Shown: positions 1 to 64,000, counted from the stretch's first letter. The stretch is DNA of 64,000 bases from Candidatus Cloacimonadota bacterium (GCA_009777575.1 WRLO01000001.1:97954-161953), one strand, 5' to 3'. Notes: generated by a model not told the origin, from the letters alone. Translations and numbers: made by a program.

Positions 1-138
1 AGATTTGAAGCTGGAAGACATACATTACAATGGGATGGAATCGATTTTCAAGGCAATAGTGCCAGTTCTGGAGTCTATTTCTACAAGATGCAAACAGATG
101 GTTTTATAGAAATGAAAAGAATGTTGCTCTTGAAATAA
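1..138 (+). CDS. 3' end of secreted protein with FlgD-Ig/T9SS-type C-terminal domain (partial)
   Basis: Frame 1 reads RFEAGRHTLQWDGIDFQGNSASSGVYFYKMQTDGFIEMKRMLLLK*, a typical CTD signature; runs off the window start. Confidence 0.85.
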   Translation, partial: RFEAGRHTLQWDGIDFQGNSASSGVYFYKMQTDGFIEMKRMLLLK

Positions 139-224
139 TATATTTATTACTTAGTGTTTAAACTGCTAACAATAAAATTTTTACTAATGGTATTGGAATA
201 TTATTCAAGACTCAATAACTAATC

Positions 225-1025
225 ATGCGAATACTTTTTTTAGGTGATATTTTTGGGAAACCAGGTAGAGAAGCTATAAAATCTTTTTTACCTAATTTTA
301 AAAAAGAAAATCAGGTTGATTTATGTATAGCAAATTGTGAGAATTTGTCTGATGGAAAGGGTATTTCTGAAAAATCTATAAATGAAATGTTGTTTGCAGG
401 AATTGATATTTTTAGCTCTGGGAACCATTTATGGGATAAAAAAGAATCTACTGCATTTATTTGCAAAGAGAAGAGGATTGCTAAACCTTTGAATTACCCA
501 AAAGCATCGTTAGGTTTTGAATTTGTAAAGGTTGAAATGAATGGGGTTCTTGTAATTCTTGTTACGCTATGTGGGCAAGTTTTTATGAGTCCAGTTGATT
601 CTCCATTTTATGCTTTAGACCATTTTTTAAAAACTCTCCATTTAAAAGGTGGAAACAGTAAATCTTTGCAAAAAATAACCATAGTTGATTTTCATGCCGA
701 AAGCACCGCTGAAAAGAGGACTTTCGGCATGTATTTTGATGGAAGAATATCAGCTATGCTCGGAACGCATACTCATGTTCAGACCGTCGACGAACAAATT
801 ATGGAGAAAGGAACTGCATATATAACTGATGTTGGAATGTGCGGACCACATTCATCTGTTATAGGTATTACATTCGAATCTTCTTTTGAAAAAATTAGAA
901 CAAACATGCCTATCCGTCACGAAACAGCAAAAGATGGTTTACAAATTAATGCTGTTTTGATTGATATTGATGAAAAAAGCGGTAAAGCATTGAAAATCAA
1001 AAGAATTAAGGAAAATATATTATAA
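225..1025 (+). CDS. ymdB: YmdB-family metallophosphoesterase
   Basis: GDIFGKPG, NCEN, GNHLWD, DFHAESTAEK, GTHTHVQT, TDVGMCGP motifs. Confidence 0.92.
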   Translation: MRILFLGDIFGKPGREAIKSFLPNFKKENQVDLCIANCENLSDGKGISEKSINEMLFAGIDIFSSGNHLWDKKESTAFICKEKRIAKPLNYPKASLGFEFVKVEMNGVLVILVTLCGQVFMSPVDSPFYALDHFLKTLHLKGGNSKSLQKITIVDFHAESTAEKRTFGMYFDGRISAMLGTHTHVQTVDEQIMEKGTAYITDVGMCGPHSSVIGITFESSFEKIRTNMPIRHETAKDGLQINAVLIDIDEKSGKALKIKRIKENIL

Positions 1026-1053
1026 TATATTAATAAAAAAAGGAGTTTTTTTG

Positions 1054-1917
1054 ATGGGTGAAAAATTATTAAAAGGTAAACCAATTGCAGAAAAAAACAT
1101 GAGATATTGCTTAGAAAAAATAGAAGTAAGCGGTCTCAGCCCACATCTTTATGTATTTATCATAGGAAATGATCCAGCTTCAGAATACTATGTAAATAGC
1201 ATTAAAAAACAAGGACAAAAAATTAATATAAGAGTGACTATTCAAAAATTTTTTCCAGAAGAAATATCAGAAGAGAATTTGATTGAAAATATAAAATCTT
1301 TGAACAAAAACCCTGATATCAATGGTATTATGGTTCAAAAACCTTTACCTATACATATTGATGCTGGAAAAATAGAACAAATAATTTCCCCAGAAAAAGA
1401 CATGGATGGTTTTCATGCCATTAACGCTGGTCTACTTATACAAGAAAAAGAGTGTATTTTGCCTTGTACTGCACAAGCTATAATTGAAATGATGGATTTT
1501 TATAATATTTCAGCAGAGGGGAAGCATGTCGTGGTTGTTGGAAGAAGCAATGTTGTTGGAAAACCTATTGCAAATTTATTGCTTTATAAGCAAAAAAATA
1601 GAAATGCAACTGTAACTATTTGTCATTCAAGAACGCCTGATTTATCGAAGTTTACTAGACAAGCAGACATACTTGTTACTGCTGTAGGAGTAGCCAATCT
1701 TATTGATGCTTCGATGATAAAGGATAATGTGATTATTTTGGATGCTGGTATAAATGAGATTAAAAAAACAGGAGAAAAAACGGTTTATGTTGGAGATGTA
1801 AACTTTGATTCATGTTTTGATAAATGTCAATTTATTTCTCCTGTTCCAGGTGGAATCGGTTCCATCACAACATCTATATTATTTAAGCATTTATGTGACT
1901 GCTCTAAAAAACGCTAA
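1054..1917 (+). CDS. folD: Methylenetetrahydrofolate dehydrogenase/cyclohydrolase
   Basis: KDMDGFH, PCTA, VVVGRSNVVGKP, TVTICHSRT, SPVPGGIG; SD AGGAG upstream. Confidence 0.96.
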   Translation: MGEKLLKGKPIAEKNMRYCLEKIEVSGLSPHLYVFIIGNDPASEYYVNSIKKQGQKINIRVTIQKFFPEEISEENLIENIKSLNKNPDINGIMVQKPLPIHIDAGKIEQIISPEKDMDGFHAINAGLLIQEKECILPCTAQAIIEMMDFYNISAEGKHVVVVGRSNVVGKPIANLLLYKQKNRNATVTICHSRTPDLSKFTRQADILVTAVGVANLIDASMIKDNVIILDAGINEIKKTGEKTVYVGDVNFDSCFDKCQFISPVPGGIGSITTSILFKHLCDCSKKR

Positions 1918-2105
1918 TTGAATTTCAAAAATATCATTGACAAAATAGGTTTAAAAATTATTTTAAACCCAAAATAGGTTTTATAGGTGTGAATTTGTAA
2001 AGGTATTAACTTGAGAATATCATTTAAAGTATTGTTTAACAAAAAGATAAATAATTTTGAAGTTAATTAATATGAAAATAAAAAAAAAGATATACAGGAG
2101 GATTT

Positions 2106-4742
2106 ATGTCCAGAAAAAACACTAGATTTTTATGTGTTTTACTAGTCCTAATGTCATGTTTGGTAGGTTTTATCGCATGTGGAATTCATGGAGACCCGCA
2201 TGAAAATATACCACCTACCATTAGAATCACATCTTTTACAGGATTTGACTGGGAAGATGGAGAAGGTTGGAGTCCCGATTTAGCGCCTTTTCAACAGACA
2301 ATTTATTGGGCTGCTGACGATGCGGATGGAGTCGTTGTAGGATATGCATATCGTGTATTGGATGGTGAGGGTAAGCCTATTCCAACGCCAGGCAATATCA
2401 GCATTGATGAAATCGGAGAACTTACTCCAGATGGTTTAAGAGATATGATTTATAATTTATCTTTAGGGCACGAACTAAATGGAAAAAGGCTTGGAAATGG
2501 ATGGATTATTCACCATTCAAAAGGAGCAGATCAAACTATTCCTTTAGATGACCCCAATGCAGATAGAACCATTTGGACTGACAGAGTTTTTGCTATAATT
2601 AATTTTCCAGCACATGACGGCTCTTATGGTGATCATGGTAATTTACCTGTAGATTCAGAAGGTAACCTCATACCTATTCCTAGCAGATTTGAAGTTGTCG
2701 CAATTGATAACAGAGGTGGAATAAGCCAACCTGCTGTTCGGTACTTTAATTCAAAATCTGTTGCTCCTTCGTTACATATCTCTTCATCTTCAGGCACACT
2801 GAATGACAAAGAAATAGGACAAGGGGTTCGAGTAATTTTTATGAAGCAAGATGTTCTAATTGATGGCGTTGTGTCTGTTAGAGCTTGGTATTACATCTAT
2901 AAACTCCGAGTTATAGAAATACCGCATTCTATTGGTGGAATTCCACTTTCATCAACAGAAAGGGACACTTTAGATGCTTGGATGAATTATCATAAAAACC
3001 ATCCTGTTAATCCTTGGCCTGACATCTGGGATGTTTTTCTTAGAGAAAATCCACCTATCAGTGAATCTAATGAATACAATACCCGTGAAAATATTAGAGT
3101 AAATGAGACTGTTATTTCTACAACTGAATCACCTTCTTCACCTGCTTTGACAATAAATGTCAGAGATGGTGTAAGAATGCATGGAACTGTAATTGAGACA
3201 AGAGTTGTAGATTTAGCTGGTGTCGTGTCAGAGCCTACTTATGCTTTATTCTATGTGAGTGATAAATTCAAGCCACATGCACTTTTCTACTACACGCATT
3301 CTTATGCAATGGGTGATGATTTTTTTATACTTGACCAGAGTAAAGATAATGTAAATGTTGATTTAGTTCCTTTTTCCTATACCTCAACTGGAATAAGAAT
3401 GGCTTCAACTTTAACAGCATCTCCCATTTTGAATTCAGAGGGAAGACCTATTGATTTTGAGTGGGCTATAGTTGGAGATGCTCAAACAAGATTTTGGTTT
3501 AGATGGGGTTATCATGGTGAATATAAGGATGATGATCCAAATGATCTATGGTATGGAGTAGTTAGAGACCCCGAAAATGAAGAAGCATCTGGACTTGGGA
3601 CAAATTATTTAACGGAAGTAGTCTATTACTACATACAATTAAATGGTCAAAGGTATGATTTTGGTCCGCTTAATCAACCTGGTTTACAACCCAATGGGAT
3701 TATGTTTCCAGAAGGAGATAGTTTTGATAATTGGCTCCGGATTCCTGCAAATCACGAAATATCACAAAGATTGTCCTTCAATGGTCTGACATCTACTAAT
3801 GGGATAAATGGTACCGATATTCATGAGTTTAAAGTGATGATTGAAGATTTACAATCTGTTAGATCTACACCTGCTATTTATAGATTTAGGATAGTAGAAA
3901 AAACAACTGATGTTGACAGGGAAGGTGTTCTCTACATTAATAATCAAACTTCTATACCCAATGGAATATTTGATTTTTATCGCGATGTGTTACCTAACAA
4001 CATGCCAATAACAACTGTGGATAGGATAGCGATTACCTCGTTAATAGAATCGATAAAACTTTACGATATCGATTCCTACTATAACTTACGGACAGGAAGA
4101 CACATTTTTCCTTATTCATTCTTATCGAAGTATAAATATGTGATTTATGCTGCTGAAAGTTCCCCAGTAAATACACCACTTAGTATGAATGCAGATCAAG
4201 ACGGATTTAGAATGTATATGCAAAACCATGGAAATCTAATCATTGTTGGTAACTTAAATTTAGCTGAGCAAATAAACGCTCAATTAGACGCACCTATGAA
4301 TAACTTTTATCAACAGTTTTTTGGTTGGCCAAATGCACGAGCCGAGATGTTAGCGTTAAATGAATCACTTCAAGGTAGACAATACTATTTACTTGGAACC
4401 ACACCAACTGGTTCCCAGGCATTTCCGATTCTGAATGCAGAGCTAGTATCACCTGCTGATCAAGTGATAGGTAATTTTATAACTACTCGTCAAGGTTTAG
4501 GGGTTGCTACGGTGTTTTATAGCTTAGCCGATACAGCAGAACCAATATATCTATTCAGAAGTAAAACTGTAGATGGTGGTGATTGGTCTCCATTAGATGA
4601 AGCTGATCGTGCAAGATTCCATGATCAAATCATTGCTTTCAGAAAAATGAATGGACAAGGATATGGATATACATTGGGATTCCAGCCTTTCCATATGAAT
4701 AGAGATAATATAAGAGCTCTTTTCGCTGAAATAATGAGATAG
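2106..4742 (+). CDS. Large putative lipoprotein of unknown function, beta-rich repeated modules
   Basis: 878 aa ORF, SD AGGAGG, basic N-terminus plus hydrophobic stretch ending FIAC-G (lipobox-like). Confidence 0.7.
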   Translation: MSRKNTRFLCVLLVLMSCLVGFIACGIHGDPHENIPPTIRITSFTGFDWEDGEGWSPDLAPFQQTIYWAADDADGVVVGYAYRVLDGEGKPIPTPGNISIDEIGELTPDGLRDMIYNLSLGHELNGKRLGNGWIIHHSKGADQTIPLDDPNADRTIWTDRVFAIINFPAHDGSYGDHGNLPVDSEGNLIPIPSRFEVVAIDNRGGISQPAVRYFNSKSVAPSLHISSSSGTLNDKEIGQGVRVIFMKQDVLIDGVVSVRAWYYIYKLRVIEIPHSIGGIPLSSTERDTLDAWMNYHKNHPVNPWPDIWDVFLRENPPISESNEYNTRENIRVNETVISTTESPSSPALTINVRDGVRMHGTVIETRVVDLAGVVSEPTYALFYVSDKFKPHALFYYTHSYAMGDDFFILDQSKDNVNVDLVPFSYTSTGIRMASTLTASPILNSEGRPIDFEWAIVGDAQTRFWFRWGYHGEYKDDDPNDLWYGVVRDPENEEASGLGTNYLTEVVYYYIQLNGQRYDFGPLNQPGLQPNGIMFPEGDSFDNWLRIPANHEISQRLSFNGLTSTNGINGTDIHEFKVMIEDLQSVRSTPAIYRFRIVEKTTDVDREGVLYINNQTSIPNGIFDFYRDVLPNNMPITTVDRIAITSLIESIKLYDIDSYYNLRTGRHIFPYSFLSKYKYVIYAAESSPVNTPLSMNADQDGFRMYMQNHGNLIIVGNLNLAEQINAQLDAPMNNFYQQFFGWPNARAEMLALNESLQGRQYYLLGTTPTGSQAFPILNAELVSPADQVIGNFITTRQGLGVATVFYSLADTAEPIYLFRSKTVDGGDWSPLDEADRARFHDQIIAFRKMNGQGYGYTLGFQPFHMNRDNIRALFAEIMR

Positions 4743-4849
4743 AAATTCCTTTTTCTGTTTTAAAGTTTCATGTAATATGTTTCTTAAAGATAACTATCCA
4801 ACCTCTTTGGAAGCATATATGAAGAGTTTTTAAGTTTGAACGATATCAG

Positions 4850-4912
4850 GCTGTTGAATAGCCTCCAATATTTAATACTATCTATTGGTTATGCTATTCA
4901 GCAGCTTTTTTT
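4850..4912 (+). terminator. Long stem-loop with U-tract (terminator or attenuator)
   Basis: GCTGTTGAATAGC (4850-4862) pairs with GCTATTCAGCAGC (4893-4905), inner CCAATA/TATTGG stem, followed by T7. Confidence 0.65.
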
Positions 4913-5002
4913 GAAATTCTTTTTTAGTTTCAATACTCTATATTAATAAAAAATTTTTCCAACAGATATTAAACTTAACTTAGTAAAAATTTAGGAGTAA
5001 AT

Positions 5003-8000
5003 ATGTTTTTAGCAAAATTATCTATCAAGAGACCTGTAATGGTTACTATGCTTATAACAGTTTTTGTCATTTTCGGTATTATGGCATATAGAGAGATGCC
5101 TCTCACTAGTTTGCCTGATGTTGATATTCCTTATGTAACAGTGCAAACTATTTTTCCAGGTGCTGGTCCAAACGAGGTTGAACAGCAAATTTCGATTCTT
5201 ATTGAAAACGCTGTATCAACTATCAGCGGTATAGATTACATTGAATCTTATTCTATGGACAATTTTTCGCTTGTTTTAATTGCTTTCGATATGAGTAAAG
5301 ATGTGGATATAGCAAACCAAGAAGTTAAAGATAAAGTGGATGCAATTTCGAACGATTTACCCACTGATGCAGAGAAACCAATTATTGAAAAATTTGATAT
5401 TTCTGCCACTCCTGTCATTGGGATGGTTCTCAGTGGAACTCAATCATCTACAGAACTTTATGAATATGCAGACACTGTATTGAAAGATAGGTTTTCTCAA
5501 ATAGAAGGTGTGGCTGAAGTTAGTATCACTGGAGGGCGAGAAAGAGAAATCCAAGTGATTGTTAATGAAAGAGCTGTTTTTGCTAACAGAATGTCTTTGT
5601 ATCAACTTAGCCAATCTATCGCTCAAAATAATATCACTATGCCTTCTGGGACTTTCAAAGTTGGCAATCAAGATTTAGCTGTCAGAGTCATTGGAGAATT
5701 AAATTCTTTAGGAACATTGAGGGATTTAGAAGTTCCTACTGTTATGGGAAATAGGAGATTATCTGAACTAGCTGAGGTAATTGACACAGGAACAGAGGTC
5801 AGAGAAAGGGCAACATATTTTGACAATATTACTGGAGAAAGACACCCTGATGTGATCAGACTTGACTTGATTCCTAGTTCTGATGGAAACCCGGTTCAAA
5901 TTGCCAGAGCTGTAAATAGACAAATACAAGGAATTCTAACAACATTGCCTATGGGTATGGAACTTTCTATAGTGGATGATACCTCGATTTTTGTTGAAAG
6001 CTCTGTCAATGATACTATGGGAAATATCATTATGGGTATACTATTGACAGGTCTTTTGTTATTTCTGTTTCTTGGTGATATTAGATCGACTGTGATTGTG
6101 GCACTTGCAATGCCTATTTCTATCATTTCTACCTTCTCCTTGATGAATGCCTCAGGATTTTCTCTGAATATTATGAGTTTGCTCGGCTTAGCTACTTCTG
6201 TAGGTGTTTTGGTGATTAATTCCATCATAGTTTTAGAAAACATTTTTAGATACAAAGATTTGGGATACAATAAAGAGGATTCTGCATACAAAGGAACTGC
6301 TGAAATTGCTACTGCAGTCATTGCTGCCACATTGACGAATCTTGTTGTTTTTGTCCCGATTGGAACTATGAGTGGTATGGTTGGGCAATTTTTTGTTGAG
6401 TTCGGTTTAACAGTTGCCTATACTACTGTGTTTTCTTTATTAGTTGCTTTTACTTTGACTCCTATGCTCGCGGCAAGCATTCTTCCAGAAAAAACAGGTT
6501 CAAACAAAATATCAAATGCTGTTGATAATATAATGAAGAAAATTGCTGGGTTTTATGTCAAAATTCTTGAATCGCTTATGAAGACGAAATTAAGAAGCTC
6601 AATTTCAGTTTTTTTAACAGTCATTTTATTTATTTTTAGTCTTTTTATTTTCACTAAATTGGGTTTTGAATTTATGCCTATGCTTGATGAAGGTGATATT
6701 GATTTAAGGGTTGAATTGCCTTTAGGTTACCATTTAGACGAAACGGCAAATGCTATGTTTGAAATTGAACAAATTTTATCCAATTATCCAGAAATTAAAC
6801 ATATTGTTACTTCTCTCGGCTCAATGAGTAATACTGATATAGGGATGCAACTGGCTAATACAAGGATAAAACTTGTGGATGTGGATGAAAGAAATGTTTC
6901 AACACAGCAAGTTACTGACAGAATTATTAAAGATCTATCTCATATTCCCAATGCAAGAATTCGAGTTAATGCTGCTTCAAGCGCTTCGTTTGGTGGTTCA
7001 GACCCAATTACTCTTTATGTATCAGGTTTAGATGATGGTATCTTGAATGATATTGCCAATGAATTATTTGAAAAAACTAGACTTATTCCCGGTGTGGTTA
7101 ATCTTGACACTAGCACGAGAACCGGTAGACCAGAGATAGTTATTGAACCTTACAGAGACCAGCTATCTGTAACTGGAGTAAATGTTATGGATATAGCTAT
7201 TGGGGTCAGAGCAGCTATCGAAGGGTTAGTAGCTACTCAATATAAAGAGGATGGTGAAGAATATGATATCAGAGTTACTCTTGATGAAACTGCTTATAAT
7301 TCTCCTGAAAAACTCAGAAATTTAACTATTATGACCACGCAAGGACGTTTTCAACTTTCTCAGCTTGCTGATGTTCGTTTTTCTGAAAGTGTCAATAGAA
7401 TTATTCGTAGAGACAAAGCAAAAACTATCATGATAACTGGTGCTCCAGCAACTGGATATGCTCTGGGAGATATTACAAACAGTATAGATTCTATTATATC
7501 TGATATTAATTTCCCAGATGGTTATAGCACTAGCTGGGGCGGCGATGTTGATATGATGCAAGAATCAATGACAGAAATGGGTAGAGCTTTTCTATTAGCG
7601 ATTTTATTGCTTTATATGCTACTCGCCGCTATTTTAGAAAGTTATAAACAACCATTACTTATAATGTCCAATCTACCACTTGCACTTATTGGAGTTTTTA
7701 TTGTTCAGTATATGACTGGTCTAACTATGAACATATTCTCAATGATGGCAATTATAATGTTGATTGGGATAGTGGTTAATAATGGTATCTTAATTTTGGA
7801 TTATGCAAATGTTTTACAGCGAGAGGAAGGTAAAAGTATGAAAGAAGCTTTACTAATAGCATGCCCAATAAAGCTAAAAGCTATCCTTATGACCAATATT
7901 GCCATAATTCTCGCTATGTTGCCTATGGCTCTTGGTATGGGAGACGCTGGCAAAGAATTTAGACAGTCTATGGGGGTCGTTAGCGTTGGTGGGTTGATAG

Positions 8001-8068
8001 TTTCTACTATTTTGTCTCTATATCTGATACCTGCTTTGAGCTATGTAACTACAAAAATAAAAAAATAG
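5003..8068 (+). CDS. AcrB/AcrD/AcrF-family RND permease
   Basis: 1021 aa; LSIKRPV start, multiple TM segments with two large periplasmic loops, NSIIVLEN, GIVVNNGILILD, AILMT motifs. Confidence 0.93.
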   Translation: MFLAKLSIKRPVMVTMLITVFVIFGIMAYREMPLTSLPDVDIPYVTVQTIFPGAGPNEVEQQISILIENAVSTISGIDYIESYSMDNFSLVLIAFDMSKDVDIANQEVKDKVDAISNDLPTDAEKPIIEKFDISATPVIGMVLSGTQSSTELYEYADTVLKDRFSQIEGVAEVSITGGREREIQVIVNERAVFANRMSLYQLSQSIAQNNITMPSGTFKVGNQDLAVRVIGELNSLGTLRDLEVPTVMGNRRLSELAEVIDTGTEVRERATYFDNITGERHPDVIRLDLIPSSDGNPVQIARAVNRQIQGILTTLPMGMELSIVDDTSIFVESSVNDTMGNIIMGILLTGLLLFLFLGDIRSTVIVALAMPISIISTFSLMNASGFSLNIMSLLGLATSVGVLVINSIIVLENIFRYKDLGYNKEDSAYKGTAEIATAVIAATLTNLVVFVPIGTMSGMVGQFFVEFGLTVAYTTVFSLLVAFTLTPMLAASILPEKTGSNKISNAVDNIMKKIAGFYVKILESLMKTKLRSSISVFLTVILFIFSLFIFTKLGFEFMPMLDEGDIDLRVELPLGYHLDETANAMFEIEQILSNYPEIKHIVTSLGSMSNTDIGMQLANTRIKLVDVDERNVSTQQVTDRIIKDLSHIPNARIRVNAASSASFGGSDPITLYVSGLDDGILNDIANELFEKTRLIPGVVNLDTSTRTGRPEIVIEPYRDQLSVTGVNVMDIAIGVRAAIEGLVATQYKEDGEEYDIRVTLDETAYNSPEKLRNLTIMTTQGRFQLSQLADVRFSESVNRIIRRDKAKTIMITGAPATGYALGDITNSIDSIISDINFPDGYSTSWGGDVDMMQESMTEMGRAFLLAILLLYMLLAAILESYKQPLLIMSNLPLALIGVFIVQYMTGLTMNIFSMMAIIMLIGIVVNNGILILDYANVLQREEGKSMKEALLIACPIKLKAILMTNIAIILAMLPMALGMGDAGKEFRQSMGVVSVGGLIVSTILSLYLIPALSYVTTKIKK

Positions 8069-8169
8069 TAAAAAAATATTTTAGTCATAATAAGGTATTT
8101 TTTCTTATATATGTATAGTTATTTTTAACTATAGACGAATCAAGTGAAAAACTACTAAAAAAAAAAGAA

Positions 8170-8199
8170 TTGACAAAAATACTGTCTTGAAAAAAATGT
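8170..8199 (+). promoter_or_regulatory. Putative promoter TTGACA-N21-TGT for the infC operon
   Basis: TTGACA 8170-8175, TG at 8197-8198; same geometry at 10 other intergenic sites. Confidence 0.6.
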
Positions 8200-8209
8200 C
8201 TCATAAATG

Positions 8210-8343
8210 AAGTTTTTTTGCTTCTACCTTACGGTTCCCGCTGAGGATATTGTCAGGTTTTAGGATAGATAAAGAGAGGTAACTATATTACTTTTCAGAT
8301 AGTTAATGAATCAGCGGGTATTCGAAAGAATACCCTTTTTTTT
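8210..8343 (+). promoter_or_regulatory. L20-leader-like attenuator upstream of infC-rpmI-rplT
   Basis: GCTTCTACCT...GTCAGGTT recalls the L20 leader; CCCGCTGA (8237-8244) can pair with TCAGCGGG (8311-8318), which overlaps terminator GGGTATTC-GAAA-GAATACCC-T8 (8316-8343). Confidence 0.6.
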
Positions 8344-8365
8344 GTAAAAAGAATGGAGGTTTGTT

Positions 8366-8980
8366 ATAATACGATATCGTAAAAGTAAAACAAAAGTGAA
8401 AGCAGTAATCCCAAAGGAGAGGATAAATGATGAGATTACTGCAGATGAAGTTCGTTTGATTGATCAAAACAATCAACAACTAGGAATTGTAAGCATTCAG
8501 AAGGCATTAATGTTAGCTGAAGAAGCAGAGTTAGATTTAGTGGAGGTGTCTCCGAATGCAGAACCTCCAGTATGTCGTATCCTTGAATTTGGGAAATTTT
8601 ATTACCAAAAAGAAAGAAAAAACCGAGAGGCTAAGAAAAAACAACATATTGTTTTATTGAAAGAGATTAAATTTGGTCCTAATACAGACGATCATGATTA
8701 TAATTTCAAGAAAAACAATGCGATACGGTTTTTAAAACAACACCATAAAGTAAAGTTTACTGTGCGTTTTCGAGGAAGGCAAATAGCTCATAAAGAGCTT
8801 GGATATGATGTATTGGAAAGGCTTACAAAAGATTTGGAAGAAATAGTCGATATTGAAATGAAACCAACAAGCGAAAAAAATTTGATATCCATGGTGGTTG
8901 TTCCTAAAAAAGACATCGACAAGATCCTTGGTATCAGTAGCGATGAGCAGATAGAAACAATTGAAGAAGAAACAGAATAG
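8366..8980 (+). CDS. infC: Translation initiation factor IF-3 (probable non-canonical ATA start)
   Basis: RINDEI...VRLID, LDLVEVSP, PPVCRI, KEIKF, HDY, FRGR motifs; SD GGAGGT at 8355-8360 is followed by in-frame ATA ATA (8366/8369), whereas GTG 8396 has no SD. Confidence 0.95.
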   Translation: MIRYRKSKTKVKAVIPKERINDEITADEVRLIDQNNQQLGIVSIQKALMLAEEAELDLVEVSPNAEPPVCRILEFGKFYYQKERKNREAKKKQHIVLLKEIKFGPNTDDHDYNFKKNNAIRFLKQHHKVKFTVRFRGRQIAHKELGYDVLERLTKDLEEIVDIEMKPTSEKNLISMVVVPKKDIDKILGISSDEQIETIEEETE

Positions 8981-9051
8981 GTAATTACTATCGCAGAGTT
9001 CTTAAATAAAATTTACCCGAAAGAATAATCGGAATATTAAATGGAGGATAA

Positions 9052-9246
9052 ATGCCAAAAATAAAATCCCATAGTGCAGCAACAAAAAGGTTTAAATTGA
9101 CAGGCACCGGCAAGATAAAAAGACACCATGCAGGTGTTACACATATTTTGACGAAAAAAAGTAGAAAGCGGAAGAGAAAATTGGGTTCTGCTACCTTAGT
9201 GGCGGAATGTGATGTAGCAAGAGTGAAAAGGATGCTTGTCTATTAG
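9052..9246 (+). CDS. rpmI: 50S ribosomal protein L35
   Basis: [21 protein letters not shown]...; operon context. Confidence 0.97.
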
Positions 9247-9402
9247 TTGTCATTTGACAATTGATACTAAGACCATAAAGCCAATCTATAAGAGAAAAAA
9301 ATCATAAATCAAGGTTGGCCCTCGTCTCGAAGAAGCAGTTCGAGCAAAATTATGAAAATGTGCCTCTTAAGAGGCACAGAAGTAAATTAGAAGGAGATAT
9401 TT

Positions 9403-9753
9403 ATGCCAAGAGCAACGAATAATGTCGCATTACACAGAAGACATAAAAAATTTTTGAAGGCAGCCAAAGGTTATCAGGGTGCAAGGAGTAGACTCTATAA
9501 AACAGCGAGAATGGCAGTAGAAAAAGGCTGGCTTTACTCATATCGTGATAGAAAACAAAGGAAAAGAATGTTTCGTAGGTTATGGATAGTTCGTATCAAT
9601 GCAGGCGCTAGAGCCAATGGACTGACCTATTCAACATTTATCAATGGTTTGAATAAATCAAATATCCAAATCAATAGAAAGATTTTAGCACACCTAGCAA
9701 TGCATGATCAGGTAGCTTTTTCAGCTTTGTGTAAGCAAGTAGCAGGATGTTAA
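9403..9753 (+). CDS. rplT: 50S ribosomal protein L20
   Basis: [39 protein letters not shown]. Confidence 0.97.
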
Positions 9754-9885
9754 ATATATTGTCTTAATGGATAGCTATATTTTCAAAGATTCAGAATTTA
9801 TTGTGAACAGTATTGTTAGTTATTTTCTTAAAAGTGAGGAAAATCGTTTTTGTAAAAGCAAAATCCTAAAATACGAGAAATCAAT

Positions 9886-10929
9886 ATGAAAGATAAATTT
9901 CAAGAAATTATAAAAAAGGCGACAATAGACATCGAAAATGTCCAGTCATTTCATGAATTAAACAACCTAAAATCTCGCTTTACAGGTAAAAAAAGCGAGA
10001 TTAAAGATTTTATGAAATACCTGAGTAGTATGACTCCTGAAGAAAGACCTGCTTTTGGAAAAATGGTGAATGATACTTTAGAAGAGATTGGAAAGCTACT
10101 TGAAGAAGCAGAACAAAGGCTTCAAGAAAACGATTATGAGAAAACAATAAAATCATCTCAATTTGATTATACAATGCCGGGTAGACCAGTTTTAAGAGGT
10201 GGAAAACATCCTTTGACATTGGTTCAAGAGCAAATCGAAGATGTTATGATTAGTATGGGGTTTCAAGTAGCTGAAGGTTTCGATATAGAAGATGATTATC
10301 ATAATTTTGATGCTTTAAATACTCCCAAAGATCATCCTTCACGAAACCTTGCTGATACTTTTTATGTTGTAAAAAATCATGATGAGGACTTATTATTAAG
10401 AACTCATACTTCACCTGCTCAGATAAGGGTAATGGAAAAGTATAAACCTCCGATAAAGATTATATCCCCAGGTAGAGCATATCGCAATGATAAGTTTGAC
10501 CCGACTCATTCTCCAGTTTTTCATCAATGCGAAGGATTGGTAGTAGATGAAGGAATCAGCTTTAAAGACCTGAGAGATACTATAGATATCTTGCTAAAAA
10601 AGATGTTTGGAAAAGGTTGTAAATCAAGGTTTAGGCCTCATTTTTTTCCTTTTACTGAGCCAAGTGCAGAGGTAGATGTAAGCTGCTTTAATTGTGCTGG
10701 AAAAGGTTGTTCTACTTGTAAAAATAGTGGTTGGATCGAGTTGTTTGGAGCAGGTATGGTTCACCCCAATGTCTTTGATATGGTAGGAATTGATAGCGAA
10801 AAATATACAGGATTTGCCTTTGGTTGCGGAATAGATAGGATAGCTATGTTAAAATTTCATATTCCCGATATTCGCATGTTATTTGAAAATGACATAAGGT
10901 TTCTGCAACAATTCACTTTTAGCCGATAA
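9886..10929 (+). CDS. pheS: Phenylalanine-tRNA ligase alpha subunit
   Basis: NFDALN, HPSR, LLRTHTSP, HSPVFHQ, FPFTEPSAE, GFAFG motifs. Confidence 0.98.
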   Translation: MKDKFQEIIKKATIDIENVQSFHELNNLKSRFTGKKSEIKDFMKYLSSMTPEERPAFGKMVNDTLEEIGKLLEEAEQRLQENDYEKTIKSSQFDYTMPGRPVLRGGKHPLTLVQEQIEDVMISMGFQVAEGFDIEDDYHNFDALNTPKDHPSRNLADTFYVVKNHDEDLLLRTHTSPAQIRVMEKYKPPIKIISPGRAYRNDKFDPTHSPVFHQCEGLVVDEGISFKDLRDTIDILLKKMFGKGCKSRFRPHFFPFTEPSAEVDVSCFNCAGKGCSTCKNSGWIELFGAGMVHPNVFDMVGIDSEKYTGFAFGCGIDRIAMLKFHIPDIRMLFENDIRFLQQFTFSR

Positions 10930-10959
10930 GGCTAGGAAATTTGGTTTTGAGAAAAAGAA

Positions 10960-13485
10960 ATGAATATAAGTTATAATTGGTTAAAAGAGATAATAGATAT
11001 TGATTTAAGCCCAGAGGAATTAGGTCATAAATTGACTTTTTCTGGAATAGAAGTAGAATCAGTTAAAAAAACTGGTGACTTGCTTAATAGTATCATCATA
11101 GCAGAAATTATTGAAAAAGAAAAACATCCAGAAGCAGATAAACTATCAGTTTGTATGGTTTTTGATGGAGATAATACACATCAAGTTGTATGTGGAGCTC
11201 CTAATTGTGCAAAAGGACAAAAAATAGCTTTTGCTCCTATAGGAACTGAATTTCCTGACTTAAAACTCAAAAAGGTGAAACTGCGTGGTGTAGAATCTCA
11301 TGGTATGATTTGTTCTGAACGAGAATTGGGACTATCAGATGAGCACGATGGTATTTTGGTTTTACCAGAATATACTAAAATAGGTAAAAATCTTGATAGT
11401 GTTTTAGGTATTTCGGACACAATTTATGAAGTAGAGATAACTCCTAATAGACCTGATTTGCTCGGAATGGTGGGAATAGCCAGGGATTTATCTGCTCAAC
11501 TGGGTTTAGAATTAAGAGAAGATTTCAATATTAAGCAACCAACATCGCAGATTTCTACAGAAAACGATAAGAATTTATCTTCAGACTTCTGTGTTGAAAT
11601 ACTCGAAACAGAGCTTTGTACCCGATATATAGCTGCTCGCATCAAGGGTGTTTCCGTGAAAGCATCTCCACAATGGTTGATAGATAAACTGAATATCGCA
11701 GAAATAAAGCCAATAAATAATGTAGTTGATATCACTAATTATGTGATGTATAAATATGGACATCCTTTGCATGCTTTTGACAGCAATAATGTAAAAGGAA
11801 ACAAGATAATAGTTCGAAAATCTCATCCCAAAGAGGTTTTTCCTGCTCTAGATAACAACATTTATTCTTTAACTGGAAACGAATTGGTGATAGCTGATAC
11901 TGAAAAAACAATAGCTTTAGCTGGTGTGATTGGTGGAAAAAATTCACATATTACAGAAGATACAACTGATATTATTCTTGAAGCCGCTTGTTTTAATAGT
12001 TCTCTGACTCGAAAAACAAGTAGTTCATTAAAAATATATACAGATTCTTCTTATCGTTTTGAAAGAGGGATGGCAGAAAAAACATGTGAGATAATTTCTT
12101 CAGAGGCAACAGAATTAATATTGAAACTAGCAGGTGGAGCTTTAGCAACAGAAATGATAGATGTATACCCCAATCATCAAAAACGACAAATCATAGCCTT
12201 ACGACCAGAGAGAGCAAGAAAACTTCTCGCAATTGATATTTCAGATTTAGAGATTGTGGGATATATGGAGCGATTGGGACTAAAAAAAATTCAAATCACC
12301 TCCCCTAATCCGACGACTGATGCAGAGAATAATAACATATTACATTTTGAAATTCCAGAGTTTCGTATTGATTTATTAAAAGAGATTGATTTAATAGAAG
12401 AAATAATTCGCTTGCATGGTTTTGAAAAGGTAAAATCAAGTCCAGAGGTGCAAAATATAATGAATACAGGTGTTTTTTATACTCGTAGAGGTATAAAAAA
12501 TGTATTCATGAACAATGGTTTTTTCGAAGCAGTAAATATTAGTTTTTCAGACCCAATCTACCTTGACATGTTAAATTTAGCCGAAGATGATAATCGAAGA
12601 GATACGGTCAAGATTTTAAATCCTCAAGGTGAAAGTTTTTCAATCATGAGATCAACTCTTTTACCCGGCTTACTAAAAAATACATTATTAAACCTGAATC
12701 ATGGTGCTGATAGTATTAAACTATTTGAATTGAATAAAGTGTTTTTTGAGCATGGACGAGGAAAAGATGATACAGAAAAAACAGATGATTTGAATAAATC
12801 ACATCTGCCTTTTCGAAACGAAGGTGGAAAAAACAAAAAATCTAAACTATCTGAAAAATGGAGACTTACTGGCGTTATGGCAGGCAAGTATAACCCTATC
12901 TACTGGAAAGAGAAGATAGAAGATGTAAGTTTTTATGATGTAAAAGGTATGTTTGACGGGAGTTTGTTGGGATATATTGGTATAAAAAATATTGATATAG
13001 TTCCTACTTCAGAACCATTTTATTTGCCCAACAATGGTTTTTCTATGATCCAAAAAGATGCTGTTTTAGGAAGTTTTGGTAGGCTTGACAAAAAAGTTCT
13101 GCAAAAATTTGACATCGATTGCGATGTGTATGTCTTTGATTTTGATTTTGATAAAATAATGGAAATAGCAGATTTTGAATTTTCAAAATTTAAGGAAATA
13201 CCTAAATATCCGATTGTATATAGAGATTTGTCTTTTATTATTTCTGAAGAATATAGGATAAATGATGTGATAAAAACAATTGTTGCAGTCAATCCGAAAA
13301 TAATTCAATTTGTTACACCATTTGACCAATTTAAAGGTAAGCAAATACCAGAAGGTTTTCGTAGTCTTTCAATTAATATTTCTTTAGTGTCCGAGACAAA
13401 AACCTTGACTGACGAGCAAATAAAAAATATCATGAATTCAATAATCAATAGATTATATGATAAATTTAAAATAGAGATGAGGTAA
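10960..13485 (+). CDS. pheT: Phenylalanine-tRNA ligase beta subunit
   Basis: HPEADKL, VVCGAPN, RGVESHGMICS, ITPNRPD, NNVVDITNY, SYRFERG, RDLSF. Confidence 0.98.
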   Translation: MNISYNWLKEIIDIDLSPEELGHKLTFSGIEVESVKKTGDLLNSIIIAEIIEKEKHPEADKLSVCMVFDGDNTHQVVCGAPNCAKGQKIAFAPIGTEFPDLKLKKVKLRGVESHGMICSERELGLSDEHDGILVLPEYTKIGKNLDSVLGISDTIYEVEITPNRPDLLGMVGIARDLSAQLGLELREDFNIKQPTSQISTENDKNLSSDFCVEILETELCTRYIAARIKGVSVKASPQWLIDKLNIAEIKPINNVVDITNYVMYKYGHPLHAFDSNNVKGNKIIVRKSHPKEVFPALDNNIYSLTGNELVIADTEKTIALAGVIGGKNSHITEDTTDIILEAACFNSSLTRKTSSSLKIYTDSSYRFERGMAEKTCEIISSEATELILKLAGGALATEMIDVYPNHQKRQIIALRPERARKLLAIDISDLEIVGYMERLGLKKIQITSPNPTTDAENNNILHFEIPEFRIDLLKEIDLIEEIIRLHGFEKVKSSPEVQNIMNTGVFYTRRGIKNVFMNNGFFEAVNISFSDPIYLDMLNLAEDDNRRDTVKILNPQGESFSIMRSTLLPGLLKNTLLNLNHGADSIKLFELNKVFFEHGRGKDDTEKTDDLNKSHLPFRNEGGKNKKSKLSEKWRLTGVMAGKYNPIYWKEKIEDVSFYDVKGMFDGSLLGYIGIKNIDIVPTSEPFYLPNNGFSMIQKDAVLGSFGRLDKKVLQKFDIDCDVYVFDFDFDKIMEIADFEFSKFKEIPKYPIVYRDLSFIISEEYRINDVIKTIVAVNPKIIQFVTPFDQFKGKQIPEGFRSLSINISLVSETKTLTDEQIKNIMNSIINRLYDKFKIEMR

Positions 13486-13489
13486 GATT

Positions 13490-13855
13490 ATGGAAGATTT
13501 TTTTTTAAAACCTCCAAGTGAGAAAACTCCAGAGCCCAAAACTCAGATGTCACTGGAAGATAAGATACAAAAACTAATCAAAATGTGTACTACTTACAAA
13601 GAAAAGTATGACGCTTTGAAAATAGATTTTGAAAAGACTTTGACAAGTAATATCGAATTGGAAGATGAAAAAACTCAAATTATTAGTGAGAAACATTTCT
13701 TAGAGCAAAGAGTTATACAACTAGATGCTGAGTTACAAGAAAAAATGTCAGAAATCGAAAAACTAAATGCTTCAAACAATGAGCTGGATAACATCACCAA
13801 AACAGCGGCTTTAAGAATAGATAAACTGCTATCTGAGTGTGAATTTGATATTTAA
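13490..13855 (+). CDS. Coiled-coil protein (ZapB-like position)
   Basis: Heptad-rich E/K/L sequence between pheT and zapA. Confidence 0.6.
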   Translation: MEDFFLKPPSEKTPEPKTQMSLEDKIQKLIKMCTTYKEKYDALKIDFEKTLTSNIELEDEKTQIISEKHFLEQRVIQLDAELQEKMSEIEKLNASNNELDNITKTAALRIDKLLSECEFDI

Positions 13856-13857
13856 AT

Positions 13858-14139
13858 ATGCCTGAAATGCAAATAGTTGATGTGTCGGTTCATGGCGTAA
13901 ATTTGAGATTGCTGAGTGAAGAGCCAGAAGAGGTAATTGCCCTTGCGAAAGAACTAGAAATGAACATAATTTCTTTGGTCAATCAGTATCCAAGGATAAA
14001 AGATATCAACCTTCTGACATTGGCTTGTCTAAAGGCTTTAGAAGATAATAAAAGACTGAAACTTGAAATTAAAGAGCTTGTCGCCGAAAGAGAAAAGCTA
14101 AATAATACGGTTCAAGGTTTTTTATATAGTATAGATTAA
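13858..14139 (+). CDS. zapA: Cell division protein ZapA family
   Basis: VDVSVHG-x-NLRL N-terminus, LLTLACL, C-terminal coiled coil; pheT-zapA-6S-rny synteny. Confidence 0.75.
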   Translation: MPEMQIVDVSVHGVNLRLLSEEPEEVIALAKELEMNIISLVNQYPRIKDINLLTLACLKALEDNKRLKLEIKELVAEREKLNNTVQGFLYSID

Positions 14140-14144
14140 ATATA

Positions 14145-14306
14145 GCCTGCGGTATTCGTGATAGGAAATTGTGATGGAACCAAAGTCCTATGGGGAATTG
14201 ATCCCTTGTTGCCATATAAACCTTTTGGAGAATGTGTCTACAGCAAGGTAGATGCCCACCTTATAAAAAAGGTTCAAAGGACAATACCTACACGATACTT
14301 GCGGGT
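14145..14306 (+). ncRNA. ssrS: 6S RNA
   Basis: Ends GCCTGCGGTATTCGTG / CACGATACTTGCGGGT pair; GAACC / GGTTC inner helix, GGGA and CCCACC flank a central bubble; canonical location between zapA and rny. Confidence 0.85.
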
Positions 14307-14358
14307 CCTATATTTTGAGTAGTTGTTTTCTAACAACTAAAAAAATGGAGGATAACCT

Positions 14359-15930
14359 ATGAGTCCCATAGTTTATATATTGTTGCCCTGCATGGGTTTA
14401 ATAGTTGGTTTAACTATATCGTTTCTGATTTATATCAGTAAAAAACAAACAGCCTTTCACGAAATTTCAAATACCAAGAAAATAGTGAATGATTTACTGG
14501 AAACTAGTAAGAAAGAAGCAGTTGCTTTGAAGAAAAAGGCTATTCTCGATGGTAAAGATGAATGGTTTAAAACACAAAAAGGTTATGAAAACGAAATCAA
14601 AGAAAGGCAATCAGAATTAAGGGTTAAAGAGAAAAAAGTCGATGAAAAGATGGAAAGCTTTGAAAAAAGACTAAATACCCTTGATAAAAAAGAATTTTCA
14701 TTGTCAGAGTATGAAAAAACACTGAAAAAGACAGAAAGTGACATTGAACGCAGAAAAGTAGACCTAGAACGAATAATCAATGATACAAAGAAAAAATTAC
14801 TTGAAGTTAGTGGTTTTACAAAAGAACAAGCTATTGATGCTATCCGAAAAGAATTACTTGACGACGCTCGCACTATCACAGCTAGCGAAATACGAAAAGA
14901 AATTGAACAATTGAAGATAGACGGACACAAAAAAGCAGTAGAAATAATCGCTACCGCAATCCAACGAATAGCAGTCGATCATGTGTCAGAAACTACTGTA
15001 TCGGTGGTGTCATTACCGTCTGATGAAATGAAAGGTCGAATTATTGGTCGCGAAGGCAGAAATATTAGGGCTTTTGAAAAAGCATCTGGAGTTGACCTAA
15101 TCATTGACGATACTCCTGAAGCGGTCGTTTTAAGCTGTTTTGACCCTGTGAGAAGAGAAGTTGCTAAAATCTCACTCGAAAAACTCATCTCTGATGGGAG
15201 GATTCATCCTGGAAGAATTGAAGAATTAGTAGAAAAAACCCGAAAAGAGATGGATTCAACTCTCATATCAGTGGGCGAAAAAGCCTGTCTCGATACAAAC
15301 ATACACAATATTTCCTCAAATATCATTAAATTGATTGGTAGATTGAATTACCGGACAAGTTATGGGCAAAATGTGTTACAACATAGCATTGAAACTGCTT
15401 GGATTTGTGGTGCAATGGCAGCTGAGCTTGGTCTGGATCAGGACATTGCAAGAAGATGCGGTTTTTTACATGATCTCGGTAAAGCTCTAGATCACGAGTT
15501 AGAGGGTTCACATGCAATACTCGGTGCAAATTTTGCCAGAAAAAATGGTGAAAGTAAACTTGTAGTAAATGCCATCGAAGCTCATCATGAGGAAATACCC
15601 GCAGAAAGCGTTTATGCTGTTCTTGTAATAGCTGCTGACGCAGTTTCTGGAGCAAGACCGGGTGCAAGACGTGAAGTACTGGCTACATATATGCAAAGAT
15701 TGGAAAAACTCGAAGACATAGCAAACAATATCGAAGGTGTTCACAAATCATATGCAATACAAGCAGGTAGAGAATTGAGAATAATTGTTGACCCAACAAA
15801 TATAAATGATGAAAAAACCGTTTTTGTTGCTACTGATATAGCTAAAAAAATAGAACAGGAAATCCAATACCCTGGTATTATCAAGGTGACCGTGATTAGA
15901 GAAACCCGTCAGACAGCGATAGCTAAATAG
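14359..15930 (+). CDS. rny: Ribonuclease Y
   Basis: N-terminal TM, coiled coil, KH motif MKGRIIGREGRNIR, HD motif LHDLGK, RPGARRE, AIQAGRE. Confidence 0.98.
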   Translation: MSPIVYILLPCMGLIVGLTISFLIYISKKQTAFHEISNTKKIVNDLLETSKKEAVALKKKAILDGKDEWFKTQKGYENEIKERQSELRVKEKKVDEKMESFEKRLNTLDKKEFSLSEYEKTLKKTESDIERRKVDLERIINDTKKKLLEVSGFTKEQAIDAIRKELLDDARTITASEIRKEIEQLKIDGHKKAVEIIATAIQRIAVDHVSETTVSVVSLPSDEMKGRIIGREGRNIRAFEKASGVDLIIDDTPEAVVLSCFDPVRREVAKISLEKLISDGRIHPGRIEELVEKTRKEMDSTLISVGEKACLDTNIHNISSNIIKLIGRLNYRTSYGQNVLQHSIETAWICGAMAAELGLDQDIARRCGFLHDLGKALDHELEGSHAILGANFARKNGESKLVVNAIEAHHEEIPAESVYAVLVIAADAVSGARPGARREVLATYMQRLEKLEDIANNIEGVHKSYAIQAGRELRIIVDPTNINDEKTVFVATDIAKKIEQEIQYPGIIKVTVIRETRQTAIAK

Positions 15931-16315
15931 TTTATTTCCAAATTGTAACTCCCTGCAAAATAGTCATGTGAAAGCCATGACATTTTCTGAAAGGTTTTAT
16001 TATCAGTCAGTTACGTTACAATGTCATTTTTCAAGGTGTCTGTTTCGATAATTTTATCTTCATAGAACTCTTCGCTCTATAACTCATCTAGTGGCTCGTT
16101 CATCAATGCTCGTAATTATGATATATAAGTTATTCCTTTTCTCATAGCAAAGTCGACAAATTCTACTGTTTTAATTTTGAATTCGTAGGCAAAGAACATC
16201 TCATAACAATATTCCTTAATTTCAAATTGTAAGTCAAGCAATATTTGATATGACGACTTTTATGTTTGCGATCTTTCTGGGTGTATATCATTACATAAAA
16301 CATACAGTTTATACT

Positions 16316-17216
16316 TAAAGCCTCCAGAAACCTCGTACATATCGCAAGAAAGCTCGAAAAGTATATCTAAAAGTAGCTCGTAAAAAGAACAAGACTCGCA
16401 AAGAAATCCGTAGAGGAATTGGTCAACAAATCAGATTCGTCAAAAGAAATTTAAAAATAATAGAAGCATATTTGTCCTCTGGTAGCGGATTGAAGCTAAA
16501 ACGAATTAAACGATTGTTAACAATTAAACAATTATTTTCTCAGCAGTTAGAAATGTTCAAAAAACAATAAAAATCAGGTCAAAAATCGTATTGTGAGTTT
16601 ATGTCAGCCCTGGGTGCGTCCTATTGTTAGAGGCAAAGCAAAAGCAAAGTGTGAATTTGGAGCTAAGATACAACTTAGTGTCACAGAGGGTTTTACAAGA
16701 TTAGAACGTATATCTTATGATGCATATAACGAAAGTGAAGATTTTATTGATATCATTGAGCGATGGAAAAAACGAAATGAGCATTATCCTGCAAAAGCAC
16801 TTGCAGACGAGATTTATCGTAACAAAAAAAATCTAATATATTGCAAAGAACATGGCATTGAGATGCTCGGAAAACCCTTAGGACGACCTAAAAAAGGAGT
16901 TGTAGCAGACAAAAAACGGACTCGACTCAACGAAATTAAACGAGTTGAAGTTGAACGTAAAATCAGCTATGCCAAAGGGTCTTATGGCTTAGGACTAGTC
17001 AAAACAAAACTTCAAACAACTAGTAAATCCGTAATAACTCTATCGATAATCGCTATGAATATAGCCCACGCAGTGAGGCTTATTTTTGTTCTAATTTTTA
17101 AAGCCGTTTTTTACCCAATAAAAAATAGAATAAATATGATTGGACTGACCAAATTACTCTATGACCAAAAAAATAATTGGCTAATTGGAAAAATTACTGT
17201 TGTTCAGTAGGCTTTA
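16316..17216 (+). mobile_element. Truncated IS5-family element
   Basis: Transposase remnant flanked by TAAAGCCTCCAGAA (16316-16329) and TTCAGTAGGCTTTA (17203-17216), 12/14 inverted match. Confidence 0.75.
16322..17210 (+). pseudogene. IS5-family DDE transposase, 5'-truncated and frameshifted
   Basis: KPRTYRKKARK...QQIRFVKRNL in one frame, extra A in the A6 run at 16559-16564, then NRIVSLCQPWVRPIVRGKAKAKCEFGAK...ADEIY...GKPLGRP...RVEVERK. Confidence 0.88.
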
Positions 17217-17318
17217 TTTAGATTTGGAAATAATGCCACCAGCATAGTTACAATATGTTAATGGAATCCATGTGTCGTAGGTCAATTTTTTTAATAATGA
17301 AATGAGTGGTATAAGGAA

Positions 17319-20066
17319 TCAATTTAAAATAAATTTTTTCAATTCCTCCAATTTTTGATATGCTTGTAAAGGTGTCAAATTGTTTAAATCTAAATCAATT
17401 ATCATATCTTTCAAAGAACTTATTTTTTGTTCTTTTTGATAAGTATCTTCTACTAAAATGTCAAATAGATTTACTTGGGCATTGTTATGTAATTGTTTTT
17501 TGATTTTTGCAGTTAGTCCTTGAGGACTGATTTCGATAGCTTCTAAATTTTTTAGTATTTCTTTAGCTCTGATAATAACTTTTTGAGGAACTCCAGCAAG
17601 CCTAGCTACTTGAATTCCATAACTTTGGTCAGCTCCTCCTCTTTCAATTTTTCTGATAAAGACGATTTTTTCATTCCATTCTTTTACAGAAATATTAAAA
17701 TTTTTGACACCTTCGAGGATATGTTCAAGTTCAGTTAGTTCATGATAATGTGTTGCAAATAGTGTTTTTGCAGAAATCTGCGGAGTATTATGAATAAACT
17801 CAACAATAGACCAAGCGAGTGATAGTCCATCAAAAGTGCTAGTGCCTCTCCCAATTTCATCGAGTAAAATTAAAGAATCAGTGGTAGCAGAATGTAAAAT
17901 ATTTGCAGTTTCAATCATTTCAACGAGAAAAGTGCTTTGACCCATAGCCAGATTGTCAGAAGCCCCTACTCTAGTAAAAATACGGTCAAAAACCGGAATA
18001 TTTGCATCTTCACAAGGTATAAAACAACCTATTTGAGCCATAAGTATACATAATCCAATCTGCCTTAAATATGTCGATTTTCCAGCCATGTTTGGTCCTG
18101 TAAGTAAAGCGATTTTATAATCTTTATTGTTTAAATAGACATCATTGGGAATAAATTGTTCTTCTGTAAGAATTTTTTCAATGACAGGGTGTCTGCAAGC
18201 GCTCATTTTTAGGATGCCTTCATTGTTGTAAACAGGTTTTTCATAGCGGTTTTGCCAACTGACAAAACCGAAATTTGCTAAAACGTCGAGTTGAGCGATG
18301 ATTTCTACATATTGTAGTAAAATATCAATTTTTAAACTCAGTTTTTTTCTTAGTTCTGAAAAAATTTCGTACTCTATACTTTTAATTCTCTCCTCAGCTC
18401 CGAGAACCCTAGATTCGTGTTCTTTTAATTGGGGAGAAATATATCGTTCACAATTTACAAGAGTTTGTTTACAGATATAGTGATTAGGAACTTTGTTTTT
18501 ATGTGTATTTGTTATTTCAATATAATACCCAAAAACTTTATTAAACCCGACTTTTAATGATGGAATCCCAGTATTTCTTTTTTCAGACTCTTCAAGTTTT
18601 GCAATCCAGCTTTTACCATCTTTAGAGATTTGCCTAAGTTCATCAAGCTCAGTATGGACACCTTCTTTGATGATATTGCCTTCAGTGATTGTATGGACAG
18701 GATTAGGCAGGATAGTGTTCTTAATAAGATTGATAATATCAATAAAATTTCCTATTTTACCTTTAAGCTCAGCAATCATAGATGATTTGTATTCAGACAA
18801 TACTTGAATGATAGCAGGTGAAGATTCAAGAAAGCTCACAAGAGTTAATAAATCTCTTGGATTGACTCTTAAAGTTGCGAGTTTGCTTATAATACGACTC
18901 AAATCACCAATCTCATTAAATAAATCTCTTAAATCTTTGGTCCAAGCTATTTTATCTTTGAAATCTTCAACAGCATCTTGTCGTGAATAAATATCCATGA
19001 TATTAATCAAAGGGTAGCTCATCCATTGATAAAGTAATCGTGACCCCATCGGAGTCTTTGTTTGATCTAAAACATCAATCAAAGATCCTTGTCGTCCTCC
19101 ATATCGCATGGATTGAAAAAGCTCGAGATTTCTTCTAGTAGTCTCATCAATAACCATAAAAGAATCTAAAGAATAATATCTGATAGAAGTAATATGATTC
19201 AGTTCTTCTTTTCTTAGATTTTTTATGTATGTGAGAGCTGCTGCTGCAGCAATCAAGGCATGTTTTTTATTTCTACCACCTATACTTTCAATAGTTTGAA
19301 TTTGAAAATGTCTTTTTAAAACAGAATTTGCTTCCTCAAAATCATAAAACCAGCTATTATGAATAGAAAAAGTGCAATTGTAGTCTAAATCGAGGTTTTT
19401 AATTTTTTCTAAGGTATTTTCACATTCTACAATAATTTCTTTAGGTTTTTGTCTAAGTAATTCGTCTTTTAGGTTCAAAACAGGGAGTTCAGTGAACAAG
19501 AAATCGCCAGTAGAGAGGTCAAGAAGTGCAAGCCCCGCTGTGAATTGCTGATTTATAGCAGATTTTTGAAAATTGTTTTCATTGCTATTTAATACAACCT
19601 CAGTGTTTTCTTGTTTTTTATCTTTTGAATCAATAAACACAGAAGCCAAAAAATTATTGCTATTTCCAGCAAGAAGTTTTTCGTCCAGAATAGCCCCAGG
19701 TGTGATAATCTCAACAATGTCTCTTTTAACAATGCCCTTAGCAAGTTTAGGGTCTTCTATTTGTTCTACAATCACAACTTTTTGTCCTGCTTTGACAAGT
19801 TTATCTAGATAAGAATCTAAGGCATGATATGGAAATCCAGCCATAGCTGGAGCATCTGCTTGTGATTTGTTTCTTGCAGTGAGTGTGATGCCTAGAATTC
19901 TAGCAGCAATCTTGGCATCATCAAAAAAAGTCTCAAAAAAATCTCCCATCCTGAAAAGAATCAACTTGTCAGGATGTTTTTTTTTCACATCCATAAATTG
20001 TTTTACAAAAGGTGTTATTTTGTTCCCGTTCATAATAACTTTTCGTTTTCTCCATTCGTTTCTCAC
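17319..20066 (-). CDS. mutS: DNA mismatch repair protein MutS (start may be 20033)
   Basis: FRMGDFFETF, TGPNMAGKST, STFLVEM, DEIGRGTSTFDG, ATHYHEL, SYGIQVA. Confidence 0.98.
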   Translation of the reverse strand: MRNEWRKRKVIMNGNKITPFVKQFMDVKKKHPDKLILFRMGDFFETFFDDAKIAARILGITLTARNKSQADAPAMAGFPYHALDSYLDKLVKAGQKVVIVEQIEDPKLAKGIVKRDIVEIITPGAILDEKLLAGNSNNFLASVFIDSKDKKQENTEVVLNSNENNFQKSAINQQFTAGLALLDLSTGDFLFTELPVLNLKDELLRQKPKEIIVECENTLEKIKNLDLDYNCTFSIHNSWFYDFEEANSVLKRHFQIQTIESIGGRNKKHALIAAAAALTYIKNLRKEELNHITSIRYYSLDSFMVIDETTRRNLELFQSMRYGGRQGSLIDVLDQTKTPMGSRLLYQWMSYPLINIMDIYSRQDAVEDFKDKIAWTKDLRDLFNEIGDLSRIISKLATLRVNPRDLLTLVSFLESSPAIIQVLSEYKSSMIAELKGKIGNFIDIINLIKNTILPNPVHTITEGNIIKEGVHTELDELRQISKDGKSWIAKLEESEKRNTGIPSLKVGFNKVFGYYIEITNTHKNKVPNHYICKQTLVNCERYISPQLKEHESRVLGAEERIKSIEYEIFSELRKKLSLKIDILLQYVEIIAQLDVLANFGFVSWQNRYEKPVYNNEGILKMSACRHPVIEKILTEEQFIPNDVYLNNKDYKIALLTGPNMAGKSTYLRQIGLCILMAQIGCFIPCEDANIPVFDRIFTRVGASDNLAMGQSTFLVEMIETANILHSATTDSLILLDEIGRGTSTFDGLSLAWSIVEFIHNTPQISAKTLFATHYHELTELEHILEGVKNFNISVKEWNEKIVFIRKIERGGADQSYGIQVARLAGVPQKVIIRAKEILKNLEAIEISPQGLTAKIKKQLHNNAQVNLFDILVEDTYQKEQKISSLKDMIIDLDLNNLTPLQAYQKLEELKKFILN

Positions 20067-21217
20067 TTTTCATCCAACAACACATTTTCCTCAAACATTT
20101 TTTGAAACACATCAAAAAGCTCAGAACTAGTTATATTTCTGAAGCATTCAAGGGTATTTTTTTTACAAGTTTTACCTCCATGTAAAGAGCATGGTTGGCA
20201 GTGAATATTTTTTTGCAGAACAACTGCTTTTTCATTTAAGGGTCTGAAGCCCAATCTTGTATGAGTAGCACCATATAAAATAATTTGAGGTTTCTTCAAA
20301 GCTGCAGCAATGTGCATAGGTCCGGAATCATTTGTAATGACCAAGTCCAATAATGAGATGCTTGCTATTAGTTCTGTGATATCAAAAGCACCTACAAGAT
20401 CATACAATTTTGTATTCGTTAATGATTTTAAATTTAAAAATAAGAGTTTTTCATTCCAGCTCCCGAAGATCAAAAAACTACATTTCCAATAATCTGGAAC
20501 TTCAGAGATAAAATTAGCAAATTTAGCTAAAGGGCATTGTTTCGTAAAATGAGAAGCCCCGGGGAAAATGCCAATTAGATATCTATCGGCTGGAATATTG
20601 TAGTTCATAAATTTTTCTTTAACAGTTAGTAGCGTGTGTTTACATACATTTAGCTTAGGGTAATACAGTGATGATACAGGGAAGCTTAGATTAGGTAGTT
20701 GTAGCGGGATGTTTTGAGTTATCGTTTTCCATTTATGACTATTAATAAGAATATCAATAGTGTTAATATAATTAGAAACGACAGAGTCAATTTGTTTTAA
20801 AGATATTTTTTTTATGATCAATCTTCTTAATAAATGCTGTTTATTATAAGTGATATTTTTTTTAGCTCTGCAGAAGAGTTTAATTAAAAAAGTATTAAAT
20901 TTATTTTGTAAATCAATCACAAAATCAAATTTCTCTTTTCTTAAAGCTCTCAATAAATTTATTTTATCATCCCATACATGAACTTTATGGATCAAAGGAA
21001 AAGAAATATTGGCATCCTCGTTTTGCATATCTAACTCATTTGAAATAGATAAATTAGTTTCTAAAACAAAACAATGATTAACCATCTGAGCATATTCAGA
21101 TTTTGTTAAATAATGTATTTCTATACCGTTAAAAATAGATTTTAAAAACCTAACAGTCGATTCAGTCAAAACAACATCACCTAAAGAGCTAAGCCTTATA
21201 AATAGTATTTTAATCAT
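20063..21217 (-). CDS. Glycosyltransferase family 9 (heptosyltransferase-like)
   Basis: IRLSSLGDVVL, VIDLQ, PGAS, ITNDSGPMHIAAAL, CQPCSLHG. Confidence 0.9.
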   Translation of the reverse strand: MIKILFIRLSSLGDVVLTESTVRFLKSIFNGIEIHYLTKSEYAQMVNHCFVLETNLSISNELDMQNEDANISFPLIHKVHVWDDKINLLRALRKEKFDFVIDLQNKFNTFLIKLFCRAKKNITYNKQHLLRRLIIKKISLKQIDSVVSNYINTIDILINSHKWKTITQNIPLQLPNLSFPVSSLYYPKLNVCKHTLLTVKEKFMNYNIPADRYLIGIFPGASHFTKQCPLAKFANFISEVPDYWKCSFLIFGSWNEKLLFLNLKSLTNTKLYDLVGAFDITELIASISLLDLVITNDSGPMHIAAALKKPQIILYGATHTRLGFRPLNEKAVVLQKNIHCQPCSLHGGKTCKKNTLECFRNITSSELFDVFQKMFEENVLLDEK

Positions 21218-21231
21218 TTCTTTTCAGTCAA

Positions 21232-23841
21232 TCAAAAGAGGAATTTCTCAAGTATGGAAGGAATAGCTTTCATTAAATCATCTATTTTTTCAATAGCCTT
21301 ACCGCCAGCCATTGCCATATCAGCTCTTCCTCCCCCTCTACCATCTACAACAGTAGCTAGTTCACCAACAATTTTTCCTGCTGAAATGTTATTAGTTAAA
21401 TCTTTGCTAACAATAACTAAAATAGAAATTTTATCTTCAAATTCAGCAACAAGGACACCAATACCAGATTTTATTTTGTTTCTAAGTAGGTCACCCATAG
21501 TCTTTAGTTCATCAGAATCATGCGAATTGACTTTAGTAAAGAGGCAGTTAACAGAGTTAATACTTACCATATTTTTTAGTAAGCTATCCAGATTAAAGTC
21601 AAAACTCATAATTCTCAGTCTTTCGTTTTCTTTGAGCAGAGATTTGTTTTCTAAAATAAGTTTGTTAATTTTAGCATAAACATTATATTTATTTGCGGAT
21701 AGAAGCTCATATATTTTGAAAAATGATTTTTCAAGATTGCTAACATATTTTTCAGCAGTCCGACCAGTTATAGCTTCTATTCTCCTGATTCCTGAAGCTA
21801 TAGATGTTTCGCTGATAATTTTAAACAAGCCAATTTGTCCTGTATTAAAAACATGGGTTCCGCCGCATAATTCTTTTGAATATTGCCCTATAGTAACCAC
21901 TCTAACTTCATTATCGTATTTTTCATCAAAAAGAGCGATAGCTCCATCTTGTTTAGCTTTATCAAAATCTTCGATAGAAGTGTTCACTTTAGCACAGCTT
22001 TTGACAAGATAATTTACTTTTTTTTCTATATAATCAAGTTCATACTCTGACAATGCTGAAAAATGAGAAAAATCAAATCTCAGACCTTCAGTATCGACAT
22101 AAGAACCTTTTTGTTGAACATGATCGCCAAGTTTTTCTCTCAAAACGGCATGTAAAAGATGAGTAGCGGTATGATTTTTTTCTACCCTTATCCTTTTTTT
22201 CACACGAAAACGGGTAAAATATGGAACATCATATATATGACCATGACAAATTTTTCCATAATGGATAAAAACATCACCTACTTTTTGGACATCATCAACA
22301 GAGATTAAGGTAGTATCATTAAAAATATAACCCATATCAGCTACTTGCCCACCAGCCTCAGCATATAAGGAAGTTTTATCAAGGACTATTCTGATCTCTC
22401 TATCATTAATAACAGCATATCTTAAAATATGAACTTCATATTTATCATTTGTATATCCAAAAAATTCTGTAGGGACATCCTCACGAAATTTATTCCACTG
22501 CAAATTCTCATTCTGCGCTCTGAAATTTGATGATTCTCTAGCTCTTTTCTTTTGTTTTTCCATCTCTTCAACAAATTCATTTTGATTTACAGTCAGTTTT
22601 TTTTCTTCAGCGAGAATCATAGTTAAATCAAGAGGAAATCCATAAGTGTCATAGAGAGTAAAAGCATCTTTTCCAGAAATAATTTTTTCATCTCCGAGCT
22701 TTGTAATAAGTTCATCAAATAAAACCAAGCCTTTGTCAAGAGTTTGATTGAATTTTTCTTCTTCTGCTTTGATAATTTTTTTTATAAGAATGGATTGAGA
22801 GTTAAGCTCATCATAACACTCTCCCATTAAGTTATTGACCACATCAACAAGTTTATGTATGAAAGTATCATTAATATTTAATTTTCTCCCATATCTTGTA
22901 GCTCTACGAAGTATCCTCCTCAAAACATAACCTCTTCCTTCATTAGCTGGCAAACCGCCATCTGACATAGCGAAACAAAGAGTTCTGACATGGTCAGCAA
23001 TGACTCTATGTGCCATTCCAGTATCTTCTTGATATGGAACATTGCTGATAATTTCTATTTGGTTAATGATAGGCATAAATAAATCAGTCTCGTAATTTGA
23101 TTTAACACCTTGTAAGATTTGGCAAAGCCTCTCAAAACCAGCCCCGGTGTCCACATATTTTTTTTTCAAAGGAGTCAGAGATTTGTCTTCATGCCTCAAA
23201 AACTGCATAAAGACAAGATTCCATAGTTCTATATATCTATGACAATCACCATTGACTAAGCAGGTATGATTGTCATGATCTTTTAGGTTACAAAAATCGA
23301 TACCTCTATCGAGATGAATCTCAGAGCAAGGGCCACAAGGACCTGTTTCACCCATTTCCCAAAAATTGTCTTTATCTCCGTGCTTTGTGATATGTGTATG
23401 CTCAATATCAGTCTCAGATTTCCATAATTCCCAAGCCTCATCATCTGTATGATGGACTGTGGCATGGAGTTTATCTTTGGGTAATTTCCAGACCTCTGTG
23501 AGTAGCTCCCAAGCATAAGATATAGCCTCTTTCTTGTAATAATCACCAAAAGACCAGTTACCGAGCATCTCAAAAAAAGTATGATGATAACCATCTTTTC
23601 CGACTTCGTTAAGGTCGTTGTGCTTTCCGCCAGCTCTGATACATTTTTGACTATTAACTGCTCTTGGGTATTCTGCTTCTTTTTTACCTAAAAAGATGTC
23701 CTTAAACTGGTTCATTCCAGCATTTGTAAATAATAAAGTCGGGTCATCTTTTGGCACCACTGAGGATGATTTTACAAATATATGCCCTTTTTTGATGAAA
23801 AAATCTATAAATTGTTGTCTGATTTCTTTGCTTGTAAACAT
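21232..23841 (-). CDS. alaS: Alanine-tRNA ligase
   Basis: LLFTNAGMNQFK, HHTFFEMLGN, GPCGPCSE, DTGAGFER, NHTATHLL, ELCGGTHV, GGGRADMA. Confidence 0.98.
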   Translation of the reverse strand: MFTSKEIRQQFIDFFIKKGHIFVKSSSVVPKDDPTLLFTNAGMNQFKDIFLGKKEAEYPRAVNSQKCIRAGGKHNDLNEVGKDGYHHTFFEMLGNWSFGDYYKKEAISYAWELLTEVWKLPKDKLHATVHHTDDEAWELWKSETDIEHTHITKHGDKDNFWEMGETGPCGPCSEIHLDRGIDFCNLKDHDNHTCLVNGDCHRYIELWNLVFMQFLRHEDKSLTPLKKKYVDTGAGFERLCQILQGVKSNYETDLFMPIINQIEIISNVPYQEDTGMAHRVIADHVRTLCFAMSDGGLPANEGRGYVLRRILRRATRYGRKLNINDTFIHKLVDVVNNLMGECYDELNSQSILIKKIIKAEEEKFNQTLDKGLVLFDELITKLGDEKIISGKDAFTLYDTYGFPLDLTMILAEEKKLTVNQNEFVEEMEKQKKRARESSNFRAQNENLQWNKFREDVPTEFFGYTNDKYEVHILRYAVINDREIRIVLDKTSLYAEAGGQVADMGYIFNDTTLISVDDVQKVGDVFIHYGKICHGHIYDVPYFTRFRVKKRIRVEKNHTATHLLHAVLREKLGDHVQQKGSYVDTEGLRFDFSHFSALSEYELDYIEKKVNYLVKSCAKVNTSIEDFDKAKQDGAIALFDEKYDNEVRVVTIGQYSKELCGGTHVFNTGQIGLFKIISETSIASGIRRIEAITGRTAEKYVSNLEKSFFKIYELLSANKYNVYAKINKLILENKSLLKENERLRIMSFDFNLDSLLKNMVSINSVNCLFTKVNSHDSDELKTMGDLLRNKIKSGIGVLVAEFEDKISILVIVSKDLTNNISAGKIVGELATVVDGRGGGRADMAMAGGKAIEKIDDLMKAIPSILEKFLF

Positions 23842-23866
23842 TGTTACTCCTATATTTAATTAGTGA

Positions 23867-24387
23867 TTACAAATTATTAATATTATTTATTTTTAGATAC
23901 CATTCATTTTTGTCACTTACTTTCACAAATCCATTTCCATTGTATAAAATGACTACCTCATCACATAAGGGTAAAAGTATTTTTAGGACTTCAAATCTTT
24001 TTTCAAATCTACGCAGGACATCTTTCGTATCAACATTATGTCCACCGCTACGAATTTTGTTGTTTATTCTTATTATTGACTCTACAACTGTATCAAGTAC
24101 AATATAAAACAATCTTATAAGATAATCCAATGAAATGGCTTTTTTGACATTGATAAATTTGGTTTTATCCGAAATAGTAGTCTCTTGGGCAAAAGATAAT
24201 CCTTTGTATAAAAAATCATCTACCATTTTAAAGCTACCTTACCTTCTTCAAAATTATTGATACCTTTTTCGTAGGCGATTTTATCTACATCGATGCGATT
24301 TTCAAGGTCTTTGTCACCAGAAAAGCTGCTCTTTCCGACACCATTAATGCCAGCTATGATAGTGAGGATTTTGGGATTTTTTTTCAT
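23867..24387 (-). pseudogene. Zeta-toxin-like / predicted P-loop ATPase split by a frameshift
   Basis: Upstream piece has Walker A IAGINGVGKSS; downstream piece (other frame, overlap 24220-24226) has SFAQETT and RSGGHNV...RRF. Confidence 0.7.
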
Positions 24388-24397
24388 ATTAACTATT

Positions 24398-25240
24398 TTA
24401 GTTATCATCCGATATATCAAAAAGAGTGTTCATTAAGACATCTTTTTTATTCTTATTAATTAAACTTTGAATTCTATATTCATCTTTTATAAAACCATTA
24501 TTACTACCCAATCTATGAATTATCATTTGATAGTAATCTGCATGCAGTTCGCAACTGATAAAATTTCTTTTCAGGCTTTTACACAAAACTAGCTCACTTC
24601 CACTGCCTCCAAATAGAATAAAACAATCATCATTGACTTTTGTGCATGATTTTATCAGCATTTCTACAAGAGGCAAAGGAATCTGACAAGAGTGAAATGT
24701 TTTGTCCTTACTCACATTTTTCACCAAATCGTAGTAAAACCAGCTATAAGGCATCCTACCTTTATGTCCATCCGCAATTCTTTGCTTTATCCTTTTATCA
24801 GTCGGGTTCATGTATGGCATAGCAATATTTTCTTTGTAAAAGGCATTATTTTTGCTATTTGTAGCGTGTAAAATACTTCTATGAGCTGTGGTCAATTTTC
24901 TAGGTGAATGACCTACATTGGTGTTATAAACCCAAACATAGTCATGGACTTCGTAAGCTCTTTCATCGAGAAATTTTACTCTGAGATAGGCGTTTTGCTT
25001 TGGGTAATTCATCATAAAAAGATTACCAGTAGGTTTCAAAATTCGCATGCTTTCTCTCGCCAGCTCTATATACCAAGATATATAATCGTTCCATTTTTGG
25101 GTGTAAATGTTACCAGCATAATTTATCCCGACATTGTAGTCAGGGTCTCCATAAACCATATCGATCGAATTGTCAGGTATGGTTTTGATTATATTTAAAA
25201 CATCATCATTGAATACTTTGTTGCGGAAATTGTCTAACAT
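24398..25240 (-). CDS. Beta-class N6A/N4C DNA methyltransferase
   Basis: IPDNSIDMVYGDPDYN (motif IV variant), RILKPTG, HSCQIP, C-terminal FGGSGS...RNFISCEL (motif I). Confidence 0.88.
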   Translation of the reverse strand: MLDNFRNKVFNDDVLNIIKTIPDNSIDMVYGDPDYNVGINYAGNIYTQKWNDYISWYIELARESMRILKPTGNLFMMNYPKQNAYLRVKFLDERAYEVHDYVWVYNTNVGHSPRKLTTAHRSILHATNSKNNAFYKENIAMPYMNPTDKRIKQRIADGHKGRMPYSWFYYDLVKNVSKDKTFHSCQIPLPLVEMLIKSCTKVNDDCFILFGGSGSELVLCKSLKRNFISCELHADYYQMIIHRLGSNNGFIKDEYRIQSLINKNKKDVLMNTLFDISDDN

Positions 25241-25243
25241 TTA

Positions 25244-26053
25244 TTATGTCTCCTTAATAAGTTTATAAGCAACAGACTTTATTAGCTTTATTGATGTTAT
25301 GTCATATGGATTAATAAAAGTGTATGCCCAAAATTTTAATATGAGGTCATCTTCTTTTTCATCTCGAATCAAATATACACAAGTGATGTCCTTTATTTTA
25401 CCCTCAAAATTTGGTTTCTTATTTGCTATGAAGTAGTATAAATACGGGTGATATAGTTGATATACAATGAAATCAGATGATGTTCCATTTTTTACCTCGA
25501 AAACTCCAACATGTCCTTGATATTCAATCGTTAAATCAATTTCTATTTGTATGTTATCACAAGTTATCAATGTATCCTTATCAAAATAATACTCAAATGA
25601 TTCTTTCGTTCTGTGAGGAAAATAGGTTTTAGGTCGATTCTTTATATCTACATCGTCAAATTCTTTATCTTTACTAAAAAGAAAATGATGTAAAATTCTT
25701 TGATTATTAGCAATAGATATAACATTACTTTCACTTGTATTGTAAAGGTTTAGTAGTGATTTTCTATATTTCCATTCAATCTCTTTTTGAATAGGTTCAA
25801 ATGTATGATAAACTTTGTCAATCCCTTTCACAAATTTGTGATATCCATTTCCTAAATGGATTACTGCATAGTCTTTATCAAGTAATACTTGTGGAAGTTT
25901 TGATTTTTTATCAAGTTTAGTAACATCAAAAGGGTTTCCTACACCAATTTTTCTTGAAATTTCTTTGACTAATATATTATGAAATACATAATCGTTCTTT
26001 TTCTGACATTCTTTAAATAATACTTCCAAAACATTTGATTTTTTACTTGTCAT
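25244..26053 (-). CDS. Putative type II restriction endonuclease (PD-(D/E)xK)
   Basis: QIEIDL...VFEVK...YQLYHPY catalytic-like motif; 3 nt from the MTase gene. Confidence 0.65.
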   Translation of the reverse strand: MTSKKSNVLEVLFKECQKKNDYVFHNILVKEISRKIGVGNPFDVTKLDKKSKLPQVLLDKDYAVIHLGNGYHKFVKGIDKVYHTFEPIQKEIEWKYRKSLLNLYNTSESNVISIANNQRILHHFLFSKDKEFDDVDIKNRPKTYFPHRTKESFEYYFDKDTLITCDNIQIEIDLTIEYQGHVGVFEVKNGTSSDFIVYQLYHPYLYYFIANKKPNFEGKIKDITCVYLIRDEKEDDLILKFWAYTFINPYDITSIKLIKSVAYKLIKET

Positions 26054-26165
26054 TTTGTGTCCTTTTTCACATCAGTTTAATGTAAATCTTTAGTATATAT
26101 ATTTGATATTAACTAAATATCTATTATTAACTCTATGTAAAATAAAGTAAATGGCTCTTGAATCC

Positions 26166-26279
26166 TTATTCAGAAAACAAATCACAATATCTCCTTTCTG
26201 AGCCTATATTAGCACCAATAAGGTTTGAAATATCGATGACAGCACCATACTCTTCGGAGTTAATTATGTTGAAAATCAT
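26166..26279 (-). CDS. Small ORF, 37 aa (MIFNIINSEEYGAV...)
   Basis: ATGA overlap with the upstream small ORF; below the ORF-track cutoff. Confidence 0.3.
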   Translation of the reverse strand: MIFNIINSEEYGAVIDISNLIGANIGSERRYCDLFSE

Positions 26280-26449
26280 TCTAATATTCCTATGTTCACT
26301 AGATCATTTCTGGTATAGGTTTCTATTGTTTTATTTTTTAATAAAACATACAAAACTTCACCATCCCAATCTAAATCATCATATTGTACACTAGTTATGG
26401 TTGCTTTGAACCAAAAACGAATTTTGTCATACTCCTTTTGTAAGTTCAT
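26276..26449 (-). CDS. Small ORF, 57 aa (MNLQKEYDKIRFWFKATITSVQYDDLDWDGEVLYVLLKNKTIETYTRNDLVNIGILE)
   Basis: Starts 2 nt after the previous stop; globular-looking composition. Confidence 0.5.
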   Translation of the reverse strand: MNLQKEYDKIRFWFKATITSVQYDDLDWDGEVLYVLLKNKTIETYTRNDLVNIGILE

Positions 26450-26451
26450 TT

Positions 26452-26613
26452 TTACAAATCTCCAAATGCAAATATTTCAAAGATTTTAGTGTGTAGTGCA
26501 GAAATAGAATCATAATCTTTAAATTCTACCCTTTTATGTTTCAATAATGAAGAAAATGCATCTTTTTTTATATTTTCCTTATATTCTTGCTCTTTTCTTT
26601 CATTGACTTGCAT
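26452..26613 (-). CDS. Small ORF, 53 aa (MQVNERKEQEYKENIKKDAF...)
   Basis: ATG overlaps the 3' end of the MNT gene by 14 nt. Confidence 0.4.
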   Translation of the reverse strand: MQVNERKEQEYKENIKKDAFSSLLKHKRVEFKDYDSISALHTKIFEIFAFGDL

Positions 26614-26935
26614 AAATTTTTATACCTTTTGTAACCACTTCATTTTCTACAAAATTAATTAAATTACTTCTTCTTATGAAATCATCTTCATAACCCACTA
26701 AAATGTCCATTGGTATTATTTGGGGAAATCCTATCGCTTTACTTGCTTCTTTTTTTAATTCAATTTTTCTCTTTGATTTATCATTGGTTATAATATAAAT
26801 ATCCAGATCACTATGGTCATGAAAATTACCAATAGCATAAGAGCCAAAAAGATAAATCGCACTGACTGGTATTGTCTTTTTGATACAACTAACTACAAAT
26901 TCTAAATACTCTTTGATATGCTCTGGTATTTCCAT
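26600..26935 (-). CDS. Minimal nucleotidyltransferase (MNT) domain protein
   Basis: IYLFGSYAIG...SDLDIYII...PMDILV motif, 111 aa. Confidence 0.9.
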   Translation of the reverse strand: MEIPEHIKEYLEFVVSCIKKTIPVSAIYLFGSYAIGNFHDHSDLDIYIITNDKSKRKIELKKEASKAIGFPQIIPMDILVGYEDDFIRRSNLINFVENEVVTKGIKIYASQ

Positions 26936-26956
26936 AATTTACACTCTTCGAAATAT

Positions 26957-28636
26957 TTACACCCTTGTCAATTTCCGATAAGTAATCCTTTTTGGCACAA
27001 GGGCTTTCTCACCTAATCTTTTGAGTTTATCCTCTTCATATTCAGAGAAATTGCCGTCATACCACCTGATAGCGCTATCGCCTTCAAAAGCGAGGATATG
27101 CGTGCAAATCCTATCGAGAAAATACCTATCGTGGCTGATGACTACAGCACAGCCGGGAAAATTTTGCAAAGCCTCTTCCATAGCTCTGATGGTATTGACA
27201 TCGAGGTCGTTTGTCGGTTCGTCGAGGAGCAGAACATTTCCACCCTCTTGCAGTGTCAGAGCGAGATATACTCTGTTTTTTTCACCCCCTGAAAGTTCAC
27301 TTATCTTTTTATTGTGATCTGCACTAGCAAAGTTGAACCAAGAAATATACTGTCGGACATTTATTTCTCTGCCATTGATATTCATGACTTCTCTATCCTG
27401 CCCGATGATGTCGAGAATGGATTTGTCCGTGTCAATAAATCTGTCTTGGTCAACATAAGAGAGTTTGACTGTTTCTCCTATAAGAATTTCACCGTTGTCT
27501 GGTTTTTCTTGCTTTGTGATTAATCGAAAAAGAGTAGTTTTCCCTGCACCATTTGCACCGATGATGCCAATAATACCACCAGCGGGTAAGACAAAATCCA
27601 GATTTTGAAAAAGCAGTTTATCATCATAAGCTTTGGCAAGCGATTTTGCATTGATAATAGTATTACCGAGTTTTGGTCCAGCGGGAATATGAAGTTCATT
27701 TGTCTCAATCCGTTTTTCTATATCTTGACTTAATAATGTTTCATAATTTTTGATACGGGCTTTGTTTTTTTCGTGTTTTGCTTTAGGGGTAGCTCTGATC
27801 CATTCAAGCTCTCTGGCGAGCTGTTGTTGTCTTTTGACTTCTTTTTTCTCTTCAATAGCGAGTCTTTGAGATTTTTGTTCTAGCCAAGAGGTATAATTCC
27901 CTTTCCAGGGTATACCATGTCCTCTATCGAGTTCTAGAATCCATCCTGCAACATGGTCAAGAAAATATCTATCGTGGGTAACAGCAATGACAGTCCCTTT
28001 GTAGTCTTGAAGGTGTTTTTCGAGCCATAGAATAGTTTCAGCGTCAAGGTGGTTTGTAGGTTCGTCAAGGAGCAATATATCTGGTTCTTGAAGTAAAAGG
28101 CGGGTCAGGGCAACCCTTCTTTTTTCTCCTCCTGAAATTAATTTGATTTGCATATCAGAGGGTGGACAGCGCATAGCATTCATAGCCATATCAAGCCTAC
28201 TTTCTAGATCCCAAGCGTTGCAAGCATCGAGTTTGTCTTGCAAATTTCCTTGTTCTTCGAGAAGTTTATTCATCTCTTCGTCAGACATGGGGTCTGCAAA
28301 AGAATTGTTTATTTCGTCATATCTCTTGATGAGGTTTACTATTTCTTGGCACCCTTCTTCAACTATATCACGAACTGTCTTTTCAAGGTCAAGCTGCGGG
28401 TCTTGCTCAAGATAACCGATAGTGTAACCTTTGCTCATGGAAATACGACCTACATAATCCTTTTCCTCACCAGCCATGATGCGAAGTAAAGTGCTTTTTC
28501 CGCTTCCATTTAGACCGAGAACGCCAATCTTTGCACCATAAAAATAACCGAGAGAAATATCTCTCAAAACTTGTTTATTAACAGGGTAAATCTTGCCAAC
28601 CCTATCCATAGAAAAAATGACTTTGTTTTCTTCCAT
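26957..28636 (-). CDS. ettA: Energy-dependent translational throttle protein EttA (ABC-F)
   Basis: GAKIGVLGLNGSGKST, SGGEKRRVAL, two LLDEPTN motifs, ELDRGHGIPWKGNYTSWLEQK. Confidence 0.96.
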   Translation of the reverse strand: MEENKVIFSMDRVGKIYPVNKQVLRDISLGYFYGAKIGVLGLNGSGKSTLLRIMAGEEKDYVGRISMSKGYTIGYLEQDPQLDLEKTVRDIVEEGCQEIVNLIKRYDEINNSFADPMSDEEMNKLLEEQGNLQDKLDACNAWDLESRLDMAMNAMRCPPSDMQIKLISGGEKRRVALTRLLLQEPDILLLDEPTNHLDAETILWLEKHLQDYKGTVIAVTHDRYFLDHVAGWILELDRGHGIPWKGNYTSWLEQKSQRLAIEEKKEVKRQQQLARELEWIRATPKAKHEKNKARIKNYETLLSQDIEKRIETNELHIPAGPKLGNTIINAKSLAKAYDDKLLFQNLDFVLPAGGIIGIIGANGAGKTTLFRLITKQEKPDNGEILIGETVKLSYVDQDRFIDTDKSILDIIGQDREVMNINGREINVRQYISWFNFASADHNKKISELSGGEKNRVYLALTLQEGGNVLLLDEPTNDLDVNTIRAMEEALQNFPGCAVVISHDRYFLDRICTHILAFEGDSAIRWYDGNFSEYEEDKLKRLGEKALVPKRITYRKLTRV

Positions 28637-28688
28637 TCAGTAAACCTCAATATATTTTTTTCACTCTCTGCAACAGGATAATAATCAT

Positions 28689-28752
28689 CTAGGATATCCA
28701 TTTTGCGGTTGCCCGCATATTGAACAGGGATAACCGCAAGGTTTCCCCTACA
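28689..28752. repeat. REP doublet (GTAG-type palindrome pair)
   Basis: TTGCGGTTGCCC (28703-28714) and GGGATAACCGCAAGGTTTCCCCTACA (28727-28752) are inverted; the minus strand reads TGTAGGGGAAACCTTGCGGTTATCCC. Confidence 0.65.
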
Positions 28753-28796
28753 ATTTATGGTGGTTTCGCCATTACCAGCCATGCATGAAAATACAT

Positions 28797-28854
28797 AATT
28801 CCCCCCCCTGCCCCCCCCCCCATAAATTTGGGGGGAATAAATGTGGAGGGGATT
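28797..28854. repeat. C-run/G-run palindromic element
   Basis: C8-TG-C11-ATAAATTT-G6...GGAGGGGATT in an otherwise AT-rich region; a related shorter copy lies at 31782-31808. Confidence 0.55.
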
Positions 28855-28861
28855 AAATAAT

Positions 28862-31030
28862 TTAGTTTTTCACTCTCACCTTTTCAACAACATCGATAAG
28901 TTCTGGCAGTTCCATATCAATTCTTTTTAGGTGTTCAAGGGTAGGGACACCGTTTTTATCCCATCCTTTTCTTTTGTAGACAGTGTCAGTCAAGACTTCA
29001 TATTTATCCATTCTGTGTTTTTTGAGAGCAGACATTTTTTCTTGAAGAGTCATATTTGAGGGATCTACACCCACTTCCTCTTTAAGTTGTTTGTCATACC
29101 TCTCTTGCCTAGATAAGTATTCTTCTTCAGTGACAGGACCAACAGCGCGATATGGTGGATGGTCATCAGAGCGTTTACCACCACCCATTCTGAGATTGAA
29201 TATTTTTTGGAAAGTATAAACTCTTTCTGATTGGAGAATCATCGAATCAGTATCCATAAATTTACCAGTAATAGCAGTGTAAATTTTATGGTAGTTATGG
29301 ACATGCTCCATAACCTTTGCAGGTTCAGGAGTGTCTTTGTTTCCTTCAGGGATAGTATCATTCCAAATCAATTTACATAAACCTTGTAAACCAAACCAAG
29401 TTCTGAACATAGGGAAATAATGTAGTGCTTCAGCTTTCATTTCAAAAGTAGGCATAGAATTATTAACCATATCCATGAAAATGAGCCAAGCTTCGTCATG
29501 TTGAGGACCTTTGAGAGCAAAAGTATATCCACCTTGCTGAGCAAGGGATTCCTTTGAGACATATTCAGAATATTCGAGACCTTTCACTTCCATAGCAATG
29601 TCTTTAAGGAAAGCAGCATCAGCGTTATGCTCATTAATTAGCCAGTTTTTAAGCCATCTAGTTCCTTTTCCTACTTTTAGCCCAAAGCCTTGACCGCGTG
29701 ACATTTGATGTAAAATTTCAAGAGCAGAATCAGCATTTCCCCATGTTAAATCAAGACCTTCAGTCATGTCCTTGGTAAGAATACCATATTCAAAGCATTC
29801 CATGAGAAAAGCTACAGTACTTCCAAAAGAAATAGTATCTATACCATAAGTATCACAATAAAAATTTATTTCAACACAATCCTTCGCATCCCAGATATAA
29901 AGGTTTGAGGCACACCCACCGACAGTTTCGTATTCTGGACCATCAACGGTAACAGAAGTCCCTTTATAAGGACCTGTTCTGGGAATAAAATTGTCTACCG
30001 CTTTTGCGCAATGTAAAGAGCAACCAAACCAACACCCGTCAGCAGCACCTTGCGTAAAGAGAGTTTTTAAAACTTTTTTATCAACTTTGTTTGCTTGTGG
30101 GTCAGAGCCGTATTTAAAGTTTTTAGTAGGTAATAAATCATAATCGTTCATGACACTAACGATGTTTGCAGTTCCAACTTCTCTCATAGTAAATTGGCTA
30201 CTATCGAGTTTATTTATTTGTCTGTGCAATTTGAGACCAGTTTCTTTTAGAGTTTTCATATCAACAGGGTTGTTTAAATCAGCTTTTAAACCTGAGTATT
30301 TAACAACAAGAGCTTTAATTTTTTTGTTTCTAAAGACATGTCCAATCCCCCCTCTTCCAGCTTGCTTGAGTCTTGGAAGTTTTTTTGCTCTATCCCAAAA
30401 AGAAAAGTTCAGCATGCCTAAATAGCAGTGTTCTGCAGCTGAACCAGCCGAAACTACAGAAATATGTTGTTTTTCTCTTTCATTATCAGCAAACATATCA
30501 TGTAATTGTTCAGCGAGAATATGGCTATCATGAGCTTCAAGAGGAGCTTCAAAAATCTTTATGTTGCCATTGTTGCCATCGATATAGATAATCACATCGT
30601 TATTTGCCTTCCCTTGAATTTCAAGGGCGTCAAATCCAGAAAATTTTAAAAAAGGACCAAAATGTCCTCCAACATTGCTGTCAATCGGAATACCAGTCAT
30701 AGGAGATAATGTTACAACTATTGTTTTACCACTACCTGGATAATTAGTATTACCACCGAGAGGGCCAGTAGCCATACAAATTTCATTTTCTGGGTCATAC
30801 CATTTGGTATTTTCATTTACAGCATCCCACAAAAGTCTCATATCAAAACCTTTTCCACCGGTAAATTTGTCAATCATCTGATCAGAAACGGGTTTTTCTT
30901 TGATATCGTTGTTCGAAAGGTTAATATAAAGAGTTCTTTTATTGTATCCTTTATCGATATTTCCTAGTTTGTAGTTAAACACTTTGAGTGTTTTATGTTT
31001 AGATTTTAATTCTTGGATATTCATAGTCAT
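28862..31030 (-). CDS. Aldehyde:ferredoxin oxidoreductase family (W/Mo-pterin)
   Basis: SPMTG...DSNVGG, QAGRGGIG, GCWFGCSLHC, GPEYET, CDTYGIDTISFG, RKGWDKNGVPT. Confidence 0.93.
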   Translation of the reverse strand: MTMNIQELKSKHKTLKVFNYKLGNIDKGYNKRTLYINLSNNDIKEKPVSDQMIDKFTGGKGFDMRLLWDAVNENTKWYDPENEICMATGPLGGNTNYPGSGKTIVVTLSPMTGIPIDSNVGGHFGPFLKFSGFDALEIQGKANNDVIIYIDGNNGNIKIFEAPLEAHDSHILAEQLHDMFADNEREKQHISVVSAGSAAEHCYLGMLNFSFWDRAKKLPRLKQAGRGGIGHVFRNKKIKALVVKYSGLKADLNNPVDMKTLKETGLKLHRQINKLDSSQFTMREVGTANIVSVMNDYDLLPTKNFKYGSDPQANKVDKKVLKTLFTQGAADGCWFGCSLHCAKAVDNFIPRTGPYKGTSVTVDGPEYETVGGCASNLYIWDAKDCVEINFYCDTYGIDTISFGSTVAFLMECFEYGILTKDMTEGLDLTWGNADSALEILHQMSRGQGFGLKVGKGTRWLKNWLINEHNADAAFLKDIAMEVKGLEYSEYVSKESLAQQGGYTFALKGPQHDEAWLIFMDMVNNSMPTFEMKAEALHYFPMFRTWFGLQGLCKLIWNDTIPEGNKDTPEPAKVMEHVHNYHKIYTAITGKFMDTDSMILQSERVYTFQKIFNLRMGGGKRSDDHPPYRAVGPVTEEEYLSRQERYDKQLKEEVGVDPSNMTLQEKMSALKKHRMDKYEVLTDTVYKRKGWDKNGVPTLEHLKRIDMELPELIDVVEKVRVKN

Positions 31031-31032
31031 AA

Positions 31033-31416
31033 TTACTCCTTAATCAATTCTAAAGCTGAAACAGGACATTTTTTTACACAAATCCCGCAAGCAATGCATT
31101 TAAAAGGAGCATTTTCCTCAACTAAATAATGCATACAAGCACATGGACATTCAGCGACACAAATTAAACAACCAGAACATTCATTTTTATCAAGGATTAC
31201 GACTCCTTGTGAATTGTAGCTCAGCGCTTGTGTAGGACACAAAGGCATACATTTTCCACATTGATTGCAAACAATAATATTGTTCTTGTTGTCATTTTGA
31301 TTAATTCTGATACAAGATTTCTGAATGTTTTTTTCTTTGAAAAACAATTCAGAACAAGCGTCAGCACAAGCTAAACATCCTGTGCAAAGATCAGAATTTC
31401 CTTTAAGATATTTCAT
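31033..31416 (-). CDS. 4Fe-4S dicluster ferredoxin (AOR small subunit)
   Basis: Four CxxCxxCxxxC motifs; SD GGAGG before ATG 31416. Confidence 0.9.
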   Translation of the reverse strand: MKYLKGNSDLCTGCLACADACSELFFKEKNIQKSCIRINQNDNKNNIIVCNQCGKCMPLCPTQALSYNSQGVVILDKNECSGCLICVAECPCACMHYLVEENAPFKCIACGICVKKCPVSALELIKE

Positions 31417-31448
31417 ATTGAATCCTCCTATTGGGATAAATTTATAGT

Positions 31449-31652
31449 TCAACCACCAGCAAATATATGCATAATAGTAATTTCAGCTTTATCACATACA
31501 TAATAACTATCAAAGTCTGATTGTTGGATTATATTCTCCCCATGTTTAACAATAATAATAGGGAAAGTATAATTCAAAATCTTAAGTATTTCAGAAATAG
31601 ATATTTTATCAACATTAAACTCGTGATTTATGTTATTAATCTTTAAATTCAT
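31449..31652 (-). CDS. ThiS/MoaD-family sulfur carrier protein
   Basis: 67 aa from ATG 31652 (SD GGAGG), C-terminal FAGG. Confidence 0.88.
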   Translation of the reverse strand: MNLKINNINHEFNVDKISISEILKILNYTFPIIIVKHGENIIQQSDFDSYYVCDKAEITIMHIFAGG

Positions 31653-31666
31653 AAATCCTCCAAATG

Positions 31667-31696
31667 CCAAAAAATTTAAATAGCATTTTTTGTAAA
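31667..31696 (-). promoter_or_regulatory. Putative promoter TTTACA-N21-TGG for the ThiS-Fd-AOR operon
   Basis: TGTAAA at 31691-31696 and CCA at 31667-31669 on the + strand. Confidence 0.5.
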
Positions 31697-31717
31697 GTTG
31701 TTTTTTGAAAATAAAAC

Positions 31718-31747
31718 TTGACAAATTGAGTTCAATAATTTTTTTGG
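31718..31747 (+). promoter_or_regulatory. Putative promoter TTGACA-N21-TGG for the CDF gene
   Basis: TTGACA 31718-31723, TGG 31745-31747; divergent from the AOR promoter. Confidence 0.55.
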
Positions 31748-31894
31748 TGGAAGAGAGAGAAAAAAACTGGAAAATGATTTCAAATTCCCCCCCTAAATGT
31801 GTGGGGAACATAGCATAAGCCATAGCAATGTGTAAGGTAAAATATAATTAATATATTTTTTGGAGAGGGGTAAAAAAAGCCAGGAGGTAAACAA

Positions 31895-32746
31895 ATGGAT
31901 AAAACAAAGGGTGGCTACATAGCAGGAACGGTTTCTATACTCATCAATAGCTTGTTATTTATCGCAAAAATGTGGGTTTCAGTTATTACAGGCTCTATTG
32001 CGTTAGCAGCTGATGCGTGGCATACATTATCGGATTCTTTAAGCTCAGTCATAGTAGTTATAGCATCAAAATTGTCTTCCCGCAAAGCAGATAAAGAGCA
32101 TCCATTTGGTCATGGTCGTTGGGAACACATAGCCTCACTAACTATTGCGATGTTTTTAGGAATAATAGCATTTGATTTCATAAAAAATTCTATAACTCGA
32201 TTTAACAATGAGAAAACCATAATTTATGGATTTAGCGCAATTATTGTCACAATAGTTTCAATAATAGTGAAGGAATCTTTGACTCAATACTCATTTTATA
32301 TAGGCAGAAAAACAGGTAATTCGAGTGTTATGGCAGATGGTTGGCATCATCGCTCGGATGCATTATCTTCAGTTATAGTTTTAGTGGGTATATTATTTGC
32401 CAAAAAGTTTTGGTGGATAGACAGCGTATTGGGCATCATAATCGGTTTGATGATATTTTATGCAGTGTTTAAAATACTCAAAGAAGTAGTAACTAAACTT
32501 TTAGGTGAGGAACCATCCGAAAAACTAAAATCCGATATCATGAATGAAATAAAAAATAAATATGGAAACGACTTAAAAGCACACCATTTCCATATTCATG
32601 ACTATATAGTCCACAAAGAAATGACCTTTCATATAAGATTAGATAAGGAAATGACAATAGAGCAAGGGCATAAAATCGCGACAGAAATTGAAAATATTAT
32701 TAAGGATAAATATGAGATCGTAGCAACTACTCATATAGAGCATTAA
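31895..32746 (+). CDS. Cation diffusion facilitator (FieF-like)
   Basis: SIALAADAWHTLSD, HPFGHGR, ADGWHHRSD, GHKIA. Confidence 0.93.
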   Translation: MDKTKGGYIAGTVSILINSLLFIAKMWVSVITGSIALAADAWHTLSDSLSSVIVVIASKLSSRKADKEHPFGHGRWEHIASLTIAMFLGIIAFDFIKNSITRFNNEKTIIYGFSAIIVTIVSIIVKESLTQYSFYIGRKTGNSSVMADGWHHRSDALSSVIVLVGILFAKKFWWIDSVLGIIIGLMIFYAVFKILKEVVTKLLGEEPSEKLKSDIMNEIKNKYGNDLKAHHFHIHDYIVHKEMTFHIRLDKEMTIEQGHKIATEIENIIKDKYEIVATTHIEH

Positions 32747-32842
32747 AAAAAGATAGAAAAGACAAAAACAACTTTACTATTGACAAATTATGCTTCTTTT
32801 TTTTATTGTCACCCAATAATAATTTATAAGGATAATAAAATT

Positions 32843-33280
32843 ATGTCAAAACTTAATGATCAGTCCTCAATAAAAGAGATATACTCTTATATCTCAGAAA
32901 ATCAATATGTTTATTTTGCAACAACACTTGATTTACAACCTAAAATACGAACAATGGTATTATTTTTTTACAAAGGAAGATTTTTCTTTGTAACCTTTAC
33001 AAATGATTCAAAGGTAGCTCAAATAAAGAGTAATAAACTCTGTGAAGTATTGTTACCTATACAAGATGAAATCGGTAATAAAGGTCATATAAAGATGACT
33101 GGCAAAGCGAAGATATGCTCTGATCCTGATGCAAGGCAAGATGCTGAATATTATTGTTATTTCTTTGACCAATATTATGATGGTGCCGATGACCCTGATT
33201 TCTGTTTAATTGAGCTTGACTTTGAGTTTTATGAAATAATGAAACCTGGTGATAGTCATACAAAAAAATTTCATTCATAG
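32843..33280 (+). CDS. Pyridoxamine 5'-phosphate oxidase-like / general stress protein
   Basis: YFATT..QPKIRTM, SKVAQIKSN, MTGKAKI, DDPDFCLI; the TTG at 32780 is part of a promoter motif. Confidence 0.8.
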   Translation: MSKLNDQSSIKEIYSYISENQYVYFATTLDLQPKIRTMVLFFYKGRFFFVTFTNDSKVAQIKSNKLCEVLLPIQDEIGNKGHIKMTGKAKICSDPDARQDAEYYCYFFDQYYDGADDPDFCLIELDFEFYEIMKPGDSHTKKFHS

Positions 33281-33597
33281 ATTTTTATAAAATGATTTAT
33301 TGGGTTTGATTATATTCGTCCGTAATAACTCGTCAATTGTCTCAAAAATTAAACCACAGATACTGAGAACACAGAGTAAAGTAGAGTTTTAAGGTAATAA
33401 ATTAATATTGGCTTCATTTGCGTCAATTTCTATATCAAACCATGCTGTCGAGATAGAAGAATAACTCTCATCATCAATTTCGGTCAGAAGAAGGTCTTTT
33501 TTTCTGAGATTAATCATTTTTTGAAAAATCAATTTTTCCTTTACAAAAAAGCTTAGTTAAAAATATTGGTTCAATACTTTTTTTAGAGGAGTAAAAA

Positions 33598-33957
33598 ATG
33601 TTGAGATGCATATTAAAGAGTAAAATTCATAGAGCAGTTATTACTCAGACGGATTTGTATTATGTAGGCAGTATCACCATCGATAAGAATATGATGGATG
33701 CAGTCGGATTATTAGAGTATGAAAAGGTTGATATTTTTGATATCCAGAATGGAAATCGTTTTGAAACTTATGTGATAGAAGGCGAGCGAGGTTCTGGAAT
33801 CATTGGAATAAATGGAGCAGCTGCGAGATTAGTCCATTTAAATGATGAAGTGATAATAGTGTCCTACGCTCTACTAAATGAAGATGAAATATCAGAACAT
33901 CAACCCAAAATCATCGTTGTAAAGGAAAATAACAAAGATTTTGATATAGAGAATTGA
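33598..33957 (+). CDS. panD: Aspartate 1-decarboxylase
   Basis: LKSKIHRA, YVG|SITID autocleavage site, NGNRFETYVI, INGAAAR. Confidence 0.97.
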   Translation: MLRCILKSKIHRAVITQTDLYYVGSITIDKNMMDAVGLLEYEKVDIFDIQNGNRFETYVIEGERGSGIIGINGAAARLVHLNDEVIIVSYALLNEDEISEHQPKIIVVKENNKDFDIEN

Positions 33958-34019
33958 ATAACTAATACAATCTTACATGAGAAAAATAATTTTTGAATAT
34001 AAATAAAAGGATAAATCAA

Positions 34020-34985
34020 ATGGACACCACAAATGAATTATTGCAGGTGATAAAAACCATTTCACAGATGAAGGTCTTAATTAAATCTTTGCAAAATAAT
34101 TCAAAAATAGGATTTGTTCCGACAATGGGTTATTTACATCAAGGGCATTTAAGTCTTGTTAAGAAGTCTTTGAAAGAGTGTGATGTTACAGTTGTGAGTA
34201 TATATGTTAATCCTTTACAATTTGGTGTAAATGAAGATTTTGATAAATATCCAAGAAATCTTATAAATGATCTGTATCTTTTACAAGAGACATTAAAAAA
34301 AGAAAATAAATCTTACCAAGATAACCAACCAACAGAATTATCAACAAAACAGATATCCAAAATAATCGTCTTTTGTCCTGATAATTCAGAAATTTTTCCA
34401 AAAGATTTTAACAGCTTTGTAGAAATTGGAATTTTAAGCGATTTATATTGCGGAAAAACAAGGCCGGGTCATTTTCGAGGTGTAGCTACAATCATACTAA
34501 AATTGCTGAATATAGTTCAACCAAATCTAATGTATATGGGAGAAAAAGATTTTCAGCAAGTTTTTATACTCGAAAAAATGATAAAAGATTTAAATTTTTC
34601 ATCAAAGATAGTTCGTTGTCCCATAATCAGAGAGTCTGATGGATTAGCTATGAGTTCTCGTAATGTATATTTAAAACATGAACCAATAGAAAAAAGAGCT
34701 TTTGATAAAAATGGATTTAGCGAAAGAAAAAGAGCAATATGTTTATATAAATCTTTATTAATAGCTAAAAATTTTTATTATGAAAAAGTTTATGAAGTCG
34801 AATTTATCAAAAAATATATGAAAGAATTAATAATAGAAAATAATGGAGAAATAGATTATATTGCTTTTATCAATGATAAAACATTTCAAGAGGTTGAATA
34901 TATTGATGAGGATACAAGAATATTGCTTGCGGTTAAGATTGGCAAGACAAGATTGATAGACAATATAAAAATGGTTTCCTCATAA
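34020..34985 (+). CDS. panC: Pantoate-beta-alanine ligase
   Basis: FVPTMGYLHQGH, VNPLQF, RPGHFRGV, GEKDFQQ, GLAMSSRN, RLIDN. Confidence 0.96.
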   Translation: MDTTNELLQVIKTISQMKVLIKSLQNNSKIGFVPTMGYLHQGHLSLVKKSLKECDVTVVSIYVNPLQFGVNEDFDKYPRNLINDLYLLQETLKKENKSYQDNQPTELSTKQISKIIVFCPDNSEIFPKDFNSFVEIGILSDLYCGKTRPGHFRGVATIILKLLNIVQPNLMYMGEKDFQQVFILEKMIKDLNFSSKIVRCPIIRESDGLAMSSRNVYLKHEPIEKRAFDKNGFSERKRAICLYKSLLIAKNFYYEKVYEVEFIKKYMKELIIENNGEIDYIAFINDKTFQEVEYIDEDTRILLAVKIGKTRLIDNIKMVSS

Positions 34986-35005
34986 GCTAAAATAAGGTAA
35001 AATAA

Positions 35006-36256
35006 ATGGGTATTGTAGTAAAGAAATTTGGTGGAACTTCAGTAGAATCCATAGATAAAATTGCCAAAATAGCAGAACACCTCGCCTTTGAGAAAGAAAA
35101 AGGAGATGATATAGTTGTGGTTGTTTCAGCTATGGGTAAAACTACAGATTCATTATTTAAATTAGCTTATGAAATCACTAAAACTCCCAATCAAAGAGAG
35201 ATGGATATGCTCTTGACTGCTGGTGAAAGGATAACAATGGCGTTATTGTCATTGTCATTACAAAAATTAAATATTCAATCTATCTCATTTACAGGTTCAC
35301 AGAGCGGTATCGTAACAGATAATACTCACGGCAATGCAAAGATATTAACAGTAAATGCTTTTCGTATATCAGAAGAATTACAAAAGGGTAGGATCGTTAT
35401 AGTAGCAGGGTTTCAAGGTGTAAGCCTCGAAAAAGAAATCACTACCTTAGGGCGTGGAGGTTCTGACACCACAGCTGTAGCTCTTGCGAGCTTTTTACAA
35501 GCAGATAGATGTGAGATATTTACAGATGTAGATGGAGTTTATAACGCGGATCCAAACATTATTTCAGAAGCAAAAAAAATAGATGAATTGAGCTTTGAAG
35601 AAATGCTTTATCTTTCTTGCACTGGAGCAAAGGTTTTACACTCAAGAGCAGTAGAATTTGCATATAAATATAAGATGCCGATTGAAGTGAAATCGCTCCT
35701 ATCAACGCATTGTAGCGGCTTATCACATAAGTCTTTAGATACCAGCGAGGAAAAATTGTCAGCCACAAGGCTTGCCCCTACGAAAGGCACGACAATCAAA
35801 GGAGAGAATAATATGGAAAATGTAGAGAAAACAATGATAAAAGCTATATCACAAAAAGAAAATATACGGATTTTTGATGTTATTATTTCTAATAAAGATA
35901 TACCTATATTTAATACCGAAATATTTGATATCGATGTATACACAAGTGTTTCGGAACCATTTTGGATAAATAAAGCGAGAGTATTCATCGAGGAAAAGTA
36001 TAATGAGAAATTTATAGAAGAATTATCAACCAATAATTTGACTTTTAATTTAGAAAATGATGAATTTACGGTAATAAATCTTTTAGGATATAGGATTAAC
36101 AGAGACATAACTTTTTTAAGCAAGATGTATTCCTTTATAAAAAACAACTGTGAAAAACCAATCTCAATAAAAAATCAAGGTATTGGGGTTCAACTGATCA
36201 TAGAGCAGACAGAAGCAAAAAAAGTAATAGAGTATTTAAATAGGGAGTATTTATGA
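35006..36256 (+). CDS. lysC: Aspartate kinase
   Basis: KFGGTSV, VVSAMG, AGFQG, TTLGRGGSDTTA, FTDVDGVY, GAKVLH. Confidence 0.94.
   Translation: MGIVVKKFGGTSVESIDKIAKIAEHLAFEKEKGDDIVVVVSAMGKTTDSLFKLAYEITKTPNQREMDMLLTAGERITMALLSLSLQKLNIQSISFTGSQSGIVTDNTHGNAKILTVNAFRISEELQKGRIVIVAGFQGVSLEKEITTLGRGGSDTTAVALASFLQADRCEIFTDVDGVYNADPNIISEAKKIDELSFEEMLYLSCTGAKVLHSRAVEFAYKYKMPIEVKSLLSTHCSGLSHKSLDTSEEKLSATRLAPTKGTTIKGENNMENVEKTMIKAISQKENIRIFDVIISNKDIPIFNTEIFDIDVYTSVSEPFWINKARVFIEEKYNEKFIEELSTNNLTFNLENDEFTVINLLGYRINRDITFLSKMYSFIKNNCEKPISIKNQGIGVQLIIEQTEAKKVIEYLNREYL
35711..35782. repeat. REP-like element inserted in-frame in lysC
   Basis: TGTAGCGGC...AGCCACAAGGCTTGCCCCTACG, 72 nt; right half resembles the intergenic REP at 28732-28751. 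Confidence 0.65.
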
Positions 36257-36621
36257 AAAATAAAGTATTGATAATAGACGATGAAGAGGTAATCTGCGAG
36301 GTCGCTCAAGAAATGTTAGAGCTTATTGATGTTGAGGCATTCATCGCTATGAATAAAAAAGAGGCTATGAGCTGTTTTCAAGAAAATCAACATGAAATAG
36401 CATTAGCTATACTTGACTACAATTTACCTGATACAAATGGTGTAGATATCCTAAATGAGCTTTTCAAAATAAACAAAGATTTTATCCCAATCCTTGCTAC
36501 AGGGATGTATGTAAAGTCAGATATACCAAAGTATCAAGCTATGGGTTTTCAAGAAGTCATAGATAAACCTTATGGTCTCAATGTATTAAAAGACATAAAA
36601 AGCAAATATTTAAAGGAATAA
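36253..36621 (+). CDS. Single-domain response regulator (CheY-like)
   Basis: VLIIDDE, LDYNLPDTNG, ILATG, IDKPY. Confidence 0.9.
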   Translation: MKNKVLIIDDEEVICEVAQEMLELIDVEAFIAMNKKEAMSCFQENQHEIALAILDYNLPDTNGVDILNELFKINKDFIPILATGMYVKSDIPKYQAMGFQEVIDKPYGLNVLKDIKSKYLKE

Positions 36622-36624
36622 AAA

Positions 36625-38391
36625 ATGAATAAATATATAATAACAAGTGCCTTACCTTATGCAAATGGCAAACTTCATGTCGGTCATCTTGCTGGAGCTT
36701 ATTTACCAGCTGATATTTACACAAGATTTTTGAAACTCTGCGGAGAAGATGTAATTTATATCTGCGGAACAGACGAGCATGGAGCACCTATTTCAATTAA
36801 GGCAGAAGCTGAAGGAAAAAGCCCTCAAGAAATAGTAGATTTTTATCACAAAAGCATAAAAGAGAGTTTTGATGCAGTTTTTATCGAATTTGACAATTTT
36901 TCAGGGACTTCGAGACCTCAACACCATCAGCTTTCTCAAGAGTTCTTTTTAAACCTATTGAAAAATAATAAGATAAATACTCATCTAACAAAACAAGCCT
37001 ATTGTGAGCATGATAAAAGATTTTTACCAGATAGATATGTCGAAGGGGAATGTCACCATTGCCATAGTCAAGGTGCAAGAGGTGACCAATGTGATGCCTG
37101 TGGAAAGCTCATTGATGCAAATCTATTGATAAACCCTATCTGTAAAATATGCGGAAATACTCCGATCATAAAAGATACTACTCATTGGTTTCTCGATCTA
37201 CCAGCCTTTTCTGACCAGCTCAAAATATGGCTCGAAACTAAAGAAAATTGGAAAGACAATGTTAAAAATTTTATACTTGGCTGGATAGAAGAGGGACTCA
37301 TCGAAAGATCAATCACGAGGGACATAGACTGGGGAGTGCCAGTTCCACTAAAAGAAGCAGAGAGCAAGGTTTTGTATGTGTGGTTTGACGCTCCGATAGG
37401 GTATATATCATCGACTATTGAGTGGGCAGAGAAAATGAATAAAATAGAATCCCCCTCTCTTGAATTGGGTAAATCTGAAAAAAAATGGCAGGATTATTGG
37501 TTGGATAAAGATACAAGACTAGTCCATTTTATTGGGAAAGATAATATCCCCTTTCATGCAATTATATGGCCTGCCTTGCTAATGGGACAAGAAAAAGAAT
37601 ATACAATGCCTTGGGATATACCAGCAAACGAGTATTTGACTCTCGAAGGGGAGAAAATATCTACTAGCAGAGACTGGGCTATCTGGGTAGAAGATTTTGT
37701 TAAAGACTTTGATGGTGAACTTTTGAGGTTCGTTCTTGCTGCAAATGCTCCAGAAACTAAAGATGCAGATTTTTCATGGAAGGATTTTCAAAATCTTGTG
37801 AACAATTCTCTCGCCAATGTGCTTGGGAATCTTGCAAATAGGGTTTTTGCTTTTGCTAAAAAGAATTTTGATGGTGTTTTGAGATTTCCTGTTTACGATT
37901 CATCAAGCCAATCGGAGATTGGATTTACACAATGGAGTGAGTTTGTAGATGAAATACATACAGCTTATGCTGAATTCAAAGTCAGAAAAGCTATAAAACT
38001 CACCATTGATCTCGCAAGAGAAGGTAATAAATATTTCGATGAACAAAAGCCTTGGGTAGTAGTTAAAGAAAACCCGAAACAAGCAGAAGAAATATTATTT
38101 CATTGTGCTGAACTTCTCAGAATCATCAGCATTGTTTTTTATCCTATCATGCCTAAAAGTATGCTCAAAATGAGAGAGATGATGAATCTTTGCCTTCCTT
38201 TACAAGAGGGAATTAAGGGGGGATTAAGAGTAATAGCGGGAAGTAGTACGAACCATCCATTGTTATGGTCAGAAATTCAAAACACACCTGAACAGTATAT
38301 AATTGGTGATTTCGAACCACTCTACAAAAAGATAGATGACAAAGAGATAGAAACACAGATAAAACACCTTTATGAAAAATCTAAAGTATAA
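36625..38391 (+). CDS. metG: Methionine-tRNA ligase (no C-terminal tRNA-binding domain)
   Basis: ALPYANGKLHVGH, GTDEHG, Zn knuckles, YVWFDAPIGY, GKDNIPFH, KISTS. Confidence 0.97.
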   Translation: MNKYIITSALPYANGKLHVGHLAGAYLPADIYTRFLKLCGEDVIYICGTDEHGAPISIKAEAEGKSPQEIVDFYHKSIKESFDAVFIEFDNFSGTSRPQHHQLSQEFFLNLLKNNKINTHLTKQAYCEHDKRFLPDRYVEGECHHCHSQGARGDQCDACGKLIDANLLINPICKICGNTPIIKDTTHWFLDLPAFSDQLKIWLETKENWKDNVKNFILGWIEEGLIERSITRDIDWGVPVPLKEAESKVLYVWFDAPIGYISSTIEWAEKMNKIESPSLELGKSEKKWQDYWLDKDTRLVHFIGKDNIPFHAIIWPALLMGQEKEYTMPWDIPANEYLTLEGEKISTSRDWAIWVEDFVKDFDGELLRFVLAANAPETKDADFSWKDFQNLVNNSLANVLGNLANRVFAFAKKNFDGVLRFPVYDSSSQSEIGFTQWSEFVDEIHTAYAEFKVRKAIKLTIDLAREGNKYFDEQKPWVVVKENPKQAEEILFHCAELLRIISIVFYPIMPKSMLKMREMMNLCLPLQEGIKGGLRVIAGSSTNHPLLWSEIQNTPEQYIIGDFEPLYKKIDDKEIETQIKHLYEKSKV

Positions 38392-38432
38392 GAATAGAAG
38401 TAACTACAGATAAATCGAAGAGATTATTAGAT

Positions 38433-38798
38433 TTGAATTTGGATGTGAGCAAAGCTTTTCATAAAACGATAAATATAAATAATATTAAGATAAGAAACTT
38501 TATGAATTGTCCTAAAATTGACCGAATAGAAGAAATAATTGCACAGATTTATAGAGCTATCAAAGCTAAATACAACCAAGCATTTAGTATCTCTCTAGCA
38601 GCTTCTTGTGCTATAGCTGTTATTTATCTTATGAGAACTGGTTATCTTGTTGTCATAAATGTTTCAGGATCAGAGAGAGACCTAAAAGTGAACTTTGTTG
38701 TATTTTCTTTTCTTCTCGGGTTCTTTATTGGTAGTGTTGTTATTCCAGCTTTTCTTGCGTTATGCGGTTTTCTCTTCAAGCAATCGAAGAAATTGTGA
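38433..38798 (+). CDS. Small membrane protein, unknown function (start uncertain)
   Basis: Two hydrophobic segments; same strand as the operon. Confidence 0.4.
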   Translation: MNLDVSKAFHKTININNIKIRNFMNCPKIDRIEEIIAQIYRAIKAKYNQAFSISLAASCAIAVIYLMRTGYLVVINVSGSERDLKVNFVVFSFLLGFFIGSVVIPAFLALCGFLFKQSKKL

Positions 38799-38884
38799 TG
38801 TTTGCAATAAAGGAGGTAGGATTGATTTTTGGAATAATAAAATATCCAGTTATAATAGCAATTTTTGAAAGAATAGGAAAAAGT

Positions 38885-40066
38885 ATGAAAAAAAAACTTA
38901 TATTTATCTCTTTTTTAATTTTTATTATTTCAATATACTCAAATAGCGGTATAATAATAGAAGTTCATATTGCTGACAATGTTCAGCAGACAATAACAAC
39001 AGAAAGCTCGTTGTTTTACATCCAATCAGGAGATTTGATTGAGTCGATAGAAACAAATACTATATTAGTAAAATCATCTAATAGAGTCATATCTATAAAT
39101 GATAAAGAGTATGGAGAAATAGTTTATGTTTATGCGGAAAACAATTTGAGTTTGAATAACAATTCATATTTGGGTGAATTTAAGCTATTATTAACTCAAA
39201 ACAATCAAGTGAGGGTCATAAATCGCCTAAATCTTGAAGACTATGTCGCAGGAGTTATCGTAGCAGAAATAGGTGGAAACGCACCAGTTGAAGCCTTAAA
39301 AGCCCAAGCAGTAGCCACAAGAACTATCTCTGTCAGGCATATAAGGAACGGCAGACATAGAGCAGATGGATACGATTTGTGTAGTAATACACATTGTCAG
39401 GTTTATCGTGGTCTGACAGGGCAAACTCCTCTTTCACTTCAAACTGTTCATGATACAGCAAGTATGATACTTTTATCTGAAATTCAAACACCTTCAATTT
39501 GGTCTGGAGATATTGAAACAGTAGTAGAACTAATGTCAGAAAATACAGAGGCTATAGAAGCGGTTTATTCCTCTCATTGCGGTGGTATTAGTGAAAATTC
39601 TGGTGATTTATGGGTAACACAGCATAGTTATTTGAGTTCAAAAATTGATAACTATTGTATACACATAGATTTAATGCCGAGTTGGAGTCGAAGACATATA
39701 AATTGGGAACGAGATTTTACTATTCAAGAGCTTGAAAACATGTTTTCAATCAGAAATATATCAGAGATTTCAATCAATGTAATAAATTCCTCCATGAGAA
39801 TAGAAGAAGTTTTAATAAAATCCTCTTCAAATGATGTCCTGATAACAGGACAATATGAGCTAAGAAATAGATTTGACCTACCATCGAGTCTCTTTTTTAT
39901 TCAAAGAGAGGGGGAAAAAGTAAAATTTATTGGCAATGGACATGGACACGGGGTGGGTATGTGCCAAATAGGCTCTATTGTAAGAGCTTTACAAGGACAT
40001 GACTTTAAAGATATACTAAGTTTTTATTATGAAGGCGTTAATATTGGAGTTTTGAAGACAGATTGA
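38885..40066 (+). CDS. SpoIID/LytB-domain protein (lytic transglycosylase-like)
   Basis: Signal peptide MKKKLIFISF; LEDYVAGV..AE, EALKAQAVATRT, CQVY, YSSHCGG, GHGVGMCQ. Confidence 0.9.
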   Translation: MKKKLIFISFLIFIISIYSNSGIIIEVHIADNVQQTITTESSLFYIQSGDLIESIETNTILVKSSNRVISINDKEYGEIVYVYAENNLSLNNNSYLGEFKLLLTQNNQVRVINRLNLEDYVAGVIVAEIGGNAPVEALKAQAVATRTISVRHIRNGRHRADGYDLCSNTHCQVYRGLTGQTPLSLQTVHDTASMILLSEIQTPSIWSGDIETVVELMSENTEAIEAVYSSHCGGISENSGDLWVTQHSYLSSKIDNYCIHIDLMPSWSRRHINWERDFTIQELENMFSIRNISEISINVINSSMRIEEVLIKSSSNDVLITGQYELRNRFDLPSSLFFIQREGEKVKFIGNGHGHGVGMCQIGSIVRALQGHDFKDILSFYYEGVNIGVLKTD

Positions 40067-40173
40067 GCATCTGAAATAAAACAAAGATAGGTTTATTTAA
40101 AAGTTATGGCAGAAAAAAAGAATAACAGTCTCTTAAAAACGAGATGATATCAGATATTAAAAGAAAAAAATAT

Positions 40174-41472
40174 ATGAAATTTATAATAGAAACATACGGT
40201 TGTCAAATGAATGTAGCAGACAGCGAATTGATTGTATCGATATTGAATAATGCTGGTTTGACACATACAGAAAATATAGATGATGCCCAAATAATCATCT
40301 TTAATACATGTTCAGTCCGAGAAAATGCAGAAAAAAGGGTTATAGGCAGGATTACGAGCGAAGTCTCTCGAAAAAGCCACCAAAATAATTTACTTGTAGG
40401 CATAGTCGGATGTATGGCTCAAAGGCTCGGAGAAGAGTTAAAAAAGATAAATAAAAAAATTGATTTTGTGGTAGGAGTAGACCAATACTCTTTATTACCT
40501 GAAATAATAGAAGATTGCCTAAACAATAACGATTTTATATCAAAAACTACCCTAAATCAAGCAGAAATCTATAATGACCTTTATCCTACTCGGTCAAACC
40601 CTTTAAATGCATTTATCACTATTATGAGAGGTTGTAACAATTTTTGCACTTATTGTATTGTCCCTTTTACAAGAGGGAGAGAGAGAAGTCGCCCTATAAA
40701 AGAGATACTTTCTGAGATAGAGCTTGCAGGACAAAACAAATCATTTGAGGTCACACTTTTAGGGCAAAATGTTAATTCTTATTCCTTTGAAAACAATGAT
40801 TTTCCTGATTTATTACAAAAAGCAAATGAGATAGATAGTATCCGCAGAATCAGATTTGTCACCTCCCATCCCAAAGATCTTTCAGATAAACTTATTGAGA
40901 CAATGGCTACTTACGAAAAGGTTTGTGAGCATATACATCTACCGCTACAATCTGGAAATAACGAAATTTTAAATAAAATGAATAGAAAATACACTGCTGA
41001 ACATTACCTAAATTTGATAAATAAATTAAGAAAAGCTATGCCAGATATAGCAATAACTACCGATGTAATCGCAGGTTTTCCTAGCGAAACAGAAGAGCAA
41101 TATCTCGATACTTTAAACATCATGAAAGAGATACAATTTGATTTTGCTTATATGTTTAAATATTCAGAGAGAACAGGGACAAAGGCAGCAGATTTTGAAG
41201 ACTCTATCCCTGAAACTACTCGTTTGTATAGACTACAAAACCTCATCGACCAACAGACAGAAATCACTACTGCAAAATACAAGAAAAAGATAGGTAGTAT
41301 CCAAGAAGTCTATGTAGAATGTAAAAGTAAAAGGAACTCAAATGAAATGTCTGGTAAAACAAGAGATTTTAAAATAACGGTTTTTGATGGTAATGAAAGT
41401 CTAATTAATCAGTTTGTAAAAGTGAAGATTGTGGATGCAGTAGGGTGGACTTTGAAAGGAATTAAGAATTGA
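40174..41472 (+). CDS. miaB: tRNA methylthiotransferase MiaB
   Basis: ETYGCQMNVADSE, NTCSVRENAE, CNNFCTYC radical-SAM motif, LLGQNVNSY, YSERTGT, TRAM domain. Confidence 0.97.
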   Translation: MKFIIETYGCQMNVADSELIVSILNNAGLTHTENIDDAQIIIFNTCSVRENAEKRVIGRITSEVSRKSHQNNLLVGIVGCMAQRLGEELKKINKKIDFVVGVDQYSLLPEIIEDCLNNNDFISKTTLNQAEIYNDLYPTRSNPLNAFITIMRGCNNFCTYCIVPFTRGRERSRPIKEILSEIELAGQNKSFEVTLLGQNVNSYSFENNDFPDLLQKANEIDSIRRIRFVTSHPKDLSDKLIETMATYEKVCEHIHLPLQSGNNEILNKMNRKYTAEHYLNLINKLRKAMPDIAITTDVIAGFPSETEEQYLDTLNIMKEIQFDFAYMFKYSERTGTKAADFEDSIPETTRLYRLQNLIDQQTEITTAKYKKKIGSIQEVYVECKSKRNSNEMSGKTRDFKITVFDGNESLINQFVKVKIVDAVGWTLKGIKN

Positions 41473-41482
41473 GGATAATAAT

Positions 41483-42025
41483 ATGAATATCATAGTTGCA
41501 GTTGATGAAAATTGGGCAATTGGATACAAAAATGACCTATTGATAAGAATTAGTGAGGACATGAAATATTTTAAAAATAAGACAATGGGAAATATAGTCG
41601 TGATGGGTAGAAAGACTTTTGAGTCCTTACCAGGTCAAAGACCATTGAAAAACAGAACTAATATAGTTTTATCAAAAGATAAAAAATATACAGTTACGAC
41701 AGCATCCCTTCTGCCTCCAGAAAAAGATGTTGAGATTCCAGTTTTCAAAACAATCATCTGTCATGATGTAAATGAAGTCCTGAGCATAGTAAAATCAAGT
41801 GATAAAGAGGTTTTTATTATTGGTGGTGAAATGATTTATAAACTCTTTATACCTTATTGTAAAAAAGCTTATGTCACTAAGATTTATCACAAATTTAAAG
41901 CTGATAAACACATCCCACCTTTCAGTAATAATCCTTCATGGGGCTTGATAGAAGAAAGTGAAATTTTTGAGACGAAAGAAAATATAAAATATCAATTTCT
42001 TGTTTATGAAAAACAAGATGAATAA
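41483..42025 (+). CDS. folA: Dihydrofolate reductase
   Basis: IVAVDENWAIG, DMKYFK, VVMGRKTFESL, PLKNRTNIVLS, IIGG. Confidence 0.95.
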   Translation: MNIIVAVDENWAIGYKNDLLIRISEDMKYFKNKTMGNIVVMGRKTFESLPGQRPLKNRTNIVLSKDKKYTVTTASLLPPEKDVEIPVFKTIICHDVNEVLSIVKSSDKEVFIIGGEMIYKLFIPYCKKAYVTKIYHKFKADKHIPPFSNNPSWGLIEESEIFETKENIKYQFLVYEKQDE

Positions 42026-42045
42026 TACTGTTACTCGTAAAGAAT

Positions 42046-42110
42046 GTGACTTCAGATTTCCATCTGAAGATTGAAATATACTCGAACTGGAAAGATCGAA
42101 TTACATTTTA
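42046..42110. repeat. Single dispersed copy of the REP unit found at 62049-62364
   Basis: GTGA-CTTCAGAT-TTCC-ATCTGAAG-ATTGA...ACTCGAACTGGAAAGATCGAATTACATTTT. Confidence 0.8.
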
Positions 42111-42369
42111 AATATAGAATAGTATTAGATAGGGGATGTAAATAATGTAGTGCTTTTCAAAATGATAAAATAGTTGACAAAAAAAGTTATTTTTTAAAAA
42201 TGTCATAAAAGTAAAATAAAGTCTGATTATGAGTATTTTATTTAATTCGCAATCTTTTATAGAAAAAGGAGATAGGCTATTTTTTTTAATAAAAATATTA
42301 AAATGTATTTAATTAAATAAATAAGAAACTGGATAGATAAATCCGTCTTTTTAGGAATAGGAGCAGATA

Positions 42370-44349
42370 ATGAGATTATTTATTGTTATTTTGATGATTT
42401 TTATTTGTATAGGGAGTATTTTGGGGGTAACCCAATGGTTAAATGATGGCATCAGTGAATATATTTGGTTTACTAGTAGTAGCTCGCAAGATGTCAGACA
42501 GACAATAAGAAGTGGGATAGATTTATATCATCATTCTTATACTGATGATTTATTGTTTTATGGAACAGACAGATGGGCTGTAAATTTTATTATTAATGAT
42601 ATGATTAGTTTTCCTCCAGCCGATTCTGTTGATGTTGTATTCTTTGCAAATGCCATCAGTATTTTTATGCCTCAATCTATTTCTGCTGTGAGCATAGCTT
42701 TACATGAAAATGTTATTCCTCAGCATGATATAATAGTAACACAGCCCGGAACAATATTATTTAATACTACCATAAATCTCATAGCTGGCTGGAATACTAT
42801 ACCTTTTGAGACAGAAATATCTATAACAAATTCATGGATAGTTCTTGGATTTCCAGATAATATCACTGATATAGGTGTTTCAGCATCTTTAGGTGGTGGG
42901 AATCACAGTTATTTTTTTGACCGATTTGGACCTACGAGTGGTATTTTTAGAAACATGAGAAACAATGGTTTTGAAGCGGATTTATTATTTCATTTAGTGG
43001 GAAGTTTTGATAGACCAATTTTGATGATTGACATTTTAGATTTTTCTGTTCCAACTTTTATAAGTTATAATGAGCCATTTTTACCTTCTTTTAATATAAG
43101 AAATAATTCATCAATAAGTGTAAAAGATGTCTATGTTTCGCTTTCTATCAGTAATTCGACGAATAATTTTATTAGAACAGAAACTGTAAATATATCTTCA
43201 GAAATGCCAGCTGGTCAGATTTATTCTTCAGATATGATTGATTTTCGAGGAATAGACCTTCCGCAAGAATTTGCTCAATATGATATATCTATACAAACAG
43301 GATGCAATAATGAAGGTCACCCCTTTCTTAGAAGCTCAGCTTCTGCGATAACAAATGTCTTTGAGCATAAAAAAGAACGAAGTTTATTGGAAGTCTTTAC
43401 ACTATCATCAGACGCTTTCAATGAGAGTCTTCTTGATTTTATTGATACTCACACAGAGTCAGAAAATCTTGATATTTTGTTTTATTTCGCAAACTCTGTT
43501 GACCCCTTGCATACATTAGGAGCATATCAGAGACATATGCAATATCTCCATCAGGGGTTTCAGCATACTTATTTCAATGGCTATCTCAAGTATTCAAATT
43601 TCTCAGATTTGGATTTTTTTACGAAATTTAATGACAATTACATTCAAAGTCTGTCAGATAGAACATTTATAACCACTCATGGCTTTGACGCTTTTCTTGA
43701 AGATGAAATAAATCTCGTAATGGAATATACCATAATGAACGAAAACACAGACCTTTTGGTTATTCGAGACAACGATATAATCTTCAATGCAGCCTTTGTT
43801 CAACCTTTGACCATATCCGGAAGAAAGGTTAAGGTTGTTACTCAATATATAACTAACGGTATACCCGGATTTACTTTAAATTTACCCAAATCAGATAGTG
43901 GTTTAAAACTCATATTATCTTTTCCTGTATACAACATAAATCTATTGTCAGACAATAGTTATAATGACTTAGAGGTATTTGTTTGGTTCAATAGGAGAGC
44001 CACCAAAGAAATATATTATCATGATATATTTTCACTTGAAGATATAGATTTTCCTGAAAATATAAACCCTAATATCTCGATTATTCCAGAGGTCTTTCTT
44101 TATCCCAATCCAATTAAGCATACTGATGTTCTTAATATCGATTTTTTAAATTCAAAAGAGCAACAAAATGTGAGAATCTCTATATATAACATAAGAGGGC
44201 AAAGAATAGTATCAAGGGATTTGTATGAAAATTCTTTATCAATTGACTCATTGAATATCAATACAAGCGGTATATATTTTATGAGAGTTAATTGGACAGA
44301 AAGTGGTGTAGAAAGGAGTCATACAAGGAGATTTATGATTTTGAAATAG
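42370..44349 (+). CDS. Secreted protein with T9SS/FlgD-type C-terminal domain
   Basis: Signal peptide; C-terminal LYPNP...ISIYNIRGQ...SGIYF...RRFMILK. Confidence 0.82.
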   Translation: MRLFIVILMIFICIGSILGVTQWLNDGISEYIWFTSSSSQDVRQTIRSGIDLYHHSYTDDLLFYGTDRWAVNFIINDMISFPPADSVDVVFFANAISIFMPQSISAVSIALHENVIPQHDIIVTQPGTILFNTTINLIAGWNTIPFETEISITNSWIVLGFPDNITDIGVSASLGGGNHSYFFDRFGPTSGIFRNMRNNGFEADLLFHLVGSFDRPILMIDILDFSVPTFISYNEPFLPSFNIRNNSSISVKDVYVSLSISNSTNNFIRTETVNISSEMPAGQIYSSDMIDFRGIDLPQEFAQYDISIQTGCNNEGHPFLRSSASAITNVFEHKKERSLLEVFTLSSDAFNESLLDFIDTHTESENLDILFYFANSVDPLHTLGAYQRHMQYLHQGFQHTYFNGYLKYSNFSDLDFFTKFNDNYIQSLSDRTFITTHGFDAFLEDEINLVMEYTIMNENTDLLVIRDNDIIFNAAFVQPLTISGRKVKVVTQYITNGIPGFTLNLPKSDSGLKLILSFPVYNINLLSDNSYNDLEVFVWFNRRATKEIYYHDIFSLEDIDFPENINPNISIIPEVFLYPNPIKHTDVLNIDFLNSKEQQNVRISIYNIRGQRIVSRDLYENSLSIDSLNINTSGIYFMRVNWTESGVERSHTRRFMILK

Positions 44350-44433
44350 ATAGTTGTTTGATAAAGCAGATTAAATATTTCAAAAGAAATTTATTTTTTC
44401 TGATTATCATAAACGAAAAAAACTGGAGGAAAT

Positions 44434-45378
44434 ATGGATAAAATAGAAGTTAAAGATGTTTATCAATATCTAAATCAAGAAATAGATATATTTCTTTTGC
44501 TGACAAAGAAAGAATTGAGAGAAGGAAAAAAAGATTATTATATCAGGCTTGATTTCGTAGACAAATCAGGACATATATCAGGAAATGTTTGGAATAACGC
44601 ACTTTCAAGTATGGACGGATATGCTGAAAAAGATGTAGTCAAGGTCCGAGCTTTAGTGACAAATTATAAAGAGCAAATCCAGCTCAATGTAAAAAAAATA
44701 AGAAAAGCAAATGAAAACGAGTATGAATTAGAGGACTATATACAAAAAACAAAAAAGGATGTCAATCAGCTATCAAAAGACTTTTTTAGCATGATTGATA
44801 GTATTTCTGAGGAAAATATAAAGAAATTATTATCAATTATTTTCGATGATAAAGAAATGTGGATGAAATTTAGCTATTGTCCAGCAGCAAAGTCTTGGCA
44901 TCACAATTATGTAGGCGGTCTTATAGAACATACAGTGAGTGTGATGAAAATCTGTGATTTTGTGAGTAAAATGTATCCAGTTAATCGGGATATACTCATT
45001 GCAGGCGCTATCTTGCATGACATCGGAAAGGTTTTTGAATATACTACTCTACCGTCGATTGAATTTAGTGATGAAGGCAGACTAATAGGGCATATAGTTC
45101 TAGGAGATCAGTTTGTAGCCAATAAAGCAAATGAAATAAATCTTTTTCCAGCAAATTTGCTGATGAAATTGAGACATTTGATTATTTCTCATCATGGCGA
45201 ACTTGAAAAAGGTGCTGTAAAAGTGCCACAAACCCTTGAAGCAGTTATATTGCATTTTGCAGATAATCTGGATGCGCAAGCCATTGGCACTCATCAGTTG
45301 ATGGAATCTGCGATAGATCCTAAAGCTCAATGGACAGAATATGATAAACTGAATAATAGATATATTTATTTAGGGTAA
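44434..45378 (+). CDS. YhaM-family 3'-5' exoribonuclease (OB + HD)
   Basis: DKSG..W OB fold, PAAKSWHH, GGLIEHT, LHDIGK, GRLIGHI, SHHG, ADNLDA. Confidence 0.9.
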   Translation: MDKIEVKDVYQYLNQEIDIFLLLTKKELREGKKDYYIRLDFVDKSGHISGNVWNNALSSMDGYAEKDVVKVRALVTNYKEQIQLNVKKIRKANENEYELEDYIQKTKKDVNQLSKDFFSMIDSISEENIKKLLSIIFDDKEMWMKFSYCPAAKSWHHNYVGGLIEHTVSVMKICDFVSKMYPVNRDILIAGAILHDIGKVFEYTTLPSIEFSDEGRLIGHIVLGDQFVANKANEINLFPANLLMKLRHLIISHHGELEKGAVKVPQTLEAVILHFADNLDAQAIGTHQLMESAIDPKAQWTEYDKLNNRYIYLG

Positions 45379-46163
45379 TGTTTCAAACTAGCGTCATCAC
45401 CAGCGGAAGTAAAGGAAATTGTGTCTTTGTAAAGAACGGACACACTCAAATAGTCATAGATGCCGGTATATCATTTAAATATTTCTCTAAATGTTTAACA
45501 GATTTAGGTCTTGATTGTTTAAAACTTGATGGAATATTTATCAGTCATGAACATTCAGATCATGTTGGAGGAGCCGGAATTTTACATAGAAAAACAGCTG
45601 CTCCAATTTACATTTCACATCCTACTTTTATATACTCTGAAAAAAAAATAGGGAAAATAAATCAAGAGCCATTTTTCTTTGAAACCGGAAATTATATACA
45701 GGTTGGTAGCCTGATAATTCATCCATTTAATTCACCTCATGATGCTATTGATAGTTGTAATTTTTTAATTCACCCTGTTGATGACGACAAAAGACAACTT
45801 TTAATAGCTACTGATATGGGTTTTGCCCATAATTTATTAAAAGTTAATCTAAAAAAGGCTACAACAATCGTCCTCGAATCAAATCATGATGTGAAAATGC
45901 TCAGAGATGGTCCTTATGAATGGTATTTAAAACAAAGAATATTAAGCAAATCAGGACATTTATCAAACGAACAGGCTACAAATCTGGTGGAAGAGGTTTT
46001 AGGTGATCAGCATGAAAGAATTATCCTTGCTCACCTCAGTGAGATAAACAATACCCCAGATTTAGCATATTCACAAATGAAAAATATGTTAGACACAATG
46101 CAAGCAAAGTTGGATTTACTTGTTTCGTCTCAATATGAGAATACTCCATTGTTCCAAGTATAG
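45378..46163 (+). CDS. MBL-fold hydrolase (WalJ/YycJ-like)
   Basis: SGSKGN, IDAG, SHEHSDH, PHDA, LESNHD, GHLSN, LAHLSE. Confidence 0.9.
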   Translation: MFQTSVITSGSKGNCVFVKNGHTQIVIDAGISFKYFSKCLTDLGLDCLKLDGIFISHEHSDHVGGAGILHRKTAAPIYISHPTFIYSEKKIGKINQEPFFFETGNYIQVGSLIIHPFNSPHDAIDSCNFLIHPVDDDKRQLLIATDMGFAHNLLKVNLKKATTIVLESNHDVKMLRDGPYEWYLKQRILSKSGHLSNEQATNLVEEVLGDQHERIILAHLSEINNTPDLAYSQMKNMLDTMQAKLDLLVSSQYENTPLFQV

Positions 46164-46198
46164 TATTAGTTAATCATCACTACAAACAAAGGGATTTT

Positions 46199-47581
46199 AT
46201 GAAAGATTTAACAGAAGGCAGTGTATTTAATCACATTTTGAAATTTTCAATGCCTATGCTCTTAGGTAGTGTTTTTCAACAATTATACAATGTTGTAGAT
46301 AGTGTCATTGTGGGACAGTTTTTGGGTAATAGCTCACTGGCAGCAGTAGGGGCTTCATTTCCGGTAATATTTGTGTTAATATCGATGATTATGGGCTTAA
46401 CAATGGGTATGTCCGTAGTTATTTCTCAGTATTACGGAGCCAAGGATATGCATCGTGTCAAACAAGCTATCGACACAATGATGATTTTTGTGATTACATC
46501 TGGACTTATAGTAGGAATATTTGGTTATTTTTTCTCTGAAAAGATATTTATCTGGATGAATTTTCCTCAAGAGGTGGTTACTGATGCTGCTGTATACTTT
46601 AGAATACTGATAGCAGGTGTGATATTCATGTTTGGATATAACGGAATGAGTTCTATCTTAAGAGGTTTAGGTGATTCCAAGACACCTTTGTATTTTTTGA
46701 TGGTTACGACCATCTTGAACATTTTGCTCGACTTGCTCTTTGTGCTTGTTTTTAAATGGGGAATAGCAGGAGTTTCAATAGCCACTGTGATTTCGCAAGG
46801 TGTATCTTTCTTGGGGATGATAATATGGCTTAATAAAAAACATGATTTTATCAATATAAAATTTATAAACCTCGAATTTGATAAAGAAATCTTCAGAAAA
46901 AGCGTTAAAATAGGTTTTCCAGCCGGCGTTCAGCAGACCATTGTAGCTCTAAGTGCAGTGGCTCTGACCTCTATTGTAGGTGGTTTTGGGACAGAAACTG
47001 TGGCTGGTTTTGCTGTAGCTATTCGTATAGATTCTTTTGCTATGATGCCTGCAATGAATATTTCTATAGCTTTAACAAATTTTGTCGGACAAAACGTGGG
47101 GGCAGGAAAAATAGACAGAATAAAAAAAGGGTATAAAGCAGCACTATCTATATCCTGTGGAATATCTTTTATTTTAGGACTTATATTTCTTACACTCGGA
47201 ATGCCTTTAGTCTCATTTTTTACACCTGATCCTGCTGTTCAATTGGTAGGCACTCAATTCTTGATGACATGCAGTATGTTTTATATCTTTGTCTCTGCTA
47301 TGTTTATGACCAACGGAGTATTAAGAGGAGCTGGCGATGCAACTGCACCGATGTTAAATACAATGATAGCCTTGTGGTGTGTCAGGATACCAGTGGCAAT
47401 AATTTTGTCTCAAGGTTGGAAAGGTGTGAGCTTTTTGGGATATGAATTGCACGCTTGGGAAGGTCTCGGCAGCAGAGGTATCTGGTGGGGTGCTCCAATA
47501 TCCTGGGTAGTTGGTTTTTTACTCGCTTATTCTCGCTATAGAGGTGGAAAATGGAAAACAAAGTCGGTGGTACAGAAATAA
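46199..47581 (+). CDS. MATE-family efflux transporter
   Basis: DLTEG, QQLYNVVDS, ISQYYGA, RGLGDSKTP, GQNVGAG, RGAGD. Confidence 0.93.
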   Translation: MKDLTEGSVFNHILKFSMPMLLGSVFQQLYNVVDSVIVGQFLGNSSLAAVGASFPVIFVLISMIMGLTMGMSVVISQYYGAKDMHRVKQAIDTMMIFVITSGLIVGIFGYFFSEKIFIWMNFPQEVVTDAAVYFRILIAGVIFMFGYNGMSSILRGLGDSKTPLYFLMVTTILNILLDLLFVLVFKWGIAGVSIATVISQGVSFLGMIIWLNKKHDFINIKFINLEFDKEIFRKSVKIGFPAGVQQTIVALSAVALTSIVGGFGTETVAGFAVAIRIDSFAMMPAMNISIALTNFVGQNVGAGKIDRIKKGYKAALSISCGISFILGLIFLTLGMPLVSFFTPDPAVQLVGTQFLMTCSMFYIFVSAMFMTNGVLRGAGDATAPMLNTMIALWCVRIPVAIILSQGWKGVSFLGYELHAWEGLGSRGIWWGAPISWVVGFLLAYSRYRGGKWKTKSVVQK

Positions 47582-47694
47582 AAATATAAATGATATTTTT
47601 CTTAGTAGCGGTATAAGAGATTATTTGCAGAATTACGAAATAATTTTTGCATTATTCCTAACAGAATAACGATGTTGGGGAGGGTGTCACTTTT

Positions 47695-47722
47695 TCTACC
47701 AAGCCACGACTCCTACGGAGTA
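47695..47722. repeat. Degenerate CTAC...CTCCTACGGAG-type REP
   Basis: TCTACCAAGCCACG-ACTCC-TAC-GGAGT short hairpin; single copy in the window. Confidence 0.35.
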
Positions 47723-47800
47723 TGTTTTTATATTATGTAAGTTTGGCCGTTCATGATGTGTCTTATGGGAAATTAAATATCACACCATATTAATAAAAAA

Positions 47801-47954
47801 AAATCTTGACAAATTATAGATTGATAAAATAAATGGCAAAAAATAAATAAAAAATAAAAAACAAGGAGCTAAAAATGAAATTTCAAAATTGTAAAATCAG
47901 ACATATCGTAGTATTAGCTATGATTTTAATTATGATGACCATCTTGCTGGCATC
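47801..47954 (+). repeat. Direct repeat copy 1: promoter + RBS + signal-peptide cassette
   Basis: Closely matches 48561-48713; the last 41 nt (47914-47954) are identical. Confidence 0.9.
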
Positions 47955-48552
47955 GCTATCAGTAAATTCCAATTCTGTTGTTTTTCAAGAAAATGAACCA
48001 AAAAGAACATGGAATGAAAGAGAGATTATTATGGATTGGGAATTAACTCAAGCAGATGGAACTATTCTCAAAGTTGAGCGAGTCCGTGGTGGATTCAATA
48101 ATCCCACCCATTTTTACAGAATTAACGGGTACACGCTTCAATATGATCGTAATATTCGTTCTTGGTGTTGGGCATATCAAGATGAAACAGGACGTTTAAG
48201 GGCTACAGAATATCCTGCACATCTATATGATCCAGAAGAACTTGGGTTTGAAAAAGATATAAGATACTCTGAAGAGGTTACAATAAAAATAATTCAAGAG
48301 ATATTAGAAGCATTTATAGAGTCAGATCTTCCGGGCGTGCGACAAAGACCTAGGACTATAATAAACATGAGAAATACACCCAATAGATGTCCTACAAATG
48401 GCGAAGTTCAATCTATTGTTATCTATATTAGTCTTGATGATCAAGGACCTCATGAGTTTCCTACAGATGAATATGTAATGAAATTTGATGCATTAAATGA
48501 ATATTATCAAGCCGTATCTTATAGCAAATTACAGATTACATCATATTTGTAA
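47875..48552 (+). CDS. Secreted protein equal to the N-terminal (pro) region of the downstream M6 protease; no HExxH
   Basis: Shares TQxDGT, NGxT, CWAYQD, HLYDPExLGxxKDIR, CPT, YYxAVSY with 48634-51225. Confidence 0.75.
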   Translation: MKFQNCKIRHIVVLAMILIMMTILLASLSVNSNSVVFQENEPKRTWNEREIIMDWELTQADGTILKVERVRGGFNNPTHFYRINGYTLQYDRNIRSWCWAYQDETGRLRATEYPAHLYDPEELGFEKDIRYSEEVTIKIIQEILEAFIESDLPGVRQRPRTIINMRNTPNRCPTNGEVQSIVIYISLDDQGPHEFPTDEYVMKFDALNEYYQAVSYSKLQITSYL

Positions 48553-48560
48553 TATAAAAT

Positions 48561-48713
48561 AAATCTTGACAAATATTGTTTAATAAAATAAATGGCAAAA
48601 AGTAAATAAAAAATAAATAACAAGGAGCTAAATATGAAAATCCAAAATTGTAAAATCAGACAAATCGTAGCTTTAGCTATGATTTTAATTATGATGACCA
48701 TCTTGCTGGCATC
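48561..48713 (+). repeat. Direct repeat copy 2: promoter + RBS + signal-peptide cassette
   Basis: See copy 1; TTGACA 48566, TG 48593. Confidence 0.9.
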
Positions 48714-51225
48714 AAGGGATACGGAAGTTTATCCCGAAATTGTACTAGATAATATGTGGGTAAATGAAGAACTTAAGGAATTAGTTGCTCTTTTTTCAAG
48801 AACACAACCGGATGGGACTCTAATTGAGTTTGAATACGTAATGAGCGATAGTAGAAATCTAGGAGATGAATTTCTCAGAAAAAACGGTTTCACTATAGTT
48901 TTAGATGAAGATTCACAATACTATTGCTGGGCATATCAAGACTCACTTGGGCAATTAAGCTCGACTGGTAAGCCTATTCATCTCTACGATCCAGAAATGC
49001 TTGGATTGGATAAAGACATAAGATTATCCATAGAGAGAGCAGATGAACTAAATAGAAGACGAAGAGAATCTATTAAAGAATTCAATAGATATGGCAGTAG
49101 GAAAATTAATAACAATTTGTTAAATCATACAATCCAAAGTGATACTACAAGTGTTGAATGTCCTACAGAAGACGAAATAATATCTGTTGTTATGTATATA
49201 AGGTTTAATGATCAAGAAGATCAAGATATTCCTCAAGAAATAAAAACAAAATTTTATTATCTTATGGATTATTATTATGCTGTATCTTATACAAATCTGT
49301 CAATAACTCCTGTGTTTGCTTCCTATTTTATACCAGATATTTCATCTGATTATTTTTTGGAAAGTGATATTGAACTAAAACGGAAAAAAGAAGCTATTTT
49401 AGTTTCATTGATACTCAATGCAGTCAGTGATTTTTTAAATAATCTAAGTGTTGTTAACAATGTTACAATAGTTTTGAGAGGAGATTTAGGATATCCTAAC
49501 GACACTCTTTATGGTTATCATATTACCAATTTTCATAATTATTTAAATATAAATCATCCCAAATTGGCTAAACCTATGATCAATGGCAAGAAACTCGATA
49601 GCTTTATTTTACATTATGAGAATGTCGTTTTAGATGAATTTATTGGTAATTATATCTTGGCACACGAGTTTGGACACGAGCTTGGATTTCCAGAATTGTA
49701 TTCAGAACTTCACTCTTACTCTCATCCCGTAGGCCCATGGGACATAATGTCTGATTGGATATCTGGATATTTTGTATCTCCTCCATCAATGTCAGCATAT
49801 ATAAAGCATAAATACACAAATTGGTTAAAAGATTTTAATATCCCTACTATTACACCAGTTGTTGGTGCAACCTATACAATAAAACCTCTTATGAGAGATG
49901 TATTTACTTTGGGAGATACTATAGCTATCAGAATAAATATACCTAATGTCGAAAATGAATATTTTATCATAGAAAACCGACTTAAAACTTCAAATGCTGT
50001 ATCAGATGGTAGTTTACCTGATTCTGGCTTATTGATTTATAGAGTAAATGAAGATGTAAAAACAAAACCTGAAACAGATGAAATATATAGCGGTAATTTG
50101 TTTGGGTCTACAAGCGTGAATGGGACACCTTTTGATCTATATCTATATAGACCTTATGGTATGTTCGTAAATGATATATTACAAACAGGCAATATTTTAG
50201 GTGCTGCTTTTAATGCCGATAGTTTACTTGTTTTCAAAGATGATACAAACCCAAGCGCTTTTTTATCCAATGGTAGCTTTTCAGGTTTAAACATAAGAAT
50301 CAATCACACTAGTGGATCGAGATCGAATGATGATAGTATTTCATTTACCTTTGTAGGTGAACCTTTTGTCTATATCGTTTATGCTCAAACTCCTTATGGC
50401 TTACAAGATGCCATAAATCTAGTGGAAGATGGTGGGACGATATATCTCACTCAAGATTTTCACTTACATTATTTAGATACATGGTATGAGATTACTGAGC
50501 CTATCAATCTCTACGGAAAATCGATAACTATCGAAAGTATAAAAATAAACCCCAGTAGTTCTGTGAATGTGATATTTTATGAACCAGTTCTGTTTAGCGA
50601 TGTTTATGGTTCATTGACTTTCAAAAATATTGATTTGAGGTTTATTAATACATTGACTATCAATGAAACCAGTATCAATCTCGACAATGGTCATATCTCG
50701 CTTTACAATGATTTGCTTAATAATAGCCTTGAATACAATTTTACCGGAAATACAGAAACACCAAATTATATTGATTTTTGCTCTATTTCGAGATTAAATT
50801 TGTTACAAACCAGCACCTTGAATATAACCCATTATGAACTTAATACACAAAACACTAACAATATCTATATAGCACCGGGTGCGACATATAACGGACCAGA
50901 TGACAGTCCTCAACCAGCTATAGAGGATGAGGAAAATCTTCCAATGGTATATAATTACGAACTTTGGAATTTTCCCAATCCCTTCAATCCAGATACCAAT
51001 ATAGCGTTTTCCATGGCATCATCTGGACATGTAAATATAGAAATATACAATATCAGAGGTCAAAAAGTGTTGTCCCTTGTGAATGAGTTTTATGAAATGG
51101 GCAGACATGTCGTTGTCTGGAATGGACGCGATGAGAATGGCAGAACAGTTGGTAGTGGTGTATATCTGTATAGAATGAGCACAGATGAGTTTACTGAGAC
51201 AAAGAGGATGGTGTTGCTGAAGTAA
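48634..51225 (+). CDS. M6-family (immune inhibitor A-like) metalloprotease with FlgD/T9SS-type CTD
   Basis: AHEFGHELGFPELY, VGPWDIMS, EYFIIENR, LPDSGLLIYRVN; C-terminal NFPNPFNPDT...SGVYLYRM...KRMVLLK. Confidence 0.88.
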   Translation: MKIQNCKIRQIVALAMILIMMTILLASRDTEVYPEIVLDNMWVNEELKELVALFSRTQPDGTLIEFEYVMSDSRNLGDEFLRKNGFTIVLDEDSQYYCWAYQDSLGQLSSTGKPIHLYDPEMLGLDKDIRLSIERADELNRRRRESIKEFNRYGSRKINNNLLNHTIQSDTTSVECPTEDEIISVVMYIRFNDQEDQDIPQEIKTKFYYLMDYYYAVSYTNLSITPVFASYFIPDISSDYFLESDIELKRKKEAILVSLILNAVSDFLNNLSVVNNVTIVLRGDLGYPNDTLYGYHITNFHNYLNINHPKLAKPMINGKKLDSFILHYENVVLDEFIGNYILAHEFGHELGFPELYSELHSYSHPVGPWDIMSDWISGYFVSPPSMSAYIKHKYTNWLKDFNIPTITPVVGATYTIKPLMRDVFTLGDTIAIRINIPNVENEYFIIENRLKTSNAVSDGSLPDSGLLIYRVNEDVKTKPETDEIYSGNLFGSTSVNGTPFDLYLYRPYGMFVNDILQTGNILGAAFNADSLLVFKDDTNPSAFLSNGSFSGLNIRINHTSGSRSNDDSISFTFVGEPFVYIVYAQTPYGLQDAINLVEDGGTIYLTQDFHLHYLDTWYEITEPINLYGKSITIESIKINPSSSVNVIFYEPVLFSDVYGSLTFKNIDLRFINTLTINETSINLDNGHISLYNDLLNNSLEYNFTGNTETPNYIDFCSISRLNLLQTSTLNITHYELNTQNTNNIYIAPGATYNGPDDSPQPAIEDEENLPMVYNYELWNFPNPFNPDTNIAFSMASSGHVNIEIYNIRGQKVLSLVNEFYEMGRHVVVWNGRDENGRTVGSGVYLYRMSTDEFTETKRMVLLK

Positions 51226-51293
51226 TGGATAATGGAAAATGGATAATGGAAAATGGATAATGGATAATGGATAATGGAGAATGGAGAATGGAG
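51224..51293 (+). repeat. Heptamer tandem repeat (AATGGA[T/A/G]) x10
   Basis: 10 contiguous 7-mers starting within the M6 stop codon. Confidence 0.95.
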
Positions 51294-51461
51294 ATTATCC
51301 TCCAAGCAAATTGGGGTACAAAAAATCTTTTTTTCTAGTACATAATATTTTAGTTCTCTGACTACCTCACGAATACCTAAACCCACTTTTTTCAAAAATT
51401 CTTGACATATAAGCTATACTATATTTATTGGTGTAAAAAGATATTTTTTTGTGAGGTAATA

Positions 51462-52529
51462 ATGGAGTATACAAAATTACTAAAGGATTTGACGCTATTG
51501 TCAGGTGTTTCAGGTAATGAAAAACCTGTTAGAAAATTTATGGAAAACGAGTTAAAAGATATATCTGACAATATGTTAAAAGATAATCTTGGCTCTGTAG
51601 CTTTTGAGTTTAAAGGCACTAGTTGTTCTCCAAACATACTGGTAGTTGGGCATTTGGATGAAATTGGATTTATGGTTCATAGTGTTTCAAGCAAAGGTCT
51701 GATAAAATTTACTAATCTTGGTGGTTGGGATCCACGAACCCTAATGTCCTCTCCTGTAGAAATCATCAATAGAGAAGGTGAAAAAATCATTGGTTTGATA
51801 GGCTCTGTTCCTGTTCATCATTTAAAAGATACATCAGGAAAGCTTAGTATTGATGACATGTATATTGACATCGGTGCAGAAAGCCCTGAAGAAGTGAGAG
51901 AAATTTTCAAGATAAGGAAAGGAGATTTCATAGTTCCTGTCCCACATTATGCTCTGATAGAAAAGAAAAATATCATGATTTCTAAAGCCTTTGATGATAG
52001 GGTAGGAATTGCAATAGCAATCGCAACTGGAAAACATTTTAAAGACAAAAATCATCCTAATACAATCTTCTGTGCTGGTTCAGTTCAAGAAGAAGTAGGG
52101 ACGCGTGGTGCTCAGACAATATCCCAATTAATCAAACCAGATATCGCAATAGTTCTTGAAGGCTCTCCCGGAGATGATTTCCCCACCAACAAAGAGGAAA
52201 TGCAAGCTAAAATGAATGCTGGAGTTCAAATCAGGATGATAGACCCTACGATGATTTGCAACCCAGATCTTGTAAATTTTGCTATTGATGTAGCAGAAGA
52301 ATTAAAAATACCATATCAATTGGCGGTTCGTAAATCTGGTGGAACAGATGCGGGAAAGATTCATGTCAGCGGACTTGGTGTTCCTACCATTGTATTAGCT
52401 GCCCCTGTGAGATATGCTCATAGTCACAATGGAATGCTGAGTTTGAAAGATTTTCAAGCTACATTGGATTTGACGATAGCATTGATAGAGAGGATGAACT
52501 CAGATTTCTTTTTAGAATTGATTAAATAG
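51462..52529 (+). CDS. M42-family aminopeptidase
   Basis: GVSGNE, GHLDEIG, LGGW, KAFDDRVG, VQEEVG, GGTDAG, RYAHS. Confidence 0.94.
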   Translation: MEYTKLLKDLTLLSGVSGNEKPVRKFMENELKDISDNMLKDNLGSVAFEFKGTSCSPNILVVGHLDEIGFMVHSVSSKGLIKFTNLGGWDPRTLMSSPVEIINREGEKIIGLIGSVPVHHLKDTSGKLSIDDMYIDIGAESPEEVREIFKIRKGDFIVPVPHYALIEKKNIMISKAFDDRVGIAIAIATGKHFKDKNHPNTIFCAGSVQEEVGTRGAQTISQLIKPDIAIVLEGSPGDDFPTNKEEMQAKMNAGVQIRMIDPTMICNPDLVNFAIDVAEELKIPYQLAVRKSGGTDAGKIHVSGLGVPTIVLAAPVRYAHSHNGMLSLKDFQATLDLTIALIERMNSDFFLELIK

Positions 52530-52558
52530 ATTATTGGCAAAACTCTGGATGGTTTTAA

Positions 52559-53407
52559 ATGATAGCTAAATCACCTATAGGCATTTTTGATTCTGGTGTC
52601 GGGGGTTTAACGGTTTTTAAAGAAATACGGCAAAGTTTTTTAAATGAAGACATTGTTTATTTCGGAGATACAGCTCGTGTGCCATATGGGACTAAATCAA
52701 GAGAAACTGTGATTGAGTATTCAAAACAAAACGCTCGATTTCTAATCAATAAAAATGTGAAGGTCATTGTCGTGGCTTGTAATACATCATCAGCATTTGC
52801 GCTAACAGATTTACAAAAGATAACAAAGATTCCTGTCATTGGGGTGATTAAAGCGGGTGCTGAAACCGCAATCAAATCAACAAAAAATGGAAAGATAGGT
52901 ATTATCGGGACAGTTGGAACTGTTAAAAGCCATGCATATAAAAAAACTATTGAGGAGATTGATAAAAAATCATCTGAAAAAATCAAAAATTTAGAAATCA
53001 TAGAAAAAGCTTGTCCATTGTTTGTTCCTCTGGCGGAAGAAGGTTGGCATGATCATCACATAACCAAGCAGGTAGCAGAAATATATTTAAAGGAAATTTT
53101 AGAAGCAGGCATAGATACATTAGTCTTGGGTTGCACCCATTATCCTATTTTGAAGGAAATCATTCGGGATGTTTGTGGTGAATCAATCCAGTTGATTGAC
53201 AGTGCGCAAGCAGTAACTAATGAACTAAAAAAAATAATTAAAACAGAAGAAACAATGGGAAAAGATGGAGATAATAACTATCATAATGATTTTTTTGTTA
53301 GTGATTATGAGGATAAATTTGAATTTATCACTCGTAACATATTGGAAATTCAAAATTTTTCGTTGTCAAGAGTGCAATTAATAAAAGAAGATTTTAGAGA
53401 AATATGA
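52559..53407 (+). CDS. murI: Glutamate racemase
   Basis: FDSGVGGLTV, GDTARVPYG, VACNTSS, LGCTHYP. Confidence 0.97.
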   Translation: MIAKSPIGIFDSGVGGLTVFKEIRQSFLNEDIVYFGDTARVPYGTKSRETVIEYSKQNARFLINKNVKVIVVACNTSSAFALTDLQKITKIPVIGVIKAGAETAIKSTKNGKIGIIGTVGTVKSHAYKKTIEEIDKKSSEKIKNLEIIEKACPLFVPLAEEGWHDHHITKQVAEIYLKEILEAGIDTLVLGCTHYPILKEIIRDVCGESIQLIDSAQAVTNELKKIIKTEETMGKDGDNNYHNDFFVSDYEDKFEFITRNILEIQNFSLSRVQLIKEDFREI

Positions 53408-53434
53408 GTTAATCTCCCAAAATGAGGTAAAATA

Positions 53435-54496
53435 ATGAATTATTCAGAAATAGCATTTAAAATAATAAATCATATTATTAAACTTGCTCCTTATCAAGCA
53501 GTTACTATATCTGCTGAGATACACAATGTTTATGATTTCAATGAACCGTTAGCAGAAATACCTTTTCTCGAGGAATTAGCTATAGTGGTGAGAAAAAAAA
53601 AAGGATTGCCTATCATCGACATTTCAACAGAAAATATGCACAAAAGATTTTTTGAAGAAGTTACTGAAGACAATCAAAATCTATCAACAGAATTGCTGAA
53701 CAAATGGCTTTCAATGTCAGAGATTTTTATCGACTTGAGTTGGAGAAGCAATCCTATTTTTTATAGATCTATCCCCGAAAGATCATTCAAGAGACTAAAT
53801 ATTTTACCCAAAGACTTTGTAAAACTCTTTGAAGACAACAACAAAAAGCTCATTTTGCTCGGATTTCCTACAATTGGGCTAGCAAATTATCTTGATATCG
53901 ACCATGATTTACTGAAAAAAGGATATTTTTCATCATTAAATATAGATTATTTCGATTTGAAAAAAAGATGTTATATCCTTGATAATAGGATGAATTTATC
54001 TGAAAATTGGAACATAACAACCGAAAATAGATTATTGAAAATGACTTTATTTGGGGAATCGAAAGTTTATTGCGGTGAATTTCATCAAACACATATCATG
54101 ACATTACCTACAGGATGCTGGCAAAAAGCGGTAAAAATCGATTCCATAGACGGCATTTTTTACTGTGATAATGTTTTTCATGAACAGTATAATTGGAAAA
54201 ATATACAATTGATCATCGAGCAAGGTAAAATTATCGATGTCGAAACTGATGTTCAGCAACCGAACTTGAATTTATTGAAATCAATTCTATTTTATGATGC
54301 AGATAGCGTAGTTTTGAACATAGGTTTGAATAAAACAAGCGAACCCAAAACTCATTATAGTCTGTTTGATATGGTTAGAAATAGGAATCTTTCGCTTATT
54401 ATAGTCTCTCAAAAAGGTCAAGTGATAGCATTATCAGAAAAAGCTGGACTTTTAGGAGTAAACGATTATAATGTATTGAGTAGTTGTGATTTATGA
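53435..54496 (+). CDS. Hypothetical protein, possibly degenerate M29 aminopeptidase fold
   Basis: Weak correspondence: FPT..A, IDY, LPTG, EQGKII, IGLN, LFD. Confidence 0.5.
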   Translation: MNYSEIAFKIINHIIKLAPYQAVTISAEIHNVYDFNEPLAEIPFLEELAIVVRKKKGLPIIDISTENMHKRFFEEVTEDNQNLSTELLNKWLSMSEIFIDLSWRSNPIFYRSIPERSFKRLNILPKDFVKLFEDNNKKLILLGFPTIGLANYLDIDHDLLKKGYFSSLNIDYFDLKKRCYILDNRMNLSENWNITTENRLLKMTLFGESKVYCGEFHQTHIMTLPTGCWQKAVKIDSIDGIFYCDNVFHEQYNWKNIQLIIEQGKIIDVETDVQQPNLNLLKSILFYDADSVVLNIGLNKTSEPKTHYSLFDMVRNRNLSLIIVSQKGQVIALSEKAGLLGVNDYNVLSSCDL

Positions 54497-54531
54497 AAAA
54501 TATCGGCTAAGAACATCATAAGGAGATTAAA

Positions 54532-56247
54532 ATGGCAAAATATATCTTTGTAATTGGCGGAGTTTTATCCTCTCTCGGAAAGGGTATTGCTTCAGCATCT
54601 ATTGGATTTTTATTAAATCGAATGGGTTATTCTGTGGGTATTCAGAAATTAGACCCTTATTTAAATGTCGATCCGGGTATGATGAGTCCTTTCCAACACG
54701 GAGAGGTTTATGTGACGGATGATGGTGGGGAAACTGATTTAGATCTTGGTCATTATGAAAGATTTATTGGAGTTTCTACTACGAAGGATTCTAATGCCAC
54801 AAGCGGAGTGATTTATGATAGAGTAATACAAAAAGAACGCAGAGGCGAATATGAAGGTAAAACAGTCCAAGTCATACCTCACATCACCAATGAAATCAAA
54901 TCTATGATCAATAAAATAGGGATTAATGCCCCTAGTTCTGTAAAAGAAAATGGGTCAGAGAGTGCAGTAGACATCGCAATAATAGAAATTGGAGGCACAG
55001 TTGGTGATATTGAAAGTTTACCATTTTTAGAAGCTATCAGACAGTTTAGACTGGATGTAGGTATTCAGAATAGTATGTTTTTATTTTTGACTTATGTGCC
55101 TTACATGAAAGCAGCTGGTGAACTAAAAACAAAACCAACTCAGCATTCAACGATAAAACTCAGAGAAATAGGTATCCAACCAGATATTATCTTATGTAGA
55201 ACCGAAAAGCCATTTACAGAAGAAATCACAAATAAAATAGCACTTTTTACAAATGTTCCCCAAACTCATGTAAAACCAGCAGTTGATTCAAATTGTGTTT
55301 ATGAAATACCTAAAAATTTTTACAATGAGGGTATTCATGAACTAGTCTGTAATCATTTTGGATTGGCAATAAAACCAGTAGATTTTTCTGTATGGGACGA
55401 GTTTGTTTTCAATAAAAATAATCCAGAATCAGAAGCAACTATCATTTTATGTGGAAAATATGTTGAACATCCTGATGCCTATAAAAGCGTTGAGGAAGCA
55501 TTAAAACATGCAGCTGCGTGGAATAAAATAAAAATAAATATAATGAACATAGACTCAGAAAAAAAATATAAAACGGATGACTATCATAAAATGTTTAAAA
55601 AAGCTGATGGAGTGTTGATACCGGGTGGATTTGGTTCAAGAGGTATTGATGGAAAAATGAAAATCATACAATATGTGAGAGAAAATCAAATACCTTTATT
55701 GGGGATTTGTCTTGGAATGCAGGTGTCAGTGATTGAGTTTGCGACAAATGTTTGCGGTTTGGAAGATGCTTGCTCAACAGAGTTTAAAAAGAACTGCAAA
55801 AATCCTGTTATTGACTTAATGGACAGAGAATTGGAAAAGACCACTAATGTGTCTAAAAATTCAAAGATTCTCTCCGATATTAAGGGTAAAACTTACGCAG
55901 GCACTATGCGTCTTGGAGCTTATGACTGTGTGTTAAAAAAAGGTTCAAAAATCCAAAATATTTATAATGAAGACATTATATCTGAAAGACATAGACACAG
56001 ATACGAATTGAACAATAATTATAGAGATATTTTAGAAAAAAATGGGTTGTTCGTTTCCGGAGTTTCCCCGGATGGGAACCTTGTAGAAATAATCGAAATT
56101 CCAGATCATCCTTTCTATGTTGGAGTTCAATTTCACCCTGAATTTAAATCAAGACCAGATAAACCTCACAAACTCTTTAAAGCTTTTGTCAAAGCAGTTA
56201 AAGACCAAAATATAAAAAGGCTAACCAAGGAAGCTCATCATGCCTAA
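54532..56247 (+). CDS. pyrG: CTP synthase
   Basis: GGVLSSLGKG, DPYLNVDPG, ETDLDLGHYERF, PGGFG, GICLGMQ, ERHRHRYE, QFHPEF. Confidence 0.98.
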   Translation: MAKYIFVIGGVLSSLGKGIASASIGFLLNRMGYSVGIQKLDPYLNVDPGMMSPFQHGEVYVTDDGGETDLDLGHYERFIGVSTTKDSNATSGVIYDRVIQKERRGEYEGKTVQVIPHITNEIKSMINKIGINAPSSVKENGSESAVDIAIIEIGGTVGDIESLPFLEAIRQFRLDVGIQNSMFLFLTYVPYMKAAGELKTKPTQHSTIKLREIGIQPDIILCRTEKPFTEEITNKIALFTNVPQTHVKPAVDSNCVYEIPKNFYNEGIHELVCNHFGLAIKPVDFSVWDEFVFNKNNPESEATIILCGKYVEHPDAYKSVEEALKHAAAWNKIKINIMNIDSEKKYKTDDYHKMFKKADGVLIPGGFGSRGIDGKMKIIQYVRENQIPLLGICLGMQVSVIEFATNVCGLEDACSTEFKKNCKNPVIDLMDRELEKTTNVSKNSKILSDIKGKTYAGTMRLGAYDCVLKKGSKIQNIYNEDIISERHRHRYELNNNYRDILEKNGLFVSGVSPDGNLVEIIEIPDHPFYVGVQFHPEFKSRPDKPHKLFKAFVKAVKDQNIKRLTKEAHHA

Positions 56248-57037
56248 AACAGAAGTAATTCTTTTTCCTACTCAGAATGTTGTAAAAAAGACAACTATCA
56301 ATTTATTTTTAGTAGGTTTTGGAAAAATGGGCAAAATAATAAGTGAAAATGCTCATTATATAACTGGTGATATTGTAGCAATTTATGACCCTAATATTCC
56401 TGAATATTGTTCTTTGGACAGAATAGATTTTGATAATATTGATGTTGCTATAGAATTCACGCATCCCGAAAGTGGTTATGATAATGTTAAAATGCTTTTA
56501 GACCTCAATATTCCTGTAGTTACTGGGACTACAGGTTGGTTTCACAGGGTAAAAGAATTGGAAAGACTATATAATCCCGAAAAACATAGTCTGATTTATG
56601 GAGCAAATTTTTCTATTGGAATGAATTTGATGTATAAAATTGTGGAAGAGAGTGCAAAACTAATCAACAACACAAATTTATATGATGTATATGGGTTTGA
56701 ATCTCATCACAGAGGCAAAATAGACTCCCCTTCTGGCACTGCAAAAGTCTTGGCTGATATAATCCTTGAAAATAATTCCTCAAAAGATAAAGCAATTTAT
56801 GATCTGAATAATAAAACATTAAAAGCAAATGAATTCTCATTTTCGTCTATCAGAGCAGGAAATATTGTTGGTTACCACGAGATAGGCTTCGATTCAGATT
56901 TTGACGAAATCAAACTCGTTCACAATGCAAAAAATAGACGCGGTTTCGCTTTAGGAGCATTGATGGCAGCAAAATATGCAAAAGAAAATAAAGGTTTTTT
57001 AAATTTTAAGGATATTTTTAGATATTTATATACTTAA
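56240..57037 (+). CDS. dapB: 4-hydroxy-tetrahydrodipicolinate reductase
   Basis: GFGKMG, IEFTHP, VTGTTG, NFSIG, ESHHRGKIDSPSGTA, GFALGA. Confidence 0.95.
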   Translation: MPKTEVILFPTQNVVKKTTINLFLVGFGKMGKIISENAHYITGDIVAIYDPNIPEYCSLDRIDFDNIDVAIEFTHPESGYDNVKMLLDLNIPVVTGTTGWFHRVKELERLYNPEKHSLIYGANFSIGMNLMYKIVEESAKLINNTNLYDVYGFESHHRGKIDSPSGTAKVLADIILENNSSKDKAIYDLNNKTLKANEFSFSSIRAGNIVGYHEIGFDSDFDEIKLVHNAKNRRGFALGALMAAKYAKENKGFLNFKDIFRYLYT

Positions 57038-57075
57038 AAACTTCATTTGAGGTTTATAAATAATTTGTTATTTGC

Positions 57076-59067
57076 TTAAAACCTCGCCATATCAATAATC
57101 TGCATTATTTCTTCATATATATTTATATATTTTTTATATGTATCCATATCTCCTCTTTTTTGTGCTACCACTATCAATTCTATGAAGATGCTCATGATAG
57201 AATTATATTTACTAATTGAAATATTTTTATATCTAAATAAACCTATGATAGTATCTGTGTCAATCTTATCAATTTTAACATTTGTCCTCGCTGAAAAATA
57301 CAAAACATCGTTACCAACCCCAAGCAATGGTAAGGCTCTAAAAGTAGTATTTAACTCAGAATCATATCTTACATTATCCCATAAAATATCTTTATATATC
57401 TCCTCAAGTTCAAAATCTTTTTTTTCTTGAGCCTTTCTGTATAAAGAAAAAGCATTACAAATTAAATATTGTTCAGGACAAATAGGGATTTGATTTTGAT
57501 TTAACCAGTAGATTGTATTGATATTGCCTGAAGCATCAATTTCTTTTTTATAGGTATGTTTCAATAACTGTAATTCCATTTCGACATCATTATTTTCAGG
57601 GTCATACAGTAAACATTGAGATAACAAAACAATAACTAAGATGTTTTTATCTAAAGCTTTAAAAATATTTGCAAGATTTTGATAAGCTTGAGCTATATCT
57701 TTACTATTTGATGCTGACTTTAGACAAAGTATGTTAGGGTCAACTTCTTGTGGAATTATATTTGATAAAATGATTTGTTTTTCTTGATTTTCTTTTTGAG
57801 ATAAGTTAAAGTTATTTATATCAAGTAATATATCAGCATTGATGGGGTTAAATACTAAAGCCTTTTCTAAGCAATCTTTGGCGCGGTCAATCTCTTTAAA
57901 TTCAATTAATATTTTTGCAAAATAGCGATATGCAGTTGGATAATCCTCAGGAATGTTGATTATTTTTTTTACGGGTCTGAATATAGTATGATATATTCTT
58001 TCTTCTAAGATGTTTTTAAATTTTAAATACCTTGTAGTAGAAATATCTCTATATTTATTTAATTTTTCTATTTTTTTGATCAATGGCTCTATTAAGTTTA
58101 TAGCATCATTAAAACTACCTAAACTAAATTTATATATAGTGCTTTCGATAATGGTATCAATATTTCTTTTAATAAAACCATCTATATTTATTTCTTCTTC
58201 AGAGAGTTCTATTTCTCCAGTCAGATTATATCTTCTTTGCATAAGACTTTGAGCAAATTCTATGTTGTTTGCTTCTAATGCCTCTTGACAAAGCAGATTT
58301 ATTGCAGCGACTACTAATTGACTTCCTCCTAATAACACTGAATTATATTTTTCAAAACAATTCTCCAATGTTTTTTGGTCATTATCCTTGAATAATTGTG
58401 GAACTCTATAATAGAGTTCTTGATAAATAGTCTCCATACTTTTGTCATCGGGATCAAATTCTTGAGAGTAATATAACAAAGTGTAAGCAGTTTCATAAAT
58501 CTTATCTTCATAAAGTGACCAAGCCAGAAATCTATAAAAAGCTGCTATCTTTTGCTTTGAATAACAGAAATCTAAACCTTTAAAACAAAATTTTTTTAAT
58601 TCATTTTTATAGAGTAGAAATTTTTCATTATTTTTTTCAAGTGAAGATTCTAAGTCTTTCATCATCAAAACCTTATAGAATTCACACATAGCTAAAATGA
58701 CATCTACATTCACAGGATTTAAGTCATAAGCTTTGTTCAAGGCATCTTTTGCTTTATGAAATTCGTCAATTTTTATTAATAATTTTCCGTAAAGGCTGTA
58801 AGCAGAAACAAAATCTTCTTTTAAATGTTTTATTTCTTTTGGAGTAGAATATTTCAATTTAAGAATTTTTTCTTCAAGTGCATTATTAAAATATTTATAA
58901 ACACTGTTTTTGTCTTCCTTTTGAGATGTTATTTCATCATCAAGGGTTTTTATTAATGGTTCAATGATTTTTAATGCAAGTGAAATATCACCTTTACGAA
59001 CCTCTCCTAAAAAACTTTGCAATGTCTCAGCTATACCAAAATGCCTTTTTAAAGTGTTTATGTTCAG
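57076..59067 (-). CDS. TPR-like helical repeat protein with internal duplication (possible CTG start at 59067)
   Basis: Two homologous halves (IEPLIK...FxNxLEExI...AKDxLxKAxxxNPxN); SD GGAGG 5 nt before an in-frame CTG; ORF track starts at TTG 59022. Confidence 0.75.
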   Translation of the reverse strand: MNINTLKRHFGIAETLQSFLGEVRKGDISLALKIIEPLIKTLDDEITSQKEDKNSVYKYFNNALEEKILKLKYSTPKEIKHLKEDFVSAYSLYGKLLIKIDEFHKAKDALNKAYDLNPVNVDVILAMCEFYKVLMMKDLESSLEKNNEKFLLYKNELKKFCFKGLDFCYSKQKIAAFYRFLAWSLYEDKIYETAYTLLYYSQEFDPDDKSMETIYQELYYRVPQLFKDNDQKTLENCFEKYNSVLLGGSQLVVAAINLLCQEALEANNIEFAQSLMQRRYNLTGEIELSEEEINIDGFIKRNIDTIIESTIYKFSLGSFNDAINLIEPLIKKIEKLNKYRDISTTRYLKFKNILEERIYHTIFRPVKKIINIPEDYPTAYRYFAKILIEFKEIDRAKDCLEKALVFNPINADILLDINNFNLSQKENQEKQIILSNIIPQEVDPNILCLKSASNSKDIAQAYQNLANIFKALDKNILVIVLLSQCLLYDPENNDVEMELQLLKHTYKKEIDASGNINTIYWLNQNQIPICPEQYLICNAFSLYRKAQEKKDFELEEIYKDILWDNVRYDSELNTTFRALPLLGVGNDVLYFSARTNVKIDKIDTDTIIGLFRYKNISISKYNSIMSIFIELIVVAQKRGDMDTYKKYINIYEEIMQIIDMARF

Positions 59068-59391
59068 AATTTCCTCCCATATTTAGTATCTATAATCATG
59101 AAAATATATTTTTTTTTATCCAATATTTTTTTTTTAACTTTTTTGTCAAGGTTATTGACTGAATATCATTTTTACCTAAATATACATAGCGATAATAAGG
59201 AGATGAGAAATTTCAATTACAGTCTGGAAAAATTTCTATGAGAGGCATTTTGAAGACTGATAACATAATGAATGTTGACAAAATAAACCCTTTGAAAAAA
59301 ATGGAATTATATAGTGGTTTCATTGGACATTAAAACTATTGCAGGGTTAGGCAATGCAATAATGTCGCACAAAAAAATAAAAGAGGTAATT

Positions 59392-61998
59392 ATGAAATAC
59401 TTTTTTTTAGTATTGATTTTGTTTCTATCTGTTAACACCATGTTATATTGTGTTATTGATAAATACGAAATGTCAGCTATAGCTGAAATGATGGAAAGTG
59501 TCGGTATGACATTGGATGATGTGAATTTTGCAAAAAGTTGGTCTCCGTCTGCATTTACGATACCTATAATGCAGACTTGCCTTGATACGCCTTGGGCATT
59601 TCCAGAATTTGTAGCTGAAATAAAAGAAGAGGTGTTGAAAAGAGAATTTGCCAGTTTTTATAATTATATCACAGATATTGTGTATAAAAATTATTTAAGC
59701 GAGTCAATGGAAAATGGAAATGATATTTATTTAGAGCAAACATATCTAGATGAATTAGATTTAAGATTTTCAAACATAAGAAGACCCCGCGAAATAATGA
59801 AATATGCAGAATTTGTATATGAAATGTCGCAAAATTATCTAAAACAAAGCTTTCAGAACTTGACGCCTGAAGAAATTGAATATATAAGAAAATTTCTCTA
59901 TTCAAACACTGTTGGTGGTAGTGAAGATGCAGAAAGTTATGACTTTATAAATGAGATTATTGATTTACCAGAGATAGAAAATTATCTACAATTTCACATA
60001 GACTTAATAAATAAAATTGATTTTACATCCCTCGTTTTATCTGGTAGATACTTCTATGCTGGGATGGAAAAATTTTATCAAAACCGTCTTCATTCTGATA
60101 AAGAAATAGTAGGTAATCTTTTTTCAAATATTTCTTTCAATAAGCCAGTGAGATACAAGTCAAAATTCGGTATGATGATTGTAGGAACAACTGGAAATGA
60201 TGTTTATGGAAGCTCGCAATCGCTCGATGATGATTATGTATTTATCTTTGACCCGGGTGGTAATGACACATATACATTAAATATGTCAACTGATATGCAT
60301 CGCCCATTTTTGGCGATAATAGACCAATCAGGTGATGATATATACCGCAATGCACAATTTGGTCAATTTTTTAATGCGTTATTTGGAAATATATTTCATT
60401 TTGATGGTGGCGGAAATGACCATTATTTTGGAGGAGATTTAGCTTTTTCAGGAAATCTTGGAAGTATGATTTCTATAGATTTTCAAGGTTGGGATAGCTA
60501 TATAGTAGGCTCAAGATCATTAGGTTCTGGCCATTTGGGTGTGGGTATAGTTGTAAATATAGGAGGTAATGACTATTATTATGGCACTATGTTTACGCAA
60601 GGAATGGGTGGAACGCTTGGTTTTGGTGCGTTAATTGATTTAAAAGATGGAATATGGAACAATGATTGTTATCATGCGGGTGGGAAATGGACTGATAGTC
60701 TCCGAGATCAAAGTGATTATTATGCAATGGCTCAAGGTTTTGGTTTTGGTCTAAGACCTAGTATAGCAGGTGGAATAGGATTATTATTTGATGAAAGCGG
60801 AAATGACAAATATAATGGGGGAGTATTCTCACAAGGAGTATCATATTGGTATGCAATGGGAATATTAATAGATTTAGAAGGAAACGACTTTTACAATTCA
60901 GCATGGTATCCTCAAGGCAGTGGAATACATTTGTCAGTTGGCTTTCTTTATGACGAGTCTGGCGATGATCATTATTTCTCAAAAAGAGGGCCAGGACAAG
61001 GAGCTGGACATGATTGGGGAGTAGGTTTTCTTGTAGACCGTGGTGGGAATGATACTTATAGCGTTGATGGCGGCAATGGAATGGGTAGAGCAAATTCTGT
61101 TGGAGTATTTGTTGATAGTGGTGGAAATGATAGGTATGAACGGATAGGATACTCAAATTATGGAAGTTCACACCATAATTTTGAAGATAGAGGTTCTGGG
61201 AATATTGGAATTTTTTTAGATGCAGGAGGGCATGATATCTATTCTGACCCTAAATGCGGTAATAATGCTCAATGGGTAGAAGGTGTTTATGGAATAGGTA
61301 GGGATATGGAACTTGAGCGTCCTTCTATCGAAAAAGCAATTTCAGAGGTTATCGAAATAAATGATTTAGTATCAGAAGAAGAAAATCTGTTTCCAGAGGA
61401 CATCTCGATTCATGATTTATTTATGCTTGCTTGTCATGGTAGACACCCAACCAATACGAGGGCAAAAGAACTTCTAACAGAAAGAGAGGCAGAATTTGCA
61501 GACTATTTTATGGAACATCAGTTGCAATCAAATGATATAATGGTTCAAATTACTATAGCTGAAATTATACCAAAATTCAAACTAATTCATGAAAGATTAG
61601 GTGAGGGATTAAGTAGAGAAAATACTGTAGCTATATCAAATACAATATTTTATATAGGTTTGATAGGTGAAGTATCCTACCTAGATACTTTTGAAGAAAT
61701 GCTTAATGATGAAAAAAGTGTGAGATTTACAAATTCTATCATTCAATCTCTAGGTAGAATGAATATGAATTCATCATCAGATTTGGAAAATGATACAAAT
61801 AGAAATGAATATGTAAAAAGAATCATCGACCTTATCGCACCTTTTATAAATCACGAAAGCGCATATAGAAGAACAATTGCTGCCCGTGCTTTAAAAAACA
61901 TAAACACTTCTGAAAGTCTTGATTTATTATTTTCAATGAGAAACGATTCTGATTTTATGATTAGATCTATGATAATTATGATGGAGAAAGATGATTAG
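59392..61998 (+). CDS. Secreted protein with Gly/Asp-rich (DxxGND.Y) repeats and C-terminal HEAT-like repeats
   Basis: Signal peptide MKYFFLVLIL after SD GAGG; more than 10 G[ND]DxY repeats; RRTIAARAL / DSDFMIR helical C-terminus. Confidence 0.78.
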   Translation: MKYFFLVLILFLSVNTMLYCVIDKYEMSAIAEMMESVGMTLDDVNFAKSWSPSAFTIPIMQTCLDTPWAFPEFVAEIKEEVLKREFASFYNYITDIVYKNYLSESMENGNDIYLEQTYLDELDLRFSNIRRPREIMKYAEFVYEMSQNYLKQSFQNLTPEEIEYIRKFLYSNTVGGSEDAESYDFINEIIDLPEIENYLQFHIDLINKIDFTSLVLSGRYFYAGMEKFYQNRLHSDKEIVGNLFSNISFNKPVRYKSKFGMMIVGTTGNDVYGSSQSLDDDYVFIFDPGGNDTYTLNMSTDMHRPFLAIIDQSGDDIYRNAQFGQFFNALFGNIFHFDGGGNDHYFGGDLAFSGNLGSMISIDFQGWDSYIVGSRSLGSGHLGVGIVVNIGGNDYYYGTMFTQGMGGTLGFGALIDLKDGIWNNDCYHAGGKWTDSLRDQSDYYAMAQGFGFGLRPSIAGGIGLLFDESGNDKYNGGVFSQGVSYWYAMGILIDLEGNDFYNSAWYPQGSGIHLSVGFLYDESGDDHYFSKRGPGQGAGHDWGVGFLVDRGGNDTYSVDGGNGMGRANSVGVFVDSGGNDRYERIGYSNYGSSHHNFEDRGSGNIGIFLDAGGHDIYSDPKCGNNAQWVEGVYGIGRDMELERPSIEKAISEVIEINDLVSEEENLFPEDISIHDLFMLACHGRHPTNTRAKELLTEREAEFADYFMEHQLQSNDIMVQITIAEIIPKFKLIHERLGEGLSRENTVAISNTIFYIGLIGEVSYLDTFEEMLNDEKSVRFTNSIIQSLGRMNMNSSSDLENDTNRNEYVKRIIDLIAPFINHESAYRRTIAARALKNINTSESLDLLFSMRNDSDFMIRSMIIMMEKDD

Positions 61999-62048
61999 TT
62001 AGATAAAACTTCTTTTCAAGTGACAGAGGTGATACTAAACCTCGTTTA

Positions 62049-62364
62049 GAGAGTAGCGTCAGATTTCCATCTGACGATTGATATACATACTCGAATTAGA
62101 GAGTAGCGTCAGATTTCCATCTGACGATTGATATACATACTCGAACTAGAAAGTAGCGTCAGATTTCCATCTGACGATTGATATACATACTCGAACTAGA
62201 AAGTTAGAGTTACATTTAAACAGAGTAGCGTCAGATTTCCATCTGACGATTGATATACATACTCGAACTAGAAAGTTAGAGTTACATTTAAACAGAGTAG
62301 CGTCAGATTTCCATCTGACGATTGATATATATACTCGAACTAGAAAGTTAGAGTTACATTTAAA
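62049..62364. repeat. Tandem array of 5 REP/BIME-like palindromic units
   Basis: GTAG-CGTCAGAT-TTCC-ATCTGACG at 62053, 62103, 62153, 62225, 62297 (periods 50, 50, 72, 72) with near-invariant linkers. Confidence 0.95.
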
Positions 62365-62522
62365 CCAGGAATAGTGTAAGATATATTATTCTGATGAATA
62401 AAAATTAAGAATAGTATTATCAAAAAATAGTTGACATAAAACCCTCATTTAAAATCATGGCATTTATAGAAAAAAATAGGCGATAATGTTAATAAATCGT
62501 CCAGATTATTGAGGATATAAAA

Positions 62523-64000
62523 ATGGGAATAACTACAGAGAGCATAGTTTTCGTAAGTGCAGTTTTATTGTTTTTATCAATAATAGCTGGTAAGACTGGT
62601 TATCGTTTTGGGATGCCTACTCTTTTATTCTTTCTTGTTGTGGGTATTTTTGCTGGCTCAGAAGGTCCAAACTGGTTTTTGCAAATATCATTTAATAATT
62701 ATAATACAGCTCAATTTATTGGTATAGTAGCATTAAATTTTATCCTATTTTCGGGTGGTCTTTCGACAAAATGGCAGGAAACAAAACCAATTTTTTTGCA
62801 AGGATTGTCTTTAGCAACTATAGGAGTGATTTTAACTGCTGGTATAACAGGGTGCTTATTCTATTATTTAGGAGTTTTTATCCCTTCATTTCCTCAGTTT
62901 AGCTTTCTTGAATCGCTATTATTTGGAGCGATAGTATCTTCAACTGATGCAGCAGCAGTTTTTTCGGTATTGAGATCAAAAAAACTGGGTTTAAAAAACA
63001 ATCTAAAACCTTTGCTCGAATTTGAAAGCGGTAGCAATGATCCTATGGCTTATATCTTGACGATAACTTGTATATCTTTGATAACAGCAGCAAGAGTAGA
63101 TTTAGGAAATACAATAATACGATTTATTACGCAATTAATACTTGGTTTAGGTTTCGGTTTTGGTTGGGGGAGACTCTCACAACACATAATGAATCATATC
63201 AAGCTTGATTATGAAGGCTTATATTTTGTCTTAGTCATAGCTATCATGTTTTTCTCTTTTAGTATAGCCCATATTATAGGTGGTAATGGCTTTTTATCAG
63301 TGTATATTACAGGACTTACTCTCGGAAATTTAAATTTTATGCATAGAAATTCTGTTTTAAAAGTATTTGATGGATTTGCATGGTTGATGCAGATAGTTCT
63401 ATTTTTGACATTAGGATTATTGGTCGTGCCTAGTCAGCTAAAAATGTTAATAGGCGTGGGATTAATCATATCTTTATTTGTTATTATCTTTGCTCGTCCA
63501 TTCGCAGTATTCACCAGTCTCGTTTTTTTCAAACTAAAAAAAATGTCCATAATAGACCGTTTATTTGTTTCTTGGGTAGGATTAAAAGGAGCTGTGCCAA
63601 TTGTTTTTGCAACTTACCCAATGATAGAAGCCAATTTTAACCCTTATGTATCTCAAACTATTTTTAATCTTGTTTTTTTTATATCCAGTATTTCTTTGAT
63701 AGTTCAAGGAACTACAATTCCATTAGTAGCAAAATTTTTAAAAGTAGATGAACCAATGGAAGATGAAGTAGGAATATTGGAAAGATTTATTGATGACGAT
63801 AAAACTGTCTTGAAAGAAGTAAAAATTACTAAAAAATCAATTGTTATAGATAGAGCTTTACATGAACTTGATTTGCCAAAAAATATCATTATTGCGATGA
63901 TATCCAGGAATAAAAAATTCATTATTCCAGATGGAGCAACAAAATTATTGGAAAATGATAGAATAAAAATATTGGCAGAAGATAAAGAAAGTATGGAAGC
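62523..64000 (+). CDS. cvrA: Potassium/proton antiporter (CPA1, CvrA/NhaP2), partial
   Basis: MGITTESIVF...GMPTLL...GSEG, ILFSGG, SSTDAAAVFSVLRS, LEFESGSNDPMA, WVGLKGAVPIVFAT; runs off the window end. Confidence 0.92.
   Translation, partial: MGITTESIVFVSAVLLFLSIIAGKTGYRFGMPTLLFFLVVGIFAGSEGPNWFLQISFNNYNTAQFIGIVALNFILFSGGLSTKWQETKPIFLQGLSLATIGVILTAGITGCLFYYLGVFIPSFPQFSFLESLLFGAIVSSTDAAAVFSVLRSKKLGLKNNLKPLLEFESGSNDPMAYILTITCISLITAARVDLGNTIIRFITQLILGLGFGFGWGRLSQHIMNHIKLDYEGLYFVLVIAIMFFSFSIAHIIGGNGFLSVYITGLTLGNLNFMHRNSVLKVFDGFAWLMQIVLFLTLGLLVVPSQLKMLIGVGLIISLFVIIFARPFAVFTSLVFFKLKKMSIIDRLFVSWVGLKGAVPIVFATYPMIEANFNPYVSQTIFNLVFFISSISLIVQGTTIPLVAKFLKVDEPMEDEVGILERFIDDDKTVLKEVKITKKSIVIDRALHELDLPKNIIIAMISRNKKFIIPDGATKLLENDRIKILAEDKESME

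Follow-up and report, generated by a model that had tools for sequence, protein, structure and literature searches.

A genome-wide TTGACA promoter motif with a T/G-ended -10 region in a Candidatus Cloacimonadota bacterium, probably read by RpoD

Canonical sigma-70 promoters combine a -35 box (TTGACA), a 17-bp spacer and a -10 box (TATAAT). In a preprint on 24 species with mapped transcription start sites (ProFinder), the -10 box is more conserved than the -35 box and TATAAT lies upstream of 67% of promoters. A 49-species survey describes the -35 and -10 boxes as conserved everywhere save in Bacteroides thetaiotaomicron (PMC12641261). The Bacteroidota sigma-A promoter, as given in two papers, consists of TTTG at -33 and TAnnTTTG at -7 (PMC7366714, PMC2483708). 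Bacteroidota and Cloacimonadota both carry T9SS cargo proteins, a trait of the FCB superphylum according to published abstracts.

We analysed a stretch of 64 kb from a Candidatus Cloacimonadota genome (the window), for which an earlier reading (the original prediction) had proposed a recurrent TT(G/T)ACA-N21-TG promoter lacking a TATAAT box, read by a rewired primary sigma factor and not known to be described. The literature searched for this architecture in Cloacimonadota likewise gave no description. Compared with the canonical promoter, the architecture shares the -35 consensus, a compatible 16-bp spacer, a conserved T-7 and an A-rich UP-like tract, but its conservation is inverted: the -35 box is near-invariant, whereas T-12 and A-11 are at background. 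A -35 close to TTGACA is thus present, and a -10 TAnnnT at 15-19 bp is not.

Promoter sites in the window and across the genome

Both strands of the window were searched for TTKACA-N21-TG, which gave 21 matches; 100 dinucleotide shuffles of the window had a mean of 7.7 (sd 2.9, maximum 17), and 21 was reached in 0 of 100. All 11 predicted TT(G/T)ACA-N21-TG sites were found with correct coordinates and strands, as were two predicted variants, at 47806 (22 nt, then TG) and at 1937 (TA replacing TG), and the hexamers listed as ending at the T (AAAAAT, TTTATT, AATATT, TTTTTT, AATCAT, ATAAAT) match the sequence. When the genome-trained matrix described below was applied to the window at a threshold of at least 12 bits, it returned 13 sites, precisely the predicted 13. 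They are listed here with motif positions numbered so that TTGACA begins at 0.

1937..1967, plus strand: promoter-like variant TTGACA-N21-TAA, 5' of ORF 2106-4742; 20.1 bits
8170..8200, plus strand: promoter with TTGACA at 8170-8175 and T27-G28-T29 at 8197-8199, 5' of infC (8396-8980); 26.3 bits
31666..31696, minus strand: promoter with -35 TTTACA at 31691-31696 and TGG at 31667-31669, heading a ThiS-like ORF; 25.8 bits
31718..31748, plus strand: promoter TTGACA-N21-TGG, 5' of a CDF transporter gene (31895-32746); 27.6 bits
32780..32810, plus strand: promoter TTGACA-N21-TGT, 5' of a small ORF ending at 33280; 22.6 bits
33540..33570, plus strand: promoter with -35 TTTACA, N21 and TGG, 5' of panD (33598-33957); 26.3 bits
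42174..42204, plus strand: promoter TTGACA-N21-TGT, 5' of a T9SS C-terminal-domain protein gene (42370-44349); 27.0 bits
47806..47836, plus strand: promoter variant TTGACA-N22-TGG (A27 T28 G29), 5' of ORF 47875-48552; 16.2 bits
48566..48596, plus strand: promoter TTGACA-N21-TGGC, 5' of 48634-51225; 28.2 bits
51402..51432, plus strand: promoter TTGACA-N21-TGG, 5' of an M42-type aminopeptidase gene (ends 52529); 28.6 bits
59119..59149, minus strand: promoter TTGACA-N21-TGG, 5' of a TPR protein gene (57076-59022); 22.8 bits
59275..59305, plus strand: promoter TTGACA-N21-TGG, 5' of ORF 59314-61998; 19.8 bits
62431..62461, plus strand: promoter TTGACA-N21-TGGC, 5' of a K+/H+ antiporter gene starting at 62523; 34.3 bits, the highest matrix score in the window

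The infC gene was named from its match to TIGR00168. Sites 31718 and 31696 form a divergent pair; at 31696, GGAGG begins 8 nt and ATG 17 nt past the conserved T, and since only residues 61-124 of a long ORF match ThiS, its true start lies downstream of the promoter. The likely ATG of the small ORF ending at 33280 is about 86 nt past the TTGACA of site 32780, and the TTG called as the 'start' of the aminopeptidase gene, at 51402, is none other than the -35 box. The product of 48634-51225 has an M6-like domain and a T9SS tail. The leaders of sites 48566 and 47806 are almost the same.

Across the 3.76-Mb genome, crude gene calls (the longest ORFs with a minimum of 100 aa, 2655 in number and together 83% of the sequence) separated coding from intergenic DNA. 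TG followed intergenic TTGACA (n = 1082) at spacer 21 in 274 cases (25%) and at spacer 22 in 244 (23%), compared with 20-94 (2-9%) at each other spacer from 10 to 35, while coding TTGACA (n = 2628) had no TG peak and displayed 3-nt periodicity alone (4-10%). A spacing of exactly 21 nt describes the 11 sites of the window and not the genome, where N21 and N22 occur with about the same frequency. Both classes hold T18, A20-23, T24, Y30 and C32 at identical absolute positions, and T(G/T)G occurs at offset 27 in 328 of the 1082 intergenic TTGACA, compared with 129 at the adjacent offset 26 and about 12-50 at others. N21 and N22 are best read as T27-(G/T)28-G29 in a single fixed register; alternatively, the two classes may be mixed, with T-7/G-6 throughout and a spacer of 16 or 17 bp.

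Unseeded ZOOPS EM, run on 1311 upstream regions from 12 random starts, also recovered the motif: eight of the starts reached the same 40-nt motif, and 465 of the 1311 regions had a posterior above 0.8. TTGACA was exact in 391 of these 465 calls, with TTGACT in 40, a very strong -35, in line with the original prediction of a strong one; EM prefers a perfect -35, so that this conservation is overestimated and promoters with a weak -35 are under-sampled. From its 5' end, the motif comprises an A-rich UP-like tract at -9 to -5, the near-invariant TTGACA, AAAA at 6-9, a G/C-enriched patch at 11-13 and an A/T-only stretch at 17-26 with T favoured at 18 and 24. It ends in T27, G or T28, G29 and a pyrimidine at 30, and conservation ceases past position 32. 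An AT tract by the -35 followed by a GC-enriched patch is reported for many bacteria in the 49-species survey (PMC12641261).

That the sites are promoters follows from how they are oriented, how far they lie from genes and the fact that they precede stable RNA genes. Tandem gaps held 129 co-directional versus 8 antisense sites; divergent gaps, 83 kb in total, held 107, and convergent gaps, 62 kb in total, held 10. ORF starts most often lay 20-50 nt past the T. The motif lies upstream of 19 of 28 tRNA transcription units and of each of the SRP RNA, RNase P RNA and tmRNA genes. Among the 19 tRNA promoters, the hexamers included AAAAAT seven times and TTTTTT four times, with TAnnnT in only 3; TGG is the most frequent ending in stable-RNA promoters, and TGGC occurs in 6 of the 19 tRNA promoters.

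Register of the -10 region and start of transcription

Base frequencies were 0.88 for T at position 27, 0.47 for G and 0.41 for T at position 28, and 0.64 for G at position 29. Position 22 (-12) was A at 0.56 or T at 0.42, and position 23 (-11) A at 0.59 or T at 0.40. The absence of a conserved T-12/A-11 pair was borne out: TA occupied positions 22-23 in 18% of 518 promoter-like sites, and the hexamer was entirely without A in 14% of sites. In the EM calls, TAnnnT was present in 67 of 442 (15%) and perfect TATAAT in 3 of 442, with a mean TATAAT match of 3.28 of 6. TAnnnT did show a weak excess among the intergenic TTGACA at spacer 16 (119/1082, against a background of about 40), the only one of spacers 15-19 above background. 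In the best register, canonical terms describe a 16-bp spacer and a -10 box reduced to WWTWWT, in which T-7 alone is strongly kept, followed by K-6 and G-5, the assignment to -7, -6 and -5 resting on start-site proxies accurate to about 1 nt.

These proxies agree with the prediction that the conserved T behaves as T-7. The nine nearest tRNA 5' ends lie 10, 11, 13, 13, 13, 13, 14, 14 and 15 nt past the T, with none closer, and the first base of the SRP RNA model is 7 nt past it. Leaderless-looking ATGs of long ORFs number 3 at +7 and 4 at +8, against 0-1 at most neighbouring distances and 3 each at +0 and +10. The earliest Shine-Dalgarno sequences are found at +5 to +8 from the T. Judged from these sequence landmarks, transcription probably starts about 7-8 nt past the T.

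It is hardly credible that the TG is instead the transcription start itself (pyrimidine -1, purine +1, a 'start element'), with the true -10 box upstream in the A/T tract. The -35 and -10 boxes would then be 11-13 bp apart, a spacing incompatible with the canonical range of sigma-70 geometry. The 49-species survey gives that range as 15-19 bp, and also describes YRY/YRR start triplets across bacteria, which T-G-Y would fit (PMC12641261). TAnnnT does show a weak excess at spacers 12 and 13, but there it co-occurs with the T/G signature and does not replace it, and we read these excesses as spacer periodicity. Moreover, it is 7-8 nt past the T, and not at the T itself, that the SRP RNA model begins and the leaderless-type ATGs lie.

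The motif can also be set against that of Bacteroidota. Aligning the TTG of the -33 element with that of TTGACA puts TAnnTTTG on positions 22-29, and its 3' end, T-T-G, is what about half of the sites keep here; 126 of 442 calls have TTG at 27-29, and 69 of 442 have TTTG at 26-29. In contrast, only 12 of 442 calls contain the complete TAnnTTTG, TGG is about as common an ending as TTG (101/442), and a T precedes the TTG of the -35 in only 27 of 442, the -35 here being the full TTGACA. Shine-Dalgarno sequences are used here, unlike in Bacteroidota.

The G after T-7 also recalls the discriminator, or region 1.2, element (GGGA-type), reportedly described in Thermus and E. coli by Feklistov and by Haugen in 2006, both cited in PMC4593229. 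In both cases a G lies directly past T-7 on the non-template strand. Here, however, the G is part of a genome-wide consensus and is more informative than A-11, and the T-6 G-5 variant is as common.

Two other promoter types were rejected. An extended -10 (TGnTATAAT) has no room for its hexamer and discriminator, since conservation ends at 32 and tRNA ends lie 10-15 nt past the T, and only 10 of 442 calls have TG at 19-20. For sigma-54 (TGGCAC-N5-TTGCW), TGGCAC was present at position 27 in 15 of 442 calls, with N5-TTGC following in none.

The primary sigma factor and its contacts

The genome encodes one group-1 sigma factor, an RpoD of 580 aa whose TIGR02393 score, 388 bits, exceeds the cut-off of 354, together with two more sigma-70-family ORFs (241 and 249 aa) whose region 4.2 sequences differ. 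Relatives of this RpoD at 68-85% identity are from Cloacimonadota/Cloacimonetes with few exceptions. All conserved regions of a canonical group-1 sigma are present (1.2, 2.3/2.4, 3.0 and 4.2). Bacteroidota primary sigma factors are short and lack region 1.1. The RpoD here is, in contrast, long and E. coli-like, its residues 9-198 aligning with residues 10-211 of E. coli sigma-70.

Compared with E. coli, Y425, Y430, W433, W434, Q437, T440, R441, H455 and E458 are kept, as are R584, E585, R588 and Q589 in region 4.2, leaving the A-11 pocket and the T-12 readers Q437/T440 intact. The only changes are conservative: F419Y, E420D, R423K, S442A, M102L and R103K, the last two in region 1.2, with region 2.3/2.4 otherwise identical. 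The alignment thus speaks against the rewired primary sigma originally proposed, the canonical -10, extended -10 and -35 contacts all being kept. So does the presence of identical sigma blocks in Cloacimonadota genomes with a weak TG signal (G025, G019 and G054); in the upstream regions of G025, TTGACA occurs 55 times sense versus 9 antisense.

We consider it unlikely that the holoenzyme is independent of A-11/T-12 and reads the -35 plus T-7/G-6(-5) as a distinct code, one that would stem from alterations away from the classic contacts or from the beta/beta' subunits. In its favour, T-12/A-11 lack specific information even in the strongest promoters, the tRNA ones, and the mean TATAAT match is low; F419Y and M102L/R103K are small sigma differences; and a CarD-type helper domain (PF02559) was not found in the 91%-complete genome. 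Against this, the residues that we take to be -10 readers are all conserved, E420D, R423K and S442A are presumably shared with Bacillus subtilis SigA, a TATAAT reader, and TAnnnT and ANNNT are in modest excess at the canonical place. Also in favour of such a code, Kuo et al. propose that amino acids other than those at the contact sites may contribute to promoter differences between clades (PMC12641261).

It is highly improbable that, in place of RpoD alone, the motif serves another sigma factor or depends on an auxiliary DNA-binding protein, for instance a global regulator that binds TTGACA...TGTCA-like half sites. An inverted repeat, TTGACA-N21-TGTCA, does occur at 8170, 32780 and 42174, and the two additional sigma-70-family genes are at hand, but of the 465 EM calls only 37 continue into TGTC, and the motif strictly points to genes. 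It also serves tRNA, SRP RNA, RNase P RNA, tmRNA and infC, a housekeeping use, and TTGACA is the canonical target of an RpoD-type region 4.2, here carried by RpoD only.

A re-weighted promoter code

We infer that RpoD reads the motif, and the sites are best explained, with a probability of about 0.72, as housekeeping promoters of this Candidatus Cloacimonadota genome read by that single group-1 sigma. T-7 and the G just past the hexamer, G-6, are already known as base-specific sigma contacts (PMC4593229). As these contacts are known and those of sigma are conserved, the code shifts the weight among known elements and adds no new reading head, and it resembles the 3' end of the Bacteroidota TAnnTTTG.

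Under this model, sigma region 4.2 would dock onto the perfect -35, the A/T-only -10 region would melt readily, and the non-template strand would be captured through the T-7 pocket together with region 1.2 and discriminator G contacts, with initiation about 7-8 nt beyond the T. This would be the route to opening a promoter without a conserved A-11; the model does not account for nucleation, and against it stands an intact A-11 pocket facing A at -11 in only 0.58-0.59 of sites and TA at -12/-11 in 18%.

The promoter type described here has a near-invariant -35 and, in place of TATAAT, an A/T-rich stretch ending in T and then G. It is conceivable, though we hold it doubtful, that the Cloacimonadota polymerase opens promoters without A-11 nucleation, by means of the -35, A/T-only melting and capture of T-7 plus G, and so stands intermediate between the canonical and Bacteroidota types. 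If true, the G-ended -7 element would be an ancestral trait of the FCB superphylum, older than the loss of sigma region 1.1.

The motif in the window, in the genome and ahead of genes

TT(G/T)ACA-N21-TG(G/T) had been reported at 11 sites in the window, together with two variants, one with 22 nt between the elements (47806) and one with TA in place of TG (1937). All of these sites were found, with strand and spacing as described. TTKACA-N21-TG matched the window 21 times, and 100 dinucleotide-preserving shuffles gave a mean of 7.7 matches (sd 2.9, maximum 17), none reaching 21. The window has a G+C content of 29-36% and belongs to an assembly of 3.76 Mb in 198 contigs, where it lies within contig C1.

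To this assembly we applied a crude coding mask built from the 2655 ORFs of 100 aa or more, which together cover 83% of the genome. Outside the mask, 637 kb of intergenic DNA contained 1082 copies of TTGACA, against 2628 in coding DNA. Of the intergenic copies, 274 had TG at a distance of exactly 21 nt and 244 at 22 nt, compared with 20-94 cases for each other spacing from 10 to 35, whereas coding copies displayed codon periodicity only. The predicted positional enrichment of TG was thus clearly present, and the 21-nt spacing was borne out, although not as the exclusive distance, the 22-nt spacing being about as frequent genome-wide.

Unseeded motif discovery (ZOOPS expectation maximization, EM; width 40, 1311 upstream regions) reached the consensus AAAaAattc-TTGACA-AAAA...T.AAaaT..T-g-G-c from 8 of 12 random starts, and 465 regions held a site with a posterior above 0.8. 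When the matrix was rescanned over the window, the 13 sites scoring at least 12 bits were the 11 original sites and the two variants. A dispersed repeat was rejected as the source because the spacers are diverse, and a palindromic operator was likewise rejected for the EM calls. Statistically, the evidence that the observation is real is overwhelming.

The other four random starts converged on a second, C-tract-containing motif, to which the fit gave a share of about 0.2 of the upstream regions. A similar stretch (ccccccc...gtgtgggg) lies past promoter 31718, at about 31790-31815, and immediately upstream of rpoD (L001:200-480, on contig C60), in a region where no clear motif was seen, there is a tandem repeat that contains C-runs and measures about 105 nt. 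These C-run elements may form a dispersed repeat family.

In gaps between same-strand genes the motif was co-directional in 129 cases and antisense in 8; divergent gaps held 107 sites in 83 kb and convergent gaps 10 in 62 kb. The conserved T mostly lay 20-50 nt upstream of the ORF start. The motif preceded 19 of 28 tRNA transcription units and the genes for SRP RNA, RNase P RNA and tmRNA, and in the window it stands ahead of infC. This range of genes is that of a housekeeping element, not of a specialised regulon, and the motif serves a Cloacimonadota bacterium as its housekeeping promoter. The possibility that TG is a start codon was rejected because no ORFs follow it.

Several further features of the window were noted:

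31449-31823 (-), ORF whose longest-ORF start runs through its own promoter
32780-33280 (+), ORF of the same kind
51402-52529 (+), ORF of the same kind
47875-48552, gene whose head, from promoter to first codons, lies in 47806-47900
48634-51225, gene whose head lies in 48566-48660
14141-14311 (+), 6S RNA-like match (RF00013)

Two of the first three ORFs "start" at the TTG of TTGACA, and the true starts of all three are downstream ATGs behind GGAGG-type sites. The two listed gene heads have near-identical promoters, leaders, Shine-Dalgarno sites and first codons, suggesting that the head of a secreted-protein gene was duplicated locally. No Rfam match reached the gathering threshold in the window; the 6S RNA-like match scored 43.9 bits, just below the gathering score of 46.4, and falls in the gap that follows an ORF with its end at 14139 and precedes the RNase Y gene (14359). 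The 90 nt upstream of it contain no TTGACA promoter.

Register and base content of the -10 region

With the first T of TTGACA numbered 0, the 21-nt sites read T27 G28 G29 (0.54) C30 (0.52) and the 22-nt sites T27 (0.74) T28 G29 T30 (0.63). The two peaks of TG could be read as two spacer classes. However, T18, A20-23, T24, the pyrimidine at 30 and C32 occupy identical absolute positions in both, and we therefore prefer, on this alignment, a single fixed register, T27-K28-G29-Y30. When the 3' block only was modelled with free position, EM gave A-w-w-T-w-w-T(0.97)-K-K-Y, at offset 21 in 278 sites and 22 in 85.

A search for sequencing runs covering window positions 42000-51600 listed no RNA run, and several proxies for the transcription start were therefore placed on this single register. 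The 5' ends of tRNAs lay 10-15 nt past T27 in nine units, with none nearer, and the SRP RNA model begins 7 nt past it. ATGs opening ORFs of at least 80 aa clustered at +7 (3) and +8 (4); most neighbouring distances had 0-1, but there were 3 at +0 and +10. The earliest Shine-Dalgarno sequences begin at +5 to +8 after T27, and at site 31696 GGAGG starts 8 nt past the T. Taken together, these proxies would fit T27 as T-7 (plus or minus 1), K28 as -6 and G29 as -5, with a spacer of 16 bp. The proxies and the alignment of the 21- and 22-nt classes exclude TG as the extended -10 of a downstream hexamer. At about a dozen sites among the genome-wide promoter calls, an ATG lies 6-13 nt past the conserved T without a Shine-Dalgarno sequence, a pattern suggesting that mRNAs of this lineage can be leaderless or nearly so.

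The T-12/A-11 pair is held to be the most important base pair for promoter opening. Positions 22-27 exclude G and C, but a T-12/A-11 signal is absent: A and T account for 0.56 and 0.42 of sites at position 22 and for 0.59 and 0.40 at position 23, and the neighbouring positions are alike. Roughly 40% of promoters have no A at -11. The commonest hexamers among the 465 calls were TTTTTT (47), AATAAT (36), AAAAAT (31) and TATTTT (29). TAnnnT occurred in 67 of 442 calls and perfect TATAAT in 3, with a mean match to TATAAT of 3.28 of 6 bases. Scanning for TAnnnT at any spacer revealed an excess at spacer 16 only (119 of 1082 versus a background of about 40), and smaller bumps at 12-13 co-occurred with the T/G signature. 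Beyond a weak trace, a conventional -10 thus does not emerge from this larger alignment. A sigma-54 -24 box was rejected for the EM calls. An additional TTG occupies positions 17-19 in many stable-RNA promoters (for example on contigs C16, C19 and C54, and at 8170 in the window), and 29 of 442 calls have TG at 18-19, one base upstream of the classical extended -10 TG in the favoured register.

The sigma factor and known promoters

One RpoD, of 580 aa, passes the TIGR02393 cut-off; the other two sigma-70-family ORFs (241 and 249 aa) have differing region 4.2 sequences. RpoD was aligned with E. coli sigma-70 taken from solved structures. It retains Y425, Y430, W433, W434, Q437, T440 and R441 in regions 2.3/2.4, H455 and E458 in region 3.0, and R584, E585, R588 and Q589 in region 4.2, residues that we take to be those contacting the promoter. 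Differences from E. coli are F419Y, E420D, R423K and S442A, with M102L and R103K in region 1.2. The same blocks occur in five other Cloacimonadota genomes, some with little TG signal. Hence the suggestion that the A-11 pocket would carry substitutions did not hold. The 80 best RpoD relatives among species-representative genomes (68-85% identity) are, with few exceptions, Candidatus Cloacimonadota/Cloacimonetes. Two proteins of the window carry T9SS sorting domains, which is consistent with an organism of the FCB superphylum.

CarD was considered as a helper for weak -10 boxes. PF02559 (CarD/Mfd RNAP-interacting domain) had no match in this genome, compared with matches in 10 of 14 control genomes; on this result the organism would lack both CarD and a recognisable Mfd RID domain. 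CarD was therefore rejected, although in a 91%-complete genome absence is not proven.

The mechanism we favour is one of known contacts in unusual balance. Canonical RpoD would initiate with the -35 element dominating, and the A/T-only -10 would melt easily, anchored by T-7 and the discriminator G. Solved open complexes show that sigma recognises non-template T-7 and G-6 base-specifically (PMC4593229). Thus the T-7/G-6 code proposed for this lineage names contacts that are already known.

In a 49-species survey (PMC12641261), spacers are organised as an AT tract beside the -35 followed by a GC-enriched patch, an arrangement matched here, and the -35 and -10 are conserved in all but Bacteroides thetaiotaomicron. 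The ProFinder preprint describes the -10 as more conserved than the -35, with TATAAT dominant. Compared with bacteria as surveyed in these sources, the unusual feature here is the weighting of the elements. The Bacteroidota consensus, as given in PMC7366714 and PMC2483708, is TTTG at -33 and TAnnTTTG at -7. Aligned on TTG, the last three bases of the -7 motif land on positions 27-29; in contrast to Bacteroidota, few calls (12 of 442) have the full TAnnTTTG, the -35 is a full TTGACA and the sigma factor is long. Within the searchable literature, searches on Cloacimonadota promoters, cross-phylum surveys and FCB start sites returned nothing on this architecture, and nothing relevant turned up on a Bacteroidota sigma-A/RNAP structure or on promoters in other FCB phyla.

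Distribution in the phylum and implications

Sixty-one Cloacimonadota genomes were sampled; the counts span whole genomes, coding noise included, and related members of the sample are not independent. TTGACA-N21-TKG occurred 483 times in this genome versus 44 for the reversed-pattern control. Relative to N25, the spacing control, the enrichment of N21 reached 2-fold or more in 37 of the 61 genomes and 3-fold or more in 30, and it stayed below 1.3-fold in 7; the median ratio was 3.9 in the largest family (28 genomes) and the value for this genome 4.9. In a relative from another order (G002, 40% G+C), 400 kb held 70 intergenic TTGACA, with TG at N21/N22/N23 in 11/13/7 cases versus about 2 elsewhere and no TAnnnT peak. 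In a second relative (G025), TTGACA was strongly enriched upstream of genes, with 55 copies on the sense and 9 on the antisense strand, and the T/G signal was weak and shifted by about 1 nt. A third (G060, 55% G+C) had 174 whole-genome matches versus 9 for the reversed control; the 339 kb examined, on contigs picked for containing matches, held 85 intergenic TTGACA, which did not suffice for a clean logo. Across the phylum, the architecture is thus a tendency whose strength varies, and it is most pronounced here.

Cloacimonadota are uncultured and are common syntrophs of anaerobic digesters. The literature searched yielded no account of their promoters, whether experimental or computational. 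The consensus of TTGACA, 21 nt and T-K-G can be used to annotate operon heads, 5' UTRs, leaderless genes and small RNAs in metagenome-assembled genomes, and supplies parts that can serve in heterologous expression or in later genetic work. Because it resembles the 3' end of the Bacteroidota -7 motif, a comparison of FCB phyla can test where the unusual promoter of Bacteroidota came from. A mechanistic puzzle is posed by a sigma factor whose A-11 pocket is intact reading promoters that so often have no A at that position. That a fully canonical sigma coexists with promoters without T-12/A-11 would mean either that the rule is relaxed in A/T-only contexts or that determinants lie outside the known contact residues.
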